A stretch of DNA of 64,000 nucleotides from Phallusia mammillata. Its lineage: Eukaryota. The notes beneath the pieces are model-generated. The model ran no database searches. It was not told the DNA's origin and saw only the letters and a program-made list of their open reading frames with translations. A program made the position numbers and the translations under genes. The DNA is taken from NCBI GenBank assembly GCA_965637545.1, contig OZ281496.1:16306001-16370000 (forward strand), in the 5' to 3' direction. Of this stretch, positions 1-64,000 are shown piece by piece (positions within the stretch are counted from its first letter, which is position 1; each line of letters starts with the position of its first letter).

Positions 1-289
1 TTCTAAAAATCTAATTAGTACTACCACTCTGTCACTGCATACGGGCGCCACTGTAACATTTACCTCGGAAGTTTGACGGAAAAAGCTTTTTATTGTCGGC
101 TGCTTACTCATGATTCTGTTGGCTTGATTTTAAAGAATAAACTTTGGAACATCAACGTCTGATCATTGACTTACCTTGCGTCTATGACGTAACACTATGC
201 ATTCGGGTAAATAATATATTGTAGAGAGGGCAGTAAAAGAACAAAATATATTTAATTTGCAAATCTTGCTTGTGACGTGGTTGGGAATG

Positions 290-342
290 CAAATACGCGG
301 GGAGGCGGCGCCTCCCCGCCTCCCCGTAAGTGGGCGCCAGTG
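290..342. mobile_element. hAT-like terminus that interrupts the LINE RT
   Basis: End reads CACTGGCGCCC on the minus strand, with a GC-rich subterminal hairpin (GGGGAGGCG/CGCCTCCCC). RT homology stops exactly here, after AFDTVNH. A similar end (CAGTGGCGCCCG) lies at 42-53 in the same orientation. Confidence 0.5.
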
Positions 343-1173
343 GTTCACAGTATCAAAAGCTTTTGCTAAATCGAGAAAAATAGTACACGTGTGGAGTCTC
401 TTCTCCAATGCTGAAATTATTCTGTTGTGAATTTCTGCCACTGTTAGAGTTGTTGAATGAAGTGGTCTAAAGCCGGATTGAAATTTTGTTAATATTTTAA
501 ATTTGTTCAGATAAGTTGTCATGCGCTCGTAAATAATTTTTTCAAATATTTTTGAAAAGGTTGGAAGAAGTGATATTGGTCGGTAGTTGCCCAATTGTTT
601 GGAACAACCACCTTTGAACACAGGGATAACTTTGGCAACTTTAAGGCAATTCGGAAATGAGCCAGCCTGTACTGATTCATTAAACAGTGTACACAAAATC
701 GGTGCGAGGGAAGGAGCTGCTAGCTTAATCAGATGAATGGGAATGTTGTATGGGCCTGTTGCTTTCTTTGAGTCAAGATCATGAATGGTGTTGTACACAT
801 CCTGTATGTTTATATCATAAAATTGGAAGGAATTTGGAGTGGGATGTTTAAGATATGTCTTTGGCAGGGTTGTTGTGGTTCTAATCTGTGATGCCATATC
901 AATGCCTATGTTTGAAAAATGCAAGTTGAAAGTGTGTGCGATGTCTGTTGGATTGGTGAGTGTGTTATTTTGATAAACTATCTGAGTTGCTTGTTGAGAT
1001 GCAACATGCTTGCGCGAAATAATTTTGTTGATGAGTTGCCATGTTTTTCTAGTGCTATTGCGATTTTGGTCAAATGACTTTTTGAAGTAGTTTTGCTTTG
1101 CACATCTTATAACAGTTTTTAGCTTCTTTGCATATTGCTTATATTTGTCACTTACTTTGCCACTCGCTAACAC
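343..1173 (-). pseudogene. LINE ORF2 reverse transcriptase, N-terminal half
   Basis: KATGPYNIP, KVAKVIPVFK, NYRPISLLPTFSKIFEK, QSGFR, FLDLAKAFDTVNH motifs; truncated before the YADD motif. Confidence 0.92.
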
Positions 1174-2191
1174 TGTTTATAAAGTTTGTTTTTCTTTTTT
1201 ATTGACAATAAGATTTCTTTACTGAACCATGGTTTTATTTGTTTTGCAGACTTTCTGATGGATTTAGATAAGGGGGCATGATGGTTAATTACTTGTTGGA
1301 AAGCACTAATTAAGTTTTCAAACTTTTTATCTATGGATTGATGAAGGTTAATCCTGTCTATACATGTGCTGTACACATCACATAAAAAGTCGTCGATGTT
1401 AAAATGTCTGTAATCTCTGGTAAGTTGTGTCTTTTTCGATTGTACCAGACTGCAGTTTTTTACTATGGTAAATAATGGCAAATGGTCAGATATATCAAAA
1501 GAGACCAAACCTGGTATAATTATGTCATCAGTATTGTTCGTATAAATGTGGTCAATTGCTGACATTGTGTTAAAGGGTGAAATATGGGAAGGAATCGTAA
1601 TTATCAATTTTGCACTCAGACTTGTTGTCATTGATTTATATTGTTGTATCATAAATGTGTTAGATAGGGTATTAATGTTAAAATCACCAAGGATATAGTA
1701 CTTGTCATTTTTTTTGTTTAATTTAAACAAACATGCCTCAAAGTTTGCAGAAAACGATAAGATATTTGGTCCAGGATGTCTATATATAACACCAATCACC
1801 ATTGTTTTATTGTTGTTTAGCTGCAGCTCAATCCAGAGATTTTCACATTTTGGCATGTTAATGTGATAATGTTCTCTGTAACTTGGTACAACAAATTTGC
1901 CCTGATATATAATCCAACACCTCCTGCTTTTGTTGGTGAGTCGTTATGCAGAAAGGTGTATCCATTTAATGATATGTTAGCTGTAGTGTTTGCATGTAAT
2001 TTTGTTTCAGTTATTGCTATTACATGTGGCTTAACATCAGCTGTTTGCAAAAATTCTTCCAAGATATGTAAATTGCACACAAGACTTCTAACATTGAAGT
2101 GAAGTAGTGTCAGGTCAGAAGTGGTTGTTGTCTCTATTAGCATTTTGAACTCTTCCATGTTTAAGCATTTTGATTCTTTAACATTAGTCAT
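1167..2191 (-). pseudogene. LINE ORF2 apurinic-like endonuclease (split by frameshifts)
   Basis: HFNVRSL, IAITETKL, GGVGLYI, GVIYRHP, LGDFNIN, IDHIYTN and ISDHLP motifs across ORFs 1817-2191 and 1167-1856. Confidence 0.9.
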
Positions 2192-2353
2192 ATTACTTTC
2201 AGGGTGTTTTGTTTCAGGTTATTGTACGATACATTAAGGAATGAACATAGTAACATTGAAAAAAAAAAATTACAAACTGAACACAGCAACAAGCAAAAAA
2301 AAACAAACAACAACATAAAGAGTACATACTGACTTGTATTACCAGTTGGTGCT

Positions 2354-3056
2354 TCAGGACATTTCTGCTGATGGCGAAATCTTGTGTTTCATCATGTCCG
2401 CTGTATTGTGGACTGCAATAGTGGCAGATGTTTCATTCTTTTTCATGAGAATGGTTCCATTTCTTGTCCATATAAATTTGAATCCATTTTGCCTTTTAAA
2501 TTGAAGGCATTGGTAGAACATTTTTTTATTTGCTTTTGTCAAACTTTCATTTATGTAAATCCGTGGTTTGTGTGCATCAGCTTCAGACACCCTTGCTTTA
2601 AACGATTTTGACCGATTGTTAAACATTTCGTCCTTTATTTTTCTGCTTGCAAACTTTACAATAATAGGTGCAGAAGATGTGTTTTGGTCTTTCTTTTGTG
2701 AGAGTCTGTGGGATACACAAATGTTTTCCTTTTTAAGTGTGATATCCAGGCGTTTTGCAACAGCAATGACAATTTCATCTGTGCATTCATTGTTATTGTG
2801 TGGGACTCCTTTTATTTCCAAGCAGTCTCGTCTGCTGTATTGTTCCAGTGCATTAATTTCATTTTTATTTTTCTCTATGTCCTTTTTCATCTGCTTCATT
2901 TCCTCTAAAGTGTATGTTTTCTTTTTTGATGGTTTTTAGTTCGTCTTCTGTGCTGAGAAGCTTCTTTTCAATAAAATCATACTTACTAGACAAAAATGTT
3001 TGGCTCTTTTTTATGATTTGCAGCTCATTCAAAACAGAATTTAGTTTTGAGGACAT
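2354..3056 (-). pseudogene. LINE ORF1 (coiled coil plus FP25K/L1-transposase-like domain)
   Basis: LEQYSRRDCLEIKGVP, SHRL, PIIVKF, IYINESLT, KFIWTRNG; coiled-coil N-terminus in the adjacent frame. Confidence 0.85.
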
Positions 3057-3604
3057 TTCATCTTTATTGTGACTAATTTGTGAAAGCAGTACATCGACTT
3101 TGTCTGATAAGTTGCATTGGAAGTTGTATGTTTCTTCGGCGTGACGGGTGACATTATTTCGATTTTTCAGGTTTTAAATTATTTTTATTCAACTTATACA
3201 CAACCTTATTGAACCTATGCGTTTTGCCAACGAGGCAAACATCACCTGATTCAAATAGAAAAATTTCAATTATTGAGCAGGTCATAATGAAGAATTTTTC
3301 TCACATAATCAAGGAAAGTGGCCCGGTGGTGGAAAAAACTTTCCATAAAAATCTTCTTTCGTTGCACAGTCAATTAATCTGGCAATGTCATCTTTTAAAA
3401 CCTTTATTCAAACCTGGAGATTTTACCCATTGTTCCACATCTTTTATTACGTATTTTGTACACATTTGTCTGCCGAGAAAATGTTTTATTGAAGCACTTT
3501 GGTCGGACACTTGGACCACCGGACTTCGTCAAACCGATTGCCAAATGAATGTCTCTTCAAAATTCTCGATGATGGTTTGAAGCGCGTATTCTAAGGTACT
3601 AAAG

Positions 3605-5052
3605 CAGGCGCGGGCAACATACGGCCCGCGGACAGTTTCCGATCTTACATGATAATGTGGCCCGCGGCCACAGTCCGCCGCAATCCCCCACTACTTGCTT
3701 ACTATGTCAAATTATAGTTGTAACGGACAGTAACGCTCACCAACAGCCAAAAACTTTCCTGTCGTTGTTACCATTGCACATTTGTGTGTGGTCCGCTTTC
3801 ACGGTTTGCTTTGTTTCCACACGTGTAGCCTAGCTAGTGCTTCAGCAGCATCTAAGTTTGTGGTTTGTGCATTAAATTTGCTGTGGTGAATAATTTTATG
3901 TTATATCAATTAAATTGTTTGGACTGTATTGCAATTGTGACGTTCTTGGTTGTATTTGGTTTATTAGGTGGCGAATATCCGCATCTGAAACTGAGACTAT
4001 CTTATTCTGCCAATCAAGAGACGACTGTAAGGTAGAATTGGCAAAAAAGCTTGAATTCTACAATAGTGATTGTTAGTTCTTTTTTCTGTGTGTTTTTCGA
4101 TTCTTTGTTTTTTAAATTAATTTAGAATTTACAGTAAGTATTTTCCCATGGATTTTAAAAGAAACGTAAAGTTGACAATGAGTGTCGCGAATTTAACAAA
4201 GATTGGATGCCCAACTACTTTTTCACACAAGTTGGCAAGAAAGCAGTGTGTTTGCTGTGCAATGAAAGTGTTGCCGTGTTTAAAGAGAAATGTTCTCAAC
4301 AGTGAAGGCATTCAGGGTGAAGCTAAAACTGTTTTCTCGCCAGCTCAGTCAGAATATCACAACACACTTTCCAACACTAAAAACTATGGCACCCCAGATG
4401 ATGATAACTGAGAAGTACACTAATATTATATCTTCACTAGACAATGAATTTGGTCGTCGTTTTGCGGACTTTAAGAAACTTTCTACTGATATCTTGATAT
4501 ATCATCCTTTACAACTGACTTTGAAAAGGTGCCGGATGCTCTACAGCTGGAGTTAATTGATCTGCAGTGTGACTCTTCCCTGAAAGAGAAATTCCAATCC
4601 GCAAGCATTGACAAATTTTATGCGTCACAAAAACCAAGTTTGCCAACTTGAGAAAGATGGCAATGAAACTACTTGTTCTGTTCGGGTCAACATACATTTT
4701 CGACCATGAACATTAACAAGACAAAGCTGCGTTCCAATCTAACTGATGTTCACGTTCAGTCTTTACTAAGGGTTTCTACGTCCTTCATGTAGCCAGAGTC
4801 CAAAGAACTTGTTGACAACTTTGATCGGCCACAGATGTCTCATTGACTTAAACAGCTATTGAAGTACATCACAGTAAAAAATTCATTAAATACTGTTTTT
4901 ATGCTTTAAACATAAAGTTTACATTAACTACGATTTATTCCTTGTATAGGTGGATAAATACGCGATTAATGTACCGATTTAGGAATCCGGGCCGCCAAGT
5001 ACTCCATGTTCCCAAAATCAGGCCCGCCGACTGGAGAAGTTGCCCGCCCCTG
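3605..5052 (+). mobile_element. Internally deleted hAT (SPIN/Charlie, GTF2IRD2-like transposase)
   Basis: 14-bp TIRs CAGGCGCGGGCAAC/CAGGGGCGGGCAAC; 8-bp TSD TACTAAAG/TACTAATG. Transposase N-terminus (KRKVDNECREFNKDW..AVCLLCNESVAVFKE) is joined to the C-terminus (LQLELIDLQCD, LFGSTYI, KLRSNLTD). Confidence 0.92.
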
Positions 5053-5445
5053 TACTAATGTATACTCGTCATTTGAGAACTTTCGCTTCTGTGATTTTGT
5101 GCAAATTCAGCATTCACTTTGCTTTCTGTCTGCATGTCATCATGAGTTTTTAACGGTCGTTCTGTTTCTGCTTTATGTCACATTTGTCCATTACTGTTTA
5201 CATTAAGCAAATTTAAAATAAGCGTAAGCGTGACTATTGACTGGAAAAGTGGTACAAGTTGCGACAACTCAAGTTAAAAATCGCTGTTTTGAAAGCAAAG
5301 TAAATAAGCAACTGACAAGTGCGCTCTAAAAGTAAGTTGAAACAGAAAGTAAATATAGTTGGAAGTGTCGCATTTACTTCTTGTTTTTCAGAATGTGACG
5401 TAATTTTCTAAATTGTTTGGTCTATTGTCGTAATTCGCATGTAAT

Positions 5446-6250
5446 TTAAGCGCAATCGACTACACAAAAAAACAAAATAAACACCTCCAGTAAAAGAGCG
5501 TTCAGCTTCAACACTAGTGGGAGGAAATCCTGGGACCTGCCTTGGAGCGCTTCAAATTCGCCTTGTGAAAAAGACACAAATCGATCGCTGGATAAAATCA
5601 TCGGCAGGTCCGTGTCGTATTTCGTCAGGCTTTGTTCTAACGGCTTCTGCTGCACGGTTGAGACGCGACGGGATCTGTTTAATCGCATTCATCGAAGTTT
5701 TCCTGCAGGAATCGTATAAAAAAATCCTTTTTTCTGGGTCGTAAAAGAGCTTGGGCTTGTGCAAAAAATTGGGGTTCTATGCAAAGGTGTACAAACATCA
5801 AAGCTTTCCCGGACCTTTGTGGTTTTAACATCGCAATTCGGACTCTTCCGGTTTTCTTTCAACGTTTACAAGTCATCGATGTTCGACGTGTCGTCAGCAA
5901 TTATTCAACGAGGATTTTTGTCTATTACAGCAAGATCGAGGGCACGAGCAAAACACTGCTAGTGCTCGGCCTGAGAAAACTTTCCAAATTTTACCATTAG
6001 CGCGGCACCGTCGATTACACAGTCAAACATGTGCTTTTGAATATCCAACCCGAAGTCACTGAGATGTTTGGTAACAAGTTGGAGATTTCAGCAGATGAAC
6101 TTTTCTCGACCTGTACCGACGTCAATCCCGGTCGATTTTTCCTCTCAATCAGCTAAAAATTTGGCTTCGAAATCCACATGAGAATTAGGCATTAAAACCC
6201 CACTGTTTATTGAAGCGTCTTGACCGTTAGCTTTTAACGCTGAGTTGACT
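5446..6250 (-). pseudogene. hAT (Ac-like) transposase remnant
   Basis: With frameshifts: KHLSDFG-LDIQKHMFDCVIDGAALMVKFGK, QCFARALDLAVID (CxxH region) and NCDVKT (DxxTRW-like). Confidence 0.65.
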
Positions 6251-6829
6251 TGCTCAACAACTCAGAAACAACATGTGACAAAAAAACAAAACGCAACCTG
6301 TTAAAACATAAACATACCGCTTTGGCTTTTATCTAGCAGATATATCCTCAACCAGCTGAACACTGTTAAAATAGGCCTGGAACTCGGAGGGTTGGAGGAT
6401 TGTTAATTAATGGCGCTAACCGGATGGAAATCATGAAGTCGCGGTATGTATTACTATTCAGACAATGATACACGAAACCGGTCAAATCGGCGTTATTCGG
6501 CGGGCAGTACACAACACATGACACATTTAGCCGTGTGGTTGCACGACACACCACACTCTTCATACAACACGCGTGTTGTCTGGACTCCAGAGCTACACGG
6601 CACATTTTGCAGAACGGAGCAGTACATAAACAATAGGAAACAACTTTATTAGTAAAGGACAAAAAGAAAGGAACGCAGAACATGAAAAAGAAACTTGAGC
6701 AAAAAAAATCAGAGCCAGTATATTTGTGTAGAACATAACTACGTTTCGACAAGTGCTATTTTCATCGTCAGGTTATAAGAAATAAAAGCGACAGAAGGCA
6801 CGCAAACGGGTGTATCCGACGCAAAGCAC

Positions 6830-7400
6830 GACCGCTAGATATTACACAAGTAGAGTGGGTGTTGATTCCTGGTCTTTGTTCAATTACGGGTGATGTTGTT
6901 GGATGAATATTTGTATCGGTTTTTATGCTGCTAAAACATCTGGGTCGGAAAAGTTAACGCAGTGGGTCGGGTGTTCTTGGAGGTGCGAGCAGACGTGTGA
7001 CTTTGTACTGTACTGTTGGAGTGTTCTATTACACGTGTGCACATGTTGTGTCGGGTTTGACCAATGTATGAGCAATTTAGGCGATAAACCACATTAGATC
7101 GAGACATTGTTACCGGTGTTCTTTGATGGGAAAAAGGCGTTGTTGTTTGTTTGCGGATTTTCCCTTTGCCAATGCGGTCGATAAACTGGCCCAGTTCCTT
7201 GCGGACTTGATGGGAAACTGGCCCTAGAAACGGGTGACGCATTACCTCGGCAGGGGTTAATTCGGCTGGAGGTTTGTCCCGGTAGAGTGTTTCTTGTTGA
7301 GGAATCGTTGCACACACTTGTCGATAGAATGACCGGAGAAGGGGACCTGTTTGATTTTCTTGACCTCGGTGTCTATTATGCTGTAGGAACTGGCAACAAT
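6830..7400 (-). mobile_element. Penelope-like retroelement 3' fragment with GIY-YIG endonuclease
   Basis: RSNVVYRLNC-SYIGQTRHNMCTRVIEH (GIY-YIG), preceded by RT-thumb-like IDKCVQRFLNK and HPFLGPVSHQVRKEL. Confidence 0.8.
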
Positions 7401-7949
7401 AAAAAAGAAACACAGTGAATAGAGAAAAAAAAACATCAAAGAAAAAACTGAACACTACACGTAAAAAAATGAATATTCATTTGTAAGTAGTTAAACATGC
7501 TGCCTTAAATGGGGTCTTCCAGAATGAATAAAAAGTTCTTAAATTCTTGGGGGTACTTGATATTAAAGCAGTAGTGGCATGCAAACCATAGAGTTAAGCA
7601 ACAAAGATTGAACCATTATTCAGTTCAGCGATGCCCACAGCATGCACACATAAAAAGCCTGTAGTCGTTAAGAACTATGCAAGGATACTGTGAAATTTCT
7701 CCAGGATGGTTCTGTCAAAAAAATACCCAATTATACAACATGTCTCGAGAAACACACAAATTGTAAAACTTTGTATCGCATGGAAACAAACGTATTTTAG
7801 AACTATATGTACACTTACATCTTATATTTACCAAGAAAAAATGCTTTTGCTCTGCTTCTGAGCAACTTTTTTATCTGCGTACCTAAGCAGAGCTAGCATT
7901 GGTTGGTCCGATGGTTTCCTTGTCGTCCGGCACACTTATTGCTTCACTT

Positions 7950-8520
7950 ACCTTTGGAAAGCTGCCAAACAACATATGTTACCATGTAAAAAATTGAAAA
8001 CCGAACGAGCAACTACGCTTTTGGATCTTCGTTCGGTCGCCCCTCTTGGAATATCTTGTTGGTACGTTTGCGTATTCGGGGATTGCTTCATGATTCTACG
8101 TTCAATGTGCAGAAATTTCAGCATTACATTTAGTTCTTTATTTACATAGGGATAAACTTGCTTGAACATTCTTTTAGCACAGTACATTCTTTGCCTAGTG
8201 CTTCTGCAATGAAACAATTTTGTTCCAAATGAACCTTCAGCGAAGTGTTTTTGGCTAAGGCAGTAGTTGACAACTATACCCGCAGGATGTGGTACCAACA
8301 CAGGCTGTTTTTGCTGACAACTCCAAAAAAGGTGAAATTGGATTTGATTCTATACAGGTGGGACAGAATGGTCATATCCACTCAAGACAAACCCTAAGCG
8401 GAAACCTAGGTATGATCGTCTCAGATCACCCTGGAACAATTAGGAAACTGTTTGATTCGACGAAATTACTTCAAAGTGAATACGCGTTCCAATGTATGCC
8501 ACTGCAAAATACCTGCCATA
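7950..8520 (-). pseudogene. Highly degenerate hAT transposase remnant
   Basis: Across shifted frames: HWNAYS (TRW-like), FTFFGVV..WYHILRV, RIRKRTNKIFQEG..R.SIFY; many stops. Confidence 0.4.
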
Positions 8521-8587
8521 CAAGATACAACGTGGTATCTCATTTTCATTTCATATAATTTGCAGGGTTCAAGCCGTTAGACTAAGC

Positions 8588-9074
8588 CAGTGGTGCACAA
8601 CCTTTTTGCTAAGACGGCCGCATTGCAGATCCTTATTTCACCCACGGCCGCCAATTACCTGCTTGTTTTGTGTTTAAATTGATTATGTGAAAATAGGGCT
8701 TGTCCCACATACATAAACCATCTAATGGCGTCCAAAAAGGCCTGATAATTTTTAAAACTTGATCCACAGATTGAGCTAAACAGTCTGATGACCGGTCTGA
8801 GCTATTTAAGACGTCACAATCTATATTGTGACGCAAGAGGTGACTGTTTATTTGCATTGTTTGCACACAATAGGCGTATATAAAGTGTAATGCACAGGGT
8901 TACCAGGCTGGTAATATTCTTTACACTCTTACAAAATCGATTTAGAGCAGTTTGCAAGTCAAAATATTAAGCAAAAGAGTTTTTTTTACGTCACGGCCGC
9001 CAGTACATATATTTTAATAAACATGTTCACGGCCGCACAAAATCGTCAACTCGGCCGCAGGTTGTGCACCCCTG
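8588..9074. mobile_element. hAT MITE, 487 bp
   Basis: 15-bp TIR CAG(T/G)GGTGCACAACC; perfect 8-bp TSD GACTAAGC. Confidence 0.95.
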
Positions 9075-10054
9075 GACTAAGCGGTAGTTCTTAGTTTTTA
9101 CATTTTATTACCTATAGGTGTTAGCAATCGAGTTTCTGTTAAACATGTTTTCTTGATCATTCAACACCATTTTTTGGCCAATTGGAGTTTTAGGTTGGTA
9201 TCTGCACTAGAAATTATTGGCTTAACTTACGGCCCAAAATTGGTTCAGTCATCGTAACTTCAAGCCAATTTTGGAATGTCGAGTGAAGATCACATTTCGA
9301 TTATTGTTTGCCAGTACAAAGTTTGGACTCGTTGAAAGTTTGGATTTTAAATATATTTGTCTTACAATAAGCTGTTACATAGTACATCTAAAAACAATGC
9401 CGTAACAATCATCAACATAAGACATAAAAATGTTTCTGCTTTTATTTCTAGTCCGCGCATGTTTTGTTAGCATAACCTATTGCAAAAAAGTTATGCCTTT
9501 ACTACTTCTTTACAAATCACGCAAATTGCAAAAATCAAGCCATTGTCTAGGCACACCAAGTACAAACACAACTTTCACTTCAATAGGCTAGTTTTATAAT
9601 CATTTGAATATTTTATAATCTTTTTATTCTTATTAACACTAAATGACGTTAATCTACGCCGTTTTCAAACAGCCCTAAATACCGTTTTCGAATCGTGGGT
9701 ACCGTCCCGCTCGCTAGCAAACAAGGACGCGCGCCTGCCCAAAATGTCCAAAAAGTGTTCACTTTTGACCCCAATATCTCGAACCAAACAAAGCTGAACA
9801 GAAAAATTTGAAAATAACACTATTTTGGTTTCGCAGTACATGTCTATTGGTTTCCCTTGCGTAACAAGGTAATCGCGACTCTCGCCGGAGCCAGATCGAT
9901 GAGTACCTTCGGTTTCCTGAAGTACGAGTAGCTCAACCAGTGAAGGCCGGACCATTTGAGAGCCATTACTATGTTTTTTTCCCCTTTTGCTTGACAAGAA
10001 TCACTGATAATATTTATTATTAACCATTAAATAATCAATTTTATTTAAACGTTT

Positions 10055-11167
10055 GGTACAATGCATTTGTCACAGTACCAGACTTCATTTTTGTCACAAA
10101 CACTATTTGGAACTGTTACCTTTACACAGCCAGGGTGGTACCATTCATTACATCTGTCGCATTCAGTATAAAACTGCTTGTTGTCAGCTAACCTATACTT
10201 GCAGTAAACTGGAATCTCATAAGGAGTCCCTGATGCGCTTTGTAATTGCCGGTCCAGAAATTATTTCGTTCGGAGAAACTTTTCTGTTTTCCAGCCACTT
10301 TCCAATCATCTCGCGCAAACTCGCCTCCTCAAACACCGCGTCTTCAGGTTGCATACCGATGCAAATCGCAGCAGCAAATGCTATCCCGAACGGACCGCAG
10401 TTTCCTGATCCTGCTCTCTGTCGAGATACATTGGGGAAAACACAATTAATATATTTGTTGTTACAGGTAATAAAATGGGGAGTTGTTCTATCTTGTATGT
10501 TGTGTTACCACCCCACTATCGTAAATCATAACAGTGGAGTCATTGTCTGAAAATACACTGGACGCAGTAACCCAGTGATTGCCCTGGACATTTATGATTT
10601 GAACAAATTTTTGCTGAGGTGTGTGAATAGGGGACCTGAAAACGCCAAACAACTTTGCAAGCCTCCAATATGAGGAAACTGCTCAGAAAGAATGTTCATT
10701 GCTGAGTCTATATGGTTATCAACAAGCCAAGTTTTGTTCCTTTTTACATCCACCAGTCATCTGACGTTAAAGAAAACTTTGTTGCACAACAGCGCCGAGC
10801 TAAACCTTTTGTTAATTGTCTTAATTTTTTTTGCATCGTTATTTCGCTGAACTGTTGAGCGTAAGCAGTCCCGCAGGAACACTGCGGGATATTGCATATA
10901 CTTTTCCATGCTTTTGTCTGGAGCTGTGAGCCTACTTCGTTTATGCCTCATTTCTTTAGCTTCTCTTGATTCTGTTCTTATCCTTATACCACCTTTGTAC
11001 TCGCGAACCAACCCAAGATGACTGTCTGAATAAACATGTGCTAACTCATGTAAGCCTTTAAATATTGTTTCTTGACACCCAGTCCTTTTCAATTCCTGTT
11101 GACTTTTTTCCATTACGCCTTGCGTTCGATTGTGTTTGGTAAAACTCTGTTCAGTTCTTTTCTGCAC
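10055..11167 (-). pseudogene. Ulp1/C48-like cysteine protease followed by a PHD finger (frameshifted)
   Basis: WLVDNHIDSAMNILSEQFPHIGGLQ; QIINVQGNHWVT (His); MIYDS (Asp); QRAGSGNCGPFGIAFA (Gln/Cys); then WYHPGCVK...WYCDKC (PHD second half). Confidence 0.75.
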
Positions 11168-12049
11168 TTCATTGTAAAAATCAGAATAACCTTTAAAAAC
11201 CTGAGTTTCACCGCGTCGAACTGTTTGACTTTTTTAGCATGTTTCTAAAAAATTTGGAATATAACGACCCTTTACAAAACCGTAAATTTTGTCCCAATCG
11301 CCTGGCGGCAAAACAAATAAAGTTTTGGTCCGCTAATATGTCTGAAGGGGTCCAAAAACTTTACATCACACTTAGACTGAGTATTAGTGTCAACAAACTC
11401 TGGACTGTTACTATCATACTGCGATTCTTTTACTCTTGTGTTGCCAAACACGTTTTATACATTTTGCTTTCGTTTGTATTTTTTTTCTTTGACATTTTTT
11501 TGTTGTAAATAAATTTGACAAGACTTTCCAAGTTTGAATAAGGATTAACATCTGTAATATTCAAACTAGCTGCCACAACTTCTATTTCAGATTTGGGTTA
11601 TTTCTTATCAATTGGCCCCACCAATTAATCGAACATTTTGAACAGCACAAACCTTATTTGAAGTTGTACTCCTTAATGGTGTTGTTTATGGCGACGGTGT
11701 GGTCGGTGTCGATGTTGTCGAACGGCTTGCTGAGCTGCTTGGTGGTTGTGGGCTGCTCCTTAGTGGTAAATGGCTTGATGAGCTGCTCCCCGGTGATGAC
11801 GTTGGTGTCGGGGTTTTTGTAATCTGTTGAGTTTTTTTAGGTTTTATTATTTTTTTCAAAAGCAACTTATTATAAAAACTTACCCGGGGTTTTACCAACG
11901 GTCTTGTTGCCTGGCCATAGCTTTGGCGGACCGCCGTTGCCTTATTTTCTGGGTATCTGATACCGGCAAATCAGACAACGCAGGAAAACCGTCGGAAAGT
12001 GATACCTGAGTTTATTTTCTAACTAACTTCGGAAATGTTGGTGGTGTAA

Positions 12050-12840
12050 TCCGTTCCTCAAGCTGCCGCAAATAAACGGTCAGTCCATCATCGGAGAGGT
12101 GAACCTTGTCGTACCACAGCTCGGGTGTTTGGTACAGCGAGGTCCTAATACGTGACTTTGCTTCTACTTGCAGCCTCACGAATTGCCAGGTTTACAAGGG
12201 GAATAAAGCCACGCTTTTGCTGAATTCCACAACAGTATACCTATATTTACAAGATTTAATAAAAAGCGAAAACAAAAACTACATCCCAGTGTCCCAATGG
12301 CACGACAAAAACTGAAACACGGTACATTATTAAGTTACGGAACCCTGACCAAATGTGCAGGAATACAGACCTATACAATACAGAGATTTTGTATCCATGG
12401 AGGTTTAAAAGGCGTTTACTGGAGATGAAGTTAATTAGCAACTTGGTTAACGAAACCGGTTATACAAGAAAAAACGACCAAGGTACAAAAAGAATATGTT
12501 GTCCATTCCACACTGACCTTTGCATGGGTGTACAACGATTTGGTGCAGTTGATCAGCCGAAGAATATCCCCGAAAATCTTTCTGACCAACCAACGCCACT
12601 TGTTTCTAACTGTAAACGCTTCCCTTGGCCAAATCCACGACGTCGACGTTTCGAATTGGGGGACGATTTTGCAACTCCGTGATTCCGTGTTCAATGGTAC
12701 CACCAGGGATGGTAACAGCTTCAAAACGAAAAACAAAAAGGTTTTACCACAGGACAAACTAAGTCCGGTGCGTTGTTGTCCGAAACGAACAGTACGCAGC
12801 TCTTCTCTTCTTTTCTGGTTCCAGGCACCAGCCATTTAAC
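12050..12840 (-). pseudogene. SGNH/GDSL hydrolase-like gene, copy 1 (spliced, degenerate)
   Basis: Block I-like VLFVSDNNA, block II-like AVTIPGG, VDVVDLAKG, DILRLINCTKSLYTHAK followed by a GT donor, VNLAIREAASRSKVTY, and block V-like YDKVHLSDDG. Confidence 0.65.
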
Positions 12841-12844
12841 CTCC

Positions 12845-13345
12845 CTATCGCAAATCATGTCATTGTCTGAAAATAAATTGGACGCAGTAATCCAGTGATT
12901 GCCCTGGACATTTATGATTTGAAAATTTTTTGCTGAGGTGTGTGAATAGGGGGAAATGTGTTCGTACAAACTGAAAACACCAAACAACTTTGCAAGCCTC
13001 CAATATAAGGAAACTGGTGAGAAAGAATGTACATTGCTGAATGTTTCATGTTTACATCCAATAAGTCATTTGACGTTAATGAAAATTGTGTTTCCCACTT
13101 TGTTGCACAACAGCGCTGTGCTAAACTCGATTGTTCGTGATCACATAAACATTTTGTTAATTGACACTAATTTTTCTTCCTTATTTCGCTGTTCTGTAGA
13201 GCCTATGTATTCCCACAGAGACACTGCCGGTGCCGGAGCTTTGAGCCTACCGTTTTTGCCACTTTCCTTAATTCTGTTTGTTTCGCTTCCTCTTTTCTCC
13301 TATCACAATCCATATTTGTACTCGCGAACCAACCCAAGATGAGTG
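12845..13345 (-). pseudogene. Second, truncated copy of the Ulp1-like region
   Basis: Nucleotide homology to 10520-11035 (HLGLVREYK...QIINVQGNHWITASNLFSD); stops abruptly at the start of SGNH copy 1. Confidence 0.75.
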
Positions 13346-13379
13346 GTGGTGTGTGTGAGGTCAGTGCTGGTTTTGGTTT

Positions 13380-13890
13380 GCTCCTCGGTGTCGGCTGTGG
13401 TCATTCCTCAAGCTGCCGCAAATAAAAGTTGGTCCATCATCAGAGAGGTAGAAGCTCTGGTGAGTTTGGCACAGCGAGGCCCAAATACGTGACTTAGCTT
13501 CGACTTGCAGTCTAACGAATTGCCAGGTTTACGTCGGGAATAAAACCACGCTGGAGATGAAGTTAATTAGCAGTTCGGTTACCGAAACAACCTATACACG
13601 AAAAACCCATCCAAATAGTCCATGTACAAACAGAATGTGTTCATTTTACACTGACCTTTGCACGCGGGGGTACAACGTGTTGGTGCAGTTGATCAACCTA
13701 AAGATCGAGCGACATCAAAAAGTGTCCCCTTTAGGAAAGGAGAGCCACAATAAATACTACGGTACAGGATACTTACTTAGGAAACACCAAATCCAGGGCA
13801 CTTCAGGATTCAAAATCCATTGCTGCTTTGAATTTTCATAATTATTTTACTTTGTGGGAACAGTCATAAAGTTTGCACATGTGTTTGCTA
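13380..13890 (-). pseudogene. SGNH-like gene, copy 2
   Basis: Homologous to 12050-12560 and an inverted near-copy of 63525-64000. Confidence 0.65.
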
Positions 13891-13922
13891 AAGGGTACAT
13901 AGATTCAATTAAGAATTCAATA

Positions 13923-13977
13923 CAGGGCGTTGTAAAAAAAAAACAAGTTCCTCCACTTGGTTTTTGACAACGGCCTG
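13923..13977. mobile_element. 55-bp Tc1/mariner-type mini-element
   Basis: Imperfect TIRs CAGGGCGTTGTAAAAA/CAGGCCGTTGTCAAAAA flanked by TA on both sides. Confidence 0.6.
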
Positions 13978-14714
13978 TATTTTTTTGACAACCGCCCTGC
14001 GGCCACTATGGAAAAATGTAGAATTTCTTTAAGGATTCTCCGTCTTCAACATCAGTTATATAAAACCTCCAGAAACTAACTGCTATATTTTCGATTCTCA
14101 TAACTTTTATTTTACAAAAATGGAGTCGACAATTTCTATGGCACTTAAAGGTTTGTTATTTTGGCATAGAAACGATTCTTCGAATCCGACAGGTGCCATT
14201 TTGATTTCATCAAGCAAGTTATGTGTCATTAGACCAATTCAAATCCTATAGGTTCTGTAATGCGTTCCTCTAACCGAATTTTTAACAATGTCAGTTCGTT
14301 GCAAATGTCATGCAACCACAAATAGACAAGAAAACATCCATGTCAGATAATTACTTTTTTCACTGAATCTGGGATTCTTCCCGGCCAACCAACGCCACTG
14401 GGTTCCGACTACAAACGGGTGTGTTTAAACTACAACCTCAACATTTCAAATTGGGGTATGAAAGCCGGTTTACACGACACGCGTTACTCGCAAATTAGGT
14501 GTTTGTTTTATTATACTGCGCGATACGCGACTAACGCCTGAAAAGCGTGTCGCGTCGTAATCTTCCAACGCGTGATGAGCGAACAATTTGCGCCTGTCGC
14601 CTTGTGCGCCTGATGGTTGCCAGCTTTGTGTACTGTCGATTGGTTCGTGTTAAGTGTCTTTAATGTAGCTTCTGATCATCTTTTGATATATAGGTAATAT
14701 GGATTTAGTTCAAG

Positions 14715-15930
14715 ATGAACAGTTTATTTTGGAAGTTCAAAATACCCAAATTTATGTAACATCACACTTCATTCATATCGTGACAGAAAAAAGCGGGAGA
14801 AAAGTTGGGAAGACATTGCAAAGGCTTTTACTATTCAGGGTATAATAAAACTTATTTGTAGGTTCACTGAGCCACAAACTTTTGGAAAAATACAGATAAA
14901 AATTTATTTTCCAGACTCTGACAGAGTAAAGCAATGTATATCTAGATGGAAATCGATTAGAGACAAATATGTAAGAGAGAAAAAGAAGTTGGAAGAAAGT
15001 TTTGAAAGTAGTGCAGCAGCATCACATACAGCAATTTGGCCAATGTTTAATATTTTGGACTTTATTTCTCCTTATGTTCAGCCAAGAAGGTAGCATTTGT
15101 AAACATGTTTAAAATATTTGACATAAAATTTCTGTACACTTTAGAACATCATCAAACATCAACTTTAGCCAGGCTGAAAATAATGAGATAGAAGTTGGGT
15201 CAGACTTTGTCATATTAGAAGACAATACTGGCAGTCCCAGTAGTGAGAACACAGGTGAGGGCCTGAAGACAGATTTGACGTCACCCCAGTTCATACAGCA
15301 GACAATGTTAAAAGTTTTGCAAAATGTGTTTTTGTACATATGTATACACCTTAGTAGGAAATAACTACCTCATCAGTGTAAAATGTTCCATCACATACCA
15401 ACACATATCTACTGTTTTTGTCTACACATGTTTCTTCACTTAAGATTCTAGTATGAGACCAAAAAAGAGAAGACATGATGATGTTGCTGAAAAACTACTT
15501 GAAGTGTTAAAAGAGCCCCCTCCAGGTATGAATATTGGATGGACAAACATATTAAAAGAGTGTAATTTAGTCAAATACTTTTTATATTTATTCAAACAAT
15601 TATTATTTATAATAACCATATTCATATGTATTGACATATTATTGCTGAAAAGTTGTAATTGCAGTTTTATATATAGATAAGTTATTTATAAATGAATCAG
15701 TACATATACTTGCTGCACAATTTCAAAGTTTTGTTTGAATGCTGTCACCATGAATTGTGGAAATATTGTGTTGCAAACTGACTGATATATATTTATTTTA
15801 TTTAGTGATTCACTATGATGAAGATGAACTGTTTATGTTAAGCTGTGTGCCCCAATTGAAGCAACTAACTACACAGCAAAAAATAGTGTTAAGATAAAGA
15901 TCTTGCAATTTTTTTCTGACATTCAATAAA
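14715..15930 (+). pseudogene. Harbinger MADF-BESS DNA-binding protein (about 5 exons, frameshift in exon 1)
   Basis: DEQFILEVQ..YRDRKKREKSWEDIAK; RWKSIRDKYVREKK..WPMFNILDFI; C-terminal DEDELFMLSCVPQLKQL (BESS-like); GT-AG introns. Confidence 0.8.
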
Positions 15931-16125
15931 CACAATCGATTTTGACAGTTGTTTTTTATTTGAAAAGACATATTTACACAAGCATTCCAGACTTTTCTGT
16001 TTAAATATCTGCAATACTATTTCGGGTTAGGGAGAAATAGGTACACGCATACCAGGGTTAGGGAGAAATAGGTACACGCATATTGTAGTTTGCATAGTTA
16101 TCAAAGGTCCAACCATTATTAAAAG

Positions 16126-16341
16126 TTAATCAAAAAGTTCTGGGGACACTTGAAAATCTTTTGGACGCTCCGCTCTCATTTCCTGCACCAGAGTGTGAAA
16201 TTCACCTTGAAATAAAAACTGCTTACAAAAACCTAAATGTATGATTACCACATAACAAACCTTTTTCATTTGTGCGTTGCAACATAGAATGCACCCAAAG
16301 TTGTCTTTCTTTTCTTTTGGAAAGCAAGTAGCAGCAAGCAA
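16126..16341 (-). pseudogene. Harbinger transposase N-terminal remnant
   Basis: QGEFHTLVQEMRAE...SPELFD matches the HARBI1-like N-terminal region. Confidence 0.7.
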
Positions 16342-16799
16342 TGACTTTACGACGGCGATGTTGCCATCCTACTAAATTATTGCTTTGTACATTTTGTACC
16401 CTGTTTGCCGTGGCTGCAGATGTTTACAAAAGAAAACAATCAGGTCGTCATACTTAATTGATTTTTGTGTTCTCGTCGTGTAAACACCCTTCGCATACGA
16501 CGCGCAGACCATCACCGTGTAAACCGGCCTTGACTTTGCAACTCCGGGATTCAATGTTTAATGGTAACAGCTGCAAAATCGAGAAAACACAGCTCTTTCT
16601 TTGTTTGGAAACCAGCCACTTAACCTGCTTGCCGAAGACGCTGAACGGATATTTCAATGCTGCATTCTCTGTCCACGAGGCCACGTTATATAAACACAAA
16701 AGTAAACATGTCAAGCGTTTGAAAAAAAACATAGAACGCGAGACAAAGGTAAATTACAACAGTCTTTCACAACTAAAGTTTTAGTGACGATCACGCTAA

Positions 16800-18070
16800 T
16801 GCCCTCATACGTAAAACGATGATATTACAAAAACGTAACTCTTTCTGCACCTGGTGTGATACAGTATGAGTGCTACATTAGATTGCTATTGCCACTGACT
16901 ATATCATTTGATGGCTACACACGATCTTATTTGTGCCTCCTCCGGAGTCAAACTTCCATGGAGACCACATATGTATTTTTACTTTTTATTAAGTTACAAT
17001 AATGTGTACCTCCCGCGGTTGTGCGTTTGTGTCCCAGTGCCTCAGTTAACGAACATTTTGTATACTTTCAACTGAAAGTATCTTACATTTGGACTTATAG
17101 CTTTGTGCAAAAAAAAAACATCGACAAAATACTATTCCATCTCGTTTTTGAATCCAACATTAACTCTACGTTTTTTCCATGCTCTTCTTGAACATACCTC
17201 CGCAAAATTTGATTTTGTAAAGAAGATTTTCGAAAATATCTTGAAATATTTCTTGCTTTGGAAATTACCATAGACACATTTCATCATTATTTAACTCATT
17301 AGAAATATCAATTTTACCTATTTTATTTTTTAAATTCAACAGCAGTACTGAAATCGTTATTTCCAAGTTCCTCTTCTTATAGATCAAAGGATTCTTCTAC
17401 ACTTTGCAATTCAAGTTCATTGTCGCATTCTTGCTATACAAATCGCTGTTCACATGGAATAACTACCGTATATACTCGCCTATAGGTCGCGCACTATTAG
17501 TTTTGTGTTTAAAAAGTGTAATTTAGAGTTGACTCGCACATAAGTCGCACTGAAAATCTAGGGATTTGAAAGGCCCTTAGCCTAGCTTTTTTTGCATAAA
17601 TAACCGGTGCAATTGGTTGTTTTTTACCATTGAACTGCATTGCATTGAAACCGAAAAACTATCTTTTCTCAACAAAGCGGGAAAATCCAACGCAAGCTGA
17701 GCTGACGCATGTGCGTGTGCGCTCATGAAACTGTCTTGCATTGGTATGTGCGTGCACGAGCGCATGCACCCGTATTCGATAGCACATTTCCACTACAATT
17801 CGCGATTTGCACTTATGTCTCGCGTATAGGTCGCACCTATATTTTTTTTGAATATAAGTAAAAAAGTTGCGACATATACGCGAGTATGTACGGTATTCTG
17901 AGTTTGATCATCACAGGCGAACAATCAGTTACACAACCCAACACATGTTTTTTTCAATGACACATTACATTCATTTAATTTTCTCTCCACTATTTCAGCA
18001 GCAGCTTTAGCGGGCAAAGAACCGAAAATTTTTACCATTTCTAAAATTACAGCTGTTGGACATTGCCTCA
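16800..18070 (-). pseudogene. hAT (Ac-like) transposase remnant, interrupted by a pogo MITE
   Basis: MVKIFGSLPAKAAAEIVERKLNE..KKHVLGCVTD; ISRYFRKS..LDSKTRWNS. Confidence 0.75.
17466..17893. mobile_element. pogo/Tigger-like MITE, 428 bp
   Basis: TIRs CCGTA(T/C)ATACTCGC(C/G)TATA; TA on both sides. Confidence 0.9.
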
Positions 18071-18391
18071 CCAATCTTTTGGATGAAAGTCTTGCCAGAA
18101 TACCCTGACCTTGCCATAAACGCATTCAAAGCTTTGCTACCATGTACGACATCGTATTTATGCGAGTCTGGACTTTCTGTGATGGCAGCAACAAAGACCA
18201 AACCGCGAAACAGACTGGACGTGAACGACACATTGCGGAAGTCATTAAGTTTAATTACTCCTGCGTGGGTGCGCCTCGGTGCGACAAAACAAGCTCAACG
18301 TTTGCAGGTTTTGAAGGGCGGTCCGTGACAAAATTTTACTTTCAAAACCAGTCCGCAGGTTTCGCAGTGCAAAAATGGTTGCCAACCCCTG
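18070..18391 (+). mobile_element. hAT Charlie/Buster 3' fragment
   Basis: FWMKVLPEYPDLA..SYLCESGLSVMAATKTKPRNRLDV dimerisation domain; terminus GGTTGCCAACCCCTG followed by GTCTAGCA. Confidence 0.85.
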
Positions 18392-21124
18392 GTCTAGCAA
18401 ACTTCCTCCAGTGGCAGATGTGTTTCATAATATACACTAGTACCTTAGCAGTAATGTTTATGATTAAATTACTTTTCAAGCCCGTGAATAGTGTTCCTAA
18501 GTATATTGAAATCATTTTCCAAAAAATTACGGCCGGTCATTTTTTAGTGCTTACCAAGGTTTCTACAATTGCACGTACACTTTTAGGTTTGAAACCGTCT
18601 GTGTACAGTCCTTTGATGGCAGTGACCCTGCTTAAAGCAACATATCCCATACCTTGTGTAAAAAAATCCCATATTGACAACAATTGTATCCTCAGTGCTT
18701 CCTGGAATTTTGTGTACTGTGCATGCCCAAGACAGTTGATGATGATATTGGTGCCGCACATAAGTTTTCCTTCCTTTATTTGGTGGCTTGCTTGTGGTTT
18801 AATCAAAACTGCTGAAGAAGAACAATTATTTAAATTTTGTGACCTGTTTGTAGTTGATCCAACTGAAGGGTTATCAAAAACAACTGCAATGTTATCGGGT
18901 AGATAAAACCGTTTGTGGCCATCGATAATTTTTTCCACTGTTCCCATAACTCCATTGAAAGTCCATCTGCAACATCAATGTCAGCAATTATCATTATTCT
19001 AGCACCAACAGCAACATCTATTTTATCTGGTTGTGATGGGTGGTCTTTTTTACTGTACTTTATCGGTACTCTGCTGCGGTAATGTTGGCATTTGTTATTT
19101 TTTTACCACATCGACCGCATGCAAAGTTGTGATTGATCCTTCGAGTTTGCACAGCATATTTTAATTATGTTTGTCGACTTTTGCATTTTCGCCATACAAA
19201 TGGAGAGCATCTTTCGGATAGTCAGAGTGCCACGTAATCATTCGCTGTTGCAATTTTGTTTTGTCATCTATTGAAATTTGATCCTTTTTTGTTTTACTCG
19301 TAATCTATTTAGGAATTGAACAAAACCTTCATCTTTCTTGTGTCTCATGATTTGATGTAACTCAATTAGTTGAAATTGAGCCCACAAATCAGGGTGGAAG
19401 GATGTTTTAATAATGAAGTGCCACACACTGGAGGAATTTGGAAAAAATCACCAACAGCAAAAATAGAAATGTTGCCAAATGATAAGTGTGGGTCTGCTGG
19501 GCGTAGAATCTGGTCAAGTTTTTGGCTGATGTGCATCATTAGGTTTTGATTGAAACCTGCAGAAAAAAATCATGAATGAATAAAAATGATACAAACAGAC
19601 ATCATAATTCACATATCTTTGGAAGCTTACCTCATCTATGACAAAAAATTTTATATGTGCCAGTTTCACTCGAAGTGATATGAGTTTTTCCTCAGAGAGT
19701 TGCTTATACTGCTTGTTTGGTTCACAATGCTCAAAGCAGAATGAATAGTAGTTCCATCTTTGTGAGATCAATAATTACGGCTTCGAGTTTGTAATAAACA
19801 CTTACCAATGTTGAAAGCAGCCCTTCCACTGAATGCCGTCAAAAACACCATTGCATCATATGGTGTGTCAGAAAAACTACTTAATAACTGGCTTGCCTCA
19901 TGATGGATGTACTTTACCAGCAAACTTTTTCGTCACATAATTTGTTAAATTTGGCCATTTCTTTTTAACGAACTGAAAAGGTTTGTAAAATTGTGACAGG
20001 GTGCAACTTTTGCATGACAAATATTAACCTAACACAGTTTGCAGCAGTTGGAACAAACACAACCGTCCTTGAAGATTCTTTAAGTGTGCCGGGGCTCAAC
20101 GTGCATGTGTGTGCAGTGCCCACAATGAAAAACAAGGCCCTGGAAGCTAACTATTGGTTTTGGAAATATTCTGCAGCGTCAGCTGAGCTTCTTGAGCTAT
20201 GTTATTCTTTACTCGGAAGCTTATTGTTTCTTCTGATTCTCGTGGCTCGTATCGGTCGTCTGCAGTAGCGAGTAATTTCATTATTACGATTCTTAGCGCT
20301 TGCTGAATGGAGGCGACATGATCCACAAAAGATCAATTTTCTGGTTACTCAACACACACCAAGTCTCATTTATCTCAAGGAAATCATACGATGGAAAGAG
20401 AGAGATCAACGATAAACCATTGGCTTTCAAACTGATACTCGTTTTTCGTGCGATCATTTTAGAACAGTACCTTCTTTTACTCACATCAGCTCACATATTG
20501 CTTGTTGCTTGTTTTGAGTTAAACGCTTGCAAAGATATGCAGCACTGCAAAGGATTGCACAACTATTTCGAAACACCCGGTTTACGCAACAGCCTGTCTT
20601 ATGGTCAGGCTGTTGGAACATATCAGGAAGACGGGAACATGTAACAACGACACTGAATATGTACTTCCAATAGCAGCATATAATTTCCATGGAACGAAAA
20701 GTCATGCTTGCAAAGTTAAAATTTTCATTACTTAGTGCTTAACCAAACCAAAGTGCCAAAATTGATGGTTTAAAAGCACGTGACCGCTACAAGTGACAAA
20801 CCGGTTGCCCGGTATGCGGATTCCATCAAACTGATTTCACGGTGTGTTAGATATTTGTTTCAGATCAATCGAAGTTCATGAAATGCATCCACATTTCCTT
20901 CCAGTGCTTCCTTTTTGTGCCTGTTTAATTAAATTTCCAAATTCTCTTTCACTTTTTGATACATAAAGTACATACATGATACAGCCATAAGGATCTAATA
21001 CAAACTGAATATTCATACTGGCACTCCATGAACGGAGTAAATGTGGGTTGTATGAATTAACTCAGCACTCTGCTGGGTTTTGGATTACAATACAATGTGC
21101 GTGACGATACTCCGGAAATGAAAG

Positions 21125-21410
21125 TGTAGCGGCTGATCACTTGCTAGATCTAGTCCTTAATTGAAGTCCTTTTTGTGCACAATTATATCCGTAATGACTT
21201 TGTATTGGTACAAAAGTTAAGTTGAGTTACAGTGATGATGATATTAAAGTGATGTAGCATCGTTCGAAACAACATGTATATATACGTACAATTGTCAACG
21301 ACAAACAGTCAACAAAAGGTGACAACATATGGTATACAGCTGTGTGGAATTAAATGCTTGAGGTGATTGATTTACTTGACAAATACGTTTGTACAGATCA
21401 TAATCCCACA
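21125..21410 (-). repeat. LTR (3' LTR in element orientation)
   Basis: Direct repeat of 22590-22875. Confidence 0.92.
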
Positions 21411-22589
21411 TAGGTATCCCCCCTGACAAGTGTTTTCTGTATAATGGTACAAATTACGATTTGGGTAAATTTGTTAAAAGTTCGACTTTTCACATCTCCA
21501 AACACATAAGCGACCGCCACCAAACAGTTTTTTCCAATGACCATTGCGCGCTATTCGTTCTTCGGACAGCATAGTCTTTCAAATTGTTCCACGACTTGTA
21601 CATGCTTGATCAGTGTCTTCATTGGTGTACAGAGGTCGACATGATTGTTCGTTTTCTCAAGCGCGGTCATTTCTTCAGCGGTGCTTGCTTGTGTATTGGT
21701 GAATGTTACTCGGTCTTGTCCGGATGAAAAACTTTAAAAACAAAAATATAAACAGCAAAATTGCGGCAAACGTATTGTGATAACTATTAAGTGTAGGTGA
21801 AGAGGTATGTCAAAAAATTAGTTATCGGGCCAATCAAGAAATTATGCGTGTGTACGTTGATAACGGTTTGCAAAGTTCTCTACAACCCTAATACTAGGCT
21901 CAACTCGCTAGCTTTGAGACATCACGGATTTGCTTAGCGAGGAGATGACGTTCCCTAATGCAAGGATTTACAGACCGTGGGATCAGACAATAAAAATAAA
22001 TGAATGCAATACAATATGGCAGCCTTGCGACCTGCTAAATACGATTTCCCACATAATCGCAACCTCAGTGAGTCGAGGGTTTCTAAAGATGACATACCGG
22101 CGAGTTTCATTGATCGCTCGGTGTGTGCGTTTTGCTCATAAACAGCACATTAAGTAGATTGTTATTCCACCGTATCAAACACATACGTTACATATTTCTT
22201 CGTAGAAGTTATAGTTTAGTTGACATCTTACAACTACCATACACTAAAAAGTTATCAAAACTTGAGACAATTACGCAATATATTAAACTTTGACATATCC
22301 CAAGTTTGGGCTAGGCGTTAAATCTTAAAAGTGTAAATAAATGTAACATAACACAAAGTTAGGCGTAGCTTGGTAATATAACGTTCATCAATGTACAAAC
22401 CTAACTCTGAGCGTTTTTCACAAACAACATCGTCATCGACGTTCTGGTCCAGTTTGCTTTGTTCGCTTCTTTTTGCTTGTTTTCCATTTCCGTGGCGATT
22501 TTTGCTACTTCAGTTCACGTCGCTGCTTGGTTGGTTGGTTGAAGTAGGTTGAAGTATCAAAGTATCAGAAGTCACCATTTCACCATTCA

Positions 22590-22875
22590 TGTAGCGGCTG
22601 ATCACTTGCTAGATCTAATCCTTAATTGAAGTCCTTTTTGTGCACAATTATATCCGTAATGACTTTGTATTGGTACAAAAGTTAAGTTGAGTTACAGTGA
22701 TGATGATATTAAAGTGATGTAGCATCGTTCGAAACAACATGTATATATATGTACAATTGTCAACGACAAACAGTCAACAAAAGGTGACAACATATGGTAT
22801 ACAGCTGTGTGGAATTAAATGCTTGAGGTGATTGATTTACTTGACAAATACGTTTGTACAGATCATAATCCCACA
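22590..22875 (-). repeat. LTR (5' LTR in element orientation)
   Basis: Direct repeat of 21125-21410. Confidence 0.92.
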
Positions 22876-25800
22876 AAAGTTCAGCATCCTGTGAAATTTA
22901 AACCAGTTAATACATGCAAATGAGAAATACTTGCAATACCTGGAGGGCTTCAGCATTCTTTTCTTCAGTTTTTTGTTCTAGTAAAATTGGTGTGGATATA
23001 AATGTTTTAGAACTGATAGGACGGGGAAACCTAAAAAAACATTTCGATAAAGTTATCAAACACATACAACATTTACATTATACCTGCATACTTTGCCACC
23101 GTTTTGGCATGATTTGGAATGCTTTTTACTGTGTGTCTGTAAAATGGTTTGGTCACCATTTCATGCAATTCTGGGTCATCATTTTGGTCAGGAATTTTAC
23201 ATGTTATAAAATCGAAAACTTCTTGGTCATTATTTTTATTAAATTTTCGGGCATCTAACCCAGAACAGACCATTAATATGAGGCCAACCTAGTTGAAAGG
23301 AAAAAAATGCAAAGGAGCAATTATGTCATTAAGGAAATGGTGGACTCTTTGGTCAAACATTTTGGTTGCTGTGACTGGGTTGTTTGCGATTAGCTTACAA
23401 GAGGTTTCCCAATTTAGTGGCGGAACAGATTTGTTTTGTCGAGTGCATATTGCTTCCAAAATTTCAGGCCATCTACGATCCGCTGCAGAAAAACTACAAA
23501 ACAGGGTTGGAATTCCAAGCTCTCTTAGTTGTGCAAATAATTCGTTGACTGTATGATCTCAATATGAAGAACTGCCACGTAGGGATTTCAGAGATTTGTA
23601 TGCTTCATCTTTTCCAAGTATTTTCTGCAATGTATTTTCCCCTAGTAAAACATCTTTAGTTATTTTTTTCCCAACTGAAGTCAAAGTGGTGTTTTTACGC
23701 ATAGTAATTGACATTGAAGAGTTTACAGTCAATGCATCATTGGACAGGAAGCAAAACGATTATCCATCCAAAAAAAGTCGACTGTTAAGGTAGCAGTTAA
23801 ATGATAATTTTTTAATCTATTCTGTTTAAAAATATTTTTTTCCTGAAAGAAATAATCCTTTAAAACATTGTCCTTCGGCTTCGACTTCTGGTTTATTTCC
23901 TAAGCATAATATTTGATCGTTGGTGTCAAATAAATATTGTGCAGGGTCAGCAGGAAGAAGGCATGAAAGAGGTGCAGAGGTGTGAGAAATTTTATCTGAA
24001 CAAAAAGGTGTCTATCGTTTTCAAAGAAAAAAAATTTAATTTTTTTTTTTCAAACAATTACCAGAAGGTTTAGTTGAAGTAACTATTTTGTGGACTTTCG
24101 CAAACCTGCACTGTCATCATCAAAATCTTCTAGAAGCTTTTTTGCGACATTATCTGAAATGTCTAACTCAGTGTCAAAGAGTGGTTGACCTGCCAAGCAC
24201 AAAAAAATTAAGTTTAAGCATGATAAAGTTTATGTTTCCACCAAATTACCTTTGTTAATTTCATCAAATTCAACTTTGTTGATGCGAATGTCTGCAAACA
24301 AATACGTAACAAATGGCCCCATTTAACACTCAATTTTGGGGGAAAAAACTGCTTTGTTGACTATTGAGATTATTTGTCCAATTATAATGCATGTTTGGGT
24401 AGCAAGCTTCCTTAACACTACATGAGAAAAACAGCTCACTGATTTTTCACAAATTAACATTTTTAAAAAGGAAAGAACTTGTACCTTTATAGTGGATGTT
24501 TGTCGATTTCAAAGTTTCCAGTGCAGCACAATTTTTTTGTGGATCAACTTGTTGATATAAGTGATGACCCTTGTACTGAAGTTTCCGTTTTAGTTTGACT
24601 TTAATTAGAGTGTTAGTGGTTGCAGGTCTTGGAAGTTCCGAAGCAGTCTTTTCAATGTTAGAGTTGACACAAACTACTGAACCATAAACACCTTTCTGTG
24701 ACCCTTTTAGCAAAGCAACAATCTTCATAAATGGCACAATGGGAGAAATAAGGTGACGTTCCAAAGTATTTAGATGTTTAAGTTCAGGTGGCACTACTTC
24801 TAATTCCAAACCATTTCCTGGCTTGAAGTGGCATATCTCCTTTTCTTAGATGTCTGCTGAATATGAAGCAAATCCATTGTTGAACATCAACCACTAAATC
24901 TAAAGCAGATAATTTTGAATTGTTAGGGTAATTTAGACAGTGGTATGTTTTGACCTGTTTGATAAAAAAATAATCTGTTACATATACAGCAAGGATACTT
25001 AGGAAGTTGTTTACAGTGATCGCGGAAAATGGGAATGCGGTTTTGTGCTTCTTCGAGTTTTCTATTATTTTTTTCATGCGCCACTTTGCTTCTTCCAAGC
25101 AGTTTTTTTCTGAAACACAAATCTTGTTGATATTTAGTTTTAATCCTTTGTGCAGTTCTCGATTTTACTAATTTTCGATATTTGTCATCTGTATGGTATT
25201 TGGGTTTGACATGCTGGGATGACATCGCTATTTTTGACCTCCTGAATTTTTCATTTTCAGCGTAAAGTTTTTTTGCTGATTGCAGCTGCCTTCTTTTTGA
25301 TGAATGATCTAAACCAGTGGTTCCCAAGGGCCCATGGGCGTAGATTGACAAGAAACACCCACTAAAAGTCATTTTCAACACAATTGTACACATGCATGAG
25401 AGGTCGCCACAGGATCACCTTCAAAATATATATCGAGCCACCAAACCAGAACCGTAGTAATCGCCAAGCAAACATGTTGTGTCGTACGACACAACCTGTT
25501 GGAAGTATTTGTCGACGATGTAGTATTGATTGCGAGTTGAAGGAGACATAACCAACTTAAAGAGCTGTGTTTACCCGATTAGGGCGAGCGCGGTTTTTGT
25601 TGAACTCTAATTATGGAAACAGGTTTGCAAAGAAACAGAATCAATCGGTAAACGTTTAAGAATATATATTTCGCCTATTGGCATCGTTATCATACTATGT
25701 ATTCTCACTGCTACCAGTCTGAGTTAATTTTGTACTTCCGCGGGCGAGCTGGGGCATTGGTGATATCTGCGAGAATGGGTCGTTTGGTTGGTGTTTTCAT

Positions 25801-25959
25801 GCTGCTTGCTTCTGCTGCTGTCCGTTTGTCTGACAATGAATCGGATAGTGTGAATATATTTACTCGACGTCGTTGCGCTTTTATCCCGCAAAATTGACCC
25901 GGGGCTGTGTCGGTGACGACCGCGGGTAAGGTTGTAAAGTTTGGACATCATTACTCAAC

Positions 25960-27550
25960 TATCGCTGGTGTGGCGCTTTTTTTGGTACACACATATCCAG
26001 AAATTTGAACATATGCGTCTGGATGCACATAAAGTTGTTGTTTCGTTTTACCATAAAGGTGATGGTGTCGGTTCGGGGAAGCTATGAGAGGAACCATCGC
26101 TTTATCAGGTTTGTTTTGCACCGTTGAAGCTGATCACTGGTAAAATGGTAAGGTTAGTGACAAGGCGCGCGCGGAGTATCACCAGAGGGTGCCTGCCAAC
26201 TTATCGACTCACGTTTGCATGATTCAGCCAGAAGTTTGTCCAAATCGTCAAAAATCCCCTGGAAGCGTTCCATCATTGCTTCCCGTGACGCTTTCTGCAC
26301 TCGCACGAGATGGGAAAGTAAGCGGTGGACGAGTTTCGCAGCATCCTCATCCGTGACGAAGCACTGGGCCTCAACATTAGAAACAAAAGGAAACGTTCAG
26401 GGGAAGGTGCTCGGCGTGCCAGGTCGTCTTGGACGCGTTGGCAGGGAGATTCTCCGTTGTGAAGTACGCCTCAAGGTCGAATGTGGTGTCGAAAGGGGAA
26501 AAAAACGAAGGGGTGTGGGGACGTCTATGCCGGCCTCGTCAATGGCATCCATTACTGACATAGGTGTGGAATACAACCGCCAACATAAACGTTTTTAACC
26601 AAACTTTTGCAGTTGTTTTCGTGTTCGCTGCACTTGGACAACTTGCCAAAGTGTTTTCTGCAGGTCTTGCACACAAACCCCGAGGCGAAAATGTCCAAAT
26701 TTTCAATGTAACTAAAATGCTCCTTGAATAGAGGTAAATCAAGGATTCGCGGTTCGTTGAATGCGCGGCGTCGCACACTCCACGACTTTAGTACGCAGCC
26801 GTTCCGGGGAGCGTCGGCCGCCAAACGAAAAACATTGATACTAAGCTGGAACAGCTCCTCGATGACAGGCAGTTTCACCAGTTTTACGCCGGGAAAAGTG
26901 TCAGGGTTGACATCGACCGCCAGGCAATATTGCTGACAGAAGCCCGCCGCATTCGCTTCCATCGTTTCTGGACTGGAGCCACGAAACAGGGCTAGGCAGC
27001 GGAAAAAACACAGGTTGACCTTAATCATCCGCCCTCGGACCGTCCTGTGAAGCGGCACCAAGCCACGATTCTGCAATAAGTGGATCGGGAGCTTCTCAGC
27101 TTGCCCGATAAACGGTCCGTCCACATAACAACAAAAAAATGTGACGTTGGTGATCGCTTCCACCACCCACGCCGATTCCTCGCGCTGAAGTATAATAAGC
27201 CACTCCAAGCAATCTCGCTCAGCAACCTGCTCGAGAAAGGCCTGGAGCTCGTCGAGGGAGCGAATCAACAGCGGGCCGTCGAACAAATGGAAGTTATTGT
27301 CTGATGTGTTGAAGTACGGCCTTTCACCCGTGATCCGTCGCAAGACAAATCCGAAACCCGCTTTAAAGTGAACGGCCCGGGAGCGCACAGCCATGATGTC
27401 CTGTGCCACAGGGTTGGTGCGCCAGTCCTGCGGCAATCGGTAGTTAAACGCGTCGCTGACCTAGATCCTGGTGCGTTTGTATCGCGTCCAAACGTTCCGC
27501 GATGATGCCACTAGCGTTCGTATCGCCTCCCCGCTGATTTGGTCGAGATC
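25960..27550 (-). pseudogene. Polinton/Maverick(adintovirus)-type protein-primed DNA polymerase B, N-terminal and exonuclease part
   Basis: FKAGFGFVLR, ITNVTFF, NLCFFRCLALFRG, EHFSYI, CxxC..HE..C, RFFPF..TFDLEAYF (ExoI-like), LPVISFNGAK (ExoII-like), VKRNNNFMCIQT..KFLD; clearly more GC-rich than the flanks. Confidence 0.8.
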
Positions 27551-27749
27551 TGAGATACAAAAAAACGTCTATTAATAGCATCAAGGTCGTCAAGAAATAT
27601 GACAAATCTGCTTTTAGTGTACTTACCAACAACAGCAAATATCGCACAGGCTCGGTTCTGCGTTTCCAACGCACGAATATCAGACTCGTTTAGGTACTCT
27701 TTATGTTCAATTTCGGAAACGGTCAAGAAGGCAGACGTGAGCCAACAAC

Positions 27750-29950
27750 GGTGAACGCCTGTAACAGTCGGACGATATTATCAAAGTCACAAAGTAATCC
27801 GACACATCGGCTGTTACGTTACTTACCAAAAACCACAGACGGCACACAAGATTGCTTGGTTTCTTTCCCACCTACGAATATCCCATTCGCTTGCCTCAGC
27901 ACGTTGGACAAGCTGGGAAAAGGTTTACTGCCTAGAAAACATGGATATTTTCAGTAACGAGTGCTTCGGTAATGTCGAGCGCAAAAAAAATCTGAAAGCA
28001 TACCTTAGGCTCGATGGCTTTCCACCGTCTTCAGCTGACAGCTGATGCTCTTGAATCAGTGAAGCTAAAACACCAACGTCTTCATGCGAAAATCTTATGG
28101 CCAGGCAAAAAATTGGCTATCTGAAGAAGGCACCAATTTGGATCATCATGTGGAGCTATATGGAAGTATGTTGCACAAAGTGATTGTTTGAGCAGCTAAA
28201 GATTTAATTTTTTGCAACTACTGTAATTCATCATTTTTGCAAATAAGAAGTTAAGTGGCAGCTTATAACGTGACTGGTTCAGCTTATGGCCATCTGCATT
28301 AATAATTATTTGATACAAAGGTGATGGCCGGTCCGTATTTTCATAGCCATGCAAATCCATTTCTGCCACTTGCCATTAAACCAGGCAAATGTGAATAATT
28401 GCATTTTATCGACGAACTTCCGTAGAGCAAACTTAATTTTAAAAGGTACAACACCCTCATACACCACATGCATTAAATCATGTGGCAAGCACTGACACAA
28501 ATCAAAGTACTTTACATCATTTAAAATGGAAAGTCTGTTCACTCCCAAAAATTTGCCAGTACGTTGAGGCACTTAGTACTCAGTGATGCAATGCTGGATA
28601 TGATTAGTAACATTTCTTGGGGTGAAATTTGTGTGACCAAACTGCAACACAAAGTATAGTTTCAGGTTTAAAATATTATTAACATTCCTAAGATGTTATA
28701 TTACCCCATTAACCATTTCATTTGATTCTGTGGCTTTTGAACAGTAACAGGTTCTGCACATCCTTGTTGCACAACCATCCCCTTCTTTAAGTCCCCCAAC
28801 AAGATTTTGGGCTGGTGTATTCTAAGAACGCTAAAAGACCACCATGAATAACTTGATTGCCATTAAATGTTTTCATTGTGACGCCATTTTCCTGACAAAA
28901 AAAAGTTAAATATGTGGTAAATAAGTTATTACGAAGTAGGTACTTTTTTAAGGTTTTTTTTAATCAATAATGCACACTTACAGATGACAAAAGATTTAGA
29001 TCATCAACAAAAGCATTAAAATCCGATCAATACCATTATTTCGCGATGTATGGAGTTTTTACTACTGCAAATAGTTGTATTGTATGGTTGACAGATCTAT
29101 ACTTGGGTCTCAACATCCAATAAAAACATCATAAACAAACATTTAAGATAGATAAGTAAAAAATTAACTGATTTGCACCATGCACATTATTTGTATGGTA
29201 CCAAGTTTGCCTAGTTGCTTTTGATCCAAGGGCATTTACAACTTTAATATCATCATAATACCCAACAACTTGTAAGGCCGTTGGATGGTTTCTAAATAAA
29301 GGGTTGCATCTGAAAAATATTTCATCACAAAAATCAGACAGTCCTTCAGTGGCTATTGTTTGATATTCGGTTTCAAACAAAACGTCTGGATTGCATAGAA
29401 GACTCTGTAATGTGTTTAACATTATTTCTTTACTTTATGACTTCACAATAACTCAATAGTCTTAAGAATGGGAATGTAATAAAAATTTTCAGGTTTCTGT
29501 TTTAAAAGACTTTTTAATAACTTTTTGGGATCTTGATTGGCAGCAATTTTTTTGTAACTCCATACGAATCGATGACCCAGATTTGTCGTTAATGGCTCCT
29601 GCAGCAAAAAAATAATTTAAACACCCTTTATTCAGTGAAGAAACAACATCATCAATGGAAGAATCATTCATAGAATGCTTGGCTTTAGCAAAATCATAAA
29701 GTTTGCAAATTATAATCAATTTTGAAAGGACTGCCTAAGATTGGTAGAATGCTTTCATCGCCACTTTGATTTGGAACCTCGTTTTTTTCGGGACTATTTG
29801 CTGGAGTTAACTGATCGATTTGCAAGTTGTGAAGTATGTAAACCCTGCGCATATTTTGTTGAAAATATAAAATTTCATTACATGCTAATAGTAAAGTTCC
29901 ACTTCCAATGTTTCATACAACAACATATTGTGAGTTGCTTCAGTTGATTG
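27750..29950 (-). pseudogene. EnSpm/CACTA (CMC) animal-type transposase remnant
   Basis: LQSLLCNPD..DFCDE..NPLF..HPTALQVVGYYDD..NALGSKA; GVNRLSIL..LPHDLMHVVYEGV; LASLIQEH; many stops and frameshifts. Confidence 0.75.
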
Positions 29951-29994
29951 TTTGTTGGTTGTCAAAAAAAAATACACTAACAAAGATTGATCAA

Positions 29995-30295
29995 TTAATC
30001 AATCAATGCTCAGGACTTGGCGTCCCCTCGCTTTGATGGGCACAAGGTACTTTTTTCTTATCGCATCCCTCTCTAGCGTCAGAAGAGGAACTCCTCACTG
30101 CTGTCCTTCTCTTTGGTGGGCGTCCTCTTCTTCTGCCTCTACCGAAGTTTTGCTTATAGCTGGAATTTATAAGCTCACTGCTTCTGGCAACATGCCCGAA
30201 CCTTTGAAGTCCTTGCCGACACCACATCTTGTCATCCCCAGCGTGTTTCGAACGTGCTCATTGCTAAGTCTGTCACTCTCAAGGTTGTTCTGAGG
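29995..30295 (-). mobile_element. RTE-clade LINE 3' end
   Basis: NEHVRNTLGM..RFGHVARS..GRGRRRGRPPKR C-terminus followed by an ATTG/GATT microsatellite-like tail. Confidence 0.75.
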
Positions 30296-30429
30296 CATTT
30301 CATTTGAAAGATTTATATTTTTAAATACAAAAATTGCGATCAAAACAGACATAGACATGCCGTTAAAGAAAAAAAAGTTCGAAATCAACCAACCGTTAAG
30401 GCGGGAACGCGCGAAATATTTTCGCTTCT

Positions 30430-32129
30430 TTATTTGAGACTTTGAAGAGCCATAAGTAAACAGCGCTTAGCGCTTTCACCTTTCGTTAATATGTGCACTA
30501 TTCGAATACACACCTACGTGCACTGATTATTACGGTTGAGTTTGATTGGTTTACTTTATCACTTATATTTATATATTATTGTTGAGTTTGATTGGTTTAC
30601 TTTATCACTTATACTTTCACTTTTTGGCCTTATTTGTTTTGCACTGTAGTAGTTGATTTTTCGTCGTTTCTATGGTAGAAGACCATGCTTGGAGTTCAAG
30701 GGCCTGCCCTATTCAGAAACGGAGTGCACAGATGACTTAGTCATCTCTGCTGTGAAGAGGTTAGGGATTACCATCACCACACCTGACATTAGCATCTCTC
30801 ACCGACTTAGGAGAGCTTCTAAAGATCATCCCCGCCCGGCTATCATTGCCAAATTCATGAGCCGGAAGGTGAGAGATGCAATTTACTCCAACCGGTACAA
30901 ACTAAAACAATCGAACAAAAGGCGTAGCCCCTGAGAATCAAATTTTCATTAATGAGAGCTTGACAAAGAAGAACCGTGAGAGATTTAATAGCGGTCTCCG
31001 GTTTAAAAGGGAGCACCAATTTCATCACATCTGGACAAGCAATGGAGCGACATTTCTGAAGAAGGATCACAACAGCATCATTGCCATCCACAGCGACATA
31101 GATTTGGTAAGGCATAAGATGTGTTAATACTTGTAGTATGCAAACCCCAGAACTTATTATCACTTCTCTTTCACATGAAATGCAAAATATGTACAAGTAA
31201 TCTCCACAATAACACCCCATACTTTTACCATTTAGCAATGTCAGTAACTCAGAGCTAATAAATGCCATTTCACCTGTAAAATCACCATATGCACCCTGTT
31301 TACTGGCAAACATTGATCACACCCATTCTGATTACTATGATTGTGCATCCTTGAACTATGCCCTGAACAAACTCAGCAACAAAGATATGTTTATAATGCA
31401 CACAGACATTCGAAGCCTACGAAAAAACAAACCTGCTTTAGAACAATTCCTGTGTGATATGGTAAGATCCCCTGACATTGTTATGATATCTGAGACCAGA
31501 ATAACCCTTATCAGCATAACCACTGCTACTGATATCATGGGATGTAACTTTCATCATACTGATACCTCACATAGTGCAGGAGGTCAGATATTGAACTTGT
31601 TTCCCCAGAAGTTGAAAGTCTTTGGTTGCAACTTAAATTGAAACAAAAAAACAGACACCCAAAACATCCATTCAAAGGGTTCCAGGATGCACTATCATCA
31701 GTTTTACATAGGCTAATATGTGGTGACTTTAACATAGATCTCATGCAATACAAAAAAGTAAAAAACATCAAAAACTTTTTAGATTATTTGCAAATTTATG
31801 ATCTTTCACCATTAATTTGTCAACCGACACGTTTAACGAACCATAGCCAAACTCTTATTGATCACTTTTACACAAACATTGTAAATATTACTTGCAAATC
31901 AGGAATCCTGACTGCAGACATTTCTGACCACCTGTCAACTTTTGTGTTACTGCATTCAACTTGTTGTGATCAAACAGAAAAATTCCAAATTAGAAATGAG
32001 ACCCTTTTTCACAGTGAAGATTTTATTTCTGACATAAAAGATACTGTTATGAACTTACCTCTATCAACTGAAACCATATTGCACAAATTCACTTTATTCA
32101 ATCATTTATTCCACAAAATACTGCAATGA
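30430..32129 (+). mobile_element. CR1/L2-group LINE 5' part (ORF1 plus endonuclease), truncated
   Basis: CLEFKGLP..ISISHRL..AIIAKF..IFINESLT..HIWTSNG; TDIRSL, ISETR, CGDFNIDL, PTRLT..TLIDHFYTN, ISDHL. Confidence 0.88.
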
Positions 32130-32130
32130 C

Positions 32131-32676
32131 ATGCACACAAGCAATTTCTGTACCCTGGAGGGCGAGCTTAAAAAGGAGATTGAAGCGCATCTTCAGATTT
32201 TAAAAGAGGAATTTGAACGGTACTTTCCGGAACTTACCACCATGGAATTGTCGGATTGGAAACTGACTCGAAATCCCTTTCGCCTCAGTGAAGACCTTGT
32301 TTGTGAAAGTTTGCAAGAAGAATTTTTGGATTTAAAATACAATTCCACAGCAAAGGATGACTTTGAAGCAATGCCTCTTACTGATTTTTGGGCAAAATAT
32401 GCGTGCGTTTATAACAATGTTGGTAACGTAGCTCTGTGCACCCTCCTTCCGTTTTCAGCAACTTATTTGTGTGAAACTGGTTTTTCTACACTTGTTAGTG
32501 TGCAGACAAAGGCTCGAAACAAACTTGACCTCACCCTTCTCACTAATAATTTTAAGTAACCGATGTTAATAATAAACAAAAATGATACCTTTTTGACTTG
32601 AATTTATTCAGAGGGGGCGTGAGATTTAATAAAAAGTTTCAAGGGGGGCGCGACCCAAAAAGTTTAAGAACCCCTG
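32131..32676 (+). mobile_element. hAT Charlie/Buster (FAM200/ZBED8-like) 3' fragment
   Basis: EFERYFP..RNPF..LQEEFLDLK..FW..LPFSATYLCETGFS; terminus AGTTTAAGAACCCCTG. Confidence 0.88.
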
Positions 32677-32679
32677 GTT

Positions 32680-34450
32680 CAATGGATTCCGTCTGCCAAA
32701 ATTTACCTTTTGCTTTTGTTTATCTTGACGATATTCTTGTGGCCAGCAAAACTTCAAGTGAGCATATTGACCATCTACGACAACTGTTCAAAAGATTAGA
32801 CAGTGCAGGTTCGGGCAGACAGAAATTGATTTTCTTGGACATCAAGTTAATGTCCATGGGGCCAAGCCCTTGCCGGAAAAAGTGGAGGCAATACGAAGAT
32901 TCAAACGCCCAACAACAATTGCAGGTTTACAGCAATTTAGTGGTATGATAAATTTTTATCATCGATTCATACCATCAGCTGCTACCACAATGTTACCCAT
33001 ATACAAAGCTCTGTCTAATAAGCCAAAGGATTTGACGTGGACAGAAAGCCTCAAAACCGCTTTTGATGAAGCGCATTGCAAAAGCTACGCTACTTAACCA
33101 CCCAGGGCTCGAGGCAAAAACCGCTTTAACTGTGGACGCTTCCCAGTTTGCTGTTGGCGCAGTTTTGGAGCAGCAAATCGACAGTCAATGGAGACCTTTG
33201 GCGTTTTTTAGCAAATGCCTACGGCCAGCTGAGCTTAAGTACAGCAACTTTGACCGCAAGCTGTTGGCATTGTATTTGGCTGTCCGCCATTTTAAATATT
33301 TTTTGGAAGGAAGATCTTTCACTGCGTACACGGACCATAAACCACTCACATTTGCCATTAATAAAGCTACAGATCCGTGGTCAGCACGTCAGCAACGACA
33401 CCTTTCATACGTTTCAGAGTTTACCACTGATATTAAACATATCGATGGTAAAAACAACCATGTTGCTGATGCACTCTCCAGGTCCTTGCTCGCAAGTGTT
33501 TCCGACTGTGTTAATTTTGATTACAAGTTATTGGCTGTAGCCCAGCAAGAAGCTCATGACGAGATGCAAGCTTACCGCACCTCTATTACTAAGCTGAAGT
33601 TCAAAGATATTGCTTACGACCATAAAGGAACTATTATTGTCTGTGATATTTCTGGCAGGAATCCTCGACCATCAGTTCCTCAAGCTTGGCGAAAACGCGT
33701 TTTTCATGCAATCCACGGACTGTCGCATCAAAGTTTGTGTGGCATGGAATGCGAAGAGATGTTAGTACATGGGCGAAGCAATGCTTGTCGTGTGAAAGGG
33801 CGAAAATTCAGCAACACATTCGCGCTCCATTGGCTGAATATCCACCCACAGCGACACGTTTCAGTCACTTGAATATAGATATAGTAGGACCGCTGCCGCA
33901 ATCACAAGGATATACCTATCTCCTTACAATTGTCGACCGTGTTACTCGATGGCCAGAAGCCATACCGATGGAGGATCAAACGACAATGACATGTGCTAGA
34001 GCCTTCATTAGCAACTGGATTGCCCGATTTGGCATTCCAGCAGATATTTCTTCAGATCGTGGGGCGCAATTCACTTCAGAACTGTGGTCAATGATGAATC
34101 AGCTTTTAGGCATTAAGCTTCATAAAACCACGGCTTTCCACGCGCAAGCAAACGGTCTCGTGGAACGATTTCATAGACACTTAAAAAGTGCTCTCACGGC
34201 CCGTATGAGCAGTTGAAATTGACTTGATGAGTTACCATGGGTACTTCTAGGAATTAGAACCATACCTAAAGAAGATTTACAAGCATCGTCCGCTCAGCTT
34301 GTATATGGTGCGCCGATACGGATACCGGGAGACATCGTTCCACTGAAGAATCCTTCGTCGGATTTAGCAACACTTCTCCCTACTCTAGAAGACACCATTT
34401 TAAAGCAGGCTCCGATGCGTATGTCCCGCCATGGTCTAAAAAAGTCAGCT
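32680..34450 (+). pseudogene. Ty3/Gypsy pol fragment (RT end, RNase H, integrase), CsRn1-like
   Basis: YLDDILV; FLGH; DASQFAVGAVL..AFFSK..YTDHKPL..VADALSR; HLNIDIVGPLP..SDRGAQFTS..NGLVERFHR; LPWVLLGIRT; frameshifts and small deletions. Confidence 0.95.
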
Positions 34451-34639
34451 ATTCCAGCTAACTTGTCAACAACCTGTTCAAAAACAAACAATGCTTCAAA
34501 CAGTTAAGATGAACATAAATTCATAACTGGGATCAGCCCTGAAGCGTCTATGCAGACCAGCGATCACGGCACACTCATATATAAATCACAGTACGCCAGG
34601 CCCATTGAAGGTGCCATACCGAATCAGCCGGTCACCAAG

Positions 34640-34790
34640 CATTCACCACCATATGGCAAGGCGTAGGCTAGAAAAATCCAGTCCCGGAAAGACTCCTGTC
34701 GTGGGTTCGAATCCCACCGCAGGCTGGATTTGGATTAGGTTTCGCGGTGTATAATTTCTCTGATTTTTCCACACGGAAGTGGACAGAAAA
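34640..34790 (+). mobile_element. tRNA-derived SINE head
   Basis: B-box GGTTCGAATCCC (34704-34715) within a T-arm GTGGG..CCCAC and an A-box-like TGGCAAGGCGTAGG; no complete cloverleaf. Confidence 0.6.
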
Positions 34791-35174
34791 TTCGAATTTG
34801 CTTATTTGATGTTAAAGGATGCTCAAATCGCGTTTTTGCGAGCTGCCATTCACGAAAAAGAATGGCGAAAGGAAACTGCATTCAATGAAGTAGGACGATG
34901 GCAAAAGATCATTAAAGAAGATTGGTATAACTGTCGAAGTAAATGCTCTTAAAAAGCGTAAGCAAGTTGCTGACAACGCTTTAAGCAAACTTGATTTCTA
35001 AGTGGAGGATGACATTTGCAAGCCGTCATGCTCAAAAGATGGTCAAGATAATGTCGATCTTGCACCCTCTCAACAACGACGACCGATTTCCACTGGTTGT
35101 CATTCACTTTCCTTTTACTGTATTATCCTCATGTTTGTCGTTCGTTTTCCTTCCACTGTATCTTCCTTATGTAT

Positions 35175-35590
35175 GTCGTTCGTGAAAATACAAAATGTAT
35201 AATTTGACACAAAAAATGCGCAGACAGACAATTGGGCATTTAACATGCCTGAAGTAGGAAGTAGGGTCGTTTTTCGTGCAAATGGAATGTTAGAAATGGT
35301 TTACAAACAAAAATACGGCATTTAAGATATCTGAAGTAGGGTCGTTTTTTGTGGAGTGCATGAAAATACAAATGAAATATTAAAAACGGTTTGAGAAACA
35401 AAAATACCAGACAGGAAACTGCGGATTTATCATACCTGAAATAGGAAGTAGGGTCGTTTTCGTGGTGTGCGTGAAAATACAAATGGAATGTTAGAAATAG
35501 TTTACAAACAAAAATACACAGACAGATGACAGGGCATTTAACTAACCTGAAGTAGGGTCGTTTTTCGTACAGAATTGCGGGGAGAAAAAG
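35175..35590. repeat. Degenerate tandem repeat, about 4 units of roughly 90-120 bp
   Basis: Recurring CCTGAAGTAGGGTCGTTTT(T)CGT and AAATGGAATGTTAGAAAT.GTTTACAAACAAAAATAC. Confidence 0.8.
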
Positions 35591-36344
35591 CTGTAAGTGG
35601 ATGATTAAACAATTATGCAATTAAGGTGTTATTGTGGTTATTTTACTTATTCTTCCAAACTGCTTAAAATTATAATTGCAAAATCGATAATGATTTTTCT
35701 CGACTTTGATGAGCAAAAACTTTTAGTATGACACCTAACTTTGTTTTGCTTTTATATTTAGGAACATTTTATGATCTTGCTACCAATAGTGGAAGTATTG
35801 AAAGTAAACTCAAAACAATGCGGTACAAGCTGCCCATACAGCAAAAAAAAACATACAAAATGCAAGGAACCCAGCGAAAATTAAGTGGGGACAGCAGTTC
35901 CTCCATGGAATCAGATTGCACTGTAGACTTAAGAGATAATGAAGAAATGCAACCCATCAAGGAGAAGGTAAAAAATTTAACCAATGTTTGCAAAAATCTG
36001 TATGCAATGTGCACTTATGCATCATATTTAAACCAATGTTTGCATGAATCTGTCTTATTCGGATTGTTTGGCTTCAGTAGAAAACATTCCACTCATACTG
36101 ATTACAGGAGGCTGGATATTCAACAGGACCATCCTTCAATATGAGATATTTTGCACAAATACCCACGTTTATCGATGTTGGTAAGGGTGAATTTGTAAGT
36201 ATGTCTTGTGTGTTTAGCTTTTAAAAAGACGGTAAGTGGTAAAGATTAGCCAATGACGCATGTATAATTGTGTTTTTTTAGCAAAACCAAATCTTGTTAA
36301 AAGTTTATTTTTCAGTAACTTTCCAAACCCTGAAACCTCCAAAA

Positions 36345-36509
36345 TTAGGCAAAGGATCATTAAAAAGTATGAAACTGAGATTGGTATAACTGCCGAAGTA
36401 AATGCTCTTAAAAAGCGTAAGGAAGTTGCTGACAACGTTTTAAGCAAAATTAATTTCGAAGTGGTGGATGACATTTGCAAGCCGTCATGCTGAAAAGATG
36501 GTCAAGATA
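36345..36509 (+). repeat. Dispersed duplicate of about 34898-35051
   Basis: Shared ATTGGTATAACTG.CGAAGTAAATGCTCTTAAAAAGCGTAAG...GATGGTCAAGATA. Confidence 0.85.
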
Positions 36510-37022
36510 GAAAGCAGGGCAATGAGGGACATTAACAGATAAACGACCATAATTAACTTATTTGCTAACATTTTTTTATTTTAACTGGTTGATTTTTAAG
36601 TTTTGACCGGAAATGAAATTATTTCAAATTTCATCTTTTTGTTATTTGTCCCCCTTTGCCCCCCTAATTGCCCCACCTTTCCCATTTTGTCACATTTTAC
36701 TTGTACTGAAGCTTTAGATTTCTATTTTTATTCTACACGCTTCTCAAGCTTAAACTGGTGGCATTCAAGACAACATGTCTACTTGCCTAGAAATCAATCT
36801 TTTGATACAATGCATCGAAAACTGAGGCTTATATTAAACAGCTGGCACAAAACAAGGTCTCTAAACATATCAAAACATTTTCTCACTACAGAAATAACAT
36901 TGGAATGAAGTTTTAATTGACAACTAAAAATCACAAAAAATATATACCGGTGCCGGTAGATCAGAACAGTGACAATTTTAAGACCGGTAGAACATAACTT
37001 CTAACTTTTCAAGGAGCATTTT

Positions 37023-38999
37023 AACAAAAATCACACACAAATTTTCCTTTGCCACTGTAACTAGAACATTTATCATGGCACCAGCATTTGCACACACTAC
37101 ATTCAATCCAGTCCTCAGTCAGTGGTTCCTGGTACAATTCAAGGCAAAAAATGCACCTTAAACTTTCATCGCATACATTTTCTTTTGGCTGGTCTGTGTT
37201 GGATTCTTGGACTTTGGATTTTGATTTTTGGTTTTGGTTTGCTTCCAGCTGCCACTAAACTGTTCTTAAATGGTGATGATGTTAAAATTTCTGATCTTTT
37301 CGCTTTTCTTTTCCGACAGGAGAGTTTAGCATGAGGCAATGGCGATATGTCTTGCACAGAAACTTTTCGTGGCGTTGCCAATGATTGCATCGAAGAACTG
37401 CAGCAAGGCTGATCATCAACCGCCGGTTGCGAAAGTTCGGCTGTGGCAGTTTAAAAAAGGTCACCAGAAGTGGATGCTTCTGCATTTGCGTTAGCCACAA
37501 CAGGGTCACTAGTTGAAGTACTGACTGGGTTTAGTGCAGCACTTTCTATCACAACTGGTAACATATCATTGCTTATTTCTGCAACACTTGGCACTTCGTT
37601 AGCTGAAGGACTTTCTAAGTTCGGTGCTTCAGTTTCCAACACATCTGATAGAGATGCAGCTTCAGAGGTTGTTCCAGCAATGATCTCTGCGACAGTTGAA
37701 GGAGCGAAGTCACTGTCACAAAAACATCTGGATTATATGGTGAGATCCCACAAGATCGAAATCCATTGGATGCTTTTTCCATCGTGGCTGCACGCACATA
37801 AGCTTTGCCTGCCAACTCAGCAACATCAAAGTCACTAACACGTTTTCCTGACCAGCCATATATTCAGAGGGCCAAAAAATGTCTTGTCCAGAGGTTGAAG
37901 TTTATGCGAACTATGTGGAGGGATTGACAGCATGATGATTCCATGTTTTCGAGCAAATTCAATTCCAGGTAGAGATAAGTGGCTGCTGTGATTATCCAAT
38001 ATAAGCAAAACCTTGTTTTCAGCAGATGAGTTGGAATGAGATTTAAAGTGAATTAACCGCTTGTGGAAAATGTCAGAATCAACCCAGCCTGATGATGAAC
38101 AAAATCCTTCTGAACCTTCAGGAGCACCTCTTATCAGGGTGTCAACCATTCGTTTCCGTGGGAAAATAAAAATGGGAGGAATGTAGTGGCCAACAGCATT
38201 CATGCAAGCTATCATTGTGATAGTCTTGCCACGCTCCGCACTTGCTTGCTTCCTTTTTGTGCCAAAATTTTTTGGGGCTTTTCGACAGAAGAGACTTCGG
38301 TTTCATCGACGTTGTAAATTCGACTTCGTGGGATCTTGTGTACCAGGAGCACCTGCTCCAGTTTATCAAAAAATGCAGACACTTGGACTTTGTTAAATCC
38401 AGTTGCCCTTGACAAGCTGGTTGCTTCAGGCTGGCGGAGACTTATGTTTGGATTTCCCATCAAAAAATAAATTTCCCAGCCAGTCTTTTCCAGCTTTCTT
38501 TTTACTGTCATTAAAACGCACTGTGATGTTGTTTGCATTGGCAAGCTCATAAGCAAGTTTACAGAGTGTGTCAGTACACAAGCCAAAAAACATCTTTTGC
38601 ATTTGCAATACATGTTCTGCAAGCTCTTTTTCCAAATTTAATGGTAAAGCAGGCACAAACGACCCCAGCTTAATTTGGCCTGGTCTTGAAACTTTTTCAT
38701 TAAAATGTCTTTCAAGAGTGCTTTTGGAAATTTTGTATGTTTCAGCAGTTTTTTTGAAAGATAATTTTTTGGAACGGATGTCATCCAAAGCTTGCTCTAA
38801 GTCTTGTTTCGAGTACTGAGCAATTGCAGTTTTACGTTTATAATTTCAAAGCTGTATGTACTCTAACCTTATAGGAATACCAGTATGGTACTGAGTAACC
38901 TATGCCTATGAACAAACTAGTCAAGGCACCTAAGTTAAGCTCAGGCTAGGACAATGTCCCGCTTTGCCCCCATCTCTCTGTCCCGATTTGCCCCCAACG
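37023..38999 (-). mobile_element. pogo-family (Tc1/mariner) transposon with frameshifted transposase and C-terminal PHD finger
   Basis: HTH-psq/CENP-B N-terminus; IYNVDET; LILDNHSSH; HKLQPLD; C-terminal CIFCLELY..WIECSVCKCWCHDKC..FVCDFC; 5' end CGTTGGGGGCAAATCGGGAC next to TA (39000-39001). Confidence 0.92.
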
Positions 39000-39700
39000 T
39001 ACAGCCTCCGAAATTACCGTATTTGAAAAACTAAACAAGAGTTTAGCAAAACAACTTTTTCAATGTTTGATCACCATGTTCTAGTGTATCTGATGGAACA
39101 TATCCAAGATCAACTTTTATGCACGCGTAGGCTAACTTAGATGATTTCTGAAACCTTTTCTTATAGTGAATTAAGCTAAAGGAGTATTTCTTTCATAACT
39201 GAACGAATGTAAACCAGTTCTTCAAACTTTTCCACCAACTGCTGGACAAGATGGCCGACTTTGCACAAAAACGGTTAGGGGCGCTAACAACAATATCTGC
39301 GAAAATAATCCCTTTGCCCTACTTTTGAAAAGACGCTAAGAAATACCAGAAAAATACAAAAGAAAATAATATTTTTTGTACATGTTTTTAGTGGCACGCA
39401 TTAAATAAATAATTTAAAAAATTCCCAAGGTTTAAAAAGTTTTTCCCAAGATCTTGGGAAAAATCCCAAGGAGTGGCAGCCCTGCACTACAATACTGTTC
39501 AAACTTAAGACAATCAAGTGACACACATTTTTACTGAGATGTGTCAAACTTATAGAACAAAAATGAGCAAAAACTCAAAAAGCAAGAAATCTCGTTTTTT
39601 GTGCAGATGGTACGCTTAGACTTGACTTCGCCCTGAGACCATGCAGTGGTGGAACGTCAGTATGCGAGAATTTTAATACTGCACATACACCGCAAACCCC

Positions 39701-39764
39701 GGTAGAGCTACTAACACTGGAGAACTCACATCACAAGCAAACCTATTGTGTTAGTAGATCTACC
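39701..39764. mobile_element. 64-bp mini-MITE (Merlin/MULE-like)
   Basis: 17-bp TIR GGTAGA(G/T)CTACTAACAC; 9-bp flanks GCAAACCCC/GCAAACCCT. Confidence 0.7.
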
Positions 39765-40693
39765 GCAAACCCTGCATATTATCTCAAAAACTTACGACCT
39801 TTCCGTTTTAGAAAACTAACGATGTACCATATTTTCCCCCCCAAAGTTTGTCCAACTTGGTTTTCCATGAAATGTTTGATGGATTGGGATGAAACTTACG
39901 CAGAGGGTAGATATAGTCATTTAAATGTGGCAGTCGCTTTGTTTGTCTTGATAACCACTGAGCATCCCTTTAGTCCCCTTAAATGTGTTTTTAAACAGTG
40001 TCGGAATTGGCAGTAGAATATACCATTGCTGTGTTCAACCCTGTAGCCCCAAAATTTACACCACTATCGCCGTATGTTACTGGGCACCACAAACGTAAGG
40101 TTTCTCTAGTGTGACGTATCTAACTTGTGTTTGTCAATTGCTTGGTGGATTTTTTTGCACCAGGTTCCTTTCTTTTTACTTACTTTGCAACCCACAAACT
40201 CTAGTGTAGGCCGTAGTTTAACCCCCTTCTTCGTACTCCGTGTGTTGGTAGTTGATAGTGTGAAGTTGTCGCGCCACTTAGTTTTTTTCACCCCGGTCTC
40301 TTCTGCCCTCTTGCGCTTTCACGCCTTTGTGTCCGCTCTTAAAGCGGCGCCGAAAGAGGAAAGCTCAAGACCGCTCTTTCTCTCCCACGGCGAGTACTCC
40401 TGGACTCCGCTCCCCGGCTTGTGCCAGCGAGCGGCTCCTCTCCGTGCTTCTCTTATCTCCGTAGCCAATTAAGTCTGCTGGCTTAATTGCCTTTGTTTTC
40501 TCGTCGCCTTTTCTTATAATATTGTAAATAATTTAACCGCGTAACCTCCTTTTGTTTCATTAATATTTAAAAAACTCTCCCTCTTCCCCCCCTATTTTTC
40601 TGTAAATTTTCGGTTTGTTGTAAACGTGCGCCCCCCCCAACCTTCAACAAAAATCAAACTTCGTGCTCAACCACCTCAAAAGCCACTACAAAA

Positions 40694-43110
40694 ATGACCA
40701 ACACCTTCTGGAAGATAGATCATTGCACATTACAGTAACCTCATGAAAATTACGACCTCGCCGACTTCATTGCATTATTTACCCGTAACGAGATTCTCCC
40801 TTTTTACGAAGAAACGCTACAGGGTGCACGCTGCCTGAATAGGAAAAAAATCAGTTTTTAAAATCACCTTCAGAAATGATGCCAGAGAAAAACACACGGA
40901 ATTATATCAAAGACTGCATAGAGGCCTCTCGTTTGGTAACAACGGAAGAGACAAAATATCCTTATTAGCTGAAAAAACCCCACGGCCAACAACAAAATAA
41001 ACTTTAATCCCAGTCCCCTTAGAATTCCATGAGAAGCACTCCATCCACATCTGTGAATCGCTTGAATGGGGATCGTATTAAAAGCACTCTTTTCTTACTC
41101 ACACTAAATTTTCCAACAATCTGCAACGGTTATATGAATCTGTTTATTGAAAGATGCAAACTATCTAACACACAAAGCGAAATTACAGCATTTGGTCACA
41201 AAATTCAAGTAGTCAAACCAGGAAAATCGTTCGGCCCTCTGCCAAAATTGCAAACAACGAGGGAACTCGGCTAACCAGTGTGCAAAAAAAGAACAATGCC
41301 AACTATGCGAAGCATTTGACCACAGATTGCCCTCACGCTTCACCGATAAAAAAAGCTGGGCCCAAATTCTACCAAATCTGTACAAAATTTTAACAAAAAA
41401 CAACAAAACAAGATCCAGAAAAACAACCAATCCACTCCTCTCGGTTTCCAGTTTCATCTCAAAGAGCCAGCAAAGAGAAGAAGAGGACAAAGAAGGAAGA
41501 AGAAATTTGAGGAACCAAAAGAAAACGCAGCAGCAACAGTGGCAATAGCACTATCATCAAAAAAGAAACTAAGAAAACTATGCGACTCGGATATCTTTTT
41601 GATTCAGGAAGCACATAAATTAAATAAAACACATTTCGAAAATTGGACTTTAAAAAACAGTTTAATTTATTTCTTTATTGGAAAAATCCTACTCAAACCG
41701 ATCACAAAGTCTAAGGTACGTTAATTTTAATCAAACAAACTTTAATAATATCCCAATAGTTATCCTAAATATATACCTCCCATCCAGTAACACAACATCG
41801 ATAATTCACAAACGAAACGACCTTATTTTAAAAATAAACGAAACTTTAGACCACAATGCAAACCAATCCCAAATTTTAGCAGGCGATTTCAATCTCCTTG
41901 TTGACAAAATAGACGCATTGTCCTCCGCTTATCGGATTAAAAGTAATACCCTACTTTGGCGACAAACAATAAAAAAAATACAAACTAACTGACTGTTTTC
42001 GGCACTTTTTCCCCACCAAAAAATTCTATACACGAATAGCAAATACCTCCGCAACCCGACTGGACCGCATATACTGCCATACAGACCTTCTAAGTAAGCT
42101 ATCCTATTTTAAACACAATCAAATCACTTTTTCCGATCATTGCTACGCACCAACGGCCACTTTTAATTTTAATTTAAACAAAAGATAGGCAAAATCCTAT
42201 TGGAAACTAAATTTAAGTCATTTGAACGATCCCATTTATATCAATTTACTAGAAAACCTAATTTTAAATTTATTCTTCCGTTTAGAAAATATTAAACAAG
42301 AATCTGCGAGCATCCGAACGTTAAACATCAATGATCAAATTGTAACGGACCAAACCCAAATAAATGAAATCCATAACTTTTATTCAAAACTTTGGCAAAA
42401 TAAAAGAAAGATCACGCAACACTCACAAGATCTTTTCCTATCAAATGTTAAAACTGACCCCGAACATAATCTGTCGGAAAAAAAAAAGAAAAAAACCTTT
42501 AACCCTAACCAAAACAGAAATTTCAATGGGCGAAATGAATTAAAATTCGTCGCCAGGCGAGCGGCCTCCCAATTGAATTTTATCGCAAATTTTGGCCCGC
42601 ACTTCAATTAAATTTTCATGAAATGGCACAGAATATTTACCTTCGGAAAGAAATACTCCCTTCATTTAGAAACGCGCTAGTAAAACTAATTCCAAAAAAG
42701 GACAAAGCTCTTATTACAAATTGGCATCCGATATTCCTTTTAAATAGCGACTACAAAATAATCAGTAAAACTATCGCAACCCGGCTACAAAAGGAATCAA
42801 ATAACAAAATATCCAGTGAACAGAAATGCGGTCTTTCCAAGCGATGTATACAATATGCCCTGGTCCTTATCGATATAGTGCTTTCGATACAATTAATCAC
42901 GAATTTATGTTTAAAGTATTGGGGAAATTACAAATCAACGAATATACCCAAAATGGATCCAAATTATTTACAAAAAGTTTTGGGCCAAATGTGTATATTT
43001 TGGGTAGTATGTGGCAATCTGGTACAAAAATCGTTAAATGTAAACGAAAAACTTTTAACAATTTTGCTTATGAACAAACTTATTATCGGTATGGCCACAA
43101 ACCTTGCCTT
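40694..43110 (+). mobile_element. Degenerate L1/Tx1-clade LINE
   Basis: ORF1 knuckles CQNCKQRG.SANQC and CQLCEA.HLTTDC; EN motifs FLIQEAH, ILNIYLP, LAGDFN, RLDRIY, FSDH, YWKLN; RT motifs LIPKKD..NWHPIFLLNSDYKII, AFDTINH. Confidence 0.85.
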
Positions 43111-43879
43111 AAAACTGTAACCTTATGTGACAAGTGGCTTGGTTATGATGGCATATATTCGATTGTTGAACAATGAATGGTTTCTCAAAATGAGAAAAAA
43201 AGGGGTGTTAATTCGTATGTTTTTGTCTGTTGGATTCGTTGATGAGAGTTTGTGTGTGTTAGACCAGAGACTACTAAGCTTAGAAATCAAAGCAAGGATG
43301 CACAAGAGGCAGTAGCTCGTGCAGAAGGGCATTTCATTTCCGTTGCAACTTAAATATGCAGCCAAGCTTCGTAAGCTGGTTAAGCAAGTGCAAAATTAGC
43401 ATGTGGTAATATAAAACACCTAAAGATCTGTACAAACATGGTAATTAATTTAAATTAGGAGTCGAAATACCTTACAATGGCATTTAAGTGTCATTTTCTT
43501 GCGTTCTTAAAAGAAACATTAGAGATCGTTAATTTTCCCAAGTGTATATGACCCTCATTTGCATTTCCTGCAAGTTTATTAAAAATCCGTTGCGATTTGG
43601 CTCCAAAAATTGAGCGTCAAACCTAAACTGCGACGTTTTTGCACCAGAGTGAAGCTAGACAGCAATCGCTATTGCGCTAAAACTAAAAAAGATACGGTAC
43701 TGAAATTTTGACACAATTTTCTAAGCTTTTAGAGCGTTTCAGCGCACAAACTTTCGAAAAAAATATTTTTCAGTTATTAATACGCTTATGTTGAAATTAA
43801 TATTCATCGATATGAACGTCATAACGCCAGGGGTACTCCATAAAATGTCTTGCAGAGTCTTCTCATAAACAAATGCTTC

Positions 43880-44655
43880 AAAATAAGCCCAAACACAATG
43901 ATCTAGCAACTGGGAGCAACAAGTCGAAATATTAATATAATATGCCATACTCACGACCAACAACATCCGATGTGCGCTGGTCCTAAAATTTAACGCAGTG
44001 CATTGAAACTTTTTTTTATTCTTTACATCCATACCTAATCACCCAATCTTCTAGCAACGGAAGCGCAGCACTAATACACTATCGAATATTCATAACCGAC
44101 ATCCCAAAACCGAAATAATTCCACCCAAACAATATTCAATGTGCTCTGGTCCTAAACTTCATCGCTACTCCATGAAATTTACAAATGTTGTTCTCTACAT
44201 TCATACCTTTAATATGAGCCATTACTCGAGCTTCTAGCAACAGGGAGTCAGCACGAATACACTATCGAAAATTCATAACCGACATCCCAAAACCGATAAA
44301 ATTCCACCCAATCAATATTCAATGTGCGCTGGCCCTAAACTTCATCGCTACTCCATGAAATTTACAAATGTTGTTCTCTACATTTATACCTTTAAAATGA
44401 GCCATTACTCGAGCCTCTCGCAACAAGTTAACTGTACCAAATTTGCGATTGATAATTCATAAATAATGTCCGAAATCAACCCAAAAAGTATGCGATGTGC
44501 GCTGGCCCTAAACTTCATTGCTTCTCCATGAAATTTACAAATGTTGTTCTCTACATTCATACCTTTAAAATGAGCCATCACTCGAGCTTCTAGCAACAGG
44601 GAGTCAGCACGAATACACTATCGAAAATTCATAACCGACATCCCAAAACCGACAA
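43880..44655. repeat. Tandem repeat, about 180-bp unit, 4-5 copies
   Basis: AATACACTATCGAA at 44073, 44256 and 44612; shared ATGTGCGCTGGCCCTAAACTTCAT..CTCCATGAAATTTACAAATGTTGTTCTCTACATT. Confidence 0.9.
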
Positions 44656-44855
44656 TGACAAGCAACCGAATGCTTTTTATAAGTGAATGCTTATTTGGGT
44701 TCGTTAAATTATTATATCATAAAATTTGCTTTCAGGTTTCTTGAATGAAAGCACCTTCTGGATCGGAGATGTCTCGTGTTGTTTGTGTCCGAGAAGCGTG
44801 TTGTTTGTGTCGGACAGCAACGCGAGGAATCTGGTCAGCCCTTGTGTAGTAAAAC

Positions 44856-45889
44856 TGTCACAAATATTCTAGAACGCCCCATGATAATATCCCACGTCCC
44901 AATTACCACGCATCACGGGTATTTTCTGTACGTCTAGAGCAGGGGTCGCCAACCTTTACGACTCAAAGAGCCACTCGGACCAGTTTCACGTGGTAAAAAA
45001 ACACTGGGAGCCACAAAGCCGTTTTAAAATTTAAAATAAAATGCAAAACGTTTTTAGTTTTATGACATTCGACTTTTTGTTGTTAGCTAGTGTTTCATTG
45101 CATATTAGACACACTGGTATAATAGTGTCGTCAGCAGAGAAAGCAACTTTACGTAGCGCTGCATATTCTGTTTTTGCAGATTTGTATTCCTTTGTTAACG
45201 CGTTTGTTGCATAACAATTGACAAACAGCTATTGTTTCGCGCGCACACACACTGCAAACAAAAACAGTATTGTCTCATATTGCATATTAACCTGCGCTTG
45301 CCACTTTCAGGCTTGGTTTGATGGTATAGAGATGGGTTGCAGGTGACTACAACAAGCGAGTACAGTTATGCTACTGCACTTCAATTTTCGTGTTCGACTT
45401 TTGTGTTCGGCATAATCGACACATAATTTTTGTTCAAATGTACAACATTTGGTAAAGTCAAAAACTGAGCCGCATCAGAGGGATCGAAGAGCCGCGGGTT
45501 GGCGACCCCTGGTCTAGAGTCTTTCGTTGCAGGCGCTATTGTGTTGTCATTGCTATAATTTTATCGTGTCGCCGTTGCCCGTTGCAGGGTTCATTGTTTT
45601 ATCTAAAGGAAATCGTCATAGCGAGTTAACGCCTTTTTCCCGATCATTGTAATGCAAGGTATATAAGCGTCCCCGTCTAACGATTTAGAGAATATAATAT
45701 AACATAACAGAGAAGAAGATGGAGATAACTGCGAAGTAGTGCTGGATTGTTATTTTGGTTGTGGTGTAAAAGGAAATAAATGTAAAAGGAAAGGTTTCTT
45801 GCCGATCAAAGTACACGAGCGTTAGCTGTTAAGGAACTTCCGATAGTCAGTCCTATCTTTTGCGTACCCGTGAAAACGGGAACGTGACA
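44856..45889 (+). repeat. 5' LTR (about 454 bp plus an inserted hAT MITE)
   Basis: Matches 56582-56912 once the MITE is removed. Confidence 0.92.
44940..45511. mobile_element. hAT-Charlie MITE, 572 bp, inside the 5' LTR
   Basis: Perfect 15-bp TIR CAGGGGTCGCCAACC; TSD GTCTAGAG; the 3' LTR holds the empty site. Confidence 0.97.
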
Positions 45890-45891
45890 TC

Positions 45892-45909
45892 TGGGGGCTC
45901 GTCCGGGAT
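45892..45909 (+). promoter_or_regulatory. Primer-binding site, tRNA-Pro
   Basis: TGGGGGCTCGTCCGGGAT, 2 nt after the 5' LTR; the canonical tRNA-Pro PBS sequence. Confidence 0.92.
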
Positions 45910-46301
45910 CTGACTTAAAAGCGAAGTTGAACACTAAAGGCCGGTTCACACATGACGCGGTTAGCGCGTAACTGCGGAGGTCGACGGATAGCGTTTTGCG
46001 GTTGGCATGTCACACAAGGTGCGGTTGTCCTTGGGCGGCAAAAAAACTGTGGTTACGGCGGCTGGCGGTAGAGTTGAAATGATTCAACTGTACGGCGCGG
46101 ATGGCGGCTTAATTGCAAACGTGAATGAAACAGAACAAAATTTTTTTTGGTAAATATTGATGGAAATGTTTTTATATGCAACTTTTCACAGGATATGTGT
46201 AATTTGGATGCAAAGGATCATTCTTAACCAGTTTAATGTGTAAACCAATATTTTTTCACATATAGTTGTAGGTTGTAGCATAAAAAAAAACTGATAAAAA
46301 A

Positions 46302-47546
46302 ATGGAGAATTTTAATGAATGTCTTATCGACCTAGTTAAGGAATCACCTCATTTGTACGATTCAAAAAATCGTGATTACAAGGATGCTATCAAAAAAGAA
46401 AACACATGGCTGAAGATAAGTCAAACTCTTGGGCAGCCAGGTAACTGTATCTAACTGATCACTTATGGTGTACATGATTACTATACTACACTAAACAATG
46501 ACATATTAGTTGTATAGGTTTAAGTATGAATAACTATAAAGTGAGTTACTATTTATATCCAAATCAGTGGAAAAAATGCAGCTTGCTAAATATGCATTCT
46601 TGATTAGTTGAAGCTTGCACCAAACGTTGGAAAAGCCTTCGAGACAAGTTTGCAAAATTAAAAAAGGCAATGGATGAAACCACAAAAAGTGGAAGTGGTG
46701 CAACAAATGCAAGGGTTTGGGAGCACTTTGAGAGCATGAGGTTTTTGGATGAGCACCTTCGCCACAGATTGTATGTTAGAAAGTTGATAGTTTTGATTTT
46801 AAAGGCAGTGTTTAGTGGCAGAATGTTTAAGGGAAAGAAAGTCTATTAGCAGTTGACATTCTGGTCAAAATACAATTTATTTGCTTAAAAACCACACCAC
46901 AAGCAAAGATAAAATAATTCTTGTGTTTAGAACTGTCAACAATATGCCCATGCTGGATCTTACCAATTCTGAAGTGGTCGAAGATTCAAATTTGATTGGT
47001 TAGTGTAATTTTTTGTTGTATTGCATTTGGTATGTGCTCAAATTAAAAAAAAATACTTTTAAAACTTGTTAAGACCTTGAATGTGTGGATGAAACATTTT
47101 CTGAAGAAACAAGATCTCCAACACCTTCATCAAGCAGCAGTAGTAATGCAACAAAGAAACGGCATGAATTTCAGGTATGTTTGATATTTTTTTGTGTTTT
47201 TTTTAACTTTGATATTTGCCATTTAACTGAAAAAAATGGTTTGTAAATAAATTTGTCAGAATGTTAAAACACTTTTCATAAATAGTGTTAATGAATCAAA
47301 AATTTGTTGCCACTTGAATTTGATTTTATGTTTTGTTTTAAGGAAAGGCTGTTTTCAATGTTTGAAAAAAATCATGAAGCTATTGCAGCAGTGACCTCTA
47401 TACAAACGCAGCAAGTTCACACTGAAAATCCAGCAAACCAATTTGGCAAGTTGGTTGGCCTTAAATTAGAAGCACTGCCAGCAGCTAAGGCAGATCAAGC
47501 AATGGCTCACATTTTGCAATATTTATGTGACTTGCAGTATTCTTAA
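46302..47546 (+). CDS. Harbinger MADF protein, 5 exons (46302-46440, 46608-46770, 46931-46998, 47074-47174, 47343-47546), apparently intact
   Basis: LIDLVKESPHLYDSKNRDYKD..KENTWLKI; RWKSLRDKF..WEHFESMRFL; GT-AG introns keep phase through to the stop codon. Confidence 0.85.
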
Positions 47547-47692
47547 TGTGATAACCTTTCTCAATGACAACCTTGGTTACTGACTGCTGTGTCTTTTGAT
47601 GTGCTGTAGTCTGTACATGTGTTAACATTTTCTTTAAATGTAAATGTATATTGAAATACAACCCATAACACAACAAAGTTTGCATTTAAAAC

Positions 47693-49225
47693 TTAAGATC
47701 TATTGGCTATGATATCCTGCCATGGTAATCGTCCTGCGGGTGAATTAAAATATTCTTTAAATTCGTATCGTATGTGTGATGCAGCTCTCGTGCAATTGTT
47801 AGAGCTCATTTGTCCAAGTGGAAATAGGTTTCCTCCCAAGTCTTCCACTCTCCATCTTCCTGGAATAACAACACCATTGTCCTCTCGTGTAATTGTTAGA
47901 GCTCATTTGTCCAAGTGGAAATAGGTTTCCTCCCAAGTCTTCCACTCTCCATCTTCCTGGAATAACAACACCATTGTCCTCTCTGTCCACATGACATGGT
48001 GGACAGTATAAATAACTTCTTGGCTGGTTATGTTGTTTCTGCAAAAAGTTGTGAAGGCAACATGCAGTCTTGGTTATTAAAACAGCATTTTCTACATCGG
48101 CTATTATTGGGCGTTTGAACACTCTCCAACGAGTTACAAGTATTCCAAATGTGTTTTCAATGACACGTCGGGCTCTTGACAAACGGTAATTGAAAACACG
48201 CTTTTCTGCAGACAAGTAATGACCTGGATATGGTCTCATCATATTTTGCTTTAAAGGAAAAGCTGCATCACCTACGAAGCAATAAGGCACAGAAACTGAA
48301 GTGTTCCTGATATTCTCTGGAGGTGGAAAAGGAAGCTTATCACTAAGAAAATCTTTACCAAAACTTGAGTTTGCAAATACTCCTCCATCACTGTGCCTCC
48401 CGGAATCACCAATATCTACCACAGAAAAGCAGTAATCTGCTGAACTTACTGCTAATAAGATAATGCTGTGGTAACCCTTATAGTTGAAGAATTCTGACCT
48501 TGAATGAGGTGGCGACTGTATTGCAATATGTTTGCCATCTATTGCTCCCATACACATAGGAAAATCCCACTGCTTTTCAAACTGTGCTGCAATTTCTCGC
48601 CATTCAGCTTGTGAATTTGGCATCCGTAAACAAATTGACTTAAAGCATAACATATTGCTCTGCATGTCTCTGATATGATGTTACATAAGGTGGCGCGACC
48701 AACACGGTAGTTAAATGCAATTGCTTGTTGAGAATCACCTGTAGCTAGGTATCTGCAACAAAAACACTTAAAAATTTAGAACAAAAATTACTTCCTCAAA
48801 AACCATACAAAAAATCACCTTAATGTCATAGCCAATCTCTGAGAGGATGATATCGGCTTTCTCCATCGCGTCGTTTGCTTTTTTATATGTGGAGAAACCA
48901 ATGAAAGCAAGTAGTCAAATGTAGACACATCCATCCTAAAATATCTGTGAAAGCTTTCTCCATCATTCCTCATGTGCCTCACAAGGATTTGTTCCCCTTG
49001 ACTCTCCCGTCTTTGCAAAATGGGCCTCACCCACCACCTTTCACAAAATTAACCTTACATGATGTTGTAATTTTAGCTTATTGTAATTTGTAAGTATTTG
49101 CTTAGGTTAAAAAATAATGCAAATTTTCTGACGTACCTCCGGTTCTTTGCTTCTGAACTTTTGTAGTACAAATACAACAACAAACTCTGTTCTTCCAACA
49201 GCAACAAAATTGCGTTGTTGTGCAT
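47693..49225 (-). pseudogene. Harbinger DDE transposase (HARBI1-like), 3 exons, two lesions
   Basis: WWVRP, YFRM, RLAMTLRYLATGD, GAIDGKH, SDGGVF, FVGDAAFPL, VIENTFG; 1-nt frameshift near 48640 and a 97-bp tandem duplication at 47785-47975. Confidence 0.92.
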
Positions 49226-49401
49226 ACCGATAAAGCACTACAGTCAGCCGTTTTTATTGAACTGAAATATTCCTAAAACATAAGTGGTGCGAACGACCTA
49301 GCGGTTAGCGTGTCGCGTCAGACTATCCGGCGAAGCGCGACGCAAACCGTTGCCGTCAAGCGCGTCTTGTGTGAACCGGCCTTAACCCTTGCAAGATTGG
49401 C

Positions 49402-50179
49402 AATGGCGTCTCTAATACGGTACATAGAGGCGGGAAAGCAGATGGGTCTTGTTGGCCAAGACCTGCGTCGATACGCCGATGAGCAGATGATTAAGGAAGA
49501 GGAACGTGAGGTTGCGCAGTGGAGACGCGATGTCGAGGCTGCACAGAGAAAACGCGATGCAGAGGCTGCGCAGTGGAGACGCGATGCAGAGGCTGCGCAG
49601 TGGAGACGCGATGCCGAGGTTGCGCAGAGAAAACGCGATGCAGAGGCTGCGCAGTGGAGACTCGATGCCGAGGTTGCGGCTGCGCGGAGAAGACTCGAGG
49701 CTGCGAAGAGAAAACTTGAGGCCGAACGAAAAATCCGCGAGCACGAACTAGCCATGAAGAAGCTTGAGTTGGAAGCTAAGCACCGCCTTGCAGAAAAAAC
49801 AAACAGGGTTACAACTAATGCAGGCAAGTGTCCAGGATGCCTGACATGCGTGCATAAGTTTGGTAGAATCAAGAAAGTCGACCTGGACCGTGTCCACCTG
49901 GTGGAAGAGCAAGGGCGCATTCCAGGGCCAATGAATAAACGGCTTGTGACAACTTCTGTTGAGAAGACGGAAATCTGCGAATCAGTGAAGCAAAACGTCG
50001 AACCGAGGGACGAGCAAGACAAAGACTCTTCGCAGCGATGCATTGAAGAGGAAGTGCAGATGTTTGACAAGGAAGAGTCGGTCTCTGTGGCACAGGCGCA
50101 AACCGCCACGATTCAGACGAGCGCTGATGAGAACGAAGCAGAGTCATCGCAGGAGCTGATCAAAATGCAATTACATTGA
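49402..50179 (+). pseudogene. Gypsy gag N-terminus with 27-bp repeats, fused to downstream remnants
   Basis: MASLIRYIEAGKQMGLVGQDLRRYADEQ..EERE..REHELAMKKLELE; no RT, RNase H or integrase core follows. Confidence 0.75.
49508..49680 (+). repeat. 27-bp coding tandem repeat (about 6.5 units, EAAQWRRDA)
   Basis: Consensus GAGGCTGCGCAGTGGAGACGCGATGCA. Confidence 0.95.
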
Positions 50180-51269
50180 TTGGAGGGAAGTAAGACGGTT
50201 TCTTTGAACCAGAAGACGACGGAGCAGAGCGCCATAACACCTACTGTCGTCGATAAGCGGGATCAAGAATTGTTTCAAGTTCGCCCTAATGCTGAAGCAC
50301 AAATGGTGGTCGCAAAACGTCATGTTCCTCCATTACAACAGATCCTCGAGCAACCAACTGATGACAATATCGGTTTCGTGCCGACCAGTGGGAGCACCGA
50401 TCAGGGCGCATTCACCTGTGTACTGTCGTCCGTGACAACCCGCCGTCAGATGAAACAGCCCATGCAGTCAGGTGGCGAATTCGCGGAATCATCCTTCCGA
50501 GATTCGAAGCCATGTCACTTTCGGGGGGATTTCCACAAGTTTCTCAGGTGCAGAAGTAAGCAAGAAAAAGGCAAAGAAGGAAAACATTGGATAGAGGAAG
50601 CAATACCTTCAGGATGCAAGGACAGTAAGCCTATTTACATGATCGGGTTAGCGATGCGCGTTAGCCCGCATAGAAATCTATCGCGGGTGTTCCCCGTTCT
50701 AACCCGCTAAGCACCTCAATTTACATGGCGCGTTTTCGTAACCCGCTTGTTTGGTGCAGGCTTCGTGTGATTTTTTATTTGTATCTTACAAACATTTTTA
50801 AAACTTGGTTGTTACAAAGCATTGTTTTGATGTATTGTGATATTAAAGGGCCCCGGCAGCGGCGATGTGACTTTTTCTACATTTTAGATATTTAGAATTT
50901 CCAAAAATCAGGGATTCCGAATCACTAATTTTTTTTGTCCTATGATTTGTCGTTTTCGAGATATTCAATCAAACAACGAGCTCTCGAGCGACACCTTGGT
51001 TTGATATGTAGCAGCGATTGTTACGTCACCTCGTACCAACTTCTAACAGTGGCGTTGGTCAGCTGTTGTTTTTATTGCTTGTTTTAGCTTTGATGCGTAC
51101 ATTTTTCTATTGTTTACAACTGATAAAATTAACGTAGATACTTAGTTGACAGTTAAGCAATAAATAACAACTGTTTGCTTAAAAAGGTAGGTGTTTTGTT
51201 GTTGACAAAAGGTATTTTCCACGTAACAGAATTATTGTAGGTGTTTATGTACTAACTATGTGATAATGG

Positions 51270-51620
51270 AGGAGTGAAAATCATGCGTTTGCTGCCATGA
51301 AATTAGTAAGTGCAACAGCAGTTAGCCAAGTTCAACGAATATTCTGAGTCGAATCTGCTTTGTATAAAAGCATATCCTGGATTTGAATAACGTGTATTAG
51401 AAGCAGCATGTTATCGATTTAAACGTCAATTGGGAAATCATGATGAGGGTAATTAACACCCGTCACGAGTAAGTTTTACTGTACTAACTACTAACATGCA
51501 ACTAGCAACCTCTATACGTTACAGATATACTGCCTACTAAAATTTGTTGAATGGTGCTGGGGAAGACTTCAGAGTTACGTTGCCAGACTGACAGCCACTT
51601 GTCAACTAATATATAAGTTG
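51270..51620 (+). pseudogene. Kolobok accessory protein remnant (P2X7-C-terminal/KolX-like)
   Basis: CVCCHEI; YPGFE..VLEAACYRF; RYTAY.KFVEWCWGRL..RVTLP across shifted frames, with one GT-AG intron. Confidence 0.55.
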
Positions 51621-52399
51621 TGAATTCCCTTGTGATGTTGCTGCACAACAATACATGTGGTTGCATATGCTTTTCACCCAAGGTCCCAACTCTTTGCAAT
51701 AGGCTTTGTTAGAAAGTGCTGTCAGTTTCTTTTGGATTTCTGAATTGAAAACCATAAACACAAATATAGTGGTGTATGCTCATCTTTTATTTCTATCATA
51801 CTTGTAGCTACATGCCAAACATAATGTTTTGTTTCTGACGATTCTTCACTAATGTATTTAATGATTTGTGGATGCCTGTCAGTCACAAAGGCTTTAATAA
51901 ACAATCATTTGCTTGTGATGTTTTCAATGCATCCCAAGAATCCTTCTTTTTCCATATCATTGCTGTTTGCCACTTCATTGCTCTAGAAAATATTATGAAA
52001 TTACCATCTGAATACATTAACAAGGTTAATAGCAACAATTTTATTGTTGCAAAGATCCATCATTCATCATTGTGTATGTACCAAATTTGTGTCCAGGGAA
52101 ATCTGCAGTTAATTTACTTCTGGTACACCATTTAAGAGGTAAAGAAGTTTTCCTTTACACACAATGTATTTTGGTTCATAGCTTAGATTGGGTGGTTCCC
52201 AAATGAAAATATATTGATATTATCACACCTTTTTTCATAACCACACTTTTTTGTTATTACCAAGTAAATGGCATGACAATAAACTAAATTAGTATGACAT
52301 AATGGTAATATTAAAGACTATAATGTTAAATGAGATTATGTCAGAAAACAATTAATTAAAGCATACCATATGCTACTTTTCTTACAACTGCTCTCAATG

Positions 52400-52689
52400 C
52401 CATTTCTTGCTGAAGAAGACTGTTCTAATGAATACATGGAATGGCATTTGGCTTTAACACCAGAACTTTTGCCATACTCCTGTCTGCTGCATTTTATTTG
52501 TGAAACATTCATCTGTGAAATGTAGGCTACAAAGAACACTGTATTTCGTTGGTCCCTTTTTTTCACGTTAACAAATTTAATCCAAGCTGACCGCAATCGC
52601 TTTATATTTGGAAAGCGAAAAAGTGTCAAATTGCTGGCCTTTTGATTTCCTCTTGAATTGCAACCATACAAAGAACACACTGCAGGCAT
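52400..52689 (-). pseudogene. THAP zinc-finger domain (frameshifted)
   Basis: MPAVCSLYGC..LFRFP..LRSAWIKFV; then, in a shifted frame, SVLCSLHFTDECF and KPNAIP. Confidence 0.8.
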
Positions 52690-53036
52690 TTTTGCACACT
52701 TGAGTATAAAAATGAAAACATTTAAACACCAAAATACCTAAACTGACTAACGTAATTGGCGTCGCAGAACGTTAACAACCACCGACTACAAACAAGCTCC
52801 AAACCAAGTTGGTACGAGGTGACGTCACATGGCGTTTGAGCTCAGTGACAAAATATCCGCAAGGTGTCAGTGTTTTTAGATTTAAAACGTAAATATTTGA
52901 CTAGTAACTTCGATTTTTGTGGTTTTAAATCTGAAATCGTGTTTATAAAAATACGACAAACAACATATTAAAAAATAATTTTCCGGTGCCGGGGCTCTTT
53001 AAGGTAAATGAATTTAGAGTTTTCAATTGATAAGAA

Positions 53037-54666
53037 ATGGACACAAACAAGGCTCAATTTTACCTCTTGTGTTGCAAATACTTGCTGCAAGTATACTCAG
53101 TTTTTTCTTATTTTCAAAAACGTCAAAGGTCAAGAAGGGTATTGTTTGCAGTTTTATCAAAAACAAAATCTAATCAGACAGAGAAAAAGTTAAAAAGAAT
53201 TTGGATGTTACCAAGGTACTATGCATTTCACTGCCGACTTATCTTAAGTTTCAGGTTTAAAATTTTTGTATTGCTTCAGATCACAAGATTTTTGGGAAAA
53301 AAATGTCAGGAATTTTGATGATTCCCAGTGGATAAAACATTTTAGAATGCGCAAAGCTGACTTTGAACGATTAGTTGGATTGGTCTGGAATGAAATGAAA
53401 CCTGGTTAGTTGACAATTCTTTTTTTTTTTTGTTTTTTTTTCAGTACTTTTGTATTTTTCAGACGAATTTGCTGTTAGACAACCAATTGATACAAAAAAA
53501 CGTGTTGCCATTGGTTTATACAAGCTTGCATCCTCTGCTGAGTACAGAACCATAGGTGAACTGTTTGGAGTTAGTGAAGCTTCTGTACATAACTGTCTAT
53601 TGCGGTAAGTTTTGAGAATTATATTCTTGTCTAAAATAGCTAAAAACTTGCTTTTGTATCAGGTCATGTCTAAAACAACTAAAAACTTGCTTTTGTATCA
53701 GGTTGTGTAATGCCCTCGTGAAACAGATAACAAATCACATATTTATGCCTGGCAATGAAGAGGCCCAAGAAATAGCCAGAAGATTCGAGGAAAAGTCACA
53801 CTTTCCTCAGGTATGAGAAAATATGTTTTAAATTTGCAAGGTGTATATAATTGCTCTTTGTTCCTAGGTAATGGGCTGTATTGATGGTAGCCACATAGCA
53901 GTAACTGCTCCAGTTAAAGGAAAAAAGGATTACACTAACAGAAAAGGTTGGGATTCTTTGGTTCTGCAGGGTGTTGTGGATGACATGTACCGGTAAGCAA
54001 AGTTATGTTTTATTTGTATACATGAGGTCACTCGATTTTTTTCAGTTTCAGAAACATTTCTGTAAAAATGCCAGGAAGTTGCCACGATGCTACAGTCTTC
54101 AAGAACTCTGGATTATTTAAAAATTCCAATATGCTTCCACAGGTTGGTATTTGATACACATGGTGTTTTAGTGATAAACTGAGTTTTAAATGTTGTTTTT
54201 TTGTTCAAAGGTCCCGATTGTAATTGAGGGATTTCGTGTGCCATTACTAATCCTTGGTGATCCAGCATACCCACTGCTGTCCTGGTTAATTAAGCCATTT
54301 ATTGGTTCAAATCTTTCAGCAGAAAAGGAATCTTTCAACTGCTATCACAGCAGTGCACGAATAGCAGTTGAAAATGCATTTGGAAAACTAAAGGCACGAT
54401 GGCGTATTTTAAGAAAAATTGAGTGTGATATAACTTTTGCTCCTAAAATCATTGGGGCTTGCTGCATATTACATAATATGTGTGAAGATTTAAATGTGCC
54501 CATTGCTGATACTGTGGGTCGACTGCAATTCACTACTGTTGTGCCTCAGCAGCCAGTTAGTCGTCCATGTGATGCTGCAGACCAAGATGGTGTACTATGT
54601 AGAAATTCTTTGCTGTCACATGTTGTAAAATCTTTGCCATTGCGTGAATCTAGCCGCTTCCTTTAA
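53037..54666 (+). CDS. Harbinger DDE transposase, 7 exons (53037-53215, 53280-53404, 53463-53604, 53702-53810, 53868-53992, 54046-54142, 54211-54666), 410 aa, apparently intact
   Basis: HFRM, RVAIGLYKLA, GCIDGSHI, PGSCHDA, LGDPAYPL, AVENAFGKLKARWR, CCILHN; all introns GT-AG, spliced length 1233 nt with no internal stop. Confidence 0.9.
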
Positions 54667-54721
54667 ATGACCTGCTTTGTTATGTTAAAAAATGCTGTAC
54701 ACATACATTGTTTTGTGAATT

Positions 54722-56261
54722 TTATTCTTCAGTTATAGTTGAGTCGCTGAGTACCTCAACAACCATACACTTAGTAAGTTCAGCCACACCACTTGCGAAG
54801 TCACTTCTTATTTCGGTCATTATTTCTCTCATTAACTGGCGATCCTTTTCACAATTGTCATTGTAAACCTTCACAAATGTAGAGAAGGATGCATCTTCAG
54901 ATGATTCTGGAACACACACACATACAAATACTGACATAGTGTAGGTTTTGCAAAACTAGTTAATAACAATGCACTCACGATTTGTACGGCGTTTTTTTCG
55001 TGGTGGCTGTTTGGTTCTGGAGTTTGGCTCTGGATCTAAAAGTAGAAACAACCGAGTTTAAAAGTTAAGTTTTAAGATTTGTGTTTAACTGCTACCTGCA
55101 CTCTGTGAAGTCTGTGGTTCTGCAGCAGGGGTATCATTACTTGCTGCAAAATAAACATAGGAAATTTTAATAACTGAAAATCAAGATGTACTGTTAAGCA
55201 ATACCTTCAGGTTCAGGTGTGCCGATTCCTGTTTCTTCAACTACTGTATTATCTGCATTTATTAAGAAAGTATAAGACTAAACGGAGTTACCAAGTATCC
55301 CTAACTCATGCAGTAGAATTTACATGTAATGTTTAGAAGGTAATATACATCAATAAATGTGTATCAGCTTGAAGTCTTACCATCTGGATCTTTACTTGGT
55401 CCGGCAAGTGAATCCACCCCACTGCTACACATTGCCTGAATAGTTAAAAAAATCCTCTTTTATTTGGACTTTGCCTGCCTATACACGAGTATTACTGTAA
55501 TAAAGTATCCACCACATTAAAATGTACCGTAAAGGTACTGCAATGTAATTAAACTTTAGCTTGCAGCAACAAAAATGTAATGTATAAAAAAATATGAACC
55601 TTTGCTGTTGGTCTGTGTTGAAACAGTGAGTTCATTTTTGTGTAAAACTCCCACTGGGTTCCTCTATTAGAAGCACCAGAAGTGTTTAAAGTTACTTTGA
55701 TTTTATTGTATGCTTTTTTGAGATTTTTCCATTTTTCACGAATTTGCTCCCTTGAGTAAAAAAGGAAAGGCTTTAAAAGGAATATAAGGAGGAAACTAAA
55801 CATCATGCATAGAACAAATCACTTTGTCTACTTGCTTCTTAACTATTGCATGTAGTTCAATTTAAAGAATTTGGGAGATTAACAAGAAAAATTCTAATCT
55901 TAAACATAACTGCAATAATTTTGTTAATGCATTCTAAATCAATCGCAAAACATAAAACCCAACAGACAAGCTCAATTAATGACACTTGATTAAGTTAAAG
56001 GCTCAGTCTAACTTTTAAGTTTTTCTGTCTCCTTTTCTGTCTCCTGGGGCTTTGCATTTAATTGTTTTATTTTTGTTATACTAACCATGTGTAAAACATA
56101 TTAAACTGCTCCATTTGTTTAGCTAAATTTTGAAAAATAACTTTGTTTCTTTGTGTTCTTCCATCAATTTTTTGAAGAACCCTGCTTTCCTGCACTAAAT
56201 CTATCAGGCAATTGATGTCACTTGAGCTCCAGGTTGCTCTTTTTTGGCTTTCAGTATCCAT
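54722..56261 (-). CDS. Harbinger Myb/SANT-like (trihelix) DNA-binding protein, multi-exon; middle exons not fully resolved
   Basis: TWSSSDINCLIDL..RNKVIFQNLAKQM; REQIREKWKNLKKAY..WEFYTKMNSLF; acidic C-terminal exon. Confidence 0.75.
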
Positions 56262-56581
56262 TATTAATTGCTACAACCTGTATCTGACCCCTAAAAATAC
56301 ACATTTAGATTCACCACCAAATCACTAACCCGGTATCTATGCGTGTAACCTACCGTCGACGGGCGGGTTATCGTTGCCGCCTGCTAGCCCGCTAAAAATC
56401 GGTCAACCGTAGCGACGCAAACCGTGCGTCAAAATATGCGGGTTAACTTAGCGAGTTAACTCGGTTAATTTGTCCATGTAAAGAGGCTTAATGACTGTCG
56501 GGTGGCATTAATGAGTTGTGGGAACATTTGTGCCGGACTGCGCGAGAGTTTGAAGAAAATCTCCTTTTGAAAACGGGGTTG

Positions 56582-56912
56582 TGTCACAAATATTCTAGAA
56601 CGCCCTATGATAATATCCCACGTCCCAATTACCACGCATCACGGGTATTTTCTGTACGTCTAGAGTCTTTCGTTGCAGGCGCTATTGTGTTGTCATTGTT
56701 CTACTGTGCTATAATTTTATCGTGTCGCCGTTGCCCGTTGCAGGGTTCATTGTTTTATCTAAAGGAAATCGTCATAGCGAGTTAACGCCTTTTTCTGAAT
56801 AAATGTAAAAGGAAAGGTTTCTTGCCGATCAAAGTACACGAGCGTTAGCTGTTAAGGAACTTCCGATAGTCAGTCCTATCTTTTGCGTACCCGTGAAAAC
56901 GGGAACGTGACA
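56582..56912 (+). repeat. 3' LTR (331 bp; about 130-bp deletion and 10-bp insertion relative to the 5' LTR)
   Basis: TGTCACAAATATTC...GAACGTGACA, followed by AAAAC. Confidence 0.92.
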
Positions 56913-59799
56913 AAAACCTTCGCCTCAATTTTGTTTTGATTTTGCAGCAGTGAGCATTCCCGGAGGAATTGTTGAGCTGCAAGATCGGGCCCCCGTTCCT
57001 CGGGTCGAAATCCAGGTCAAATTAGGACAAACCCCGGAGGACTGATTCGGAGAATCACAGATGATATTAATCGGCTGGTTGAGAAGACCAAATTCCTGTT
57101 TCCTCGTGCCAAGGGTATATTTGTATCAATTTTAGTTATGATGCCAAACCTTTTGATGCGCATTAAAGTTTATTTGGCGATTACACAATTTGTTTTTGGC
57201 AGGTGTTTTGCTCTGGCATACTCCCACTTCATTGGTACTGCTTTAGTTATTGGTAATCAAAGACATCCTTACTCACCACAATAAAGTTGAAAATTACCAT
57301 TCTTTGAACCACTTTTGTTATGTTTACCTGCGAAGTGTGCTGCGGCAGAAAATTTTAGTTCTTTAATGTGCCCCATGCTTAAAAAGTTTGAGAACCACTG
57401 CCAAAAAAACCTTATACAATGAGTTGTACACAACATGTGTTTAGGTATAAAGTTGTCATTGTTTCAAACATATATAAAAATCACCCTGATGTCACCACCT
57501 AGAAACTGGAAAAGCACAGATCTTACCGTATTGTTATAACGTTTCAACGTTTTCTTTGATGTAAATTATACCAAATGATGTTTTGCACTTTTCCTAAGAT
57601 TTGAAATTTCGATTTCAACTGTTGTCCACGTTTCAATAAAATCTTGTAATGTTTCTTGATGTTCTTATGCTACTTTATCAAATAAACAAATTCTAAACTG
57701 TCCGCAAATTAGGAAATGCAAACATTTTGAGGTTATATTGCAAAATGCTTTAAAAACAGCATAAATGACAGGCAAAAATTGTTTGTCGCATAGCGCGGCG
57801 TGCCGATTTTGCTGAGTCAGACGTCTTTTTTCTTACGATTTTGTCGCATTCTCTCGTATTTGGTTCAGGCCTTAGCGAGGCGTTTGCGAGGACACTTCGT
57901 AATACCAAATACGTCACTATATGCAGTCGGCACAAATGTGCACTTAACATTACAAGGGATATGTCACTTCACACCACAACTGATACGATTCATGCTGCAA
58001 TAAATGTTACCGTTGCATTTCGCCATCTACGATAAAAAATCGACCTTGCAAAATGCTTCGATGTGATTTTCGTTGAAAGTCCTGACGTGGCCCTATTAGA
58101 TCAGGCCGAAGCAGAATGGGCTCAAGTTGACAGGTGCTTCAATAAACATCCAGAAAATGCTATTGCCCCAAATCCGCTAATATACTTCCTGTTGTATTTG
58201 TTGTACTAACGATTGCTCGGATTCTATTCTTTTGTTGCTGCCTATATGCCATTGCCAGGTGTTTCGTCTCTTTTTATCTGCATCGTTGTGCCCAAAGCGT
58301 CGACGTGCGCGCCTCACAGATAAGACGTGACCTGTAGTTCGGTCAGCTTGTCAAACCCGTTTGAACGCGGCAGTGTACAATGTATCCTGTGTTTTTACTT
58401 TTATTCTTTTTATTGATGTTTTATTTTGTGGTTTTATAGGAACTGAAGATGCCATTAGGCGAAATATATATTCCAAGATTTTATCGACTGATTTCGTTAC
58501 TTGGAAAATACTTTCCATTCTTAGTTATTGAATTAAATAAACGGTGATTGTCGATGACCATGCTGTCTGTTTAAATACTCTCAATTTAGAAAGAAAATAC
58601 ACAAATAGTCATGGCCCCCCTAGACAAGTTTAACATGATGAAGCTTATCGCAAAAAGCAAATATGGCGAATTACTACAAGCGTAAGGTCGTCGCTCCACC
58701 TCAAAGACAAGATGCCAGCTCTAAACAAGTTTAAAAGGGAATCAACAAGATGCAAAATTCTCTCCCACTCCAATCCTACTTGGACGTGCTGCGGTCGTCA
58801 TAAACAAGTTGTACATTAGACACAACTTCCATGCTCTTGTGGCTTTTTAACACTTTATTACTACTGTTATTTAGCGTTATCATCCCTTGCTGTGAGAGCA
58901 ATTTTAGCAAACGCAGCATAGAAAACCTGTTCGAACATATATTCCTATGCTTGAAAAATGCTATTCTTAAACATGGAGATAATGAATCGTAACAGGTGAC
59001 AACCATTCTGTCTCGCTCGCCAACATTGGCGTTCATTATATTACGATTCAGGCAGCGCGCTTTGTCAAAAAGACGGAACTGTTTATGAGGTTTATCAACA
59101 ACATATTTTATCTCTGTTTTGGCAATGACAATTTCAGAAAAACTTTTAGTGGTGTGAAGAGCGTGTTTGCATCCCATGGTTTGAAAATAATCTCACAACT
59201 ATATAACAACCGCCCAAACAGAGGGCCATGATTTATTTATTTCTTGATGTGAACCACGCCATCAACCGAAAAGATAAATTCAAGTTCAAAACAATAGACT
59301 ATGTGAAAGATACCGGACCATGCCAAACGGATGGTTCGATCACCCTCCTTCCTTTTTTAAATCGATAATACGGGGAGAAGCAAAACGACTACCAACCTAA
59401 ACTTCCCCCTTCCTTCTAATGCACGTCTTTGGCTAAGTACAGTTGGAAACCTTTTTTGATTCCAACCCAGTGTTTAGTGAGCATGTTCGTTTTACACATA
59501 CCATTTTGGCACTTGGACCGAAACAAATCAAAAAGGTAAGTCACTATATGATGAATCGCGAAGTTTACTTTCCTTACTCACTTAAACTCTTTAAATCTAA
59601 CGAAGTTCAATGTTTTATTCCGACTCCCAATAACCGTAAACGAGCGCAATGTTGTATGAGATGAAATCGCTCATGTGCAACCATTGTGAATGTAGCTGAA
59701 AGTCTTTTAAAGAAAAAGTATATATCAAACGTAGATCAAAAAGTCTTTAAATGTTCCTGAATATTCCTCACCTATTTGCAGTTATATTTTGAATTAGCA

Positions 59800-60940
59800 T
59801 CCCTGCCAAGCAAAGAATTCAATCATTTTCGCCCAAACTGTAAATTTAAAAGCTTACGAGGTTTATTGAAAGAAAAACATTTTTTTTAAACGTCAGTGCT
59901 ACTGGTGATGCAATATTTTAGGCACTTAAGGAAACAGTTTTTAGACTTGGTCTTAAGCTGTCAGATTGTGTCGGCTTAGGCTGCGACGGAACTTCGGTGA
60001 TGGTGGGAAAGTACAATTCCATTTGGTCCCACCAAAAGGCAGTTTCTCCTAATTGAGTTCTCAATAAATAATCGTCATTCTCTCGCTTTATGCGTACAAA
60101 ACACCTTTGAAGAACTGCCAGCCAACTTGGGATACGTTTTAAGCTAAATCCACAAATGGTTGTGCAACAGCGCCTAGCGAAGAGACAGTTTGCAGACCTT
60201 ATTTGACGTGATGAATCCGGATGGCGAACGGCATGGTACCCCGCTTCCGTTCCAAAAACTTTCTACAACATGATGGTTGGTAAGAGAAAAAACAATTGGA
60301 AACATTTTTACCAACTGGTTTGAGCTCCAGGGGTATTTCAACAGTGTTCAGCTGATTTTCCGCAAAGGAGCACTGTACTATGTTTAAAGATCCCCTTAAC
60401 AGGTAGTATTTTTTTGTTTGTTTCTGAGTTTGAGCAAGTCAACTCAGCGTTTCAAGCAACCGACTGTGAACCTCACGAGATGCACACGATTGTACATGTC
60501 CATCACAAAGCTTACAGCCAAGATGTGGATTTCGGAGCCAATTGTTTAGAATTAGATGATTGTGGGGGGCGATTACCGGGATTGACATCGACTTTAAACG
60601 ATGTTAAGTATCAATGGAAGCCATTGAACAGATCGAAAATGGCTACCCGAGGCAAAGGACATCTTCAGGAACTTGGCCCACCTTCACCCATATCATAGCC
60701 TTCCTTCCATTTCAAGGTTTGCTAACTAAAGAAATAGAAGAGCAATACAGAAAAGTTCTGCACACAGTATCGGTGTTTAGTAACTTTATCCACAAGCAAT
60801 GCAATTGTTGAACGAGGTTTTTCTTTAGTTACTGCCATCAAAACAAAAAGTACAAACCGGATAAGAGTAAATCTGCTTGAAGCTTTAGTTCGAAGTCGTT
60901 CAAACTTATTTAAAGATGGGATTTCATGCAATAGCTTCAA
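59800..60940 (+). pseudogene. hAT (ZNF862/Blackjack-like) transposase remnant
   Basis: ALKETVFRLGLKLSDCVGLGCDGTSVMVGK; HSLALC; PFQKLSTT.WLVR; EFEQVNSAFQA; SNAIVERGFSLVTAIKTKSTNRI. The element may extend upstream to about 58600. Confidence 0.8.
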
Positions 60941-61961
60941 TACAACTGATCAATGTTTAATAACGAGACGTATATGCACAAAATGTAACTGCGTTTAACA
61001 ATCTGCTCACTTGACAATTGATTATGTTGTAGTGTTTTGTTGTAGGTTTGTTGTTAATCAGAGTATACGTGCGGGACGTGAAATCTGGTAAAACTCTGCG
61101 CAAATCCAGCCTTTCGCTTGACGTTGGTTCGAAAATAATGCTGATTAGAGATCGCAAATAGAGAGGAATGCTTTGTAGAATCTGGAAGTTGTAGATCCGT
61201 AATGGCATGTTTAATTGTAACTCCGTGTTCTACAAACGAAACAGTGCGAAAAATGTCTATAACTAGTGACTAACCTTTTCTCGGGCCTGAACCGTTGCTC
61301 TGACAACTGTAACATAGTGGGAAACCGTTGCCATAAGGCACAGATTAAATCAATATTTATGCCGCAAACAATTCACTTATTTGATCCGCATCTTTGTGTA
61401 TGGCTTTTCTCCAGCCTGGCATGTAGCTGAAACAATTTATGTGCCTGTGCGATTTCGGACCTTGTTACTTCTTTGTCTTCCATATCTAAGCTGCTTCAAA
61501 CAGTTTGATAGCTCGTCTTATCATATTTGTGACTGTCAAACTAGCACAGCAACCAATATTTATGAGTGCACTGACCCGTTACCTGTAGTTTGACAAAAGG
61601 GGATGACGACTTTGTTTAGAAGTCATTCTCTCCGGCAGACTTCTTGTAAAGTTTTTGTGCAAGCTGAAACTTCAAACTTCGATTGAAGAACGAAAAAGTT
61701 TTGATTTATGTTCATGTTTTTCATTTTTGTGTGCTGAAGTTAAACCTCACATAAAGTAAGTAATACCGTTTGGCAACAAATGGCGATTTCATAGTTTGCG
61801 TGTGTTTATTTTTAGCCCATTTCAAAACAAAATTGGCAAAACACATATCTGCGACACGAATGATGTTTAGAAGATGAGCCCCACTTTAAGAAGGTGGTTT
61901 CGTAAAAAGAACAGCAATGATTTATTGACTGTCCCACGGATCAATCCTCTAGCACAGTGTG

Positions 61962-62010
61962 CAGTGGCGGCTCGTGCCTAAAATTACTGGGGGTGCTGCT
62001 CCGAGACTGT
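61962..62010 (+). mobile_element. hAT-like left terminus
   Basis: CAGTGGCGGCTCGTG start with GC-rich subterminal sequence; partner end not found in the window. Confidence 0.45.
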
Positions 62011-63524
62011 GTATTTTCCATGGAAAATTGACACCGTAAAACACGTGACTTTGCCACACAATTTAATAATTTCCGAAAGGTGGCGCACCGAAACAATGGC
62101 GCCTAAATGGCGTATTATATTGGAACCCGTTTAATTGTGTTTTGTTACTTTCGTGTGACAAAAATATCTAATATTAATGGCGTATTAAAACGAAAAACAT
62201 ACCAAACTTACCAGTTTAAGGTAAAGTGTGGCTTGTTACTTTTGGTTGAAAAAATATTTATGGAAAATTTTGTATTTCACAACTGTACGATCCAAAGCAT
62301 AAGTATGCGGGAGGGTGAGGGAAAGGTAAATGTGAAATATCTATTAAAGGATGGAAAAGTTCAATATGAATAATTTAAAATATTGTGTTTGTTGCAGAGA
62401 AAACGTTACAACAAAAAAAGAGAGAAACGGTAAGATTAAAGTTTTATCGTCAAGTAAAACAGTTTTTGTGTATTGCATAGTTCCAAGTGTTAATATACAT
62501 CAATTAATTTTTAGTTTTATCCCGTACCAAAGATTCCATGAGCTGCAAAGGTTAGTGAATTTTTCACAATTGGTTTTATTGGAAAGTATGTTTTATATTT
62601 TATGCCATACTTTTATTTTTAAGGTTGAAAAAGGTTCCCCCAACAACTAAGTAAACAAGATATAATCATTTTTCATGCAAATCGTGTAATGTATTATTTG
62701 TTCACAGATGGTTGCCCAGGGAAGTTTTTTTTTCAAGAAGTAAGGCCTATTTTTTTTAATGTGTGTCTCTTGTGTATACAGCTAATGTGACACTATTGTT
62801 TTTTTTGCAGAACTTAGAACAAATTAATGAAAATGAAACTGTAAGTTTGTGTTGATGTCTAATTTAATTTAATGTTGTAATGGTACCACTAATGACACTA
62901 TTGTGTTTTGAAAGATTGCAGAAAAAGAAAATGAAACTGTAAGTTTGTGTTGATGTTTAATTTAATGTTGTAATGGTACCACTAATGACACTATTGTGTT
63001 TTTGTAGAATGCTGAACAGTAAAAAGATTTGAAAGTATGCATAGTACATGCACCCTATTACAATTGTATTTTTGTTATTGACCTGTTTTTGTGCTTCACA
63101 GAAAAAAGAAATACAAGTTTTGGAAATTGCTTATGGTGTTATTCTTTTAGGTTCATGCGAAAGAATTAACACTTACTAGCACAAAACTACATGGTAGTTG
63201 ATGACAGTTTAGGGCAGGGATAGTTAACTTTTTTTGCAATTGCTAATGAAATAATATGAGAATTCCAACCACATCCATGAGGCTCTCATTTGTGATCGTT
63301 GGCATTTTTGTTAACCCAGACGCCTCGCCAGTAGCCCTATGAAACTGGGAGTTTGTAGAACAACCACACCTGTTGAGCGTTCAAGCCTTTAGGTCTTATT
63401 ACCAGCCTAGGCTTTTGGTTAACCACACCTTTGGAGCCTTCAAGACTGCAGCAGACTTCTTGGTTAACCACACCGATAAGGCGTTCAAGCAAAAATGCTT
63501 ATTGGTTAACCACACTCAGGCGTT

Positions 63525-64000
63525 TAACACATGTGCAAACTTTATGACTGTTCCCACAAAGTAAAATAATTATGAAAATTTCAAAGAAGCAATGGATTTT
63601 GCAATCCTGAAGTGCCCTGGATTTAGCGTTTCCTAAGTAAGTATCCTGTACCGTAGTATTTATTGTGGCTCTCCTTCCCTAAAGGGGACACTTTTTGATG
63701 TCACTCGATCTTTAGGTTGATCAACTGCACCAACACGTTGTACCCCCGCGTGTAAAGGTCAGTGTAAAATGAACACATTCTGTTTGTGCATGGACTATTT
63801 GGATGGTTTTTTCGTGTATAGGTTGTTTCGGTAACCGAACTGACGTAAACCTGGCAATTCGTTAAACTGCAAGTCGAAGCAAAGTCACGTATTTGGGCCT
63901 CGCTGTGCCAAACTCACCAGAGCTTCCACCTCTCTGATGATGGACCAACTGTTAATTGCGGCAGCTTGAGGAATAACCACAGCCGACACCGAGGAGCAAA
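63525..64000 (+). pseudogene. SGNH-like gene, copy 5 (runs off the window end)
   Basis: Inverted near-copy of 13380-13890; DFAILKCPG, IFRLINCTNTLYPRVK followed by a GT donor, VNLAIR, HLSDDG. Confidence 0.65.

Follow-up and report, generated by a model that had tools for sequence, protein, structure and literature searches.

Decayed copies of a probable Rehavkus-type Mutator transposon with SGNH-like, C48 protease and PHD domains in the ascidian Phallusia mammillata

Background

The Rehavkus elements, which are grouped with the MULEs, are characterized by a 9-bp target site duplication (TSD), a PHD finger and a minisatellite that lies before the 3' terminal inverted repeat (TIR) (PMC6446971), and their inverted termini have been described as long, with subterminal tandem repeats that vary (bioRxiv 10.1101/2024.12.02.626372). 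Transposases of related type that are joined to a protease domain have also been reported: MuDR transposases of hydra and lancelet with a C-terminal Ulp1 domain, as well as the plant KI-MULEs, are cited in the pertinent part of Bao et al. 2010 (PMC2836005), so that the fusion of Ulp1 and PHD domains to a transposase is already in print. Two further groups, which the initial annotation of the present locus put forward as analogies, are Ginger1, which has a gypsy-type integrase core, an H2C2 finger and a GPY/F motif (PMC2836005), and Zisupton, which has an 8-bp TSD (PMC12730594).

The locus analyzed here lies in a stretch of 64,000 nucleotides (the window) from the ascidian Phallusia mammillata (GCA_965637545.1, contig OZ281496.1, positions 16,306,001 to 16,370,000). 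On the minus strand, between 9.7 and 13.9 kb of the window, the stop-ridden remains of four features follow one another: an SGNH-like domain, a linker rich in Ser, Pro and Thr, a protease domain of the C48 (Ulp1) type and, last, a PHD finger. Part of this set occurs twice. The region very probably consists of two decayed head-to-tail copies of a single multicopy family of Mutator-superfamily DNA transposons of the Rehavkus (foldback) type. The assignment to Rehavkus fits the published descriptions, the comparison with Repbase entries being one of descriptions only.

Results

Two decayed copies in the window

The domain order originally proposed for the minus strand (SGNH-like, Ulp1-like N-half, SGNH-like, linker, Ulp1, PHD) was reproduced by piece-wise alignment, and the features that make it up are collected in Table 1. 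The internal repeats on which the proposal of a tandem duplication was based are real, with spacings of ~2,320 and ~1,140-1,340 bp, but they do not represent a recent tandem duplicate: the younger and older copies are 67-79% identical, which is no higher than their identity to other copies of the family, and their identities to the reference copy L014 are 83-85% (younger) and 75-79% (older). The stretch of about 250 amino acids (10760-11597) that had been taken as coding sequence of no recognizable kind is composed of the N- and C-terminal remainders of a transposase, which meet at 11219 where the core has been deleted. This deletion of 1,378 bp took out transposase residues 121-580, including D309, D382 and C428-x2-H431; the motif of the third catalytic residue is kept in the C-terminal remainder, with Glu at 11108-11110.

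The 3' end of the younger copy is truncated within a partial repeat unit and is without a terminal inverted repeat, and the C48 domain of the older fragment ends abruptly at a point corresponding to L014 5176; the segment concerned shares 67% identity with the younger copy. There are at least five stops inside the protein match of the window copy, together with several frameshifts, and neither copy in the window is able to transpose or to yield a protein.

Table 1. Features of the transposon copies in the window (L014 positions refer to the reference copy)
Feature	Position	Strand	Remarks
Younger copy	9702-12858	-	catalytic core gone by 1,378-bp deletion; both termini gone; stops and frameshifts
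Older fragment	12859-13701	-	piece of short form, SGNH joined directly to C48-PHD
Partial unit of 364-bp subterminal tandem repeat	9702..9824	-	82-85% to L014 5923-6048 and to arrays of the C2 copy
PHD finger, PHF2/PHF8/BPTF type	10063..10203	-	Pfam PF00628
C48 (Ulp1/SENP-like) protease domain, over three reading frames	10220..10756	-	stop-free pieces; H, D, Q, C readable
DDE transposase, C-terminal remainder (~aa 580-740 of the 997-aa frame)	10760..11219	-	85% to L014 4420 onward
Junction of 1,378-bp internal deletion (L014 3042-4419)	11219	-	BLAST blocks L014 2482-3041 and 4420-6048 meet there
Transposase, N-terminal remainder (~aa 1-120)	11220..11597	-	84.6% to L014 2482-3041
Ser/Pro/Thr-rich linker, in same frame as SGNH tail in window copy	11600..11970	-	stop-free piece 11689-11970
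SGNH-like last exon (block V), frameshifted	11980..12240	-	aligns to L014 1785-2267; acceptor AG kept
Intron of SGNH part, approximate limits	12241..12490	-	GT-AG borders in L014
SGNH-like upstream exon (blocks I, II)	12491..12858	-	stop-free pieces 12609-12743, 12724-13065
Older fragment: pre-C48 segment and C48 N-half to His motif	12859..13345	-	74.9% to L014 4615-5176
Older fragment: SGNH-like exons with almost nothing between them and C48, transposase lacking	13402..13701	-	78-79% to L014 1488-1632, 1831-1996
Inverted partial duplicate of window 12805-13885, 86%	63526..64000	+	L033 1526-2501; runs past window end

The parent copy and its transposase

The parent copy of the family is found in the same genome, at G000:C2:5.185-5.216 Mb (L014), where the coding order is an SGNH-like domain interrupted by one GT-AG intron, a linker, and then an open frame of 997 amino acids which comprises a DDE transposase, C48 and PHD and has zero stops. 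The stop-free frame as a whole extends to 1163 amino acids, with the linker in frame with the transposase, and coding repeats of 72-78 bp equivalent to the linker lie at L014 2270-2560; the SGNH part of this copy has no block I, and its frame differs from that of the linker. The initial annotation had held that no parent element could be identified, a view that is overturned by the intact 997-aa transposase-C48-PHD frame and by the long TIRs and 9-bp TSDs present in the same genome.

A word-based protein search with the 997-aa query detected no relatives, and an exhaustive search with the same query detected 3,909 at E<=0.001; the transposase-C48-PHD layout is common to some relatives, including one in medaka. 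The transposase residues are D309, D382 and E617, plus a CxxH motif (C428-x2-H431) in an insertion domain of ~235 amino acids; the placement of this motif after the second Asp is that of transposases of the IS256/MULE type. None of D, D, CxxH or E varies across relatives, E617 being conserved in 20 of the 20 that reach that position. The ~235 residues that separate the second Asp from the Glu seem long for Mutator transposases.

An AF2 model of the transposase (pLDDT 87) has as its best Foldseek match ISCth4 (E 1.8e-4), followed by the P element, RAG1 and Hermes, and VIA-align assigns ISCth4 a Z of 11.9 (242 residues aligned, rmsd 5.2) versus 9.6 for Hermes and the P element; retroviral integrases match at the RNase-H core only, with Z <=8.3. 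ISCth4 is an enzyme of the IS256 family, and IS256 is the bacterial kin of Mutator. The fold predicted by the model is that of an RNase-H-fold DDE transposase, and it is IS256-like. None of the Pfam transposase models reached threshold for the family: the MULE model PF10551 found no match in the 997-aa query and matched one of 34 relatives, at an E of 8e-4 that is under the gathering cut-off. A profile of the transposase core, searched against PDB sequences, likewise found no match.

Element termini, subterminal repeats and target sites

Complete elements of the family have TIRs of 0.7-0.9 kb and, next to these, a 364-bp repeat in arrays of variable size; 9-bp TSDs flank them. The TIR arms measure 692-879 nt, with 90-98% complementarity. 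Complete elements on C4, C8 and C5 gave three exact 9-bp TSDs (AAAAGTCTC, CAAAATCAC and TATCTAAAT), plus one 7/9 match; the Mutator superfamily has TSDs of 9 bp, with a range of 8-11. A complete 10.9-kb copy holds coding remnants between the same termini, and other copies (L035-L037) are short and non-autonomous, with little besides TIRs. The 364-bp arrays inside both termini range from ~2 to ~36 units; the repeat in L014 has a period of 364 with 11.2 copies (TRF), and the C2 copy is flanked by inverted arrays of ~36 and ~30 units, which reach 11-13 kb. The right terminus of the C2 copy was not found within 13 kb past the right array, and a copy having both ends plus an intact frame was not seen among the copies examined. 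Copies B and C on C3 (15.35 and 15.52 Mb) are not taken as independent insertions, because they are inverted segmental duplicates of each other, with 99% identity over >10 kb.

C48 and PHD domains

The PHD finger of the window matches its Pfam model with 31.6 bits versus a cut-off of 24, and its second zinc-ligand Cys has become Tyr relative to L014, where the finger occupies residues 946-992 of the 997-aa frame. Matches in the PDB to the PHD finger of the intact paralogue are EBS, PHF2, PHF8 and BPTF, and those to the family PHD profile are PHF2, PHF8, SHL and SPP1.

The PHD finger was the only domain that Pfam recognized on the stop-free pieces of the window, the C48 pieces alone being unmatched. 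The four Ulp1-like motif positions that had been reported for these pieces can nevertheless be read there (His 10575-10577, Asp 10518-10520, Gln 10418-10420, Cys 10397-10399). The C48 domain of the intact paralogue scores 18.5 bits versus a cut-off of 20.7, and PF02902 is matched by 31 of 38 relatives. In the C48 family alignment of 38 sequences Gln and Cys are invariant, and His and Asp are nearly invariant; the corresponding family profile matches SENP1 at E 1.2e-8. Judged by the open frame, C48 and PHD form the C-terminal part of the predicted transposase, an arrangement also seen in medaka and in other relatives, and are not the cargo that they had been supposed to be.

The SGNH-like domain

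The SGNH part is spliced, as had been claimed: its intron in L014 has the borders AAG|GTCAGT ... ACAG|GT, and the junction is colinear, with no gap, with the Ciona proteins P0017 and P0106. In the window, block I reads Ser-Asp-Asn (12775-12783), block II (Pro-Gly-Gly) lies at ~12699-12710, block III has been lost by frameshift, and block V retains Asp (12108-12110) and His (12099-12101). Block I is also Ser-Asp-Asn in L029, and the Ciona counterpart is Thr-Asp-Ser. The domain may be non-catalytic, since the expected nucleophile Ser reads Asn in this genome, where all of the SGNH copies that were read are decayed and where the Asn may not be ancestral.

When the SGNH exons of L014 were searched singly, with no spliced joining, exon 2 matched PF13472 (Lipase_GDSL_2) at E 0.011 (profile positions 41-105) and the last exon matched it at E 0.012 (positions 125-175), so that the two matches are colinear along the profile. 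The gathering score of 32.9 bits was not reached by any match to this model, the best being 24.8 bits (Ciona P0106); the SGNH profile found no match among PDB sequences, and the AF2 model of the Ciona SGNH fragment, with a pLDDT of 45, was unusable. The ESM Atlas neighbours of the SGNH part belong to SGNH/GDSL clusters (feature score 0.95, TM 0.69-0.72). The SGNH fold is putative and weakly supported.

In Ciona P0106 the SGNH part, the linker and the transposase are contained in one predicted protein, and a second family in this genome (59% protein identity; C2:14.53 Mb, C1:3.91 Mb) likewise has SGNH upstream of its transposase. Of the element's features the SGNH module alone, present here and in Ciona, may be new. 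The combination of SGNH, transposase, C48 and PHD is undescribed in the literature searched, and no paper on SGNH with Mutator-like transposases was found in that search; since Repbase Reports lay outside its reach, this outcome speaks only weakly for novelty.

Discussion

The initial annotation viewed the locus as a tandem three-domain module with no identifiable parent, which an undescribed transposon might carry as cargo; a host gene with introns would be a variant of this reading. Such a module would account for the internal repeats, which are real, and for a junction between truncated C48 and SGNH start that recurs nearby, but it can be given almost no credence in view of the transposase-bearing parent, the low identity of two parts that are no closer to each other than to other copies, the stops and frameshifts throughout, and the placement of C48-PHD in the transposase frame. 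Membership in a DNA transposon was correctly anticipated, given that TIRs, TSDs and a transposase have been found. The transposon itself is of a described kind, for it fits the published Rehavkus/Mutator elements (PMC6446971; bioRxiv 10.1101/2024.12.02.626372), and Mutator transposases with Ulp1 (together with PHD) are in print (PMC2836005). The initial doubt about LINE ORF1 was sound as regards the element, which is not a LINE ORF1: it has a DDE transposase, TIRs and TSDs, and an SGNH intron. The analogies to Ginger and Zisupton find no support in the 9-bp TSD and the predicted IS256-like fold: Zisupton/KDZ is rejected by the TSD and by the finding of no KDZ Pfam family at E<=0.1 among the matches of 34 relatives, and Ginger1 is rejected by the finding of no integrase Pfam match.

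A more general objection to the Mutator assignment is that the transposase could represent a separate, unnamed superfamily, distant from Mutator, hAT and P, in which the 9-bp TSD and the foldback ends are convergent. The Pfam MULE model never at threshold, the scores of Hermes and the P element within ~2 Z units of ISCth4, and the long insertion separating the second Asp from the Glu all speak for such a superfamily, which is nonetheless very unlikely, because the best structural match of both aligners is an IS256-family enzyme, the TSD is 9 bp versus 8 bp for Zisupton (PMC12730594), and the architecture is identical to that of the published Rehavkus, a MULE grouping (PMC6446971). It is also opposed by a homologue inside a Rehavkus-type element of Helobdella robusta: P0014 matches the 997-aa frame at E 6.4e-58, and its element has TIRs of ~0.8-1 kb holding 178-bp tandem repeats, has a 9-10-bp TSD, and encodes the transposase together with C48 and the first part of a PHD finger. 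A different question is raised by the short form (SGNH-linker-C48-PHD), which could be a non-autonomous derivative that spread because its accessory domains were kept, or a gene family recruited by the host, with the older window fragment as a dead member. The short form shares a junction re-entering L014 at or near 4615-4620 at no fewer than five loci besides the window (L031 and L032 among them), and Ciona P0017 is annotated as a 410-aa SGNH-C48-PHD protein. Against this, each short-form copy that was read is full of stops, the linker-side junctions vary among copies, P0017 is a computational prediction without SGNH block V, and several copies are local segmental duplicates and not transpositions; we therefore consider it unlikely that the short form had such a role.

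If the Rehavkus-type reading is correct, the transposase would bind the repeated subterminal sites and cut the element out, and reinsertion would proceed through a cut staggered by 9 bp. Being of the H3K4me3-reader class, the PHD finger might anchor the enzyme at active chromatin, and C48 might strip SUMO, or a tag related to it, from a factor involved in chromatin, repair or silencing while transposition proceeds. It is also conceivable, if rather unlikely, that a Rehavkus-type lineage of ascidians has a possibly non-catalytic SGNH-like domain ahead of a transposase-C48-PHD polyprotein, and that its SGNH-C48-PHD short derivatives act as a self-standing, trans-acting chromatin or anti-silencing module.

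For annotation, repeat masking can treat this stretch and several look-alikes on the same chromosome as a Rehavkus-type Mutator family; they do not form a gene cassette. The family illustrates, in a chordate relative, how foldback subterminal repeats can grow into satellite arrays of 11-13 kb. The range of the transposase-C48-PHD fusion runs from annelids to fish and ascidians, and the SGNH-like addition, which is common to Ciona, supplies a small new piece of the transposase-C48-PHD puzzle.

Comparison with known systems

The CR1-like LINE ORF1 proteins (PMC4120745) resemble the family in that a mobile element carries a PHD finger along with an esterase-like domain of SGNH type, but the family is without reverse transcriptase, its SGNH and PHD domains flank a DDE transposase, it has TIRs and TSDs, and its SGNH part contains an intron. 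In plant MULEs ULP1 is usually captured or a separate gene, whereas here C48 shares one frame with the DDE core. The animal Mutator (MuDR) elements are closer, since in the part of Bao et al. 2010 (PMC2836005) that treats them Ulp1/C48, aligned together with a PHD finger, is likewise carried on a Mutator-type transposase; that part reports no SGNH domain, unlike the family described here.

The foldback MULE elements (Drosophila FB4/Phantom, Meloidogyne Tm1; PMC3169594) and Tetris (PMC4079207) share with the family composite TIRs made of tandem repeats, 9-bp TSDs, many short TIR-only copies, and repeats that seed satellites. Phantom transposases, however, are defined by a FLYWCH finger and the Pfam MULE domain, neither of which was detected in the family, and they are without the C48, PHD and SGNH domains that it has.

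Rehavkus elements (such as Rehavkus-1_HR of Helobdella robusta, and Rehavkus-1_TC and -3_TC of Tribolium) agree with the family in their 9-bp TSD and in having one long PHD-bearing transposase frame. Their hosts in the published accounts are arthropods and annelids (PMC6446971; bioRxiv 10.1101/2024.12.02.626372), and the host here is an ascidian. The cited descriptions make no mention of C48, which the family possesses, and it is further set apart from Rehavkus by its 364-bp repeat unit, by arrays of 11-13 kb around one copy, and by the SGNH-like domain ahead of its transposase.

Window remnants and their parent copy

Coding pieces were mapped by translating the minus strand of 9.9-14.1 kb in three frames, which recovers the SGNH, Ulp1 (C48) and PHD pieces described in the initial annotation (see table). 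Pfam detects the PHD finger, while the remaining pieces, which are too short and broken, give no score. The partial duplication that was also described is confirmed by direct repeats at spacings of ~2,320 and 1,140-1,340 bp.

The further statement that the module has no identifiable parent element is refuted by a DNA search of the animal's own genome with the window sequence, which returned eight long matches of 81-86% identity together with many fragments. One of the eight, the C2 copy (locus L014, at 5.20 Mb on contig C2), retains a 997-aa transposase-C48-PHD frame without stops; its stop-free frame totals 1,163 aa, reaching back through the linker, and two SGNH-like exons lie upstream of the transposase frame. 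By its BLAST blocks the younger window copy (9702-12858) is colinear with L014 except for one clean deletion of 1,378 bp, with its junction at window position 11219. The stretch annotated as unknown coding sequence is, as read from the alignment, the N- plus C-terminal remainder of the transposase. The element in the window is dead and mosaic and comes from a transposon of known kind, and the whole window is a mobile-element graveyard.

BLAST aligns the older fragment (12859-13701) to two separate stretches of L014, first 1488-1996 and then 4615-5176, with 75-79% identity. It is of a short-form type found at several C3 loci, all decayed, in which the SGNH-linker is joined straight to a segment beginning at L014 4615-4620. 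Since identity between the older and younger copies is 67-79%, no recent tandem duplication of the younger gave rise to the older. The junction at which the truncated C48 meets the following SGNH start is found again, inverted and at 86-95% identity, at the far end of the window, so the head-to-tail unit has itself been duplicated locally.

Coordinates of features in the window, in contigs C1-C8 of the same genome and in Helobdella; window pieces of the element are in coding order, from high to low coordinates
Feature	Location	Strand or orientation	Details
SGNH-like pieces	window 13402-13701	-	first
C48 domain, N-half	window 12859-13345	-	second
Second SGNH-like set	window 11980-12858	-	third
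Ser/Pro/Thr-rich stretch	window ~11600-11970	-	fourth
Coding of ~280 aa	window 10760-11597	-	fifth; no domain assignment by itself
C48-like domain	window 10220-10756	-	sixth; over three frames
PHD finger	window 10063-10203	-	last; Pfam 31.6 bits, cut-off 24
L014 1303-2267	window 12726-11784		BLAST, 83% identity
L014 2482-3041	window 11767-11219		BLAST, 85% identity
L014 4420-6048	window 11219-9702		BLAST, 85% identity
364-bp arrays around C2 copy (L022, L013, L014, L023)	C2:5185861-5199145 and 5204923-5215913	inverted	~36 and ~30 units; 13 and 11 kb
Element	C4:16374174-16378846		TSD AAAAGTCTC
Element	C8:7445630-7447854		TSD CAAAATCAC
Element	C5:25453916-25464792		TSD TATCTAAAT
Element	C4:11845943-11847945		TSD imperfect, 7/9 bases match
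Piece of 750-bp terminal segment	window 43477-43640		short, 79-86% identical, distant from coding remnants
Segmental duplication	C3:15335200-15365199 and 15507000-15536999	inverted	>17 kb, 98-99.6% identity; one element copy inside
Distant transposase relatives	C4:14800658-14802400, C2:25917964-25919574, C6:9780731-9782341, C1:22735869-22737479		25-28% identity; very long open frames (1,400-2,435 aa); SGNH-like match ~2.6 kb upstream of the C4 relative, same strand
Non-LTR retrotransposon frames	window 163-2899	-	endonuclease + reverse-transcriptase-like ORFs (229 and 336 aa); 181-aa ORF upstream
LTR retrotransposon pol frames	window 33063-34216	+	RNase H, integrase-like; frameshifted
Putative PIF/Harbinger-type transposase ORFs	window 47799-48665; 54190-54666	-; +	two ORFs, judged by sequence alone
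289-aa ORF	window 49310-50179	+	repeated Arg/Asp/Ala/Glu-rich helical motif; ORF of equal length on opposite strand
Helobdella robusta foldback element	L041 8805-14654 (KB097639.1, ~2567117-2572966)	foldback	5.85 kb

Element ends and genome distribution

Arrays of a 364-bp repeat, inverted relative to each other, lie on either side of the C2 copy's body; in the left array the outer four units are ~99% alike, as against ~85% identity to the inner units. Outside this array is a 750-bp terminal segment that terminates other copies at the identical base and is dispersed over all large contigs, frequently in close inverted pairs, and target-site duplications were found in four of the five such pairs that were read. 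The C5 element (10.9 kb) carries coding-body remnants inside TIRs with arrays, and the small elements consist of scarcely more than their TIRs, which measure 692-879 nt.

Copies reduced to TIRs occur across all large contigs and outnumber coding-body copies, which are few and nearly all confined to a 6-Mb stretch of C3 (~11.4-17.7 Mb); among the latter, only the C2 copy retains an open transposase frame. The C3 concentration may reflect a pericentromeric graveyard or local segmental duplication.

The transposase and its C-terminal tail

Pfam detects the PHD finger alone in the 997-aa protein, and 3,909 relatives (E<=0.001) come from an exhaustive protein search. Ascidians supply the closest of them (Phallusia mammillata, 63% identity, and Ciona); others occur in medaka, a goby and Helobdella, and a 988-aa metagenome protein (P0003) aligns across residues 80-994. 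The transposase-C48-PHD order is also present in a medaka isoform. In an alignment of 34 core regions, the Asp-Ala-Thr-Gly motif (D309), a second Asp (D382) and H431 of a Cys-x-x-His motif are invariant, C428 of that motif is nearly so, and Glu617, within Arg-Thr-x-Gly-x-x-Glu...Leu-Lys, is found in every one of the 20 sequences that extend to it. Foldseek with a confident AF2 model (pLDDT 87) places the IS256-family ISCth4 transposase top (E 1.8e-4), followed by P element, RAG1, Transib and Hermes, and VIA-align gives Z 11.9 for ISCth4 versus 9.6 for both Hermes and P element; Mutator has its bacterial kin in IS256 (PMC3169594).

Across the C-terminal family alignment Gln and Cys never vary and His and Asp hardly do, in the order found in C48, and PF02902 matches 31 of 38 members. 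A search with the corresponding profile recovers SENP1 (E 1.2e-8); its stronger matches are PHD fingers that read H3K4me3, those of PHF2, PHF8, SPP1 and BPTF.

The SGNH-like module

The putative SGNH assignment rests on PF13472 matches that are colinear yet sub-threshold: profile positions 41-105 in L014 exon 2 (E 0.011), 125-175 in exon 3 (E 0.012) and 57-175 in the Ciona protein P0106 (E 3.4e-5, 24.8 bits against a cut-off of 32.9). In the ESM Atlas the Ciona domain has SGNH/GDSL clusters as its neighbours; AF2 on the Ciona fragment gave no usable model (pLDDT 45). The intron borders are AAG|GTCAGT and ACAG|GT, the exon junction aligns without gaps to Ciona proteins, and the intron is real.

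P0106 (LOC108950602) combines SGNH, repeat linker and transposase N-terminus in one predicted protein, the SGNH tail continues into the linker in one frame in the window copy and at loci L030 and L031, and a second P. mammillata family (59% protein identity) likewise has SGNH upstream of its transposase; by this linkage SGNH is a stable module at the N-terminus in an ascidian lineage. SGNH probably also lies near the transposase of a third family (28% identity). Block I is Thr-Asp-Ser in Ciona and Ser-Asp-Asn in the copies read here, from which the expected nucleophile is thus absent; in the C2 copy block I is missing and a tandem repeat based on 28 bp occupies its place. The module is possibly the sole new feature of the element.

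Comparison with known transposons

Zisupton/KDZ was rejected, since those elements have an 8-bp TSD (PMC12730594) and the KDZ Pfam signal is absent among the relatives here, as was Ginger, the core of which is integrase-type (PMC2836005). Ulp1, aligned jointly with PHD, is already on record in animal Mutator transposases (PMC2836005).

Taken together, the features of the element match those published for Rehavkus, and it is by these features that the assignment is made. Dupeyron et al. (PMC6446971) give Rehavkus a TSD of 9 bp, a PHD finger and, ahead of the 3' TIR, a minisatellite, and point to an earlier broad-scale analysis that placed it with MULEs; according to a study of satellites in Tribolium, the inverted termini are long and have variable subterminal repeats, which are able to grow into arrays of 80 kb (bioRxiv 10.1101/2024.12.02.626372). 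Helobdella robusta is the source of Rehavkus-1_HR, and the Helobdella homologue P0014 (E 6e-58) sits inside a foldback element with TIRs of ~0.8-1 kb containing 178-bp repeats, a TSD of 9-10 bp, and transposase, C48 and PHD frames, all decayed, which is probably a Rehavkus copy.

Follow-up and report, generated by a model that had tools for sequence, protein, structure and literature searches.

Five decayed fragments of an intron-containing SGNH esterase gene in Phallusia mammillata and their possible origin in a DNA transposon with a Ulp1-like/PHD tail

Mobile elements that are unrelated to one another repeatedly carry SGNH esterases as accessory genes, whose role is unsettled; the usual proposal is that they handle the membranes or lipids of retrotransposon particles, an idea that does not extend to DNA transposons. 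In the parts of the literature drawn on here, SGNH domains are known from the ORF1 of LINEs (PMC5408684), and texim is a multicopy, intron-containing SGNH gene that adjoins Helitrons in several fish (PMC4021074). Ginger1 transposases and the Mutator transposases of animals are reported to carry a C-terminal Ulp1 domain and PHD finger (PMC2836005), and Rehavkus is described with a PHD finger (PMC6446971, Table 1) and subterminal tandem repeats (PMC6446971; 10.1101/2024.12.02.626372).

The window, which is the whole 64-kb stretch of P. mammillata DNA that was analysed, contains five separate places homologous to SGNH esterases. A preliminary description had listed them as five gene copies; frameshift-aware alignments compared with shuffles show that all five places are real, but they are fragments and not five whole genes. 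Whole-window scans of the 64 kb revealed no sixth copy. The copies, and the elements that interrupt or adjoin them, are the following (positions count from the first letter of the window).

12045..12846, minus strand: copy 1, a nearly full SGNH domain, pseudogene with frameshifts and stops; exon 12846-12518, intron 12517-12241 (277 nt, GT-AG), exon from 12240
13377..13885, minus strand: copy 2, 3' half (~13705-13404), preceded by 180 bp that are not SGNH
14250..14461, minus strand: portion of copy 3 that follows the Harbinger; it has an internal deletion and a 3' end of its own (14294-14250)
14462..16530, no strand assigned: non-autonomous Harbinger in copy 3, MADF/Myb ORF 14719-15090, target site duplication (TSD) TCA
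16531..16623, minus strand: portion of copy 3 that precedes the Harbinger; its block I is deleted
43795..44655, plus strand: about five tandem repeats of 170-183 bp, ending 80 bp 5' of copy 4
44737..44855, plus strand: first portion of copy 4, up to the LTR element, with an intact block-I Asp-Ser
44856..56912, plus strand: Gypsy-type LTR element inside copy 4, young, pol-less, with nested insertions
56918..57230, plus strand: copy 4 continued, with block II, a frameshift, intron 57115-57202 (88 nt) and a few codons of the next exon
63526..64000, plus strand: copy 5, 3' half, cut by the window end

A single real homolog came out of the searches, an intact SGNH protein from the ascidian Styela clava (XP_039273931.1; LOC120347882), whose SGNH domain of 181 residues served as the query of the frameshift-aware alignments. 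A search of 1.84 billion proteins, with a query whose last ~30 residues were off frame, gave three matches, two of them spurious repeats; word-index protein searches returned the Styela protein itself or nothing, and PDB searches gave no matches. The Styela protein forms a single-member cluster. Its match to Pfam Lipase_GDSL_2 (E 2.5e-6, 28.5 bits) lies below the cut-off of 32.9, its atlas feature score is 0.95 with a TM of ~0.8 to SGNH proteins, and its single-sequence structure model was set aside with a mean pLDDT of 36.5. The window's own SGNH read-through has no Pfam match. Copy 1 aligns to residues 9-176 of the query with a score of 152 (shuffle maximum 40; 0/60), copy 4 with the LTR element skipped scores 110 (0/60 shuffles), and copy 3 with the Harbinger skipped gives a marginal 39 (shuffle maximum 37; 0/60). 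Copies 2 and 5 are not significant against the Styela domain directly (58/60 and 28/60 shuffles equally good), and score 150 and 117 against copy 1 (0/40 shuffles each). Through the Styela protein, the fragments are homologous to the SGNH fold of SGNH/GDSL hydrolases.

None of the five copies is intact. All have decayed, share 53-97% identity and lie in both orientations amid transposon debris; a Pfam scan of 149 of the window's 170 ORFs matched no host gene domain. Copies 3, 2 and 1 form one head-to-tail, co-oriented cluster. Because the region is packed with transposon debris and three of the copies belong to this cluster, the presence of five copies in 64 kb is less surprising than was first stated. 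Judged by the SGNH/GDSL criterion, the catalytic Ser, Gly, Asn and His never occur together in any one copy: Ser is present in copy 4 only, Gly in copies 1 and 4, and Asn in none, while copy 1 retains the block-V Asp-x-x-His and copy 5 the His alone. The block-I Asp-Ser nucleophile position, initially called intact, is so in copy 4 only; Asn replaces the Ser in copy 1, and copies 2, 3 and 5 are without block I.

Both interrupted copies can be rejoined as had been proposed. The Harbinger has a 3-bp TSD (TCA) and terminal inverted repeats (TIRs) matching at 14/15 bases, and the frame of copy 3 runs through the empty site. The 12-kb insertion in copy 4, first described as a Gypsy element, is indeed an LTR element with a 5-bp TSD (AAAAC) and LTRs identical at 320/321 aligned bases, but a MITE, a THAP fragment and two remnants of Harbinger elements are nested inside it, and no part of it matched a pol domain; its excision restores the frame of copy 4 with one TSD copy, and not with two or none. 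The 3' part of copy 4 is absent, no block V being found downstream, and the tandem array on its 5' side has no partner array or other copy in the window. The 3' end of copy 3 at 14294-14250 was equalled by 0/500 protein and 0/1000 DNA shuffles. Since copy 3 has this end of its own, it does not supply the half that copy 2 lacks, and the two were rejected as halves of one gene. Copies 2 and 5 are 97% identical over 473 aligned bases and have a stop codon and deletions in common, which indicates that they were copied after inactivation. The ~180 bp originally included at their 5' ends is common to both and not detectably SGNH; its interpretation as a diverged SGNH 5' half was rejected (0/6 tests significant).

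Copies 1 and 4 are interrupted at the same codon by sequences of unrelated lengths (277 versus 88 nt) with GT/AG ends, and the alignment shows this intron to be absent from the Styela protein. A free junction test was moderately sharp: the best GT-AG pair of copy 1 ranked 34/2397, and the exons of copy 4 join in frame only after a shift by one base. A splice donor at or next to the same site had been claimed for copies 1, 4 and 5; this holds for copies 1 and 5 and extends to copy 2, with copy 4 one base off. An intron at the same codon position in copies that are only ~63% identical supports copying at the DNA level rather than retrocopying, as do the copying of copies 2 and 5 after their death and the downstream segment common to copies 1 and 2 (see below). 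The original proposal of a mobile or locally amplifying DNA-level unit, not retrocopies, is upheld as regards the level of copying; what makes up the unit (SGNH plus a Ulp1-like/PHD tail, with a Helentron beside copy 3) had been missed, and the local density was given too much weight. Neither outcome that the preliminary description had set against itself was found, namely rejoined flanks that fail to align with the other copies, or a known LINE ORF1 esterase whose "intron" is coding.

The comparison of copies 1 and 4 gave pN/pS values of 0.44 (protein-guided) and 0.49-0.55 (DNA-guided), with 0-1/1000 bootstrap replicates, against 0.78-0.84 in neutral simulations, of which 1/120 was as low. 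These values show a signature of purifying selection between the lineages of the two copies. Copies 2 and 5, by contrast, have a pN/pS of 1.17, and both this pair and segment B (see below) diverged neutrally. Selection is borderline for copies 1 and 5 (bootstrap 13-44/1000) and never significant for copies 1 and 3. For copies 1 and 2, a protein-guided pN/pS of 0.45 was not upheld by DNA-guided alignment (0.59-0.66; bootstrap 74-138/1000).

The repeated unit is larger than the SGNH gene and includes a Ulp1-like/PHD tail that had been missed. It comprises the following features.

11340..12044, minus strand: tail of low complexity behind copy 1, rich in Thr, Ser and Pro and containing splice-like signals, seen in sequence and translation
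11258..11326, minus strand: 23-residue stretch weakly matching Styela residues 636-658 (9/23 identical)
10760..11233, minus strand: open frame of 158 aa that we interpret as the C-terminus of a transposase-like protein
10220..10756, minus strand: remnant A, which we take from its motif order (His-Trp, Asp, Gln...Cys) to be of a Ulp1/SENP-like protease
10048..10260, minus strand: PHD finger, the last feature of the unit (match to Pfam PF00628 at E 1.7e-7, which passes the cut-off)
12839..13346, minus strand: segment B, a partial second copy of 11024-10510, between copies 2 and 1

Copies 1 and 2 each run into the same Ulp1-like segment on the same strand, followed by the PHD finger in copy 1. 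Segment B is 87% identical to A over 442 aligned bases (nhmmer E 3e-66) and is joined to copy 1 at a microhomology of 3-4 nt. In DNA alignments of copies 1 and 2, which carry different internal deletions, the SGNH parts are 83-87% identical and the tail parts 87%; such equal divergence is expected if gene and tail were copied as one unit. No separate Ulp1/PHD tail accompanies copy 3, copy 4 or copy 5 within the window, whose end cuts off copy 5. The 158-aa frame has no database match; we presume that it resembles NOF/Rehavkus-type proteins, and neither this resemblance nor the Ulp1 label found support in Pfam, PDB, protein or atlas searches. Searches of Pfam and the PDB revealed no DDE domain between copy 1 and the PHD finger, a space too short for a whole core, which is read as deleted. 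Flank comparisons and TIR/TSD scans found no terminal inverted repeat or 8-9-bp target duplication for any copy, several copy ends being visibly deleted or outside the window. No rve or H2C2 match lies near the unit; the only one belongs to a Gypsy pol remnant at 33647-34213.

The C-terminal stretch of the Styela protein finds its best window match 0.8 kb 3' of copy 1, the best of 122 real 1040-nt tiles. This match, first seen by eye, scores 47, with 8/200 shuffles as good, and lies within the chance top matches of whole-window scans (36-55). Pairwise BLASTP of the same stretch preferred another place than 11258..11326, and the atlas gave nothing above 0.77 for it.

We give about an even chance to the reading that the locus holds relics of an SGNH...Ulp1/PHD DNA transposon, most likely a Mutator-related (Rehavkus/FB-NOF-like) cut-and-paste element. 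The five fragments would be dead, rearranged relics of one family, whose gene would have carried the intron-containing SGNH esterase domain first and the Ulp1-like protease and PHD finger last. The tail would belong to a DDE transposase whose catalytic core has since been deleted. The transposon-rich region may have received insertions of two or more old subfamilies, one represented by copy 4 and another by copies 1, 2 and 5, and the inserted copies would then have been broken by microhomology deletions and further insertions. The esterase would have served the element and not the host, perhaps in lipid or membrane handling by analogy with retrotransposon esterases. More tentatively, and with some doubt, we suggest that a Rehavkus/FB-NOF-like family exists in ascidian-type genomes in which a single multi-exon gene encodes a protein that starts with an active SGNH domain and continues into a DDE transposase ending in Ulp1 and PHD. 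Possibly, the carrier is of a cut-and-paste type without a clearly described esterase gene, and Repbase may already describe such an element.

The main rival explanation starts from a neighbouring element.

16850..25414, minus strand: decayed Helentron (HLE2) with nested insertions, DUF6570, Helitron_like_N and a PIF1 fragment

Its Pfam matches have E values of 2.2e-16 and 1.3e-10 (PIF1 7.8e-4, below cut-off), and its endonuclease-like remnants, seen by eye, were not confirmed as endonuclease by Pfam. The SGNH gene could be cargo of such a Helentron, like fish texim, with rolling-circle transposition producing the cluster 3, 2, 1 and carrying Ulp1/PHD along. We consider this unlikely, although the DUF6570-bearing element lies on the strand of copy 3 and ends ~230 bp upstream of that copy, texim offers the precedent, and the lack of target duplications is as expected for Helitrons. 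Moreover, Peptidase_C48 is also a Helitron accessory domain, among those stably captured, which counts against the Mutator reading, and PHD appears in the same supplementary table (PMC11417382, available part). However, only one of the five copies abuts a Helentron, no Helentron piece lies near copies 4 or 5, and the Helitron coding region is 3' of texim in fish but 5' of SGNH here, with none 3' of any copy in the window. The available text of the texim paper reports that no association with Helitrons was seen in Oikopleura, amphioxus or sea urchin (PMC4021074), the HELIANO supplement has no Lipase_GDSL or SGNH row in its accessible part (PMC11417382), and searches with the Styela domain, which are insensitive, returned no fish texim protein.

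An improbable origin in the host would make the fragments pseudogenes of an SGNH gene family. They would have accumulated through tandem and segmental duplications where recombination is low and transposons are dense, with the Ulp1/PHD remnant copied by accident. The tandem, co-oriented arrangement of copies 3, 2 and 1, the neutral divergence of segment B and of copies 2 and 5, the lack of termini, the single-member cluster of the Styela protein and the free-standing texim-like genes reported in invertebrate chordates (PMC4021074, in part) all fit it. It is opposed by the very different ages of the dead copies, their two orientations amid transposon debris without a host gene domain in the 149 of 170 ORFs scanned, and the collinear though weak connection with a domain further downstream that Styela and copy 1 have in common. 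That the fragments are ORF1 esterases of CR1/L2/RTEX LINEs, the apparent intron being coding or a later insertion, is very improbable: for all the known SGNH domains of LINE ORF1 and the LINE remnants in the window, no copy is followed by endonuclease or reverse transcriptase, the CR1/L2-type LINE in the window comes with an ORF1 that is not an esterase, and the interruption at one codon of copies 1 and 4, with GT/AG ends, is missing from the Styela protein.

If the cut-and-paste carrier is true, it would widen the pattern of esterase recruitment to LINEs, LTR elements, Penelope-like elements, Helitrons and DDE transposons, and would offer a new system in which to test whether esterases aid transposition. 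Esterase use could then not depend on an RNA particle, and supposedly free-standing texim-like genes of invertebrates may be transposon parts too. Were the carrier a Helentron, the texim-Helitron link would extend beyond fish, against the claim of fish-specific capture. The window copies, being dead, are a pointer to a family and not a working system.

Among known systems, the Styela protein aligns with copy 1 over nearly the whole SGNH domain, shares with copy 4 the unusual Ser-Asp-Ser block I, and resembles the copy 1 unit in its SGNH domain near the N-terminus, long linker and weak, collinear C-terminal match; unlike the window copies, this uncharacterised protein is intact, with all four catalytic positions. 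The esterases of LINE ORF1 (CR1, L2, RTEX), rotifer LTR elements and Athena have the same fold as accessory genes of mobile elements but are, in the available text, intronless ORFs beside reverse transcriptase (PMC5408684). Texim/teximY (Tomaszkiewicz 2014) is similar by description: it is multicopy, has introns, spread at the DNA level, adjoins Helitrons and has no linked reverse transcriptase. Unlike the window copies it is expressed, and the part of the paper available reports no Ulp1/PHD tail such as the window unit has (PMC4021074). For Mutator/Rehavkus and Ginger1, the accessible text mentions no SGNH domain (PMC2836005, PMC6446971). The window unit differs from Mutator/Rehavkus in that no DDE core, long TIRs or 9-bp TSD were found, and from Ginger1 in that no Gypsy-like integrase with GPY/F was found upstream of Ulp1/PHD. 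With both it shares a PHD finger and introns and, putatively, a C-terminal protease-like segment before the finger (PMC2836005, PMC6446971, in part), and the tandem repeats reported near an end of Rehavkus may have a counterpart in the 183-bp array that lies 5' of copy 4 only.

Self-comparison of the window recovered all five places at which the preliminary description had put an SGNH-esterase fragment (copies 1, 2 and 3 on the minus strand, copies 4 and 5 on the plus strand, copies 2 and 5 being 3′ halves), and window scans found no sixth copy. With copy 1 read across its breaks as the query, phmmer gave three matches among 1.84 billion representatives, one of them real: XP_039273931.1 of the ascidian Styela clava, a protein of 714 aa whose SGNH domain is intact and lies near the N-terminus. 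In frameshift-aware alignments to this domain, copies 1, 4 and 3 scored 152, 110 and 39 (0 of 60 shuffles each); copies 2 and 5 reach significance via copy 1 only (150 and 117; 0 of 40 shuffles). Copy 3 possesses its own 3′ end, and the fragments are therefore five separate copies. All are partial pseudogenes, and none of the five keeps the full catalytic set.

Two copies are split by insertions, as had been proposed. The Harbinger element in copy 3 (14462–16530) has a 3-bp TSD, and its excision leaves the frame running through. Excision of the LTR element in copy 4 (44856–56912; 5-bp TSD) restores the frame only with a one-TSD empty site. Its LTRs are identical at 320 of 321 bases, by which measure it is very young. 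No pol match was found in this element, which contains:

5′ LTR, 572-bp MITE with an 8-bp TSD
45938–49382, Harbinger element with a TAA TSD and a 293-aa transposase frame
49277–50176, gag-like frame
54190–55818, second Harbinger remnant
also within the element, a THAP fragment

The common splice donor described for copies 1, 4 and 5 stands in part: the donor context is common to copies 1, 2 and 5, and the donor of copy 4 lies one base further on. Copy 1 is interrupted by 277 nt and copy 4 by 88 nt, the codons past the interruption are alike in both, and the Styela protein is continuous at the site. A junction test that made no GT-AG demand was only moderately sharp, with copy 1 at rank 34 of 2397 and a one-base shift required for an in-frame join in copy 4. 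We regard the interruption as a genuine ancestral intron.

Purifying selection marks the divergence of copies 1 and 4 (about 63% identity) with both alignment methods; for pairs 1–2, 1–3 and 1–5 the selection signals are weak or method-dependent. Copies 2 and 5, at 97% identity, have a common stop and a pN/pS near 1, and were therefore duplicated as dead DNA. It follows that there were at least two functional lineages and that what was copied later was broken DNA.

The window is AT-rich, animal-type DNA, largely transposon debris. Stop-to-stop frames of at least 75 aa (149 of 170 scanned) contain LINE, Gypsy, pogo, Harbinger, THAP and Helitron domains of Pfam. The ascidian origin of the sole true homolog suggests a tunicate source. 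Other features are:

163–2935, minus strand, CR1/L2-type LINE remnant, its ORF1 with Baculo_FP domains, not an esterase
30650–32130, plus strand, CR1/L2-type LINE remnant related to the preceding one
32586–34216, plus strand, Gypsy pol remnant between both SGNH clusters
37835–38845, minus strand, pogo-type transposase, likewise between the clusters
41350–43170, plus strand, L1/Tx1-like LINE remnant, likewise between the clusters
21125–21415 and 22590–22880, 290-bp direct repeat (99% identity) inside an HLE2-type Helentron remnant
25471–25500, 30-nt hairpin, almost perfect (z −3.1; 3 of 200 shuffles), some 60 bp 5′ of the Rep remnant of the Helentron and possibly a Helitron-type terminus
25607–25685 and 58448–58524, inverse match
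26161–27460 and 58779–59192, minus strand, frames that we take to resemble Polinton/Maverick polymerase and packaging ATPase pieces, with no Pfam match
62400–63525, plus strand, upstream of copy 5, apparent micro-exon run and five-fold short repeat, the end of the stretch being common to copy 2

On the minus strand, the Helentron (25414 to ~16850) is followed by copy 3, copy 2, segment B (13346–12839), copy 1, a low-complexity tail, a 158-aa frame, the protease-like segment A and a PHD finger. The PHD finger is firm (Pfam, E 1.7e-7); segment A is tentatively labelled Ulp1 by its motif order, a label unsupported by database searches. Segment B reproduces part of 11024–10510. At the DNA level, identity is 87% between A and B and 83–87% between copies 1 and 2, and from this like divergence the SGNH and tail parts look copied together, as one. 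The joins are deletion-like, and the one between B and copy 1 shows short microhomology.

A 23-residue stretch (11326–11258) matches Styela residues 636–658, its order relative to SGNH being conserved. When the region was picked by eye, the match outscored all of 300 shuffles; when the entire non-SGNH part served as the query, it ranked first among 122 real tiles, and 8 of 200 shuffles were as good. It is absent from BLASTP output, and scores of its size arise by chance in whole-window scans; it serves as a lead. For the 11332–11237 frame, the top match in the window (score 46) is the copy 1 intron stretch 12330–12268 (minus strand), which may be chance or a relic and advises caution on scores of that size. 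The 23-residue stretch and the 158-aa frame may resemble the two ends of NOF/Rehavkus-type transposases.

The DNA-level mobility proposed for the SGNH unit is likely. There is about an even chance that its carrier was Mutator/Rehavkus-like. Ginger1 and animal Mutator transposases end in Ulp1 and PHD (PMC2836005), and Rehavkus has a PHD finger, a 9-bp TSD and near-terminal tandem repeats (PMC6446971; 10.1101/2024.12.02.626372); in the window unit, no DDE core or termini were found. A Helentron carrier is doubtful. Fish texim are multicopy, intron-containing SGNH genes beside Helitrons, with the Helitron 3′ of texim, whereas Oikopleura, amphioxus and sea urchin showed no such link (PMC4021074); here, the SGNH lies on the wrong side of the Helentron. 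Peptidase_C48 is a possible Helitron cargo and PHD a row of the same table, in which no GDSL/SGNH row was found (PMC11417382). The unit is therefore likened to both transposon families and assigned to neither. Duplications of a host family are improbable, and a LINE ORF1 origin is highly so; GDSL esterases are present in LINE, LTR and Athena elements (PMC5408684).

PMC12273014, PMC13359780 and 10.1101/2021.09.26.461848 gave nothing more for comparison. Full-text searches, some of them aimed at this question, of a partial literature library exclusive of Repbase showed no SGNH domain listed in a DDE transposon. That transposons carry an esterase is already known, and what is new is the possible carrier.
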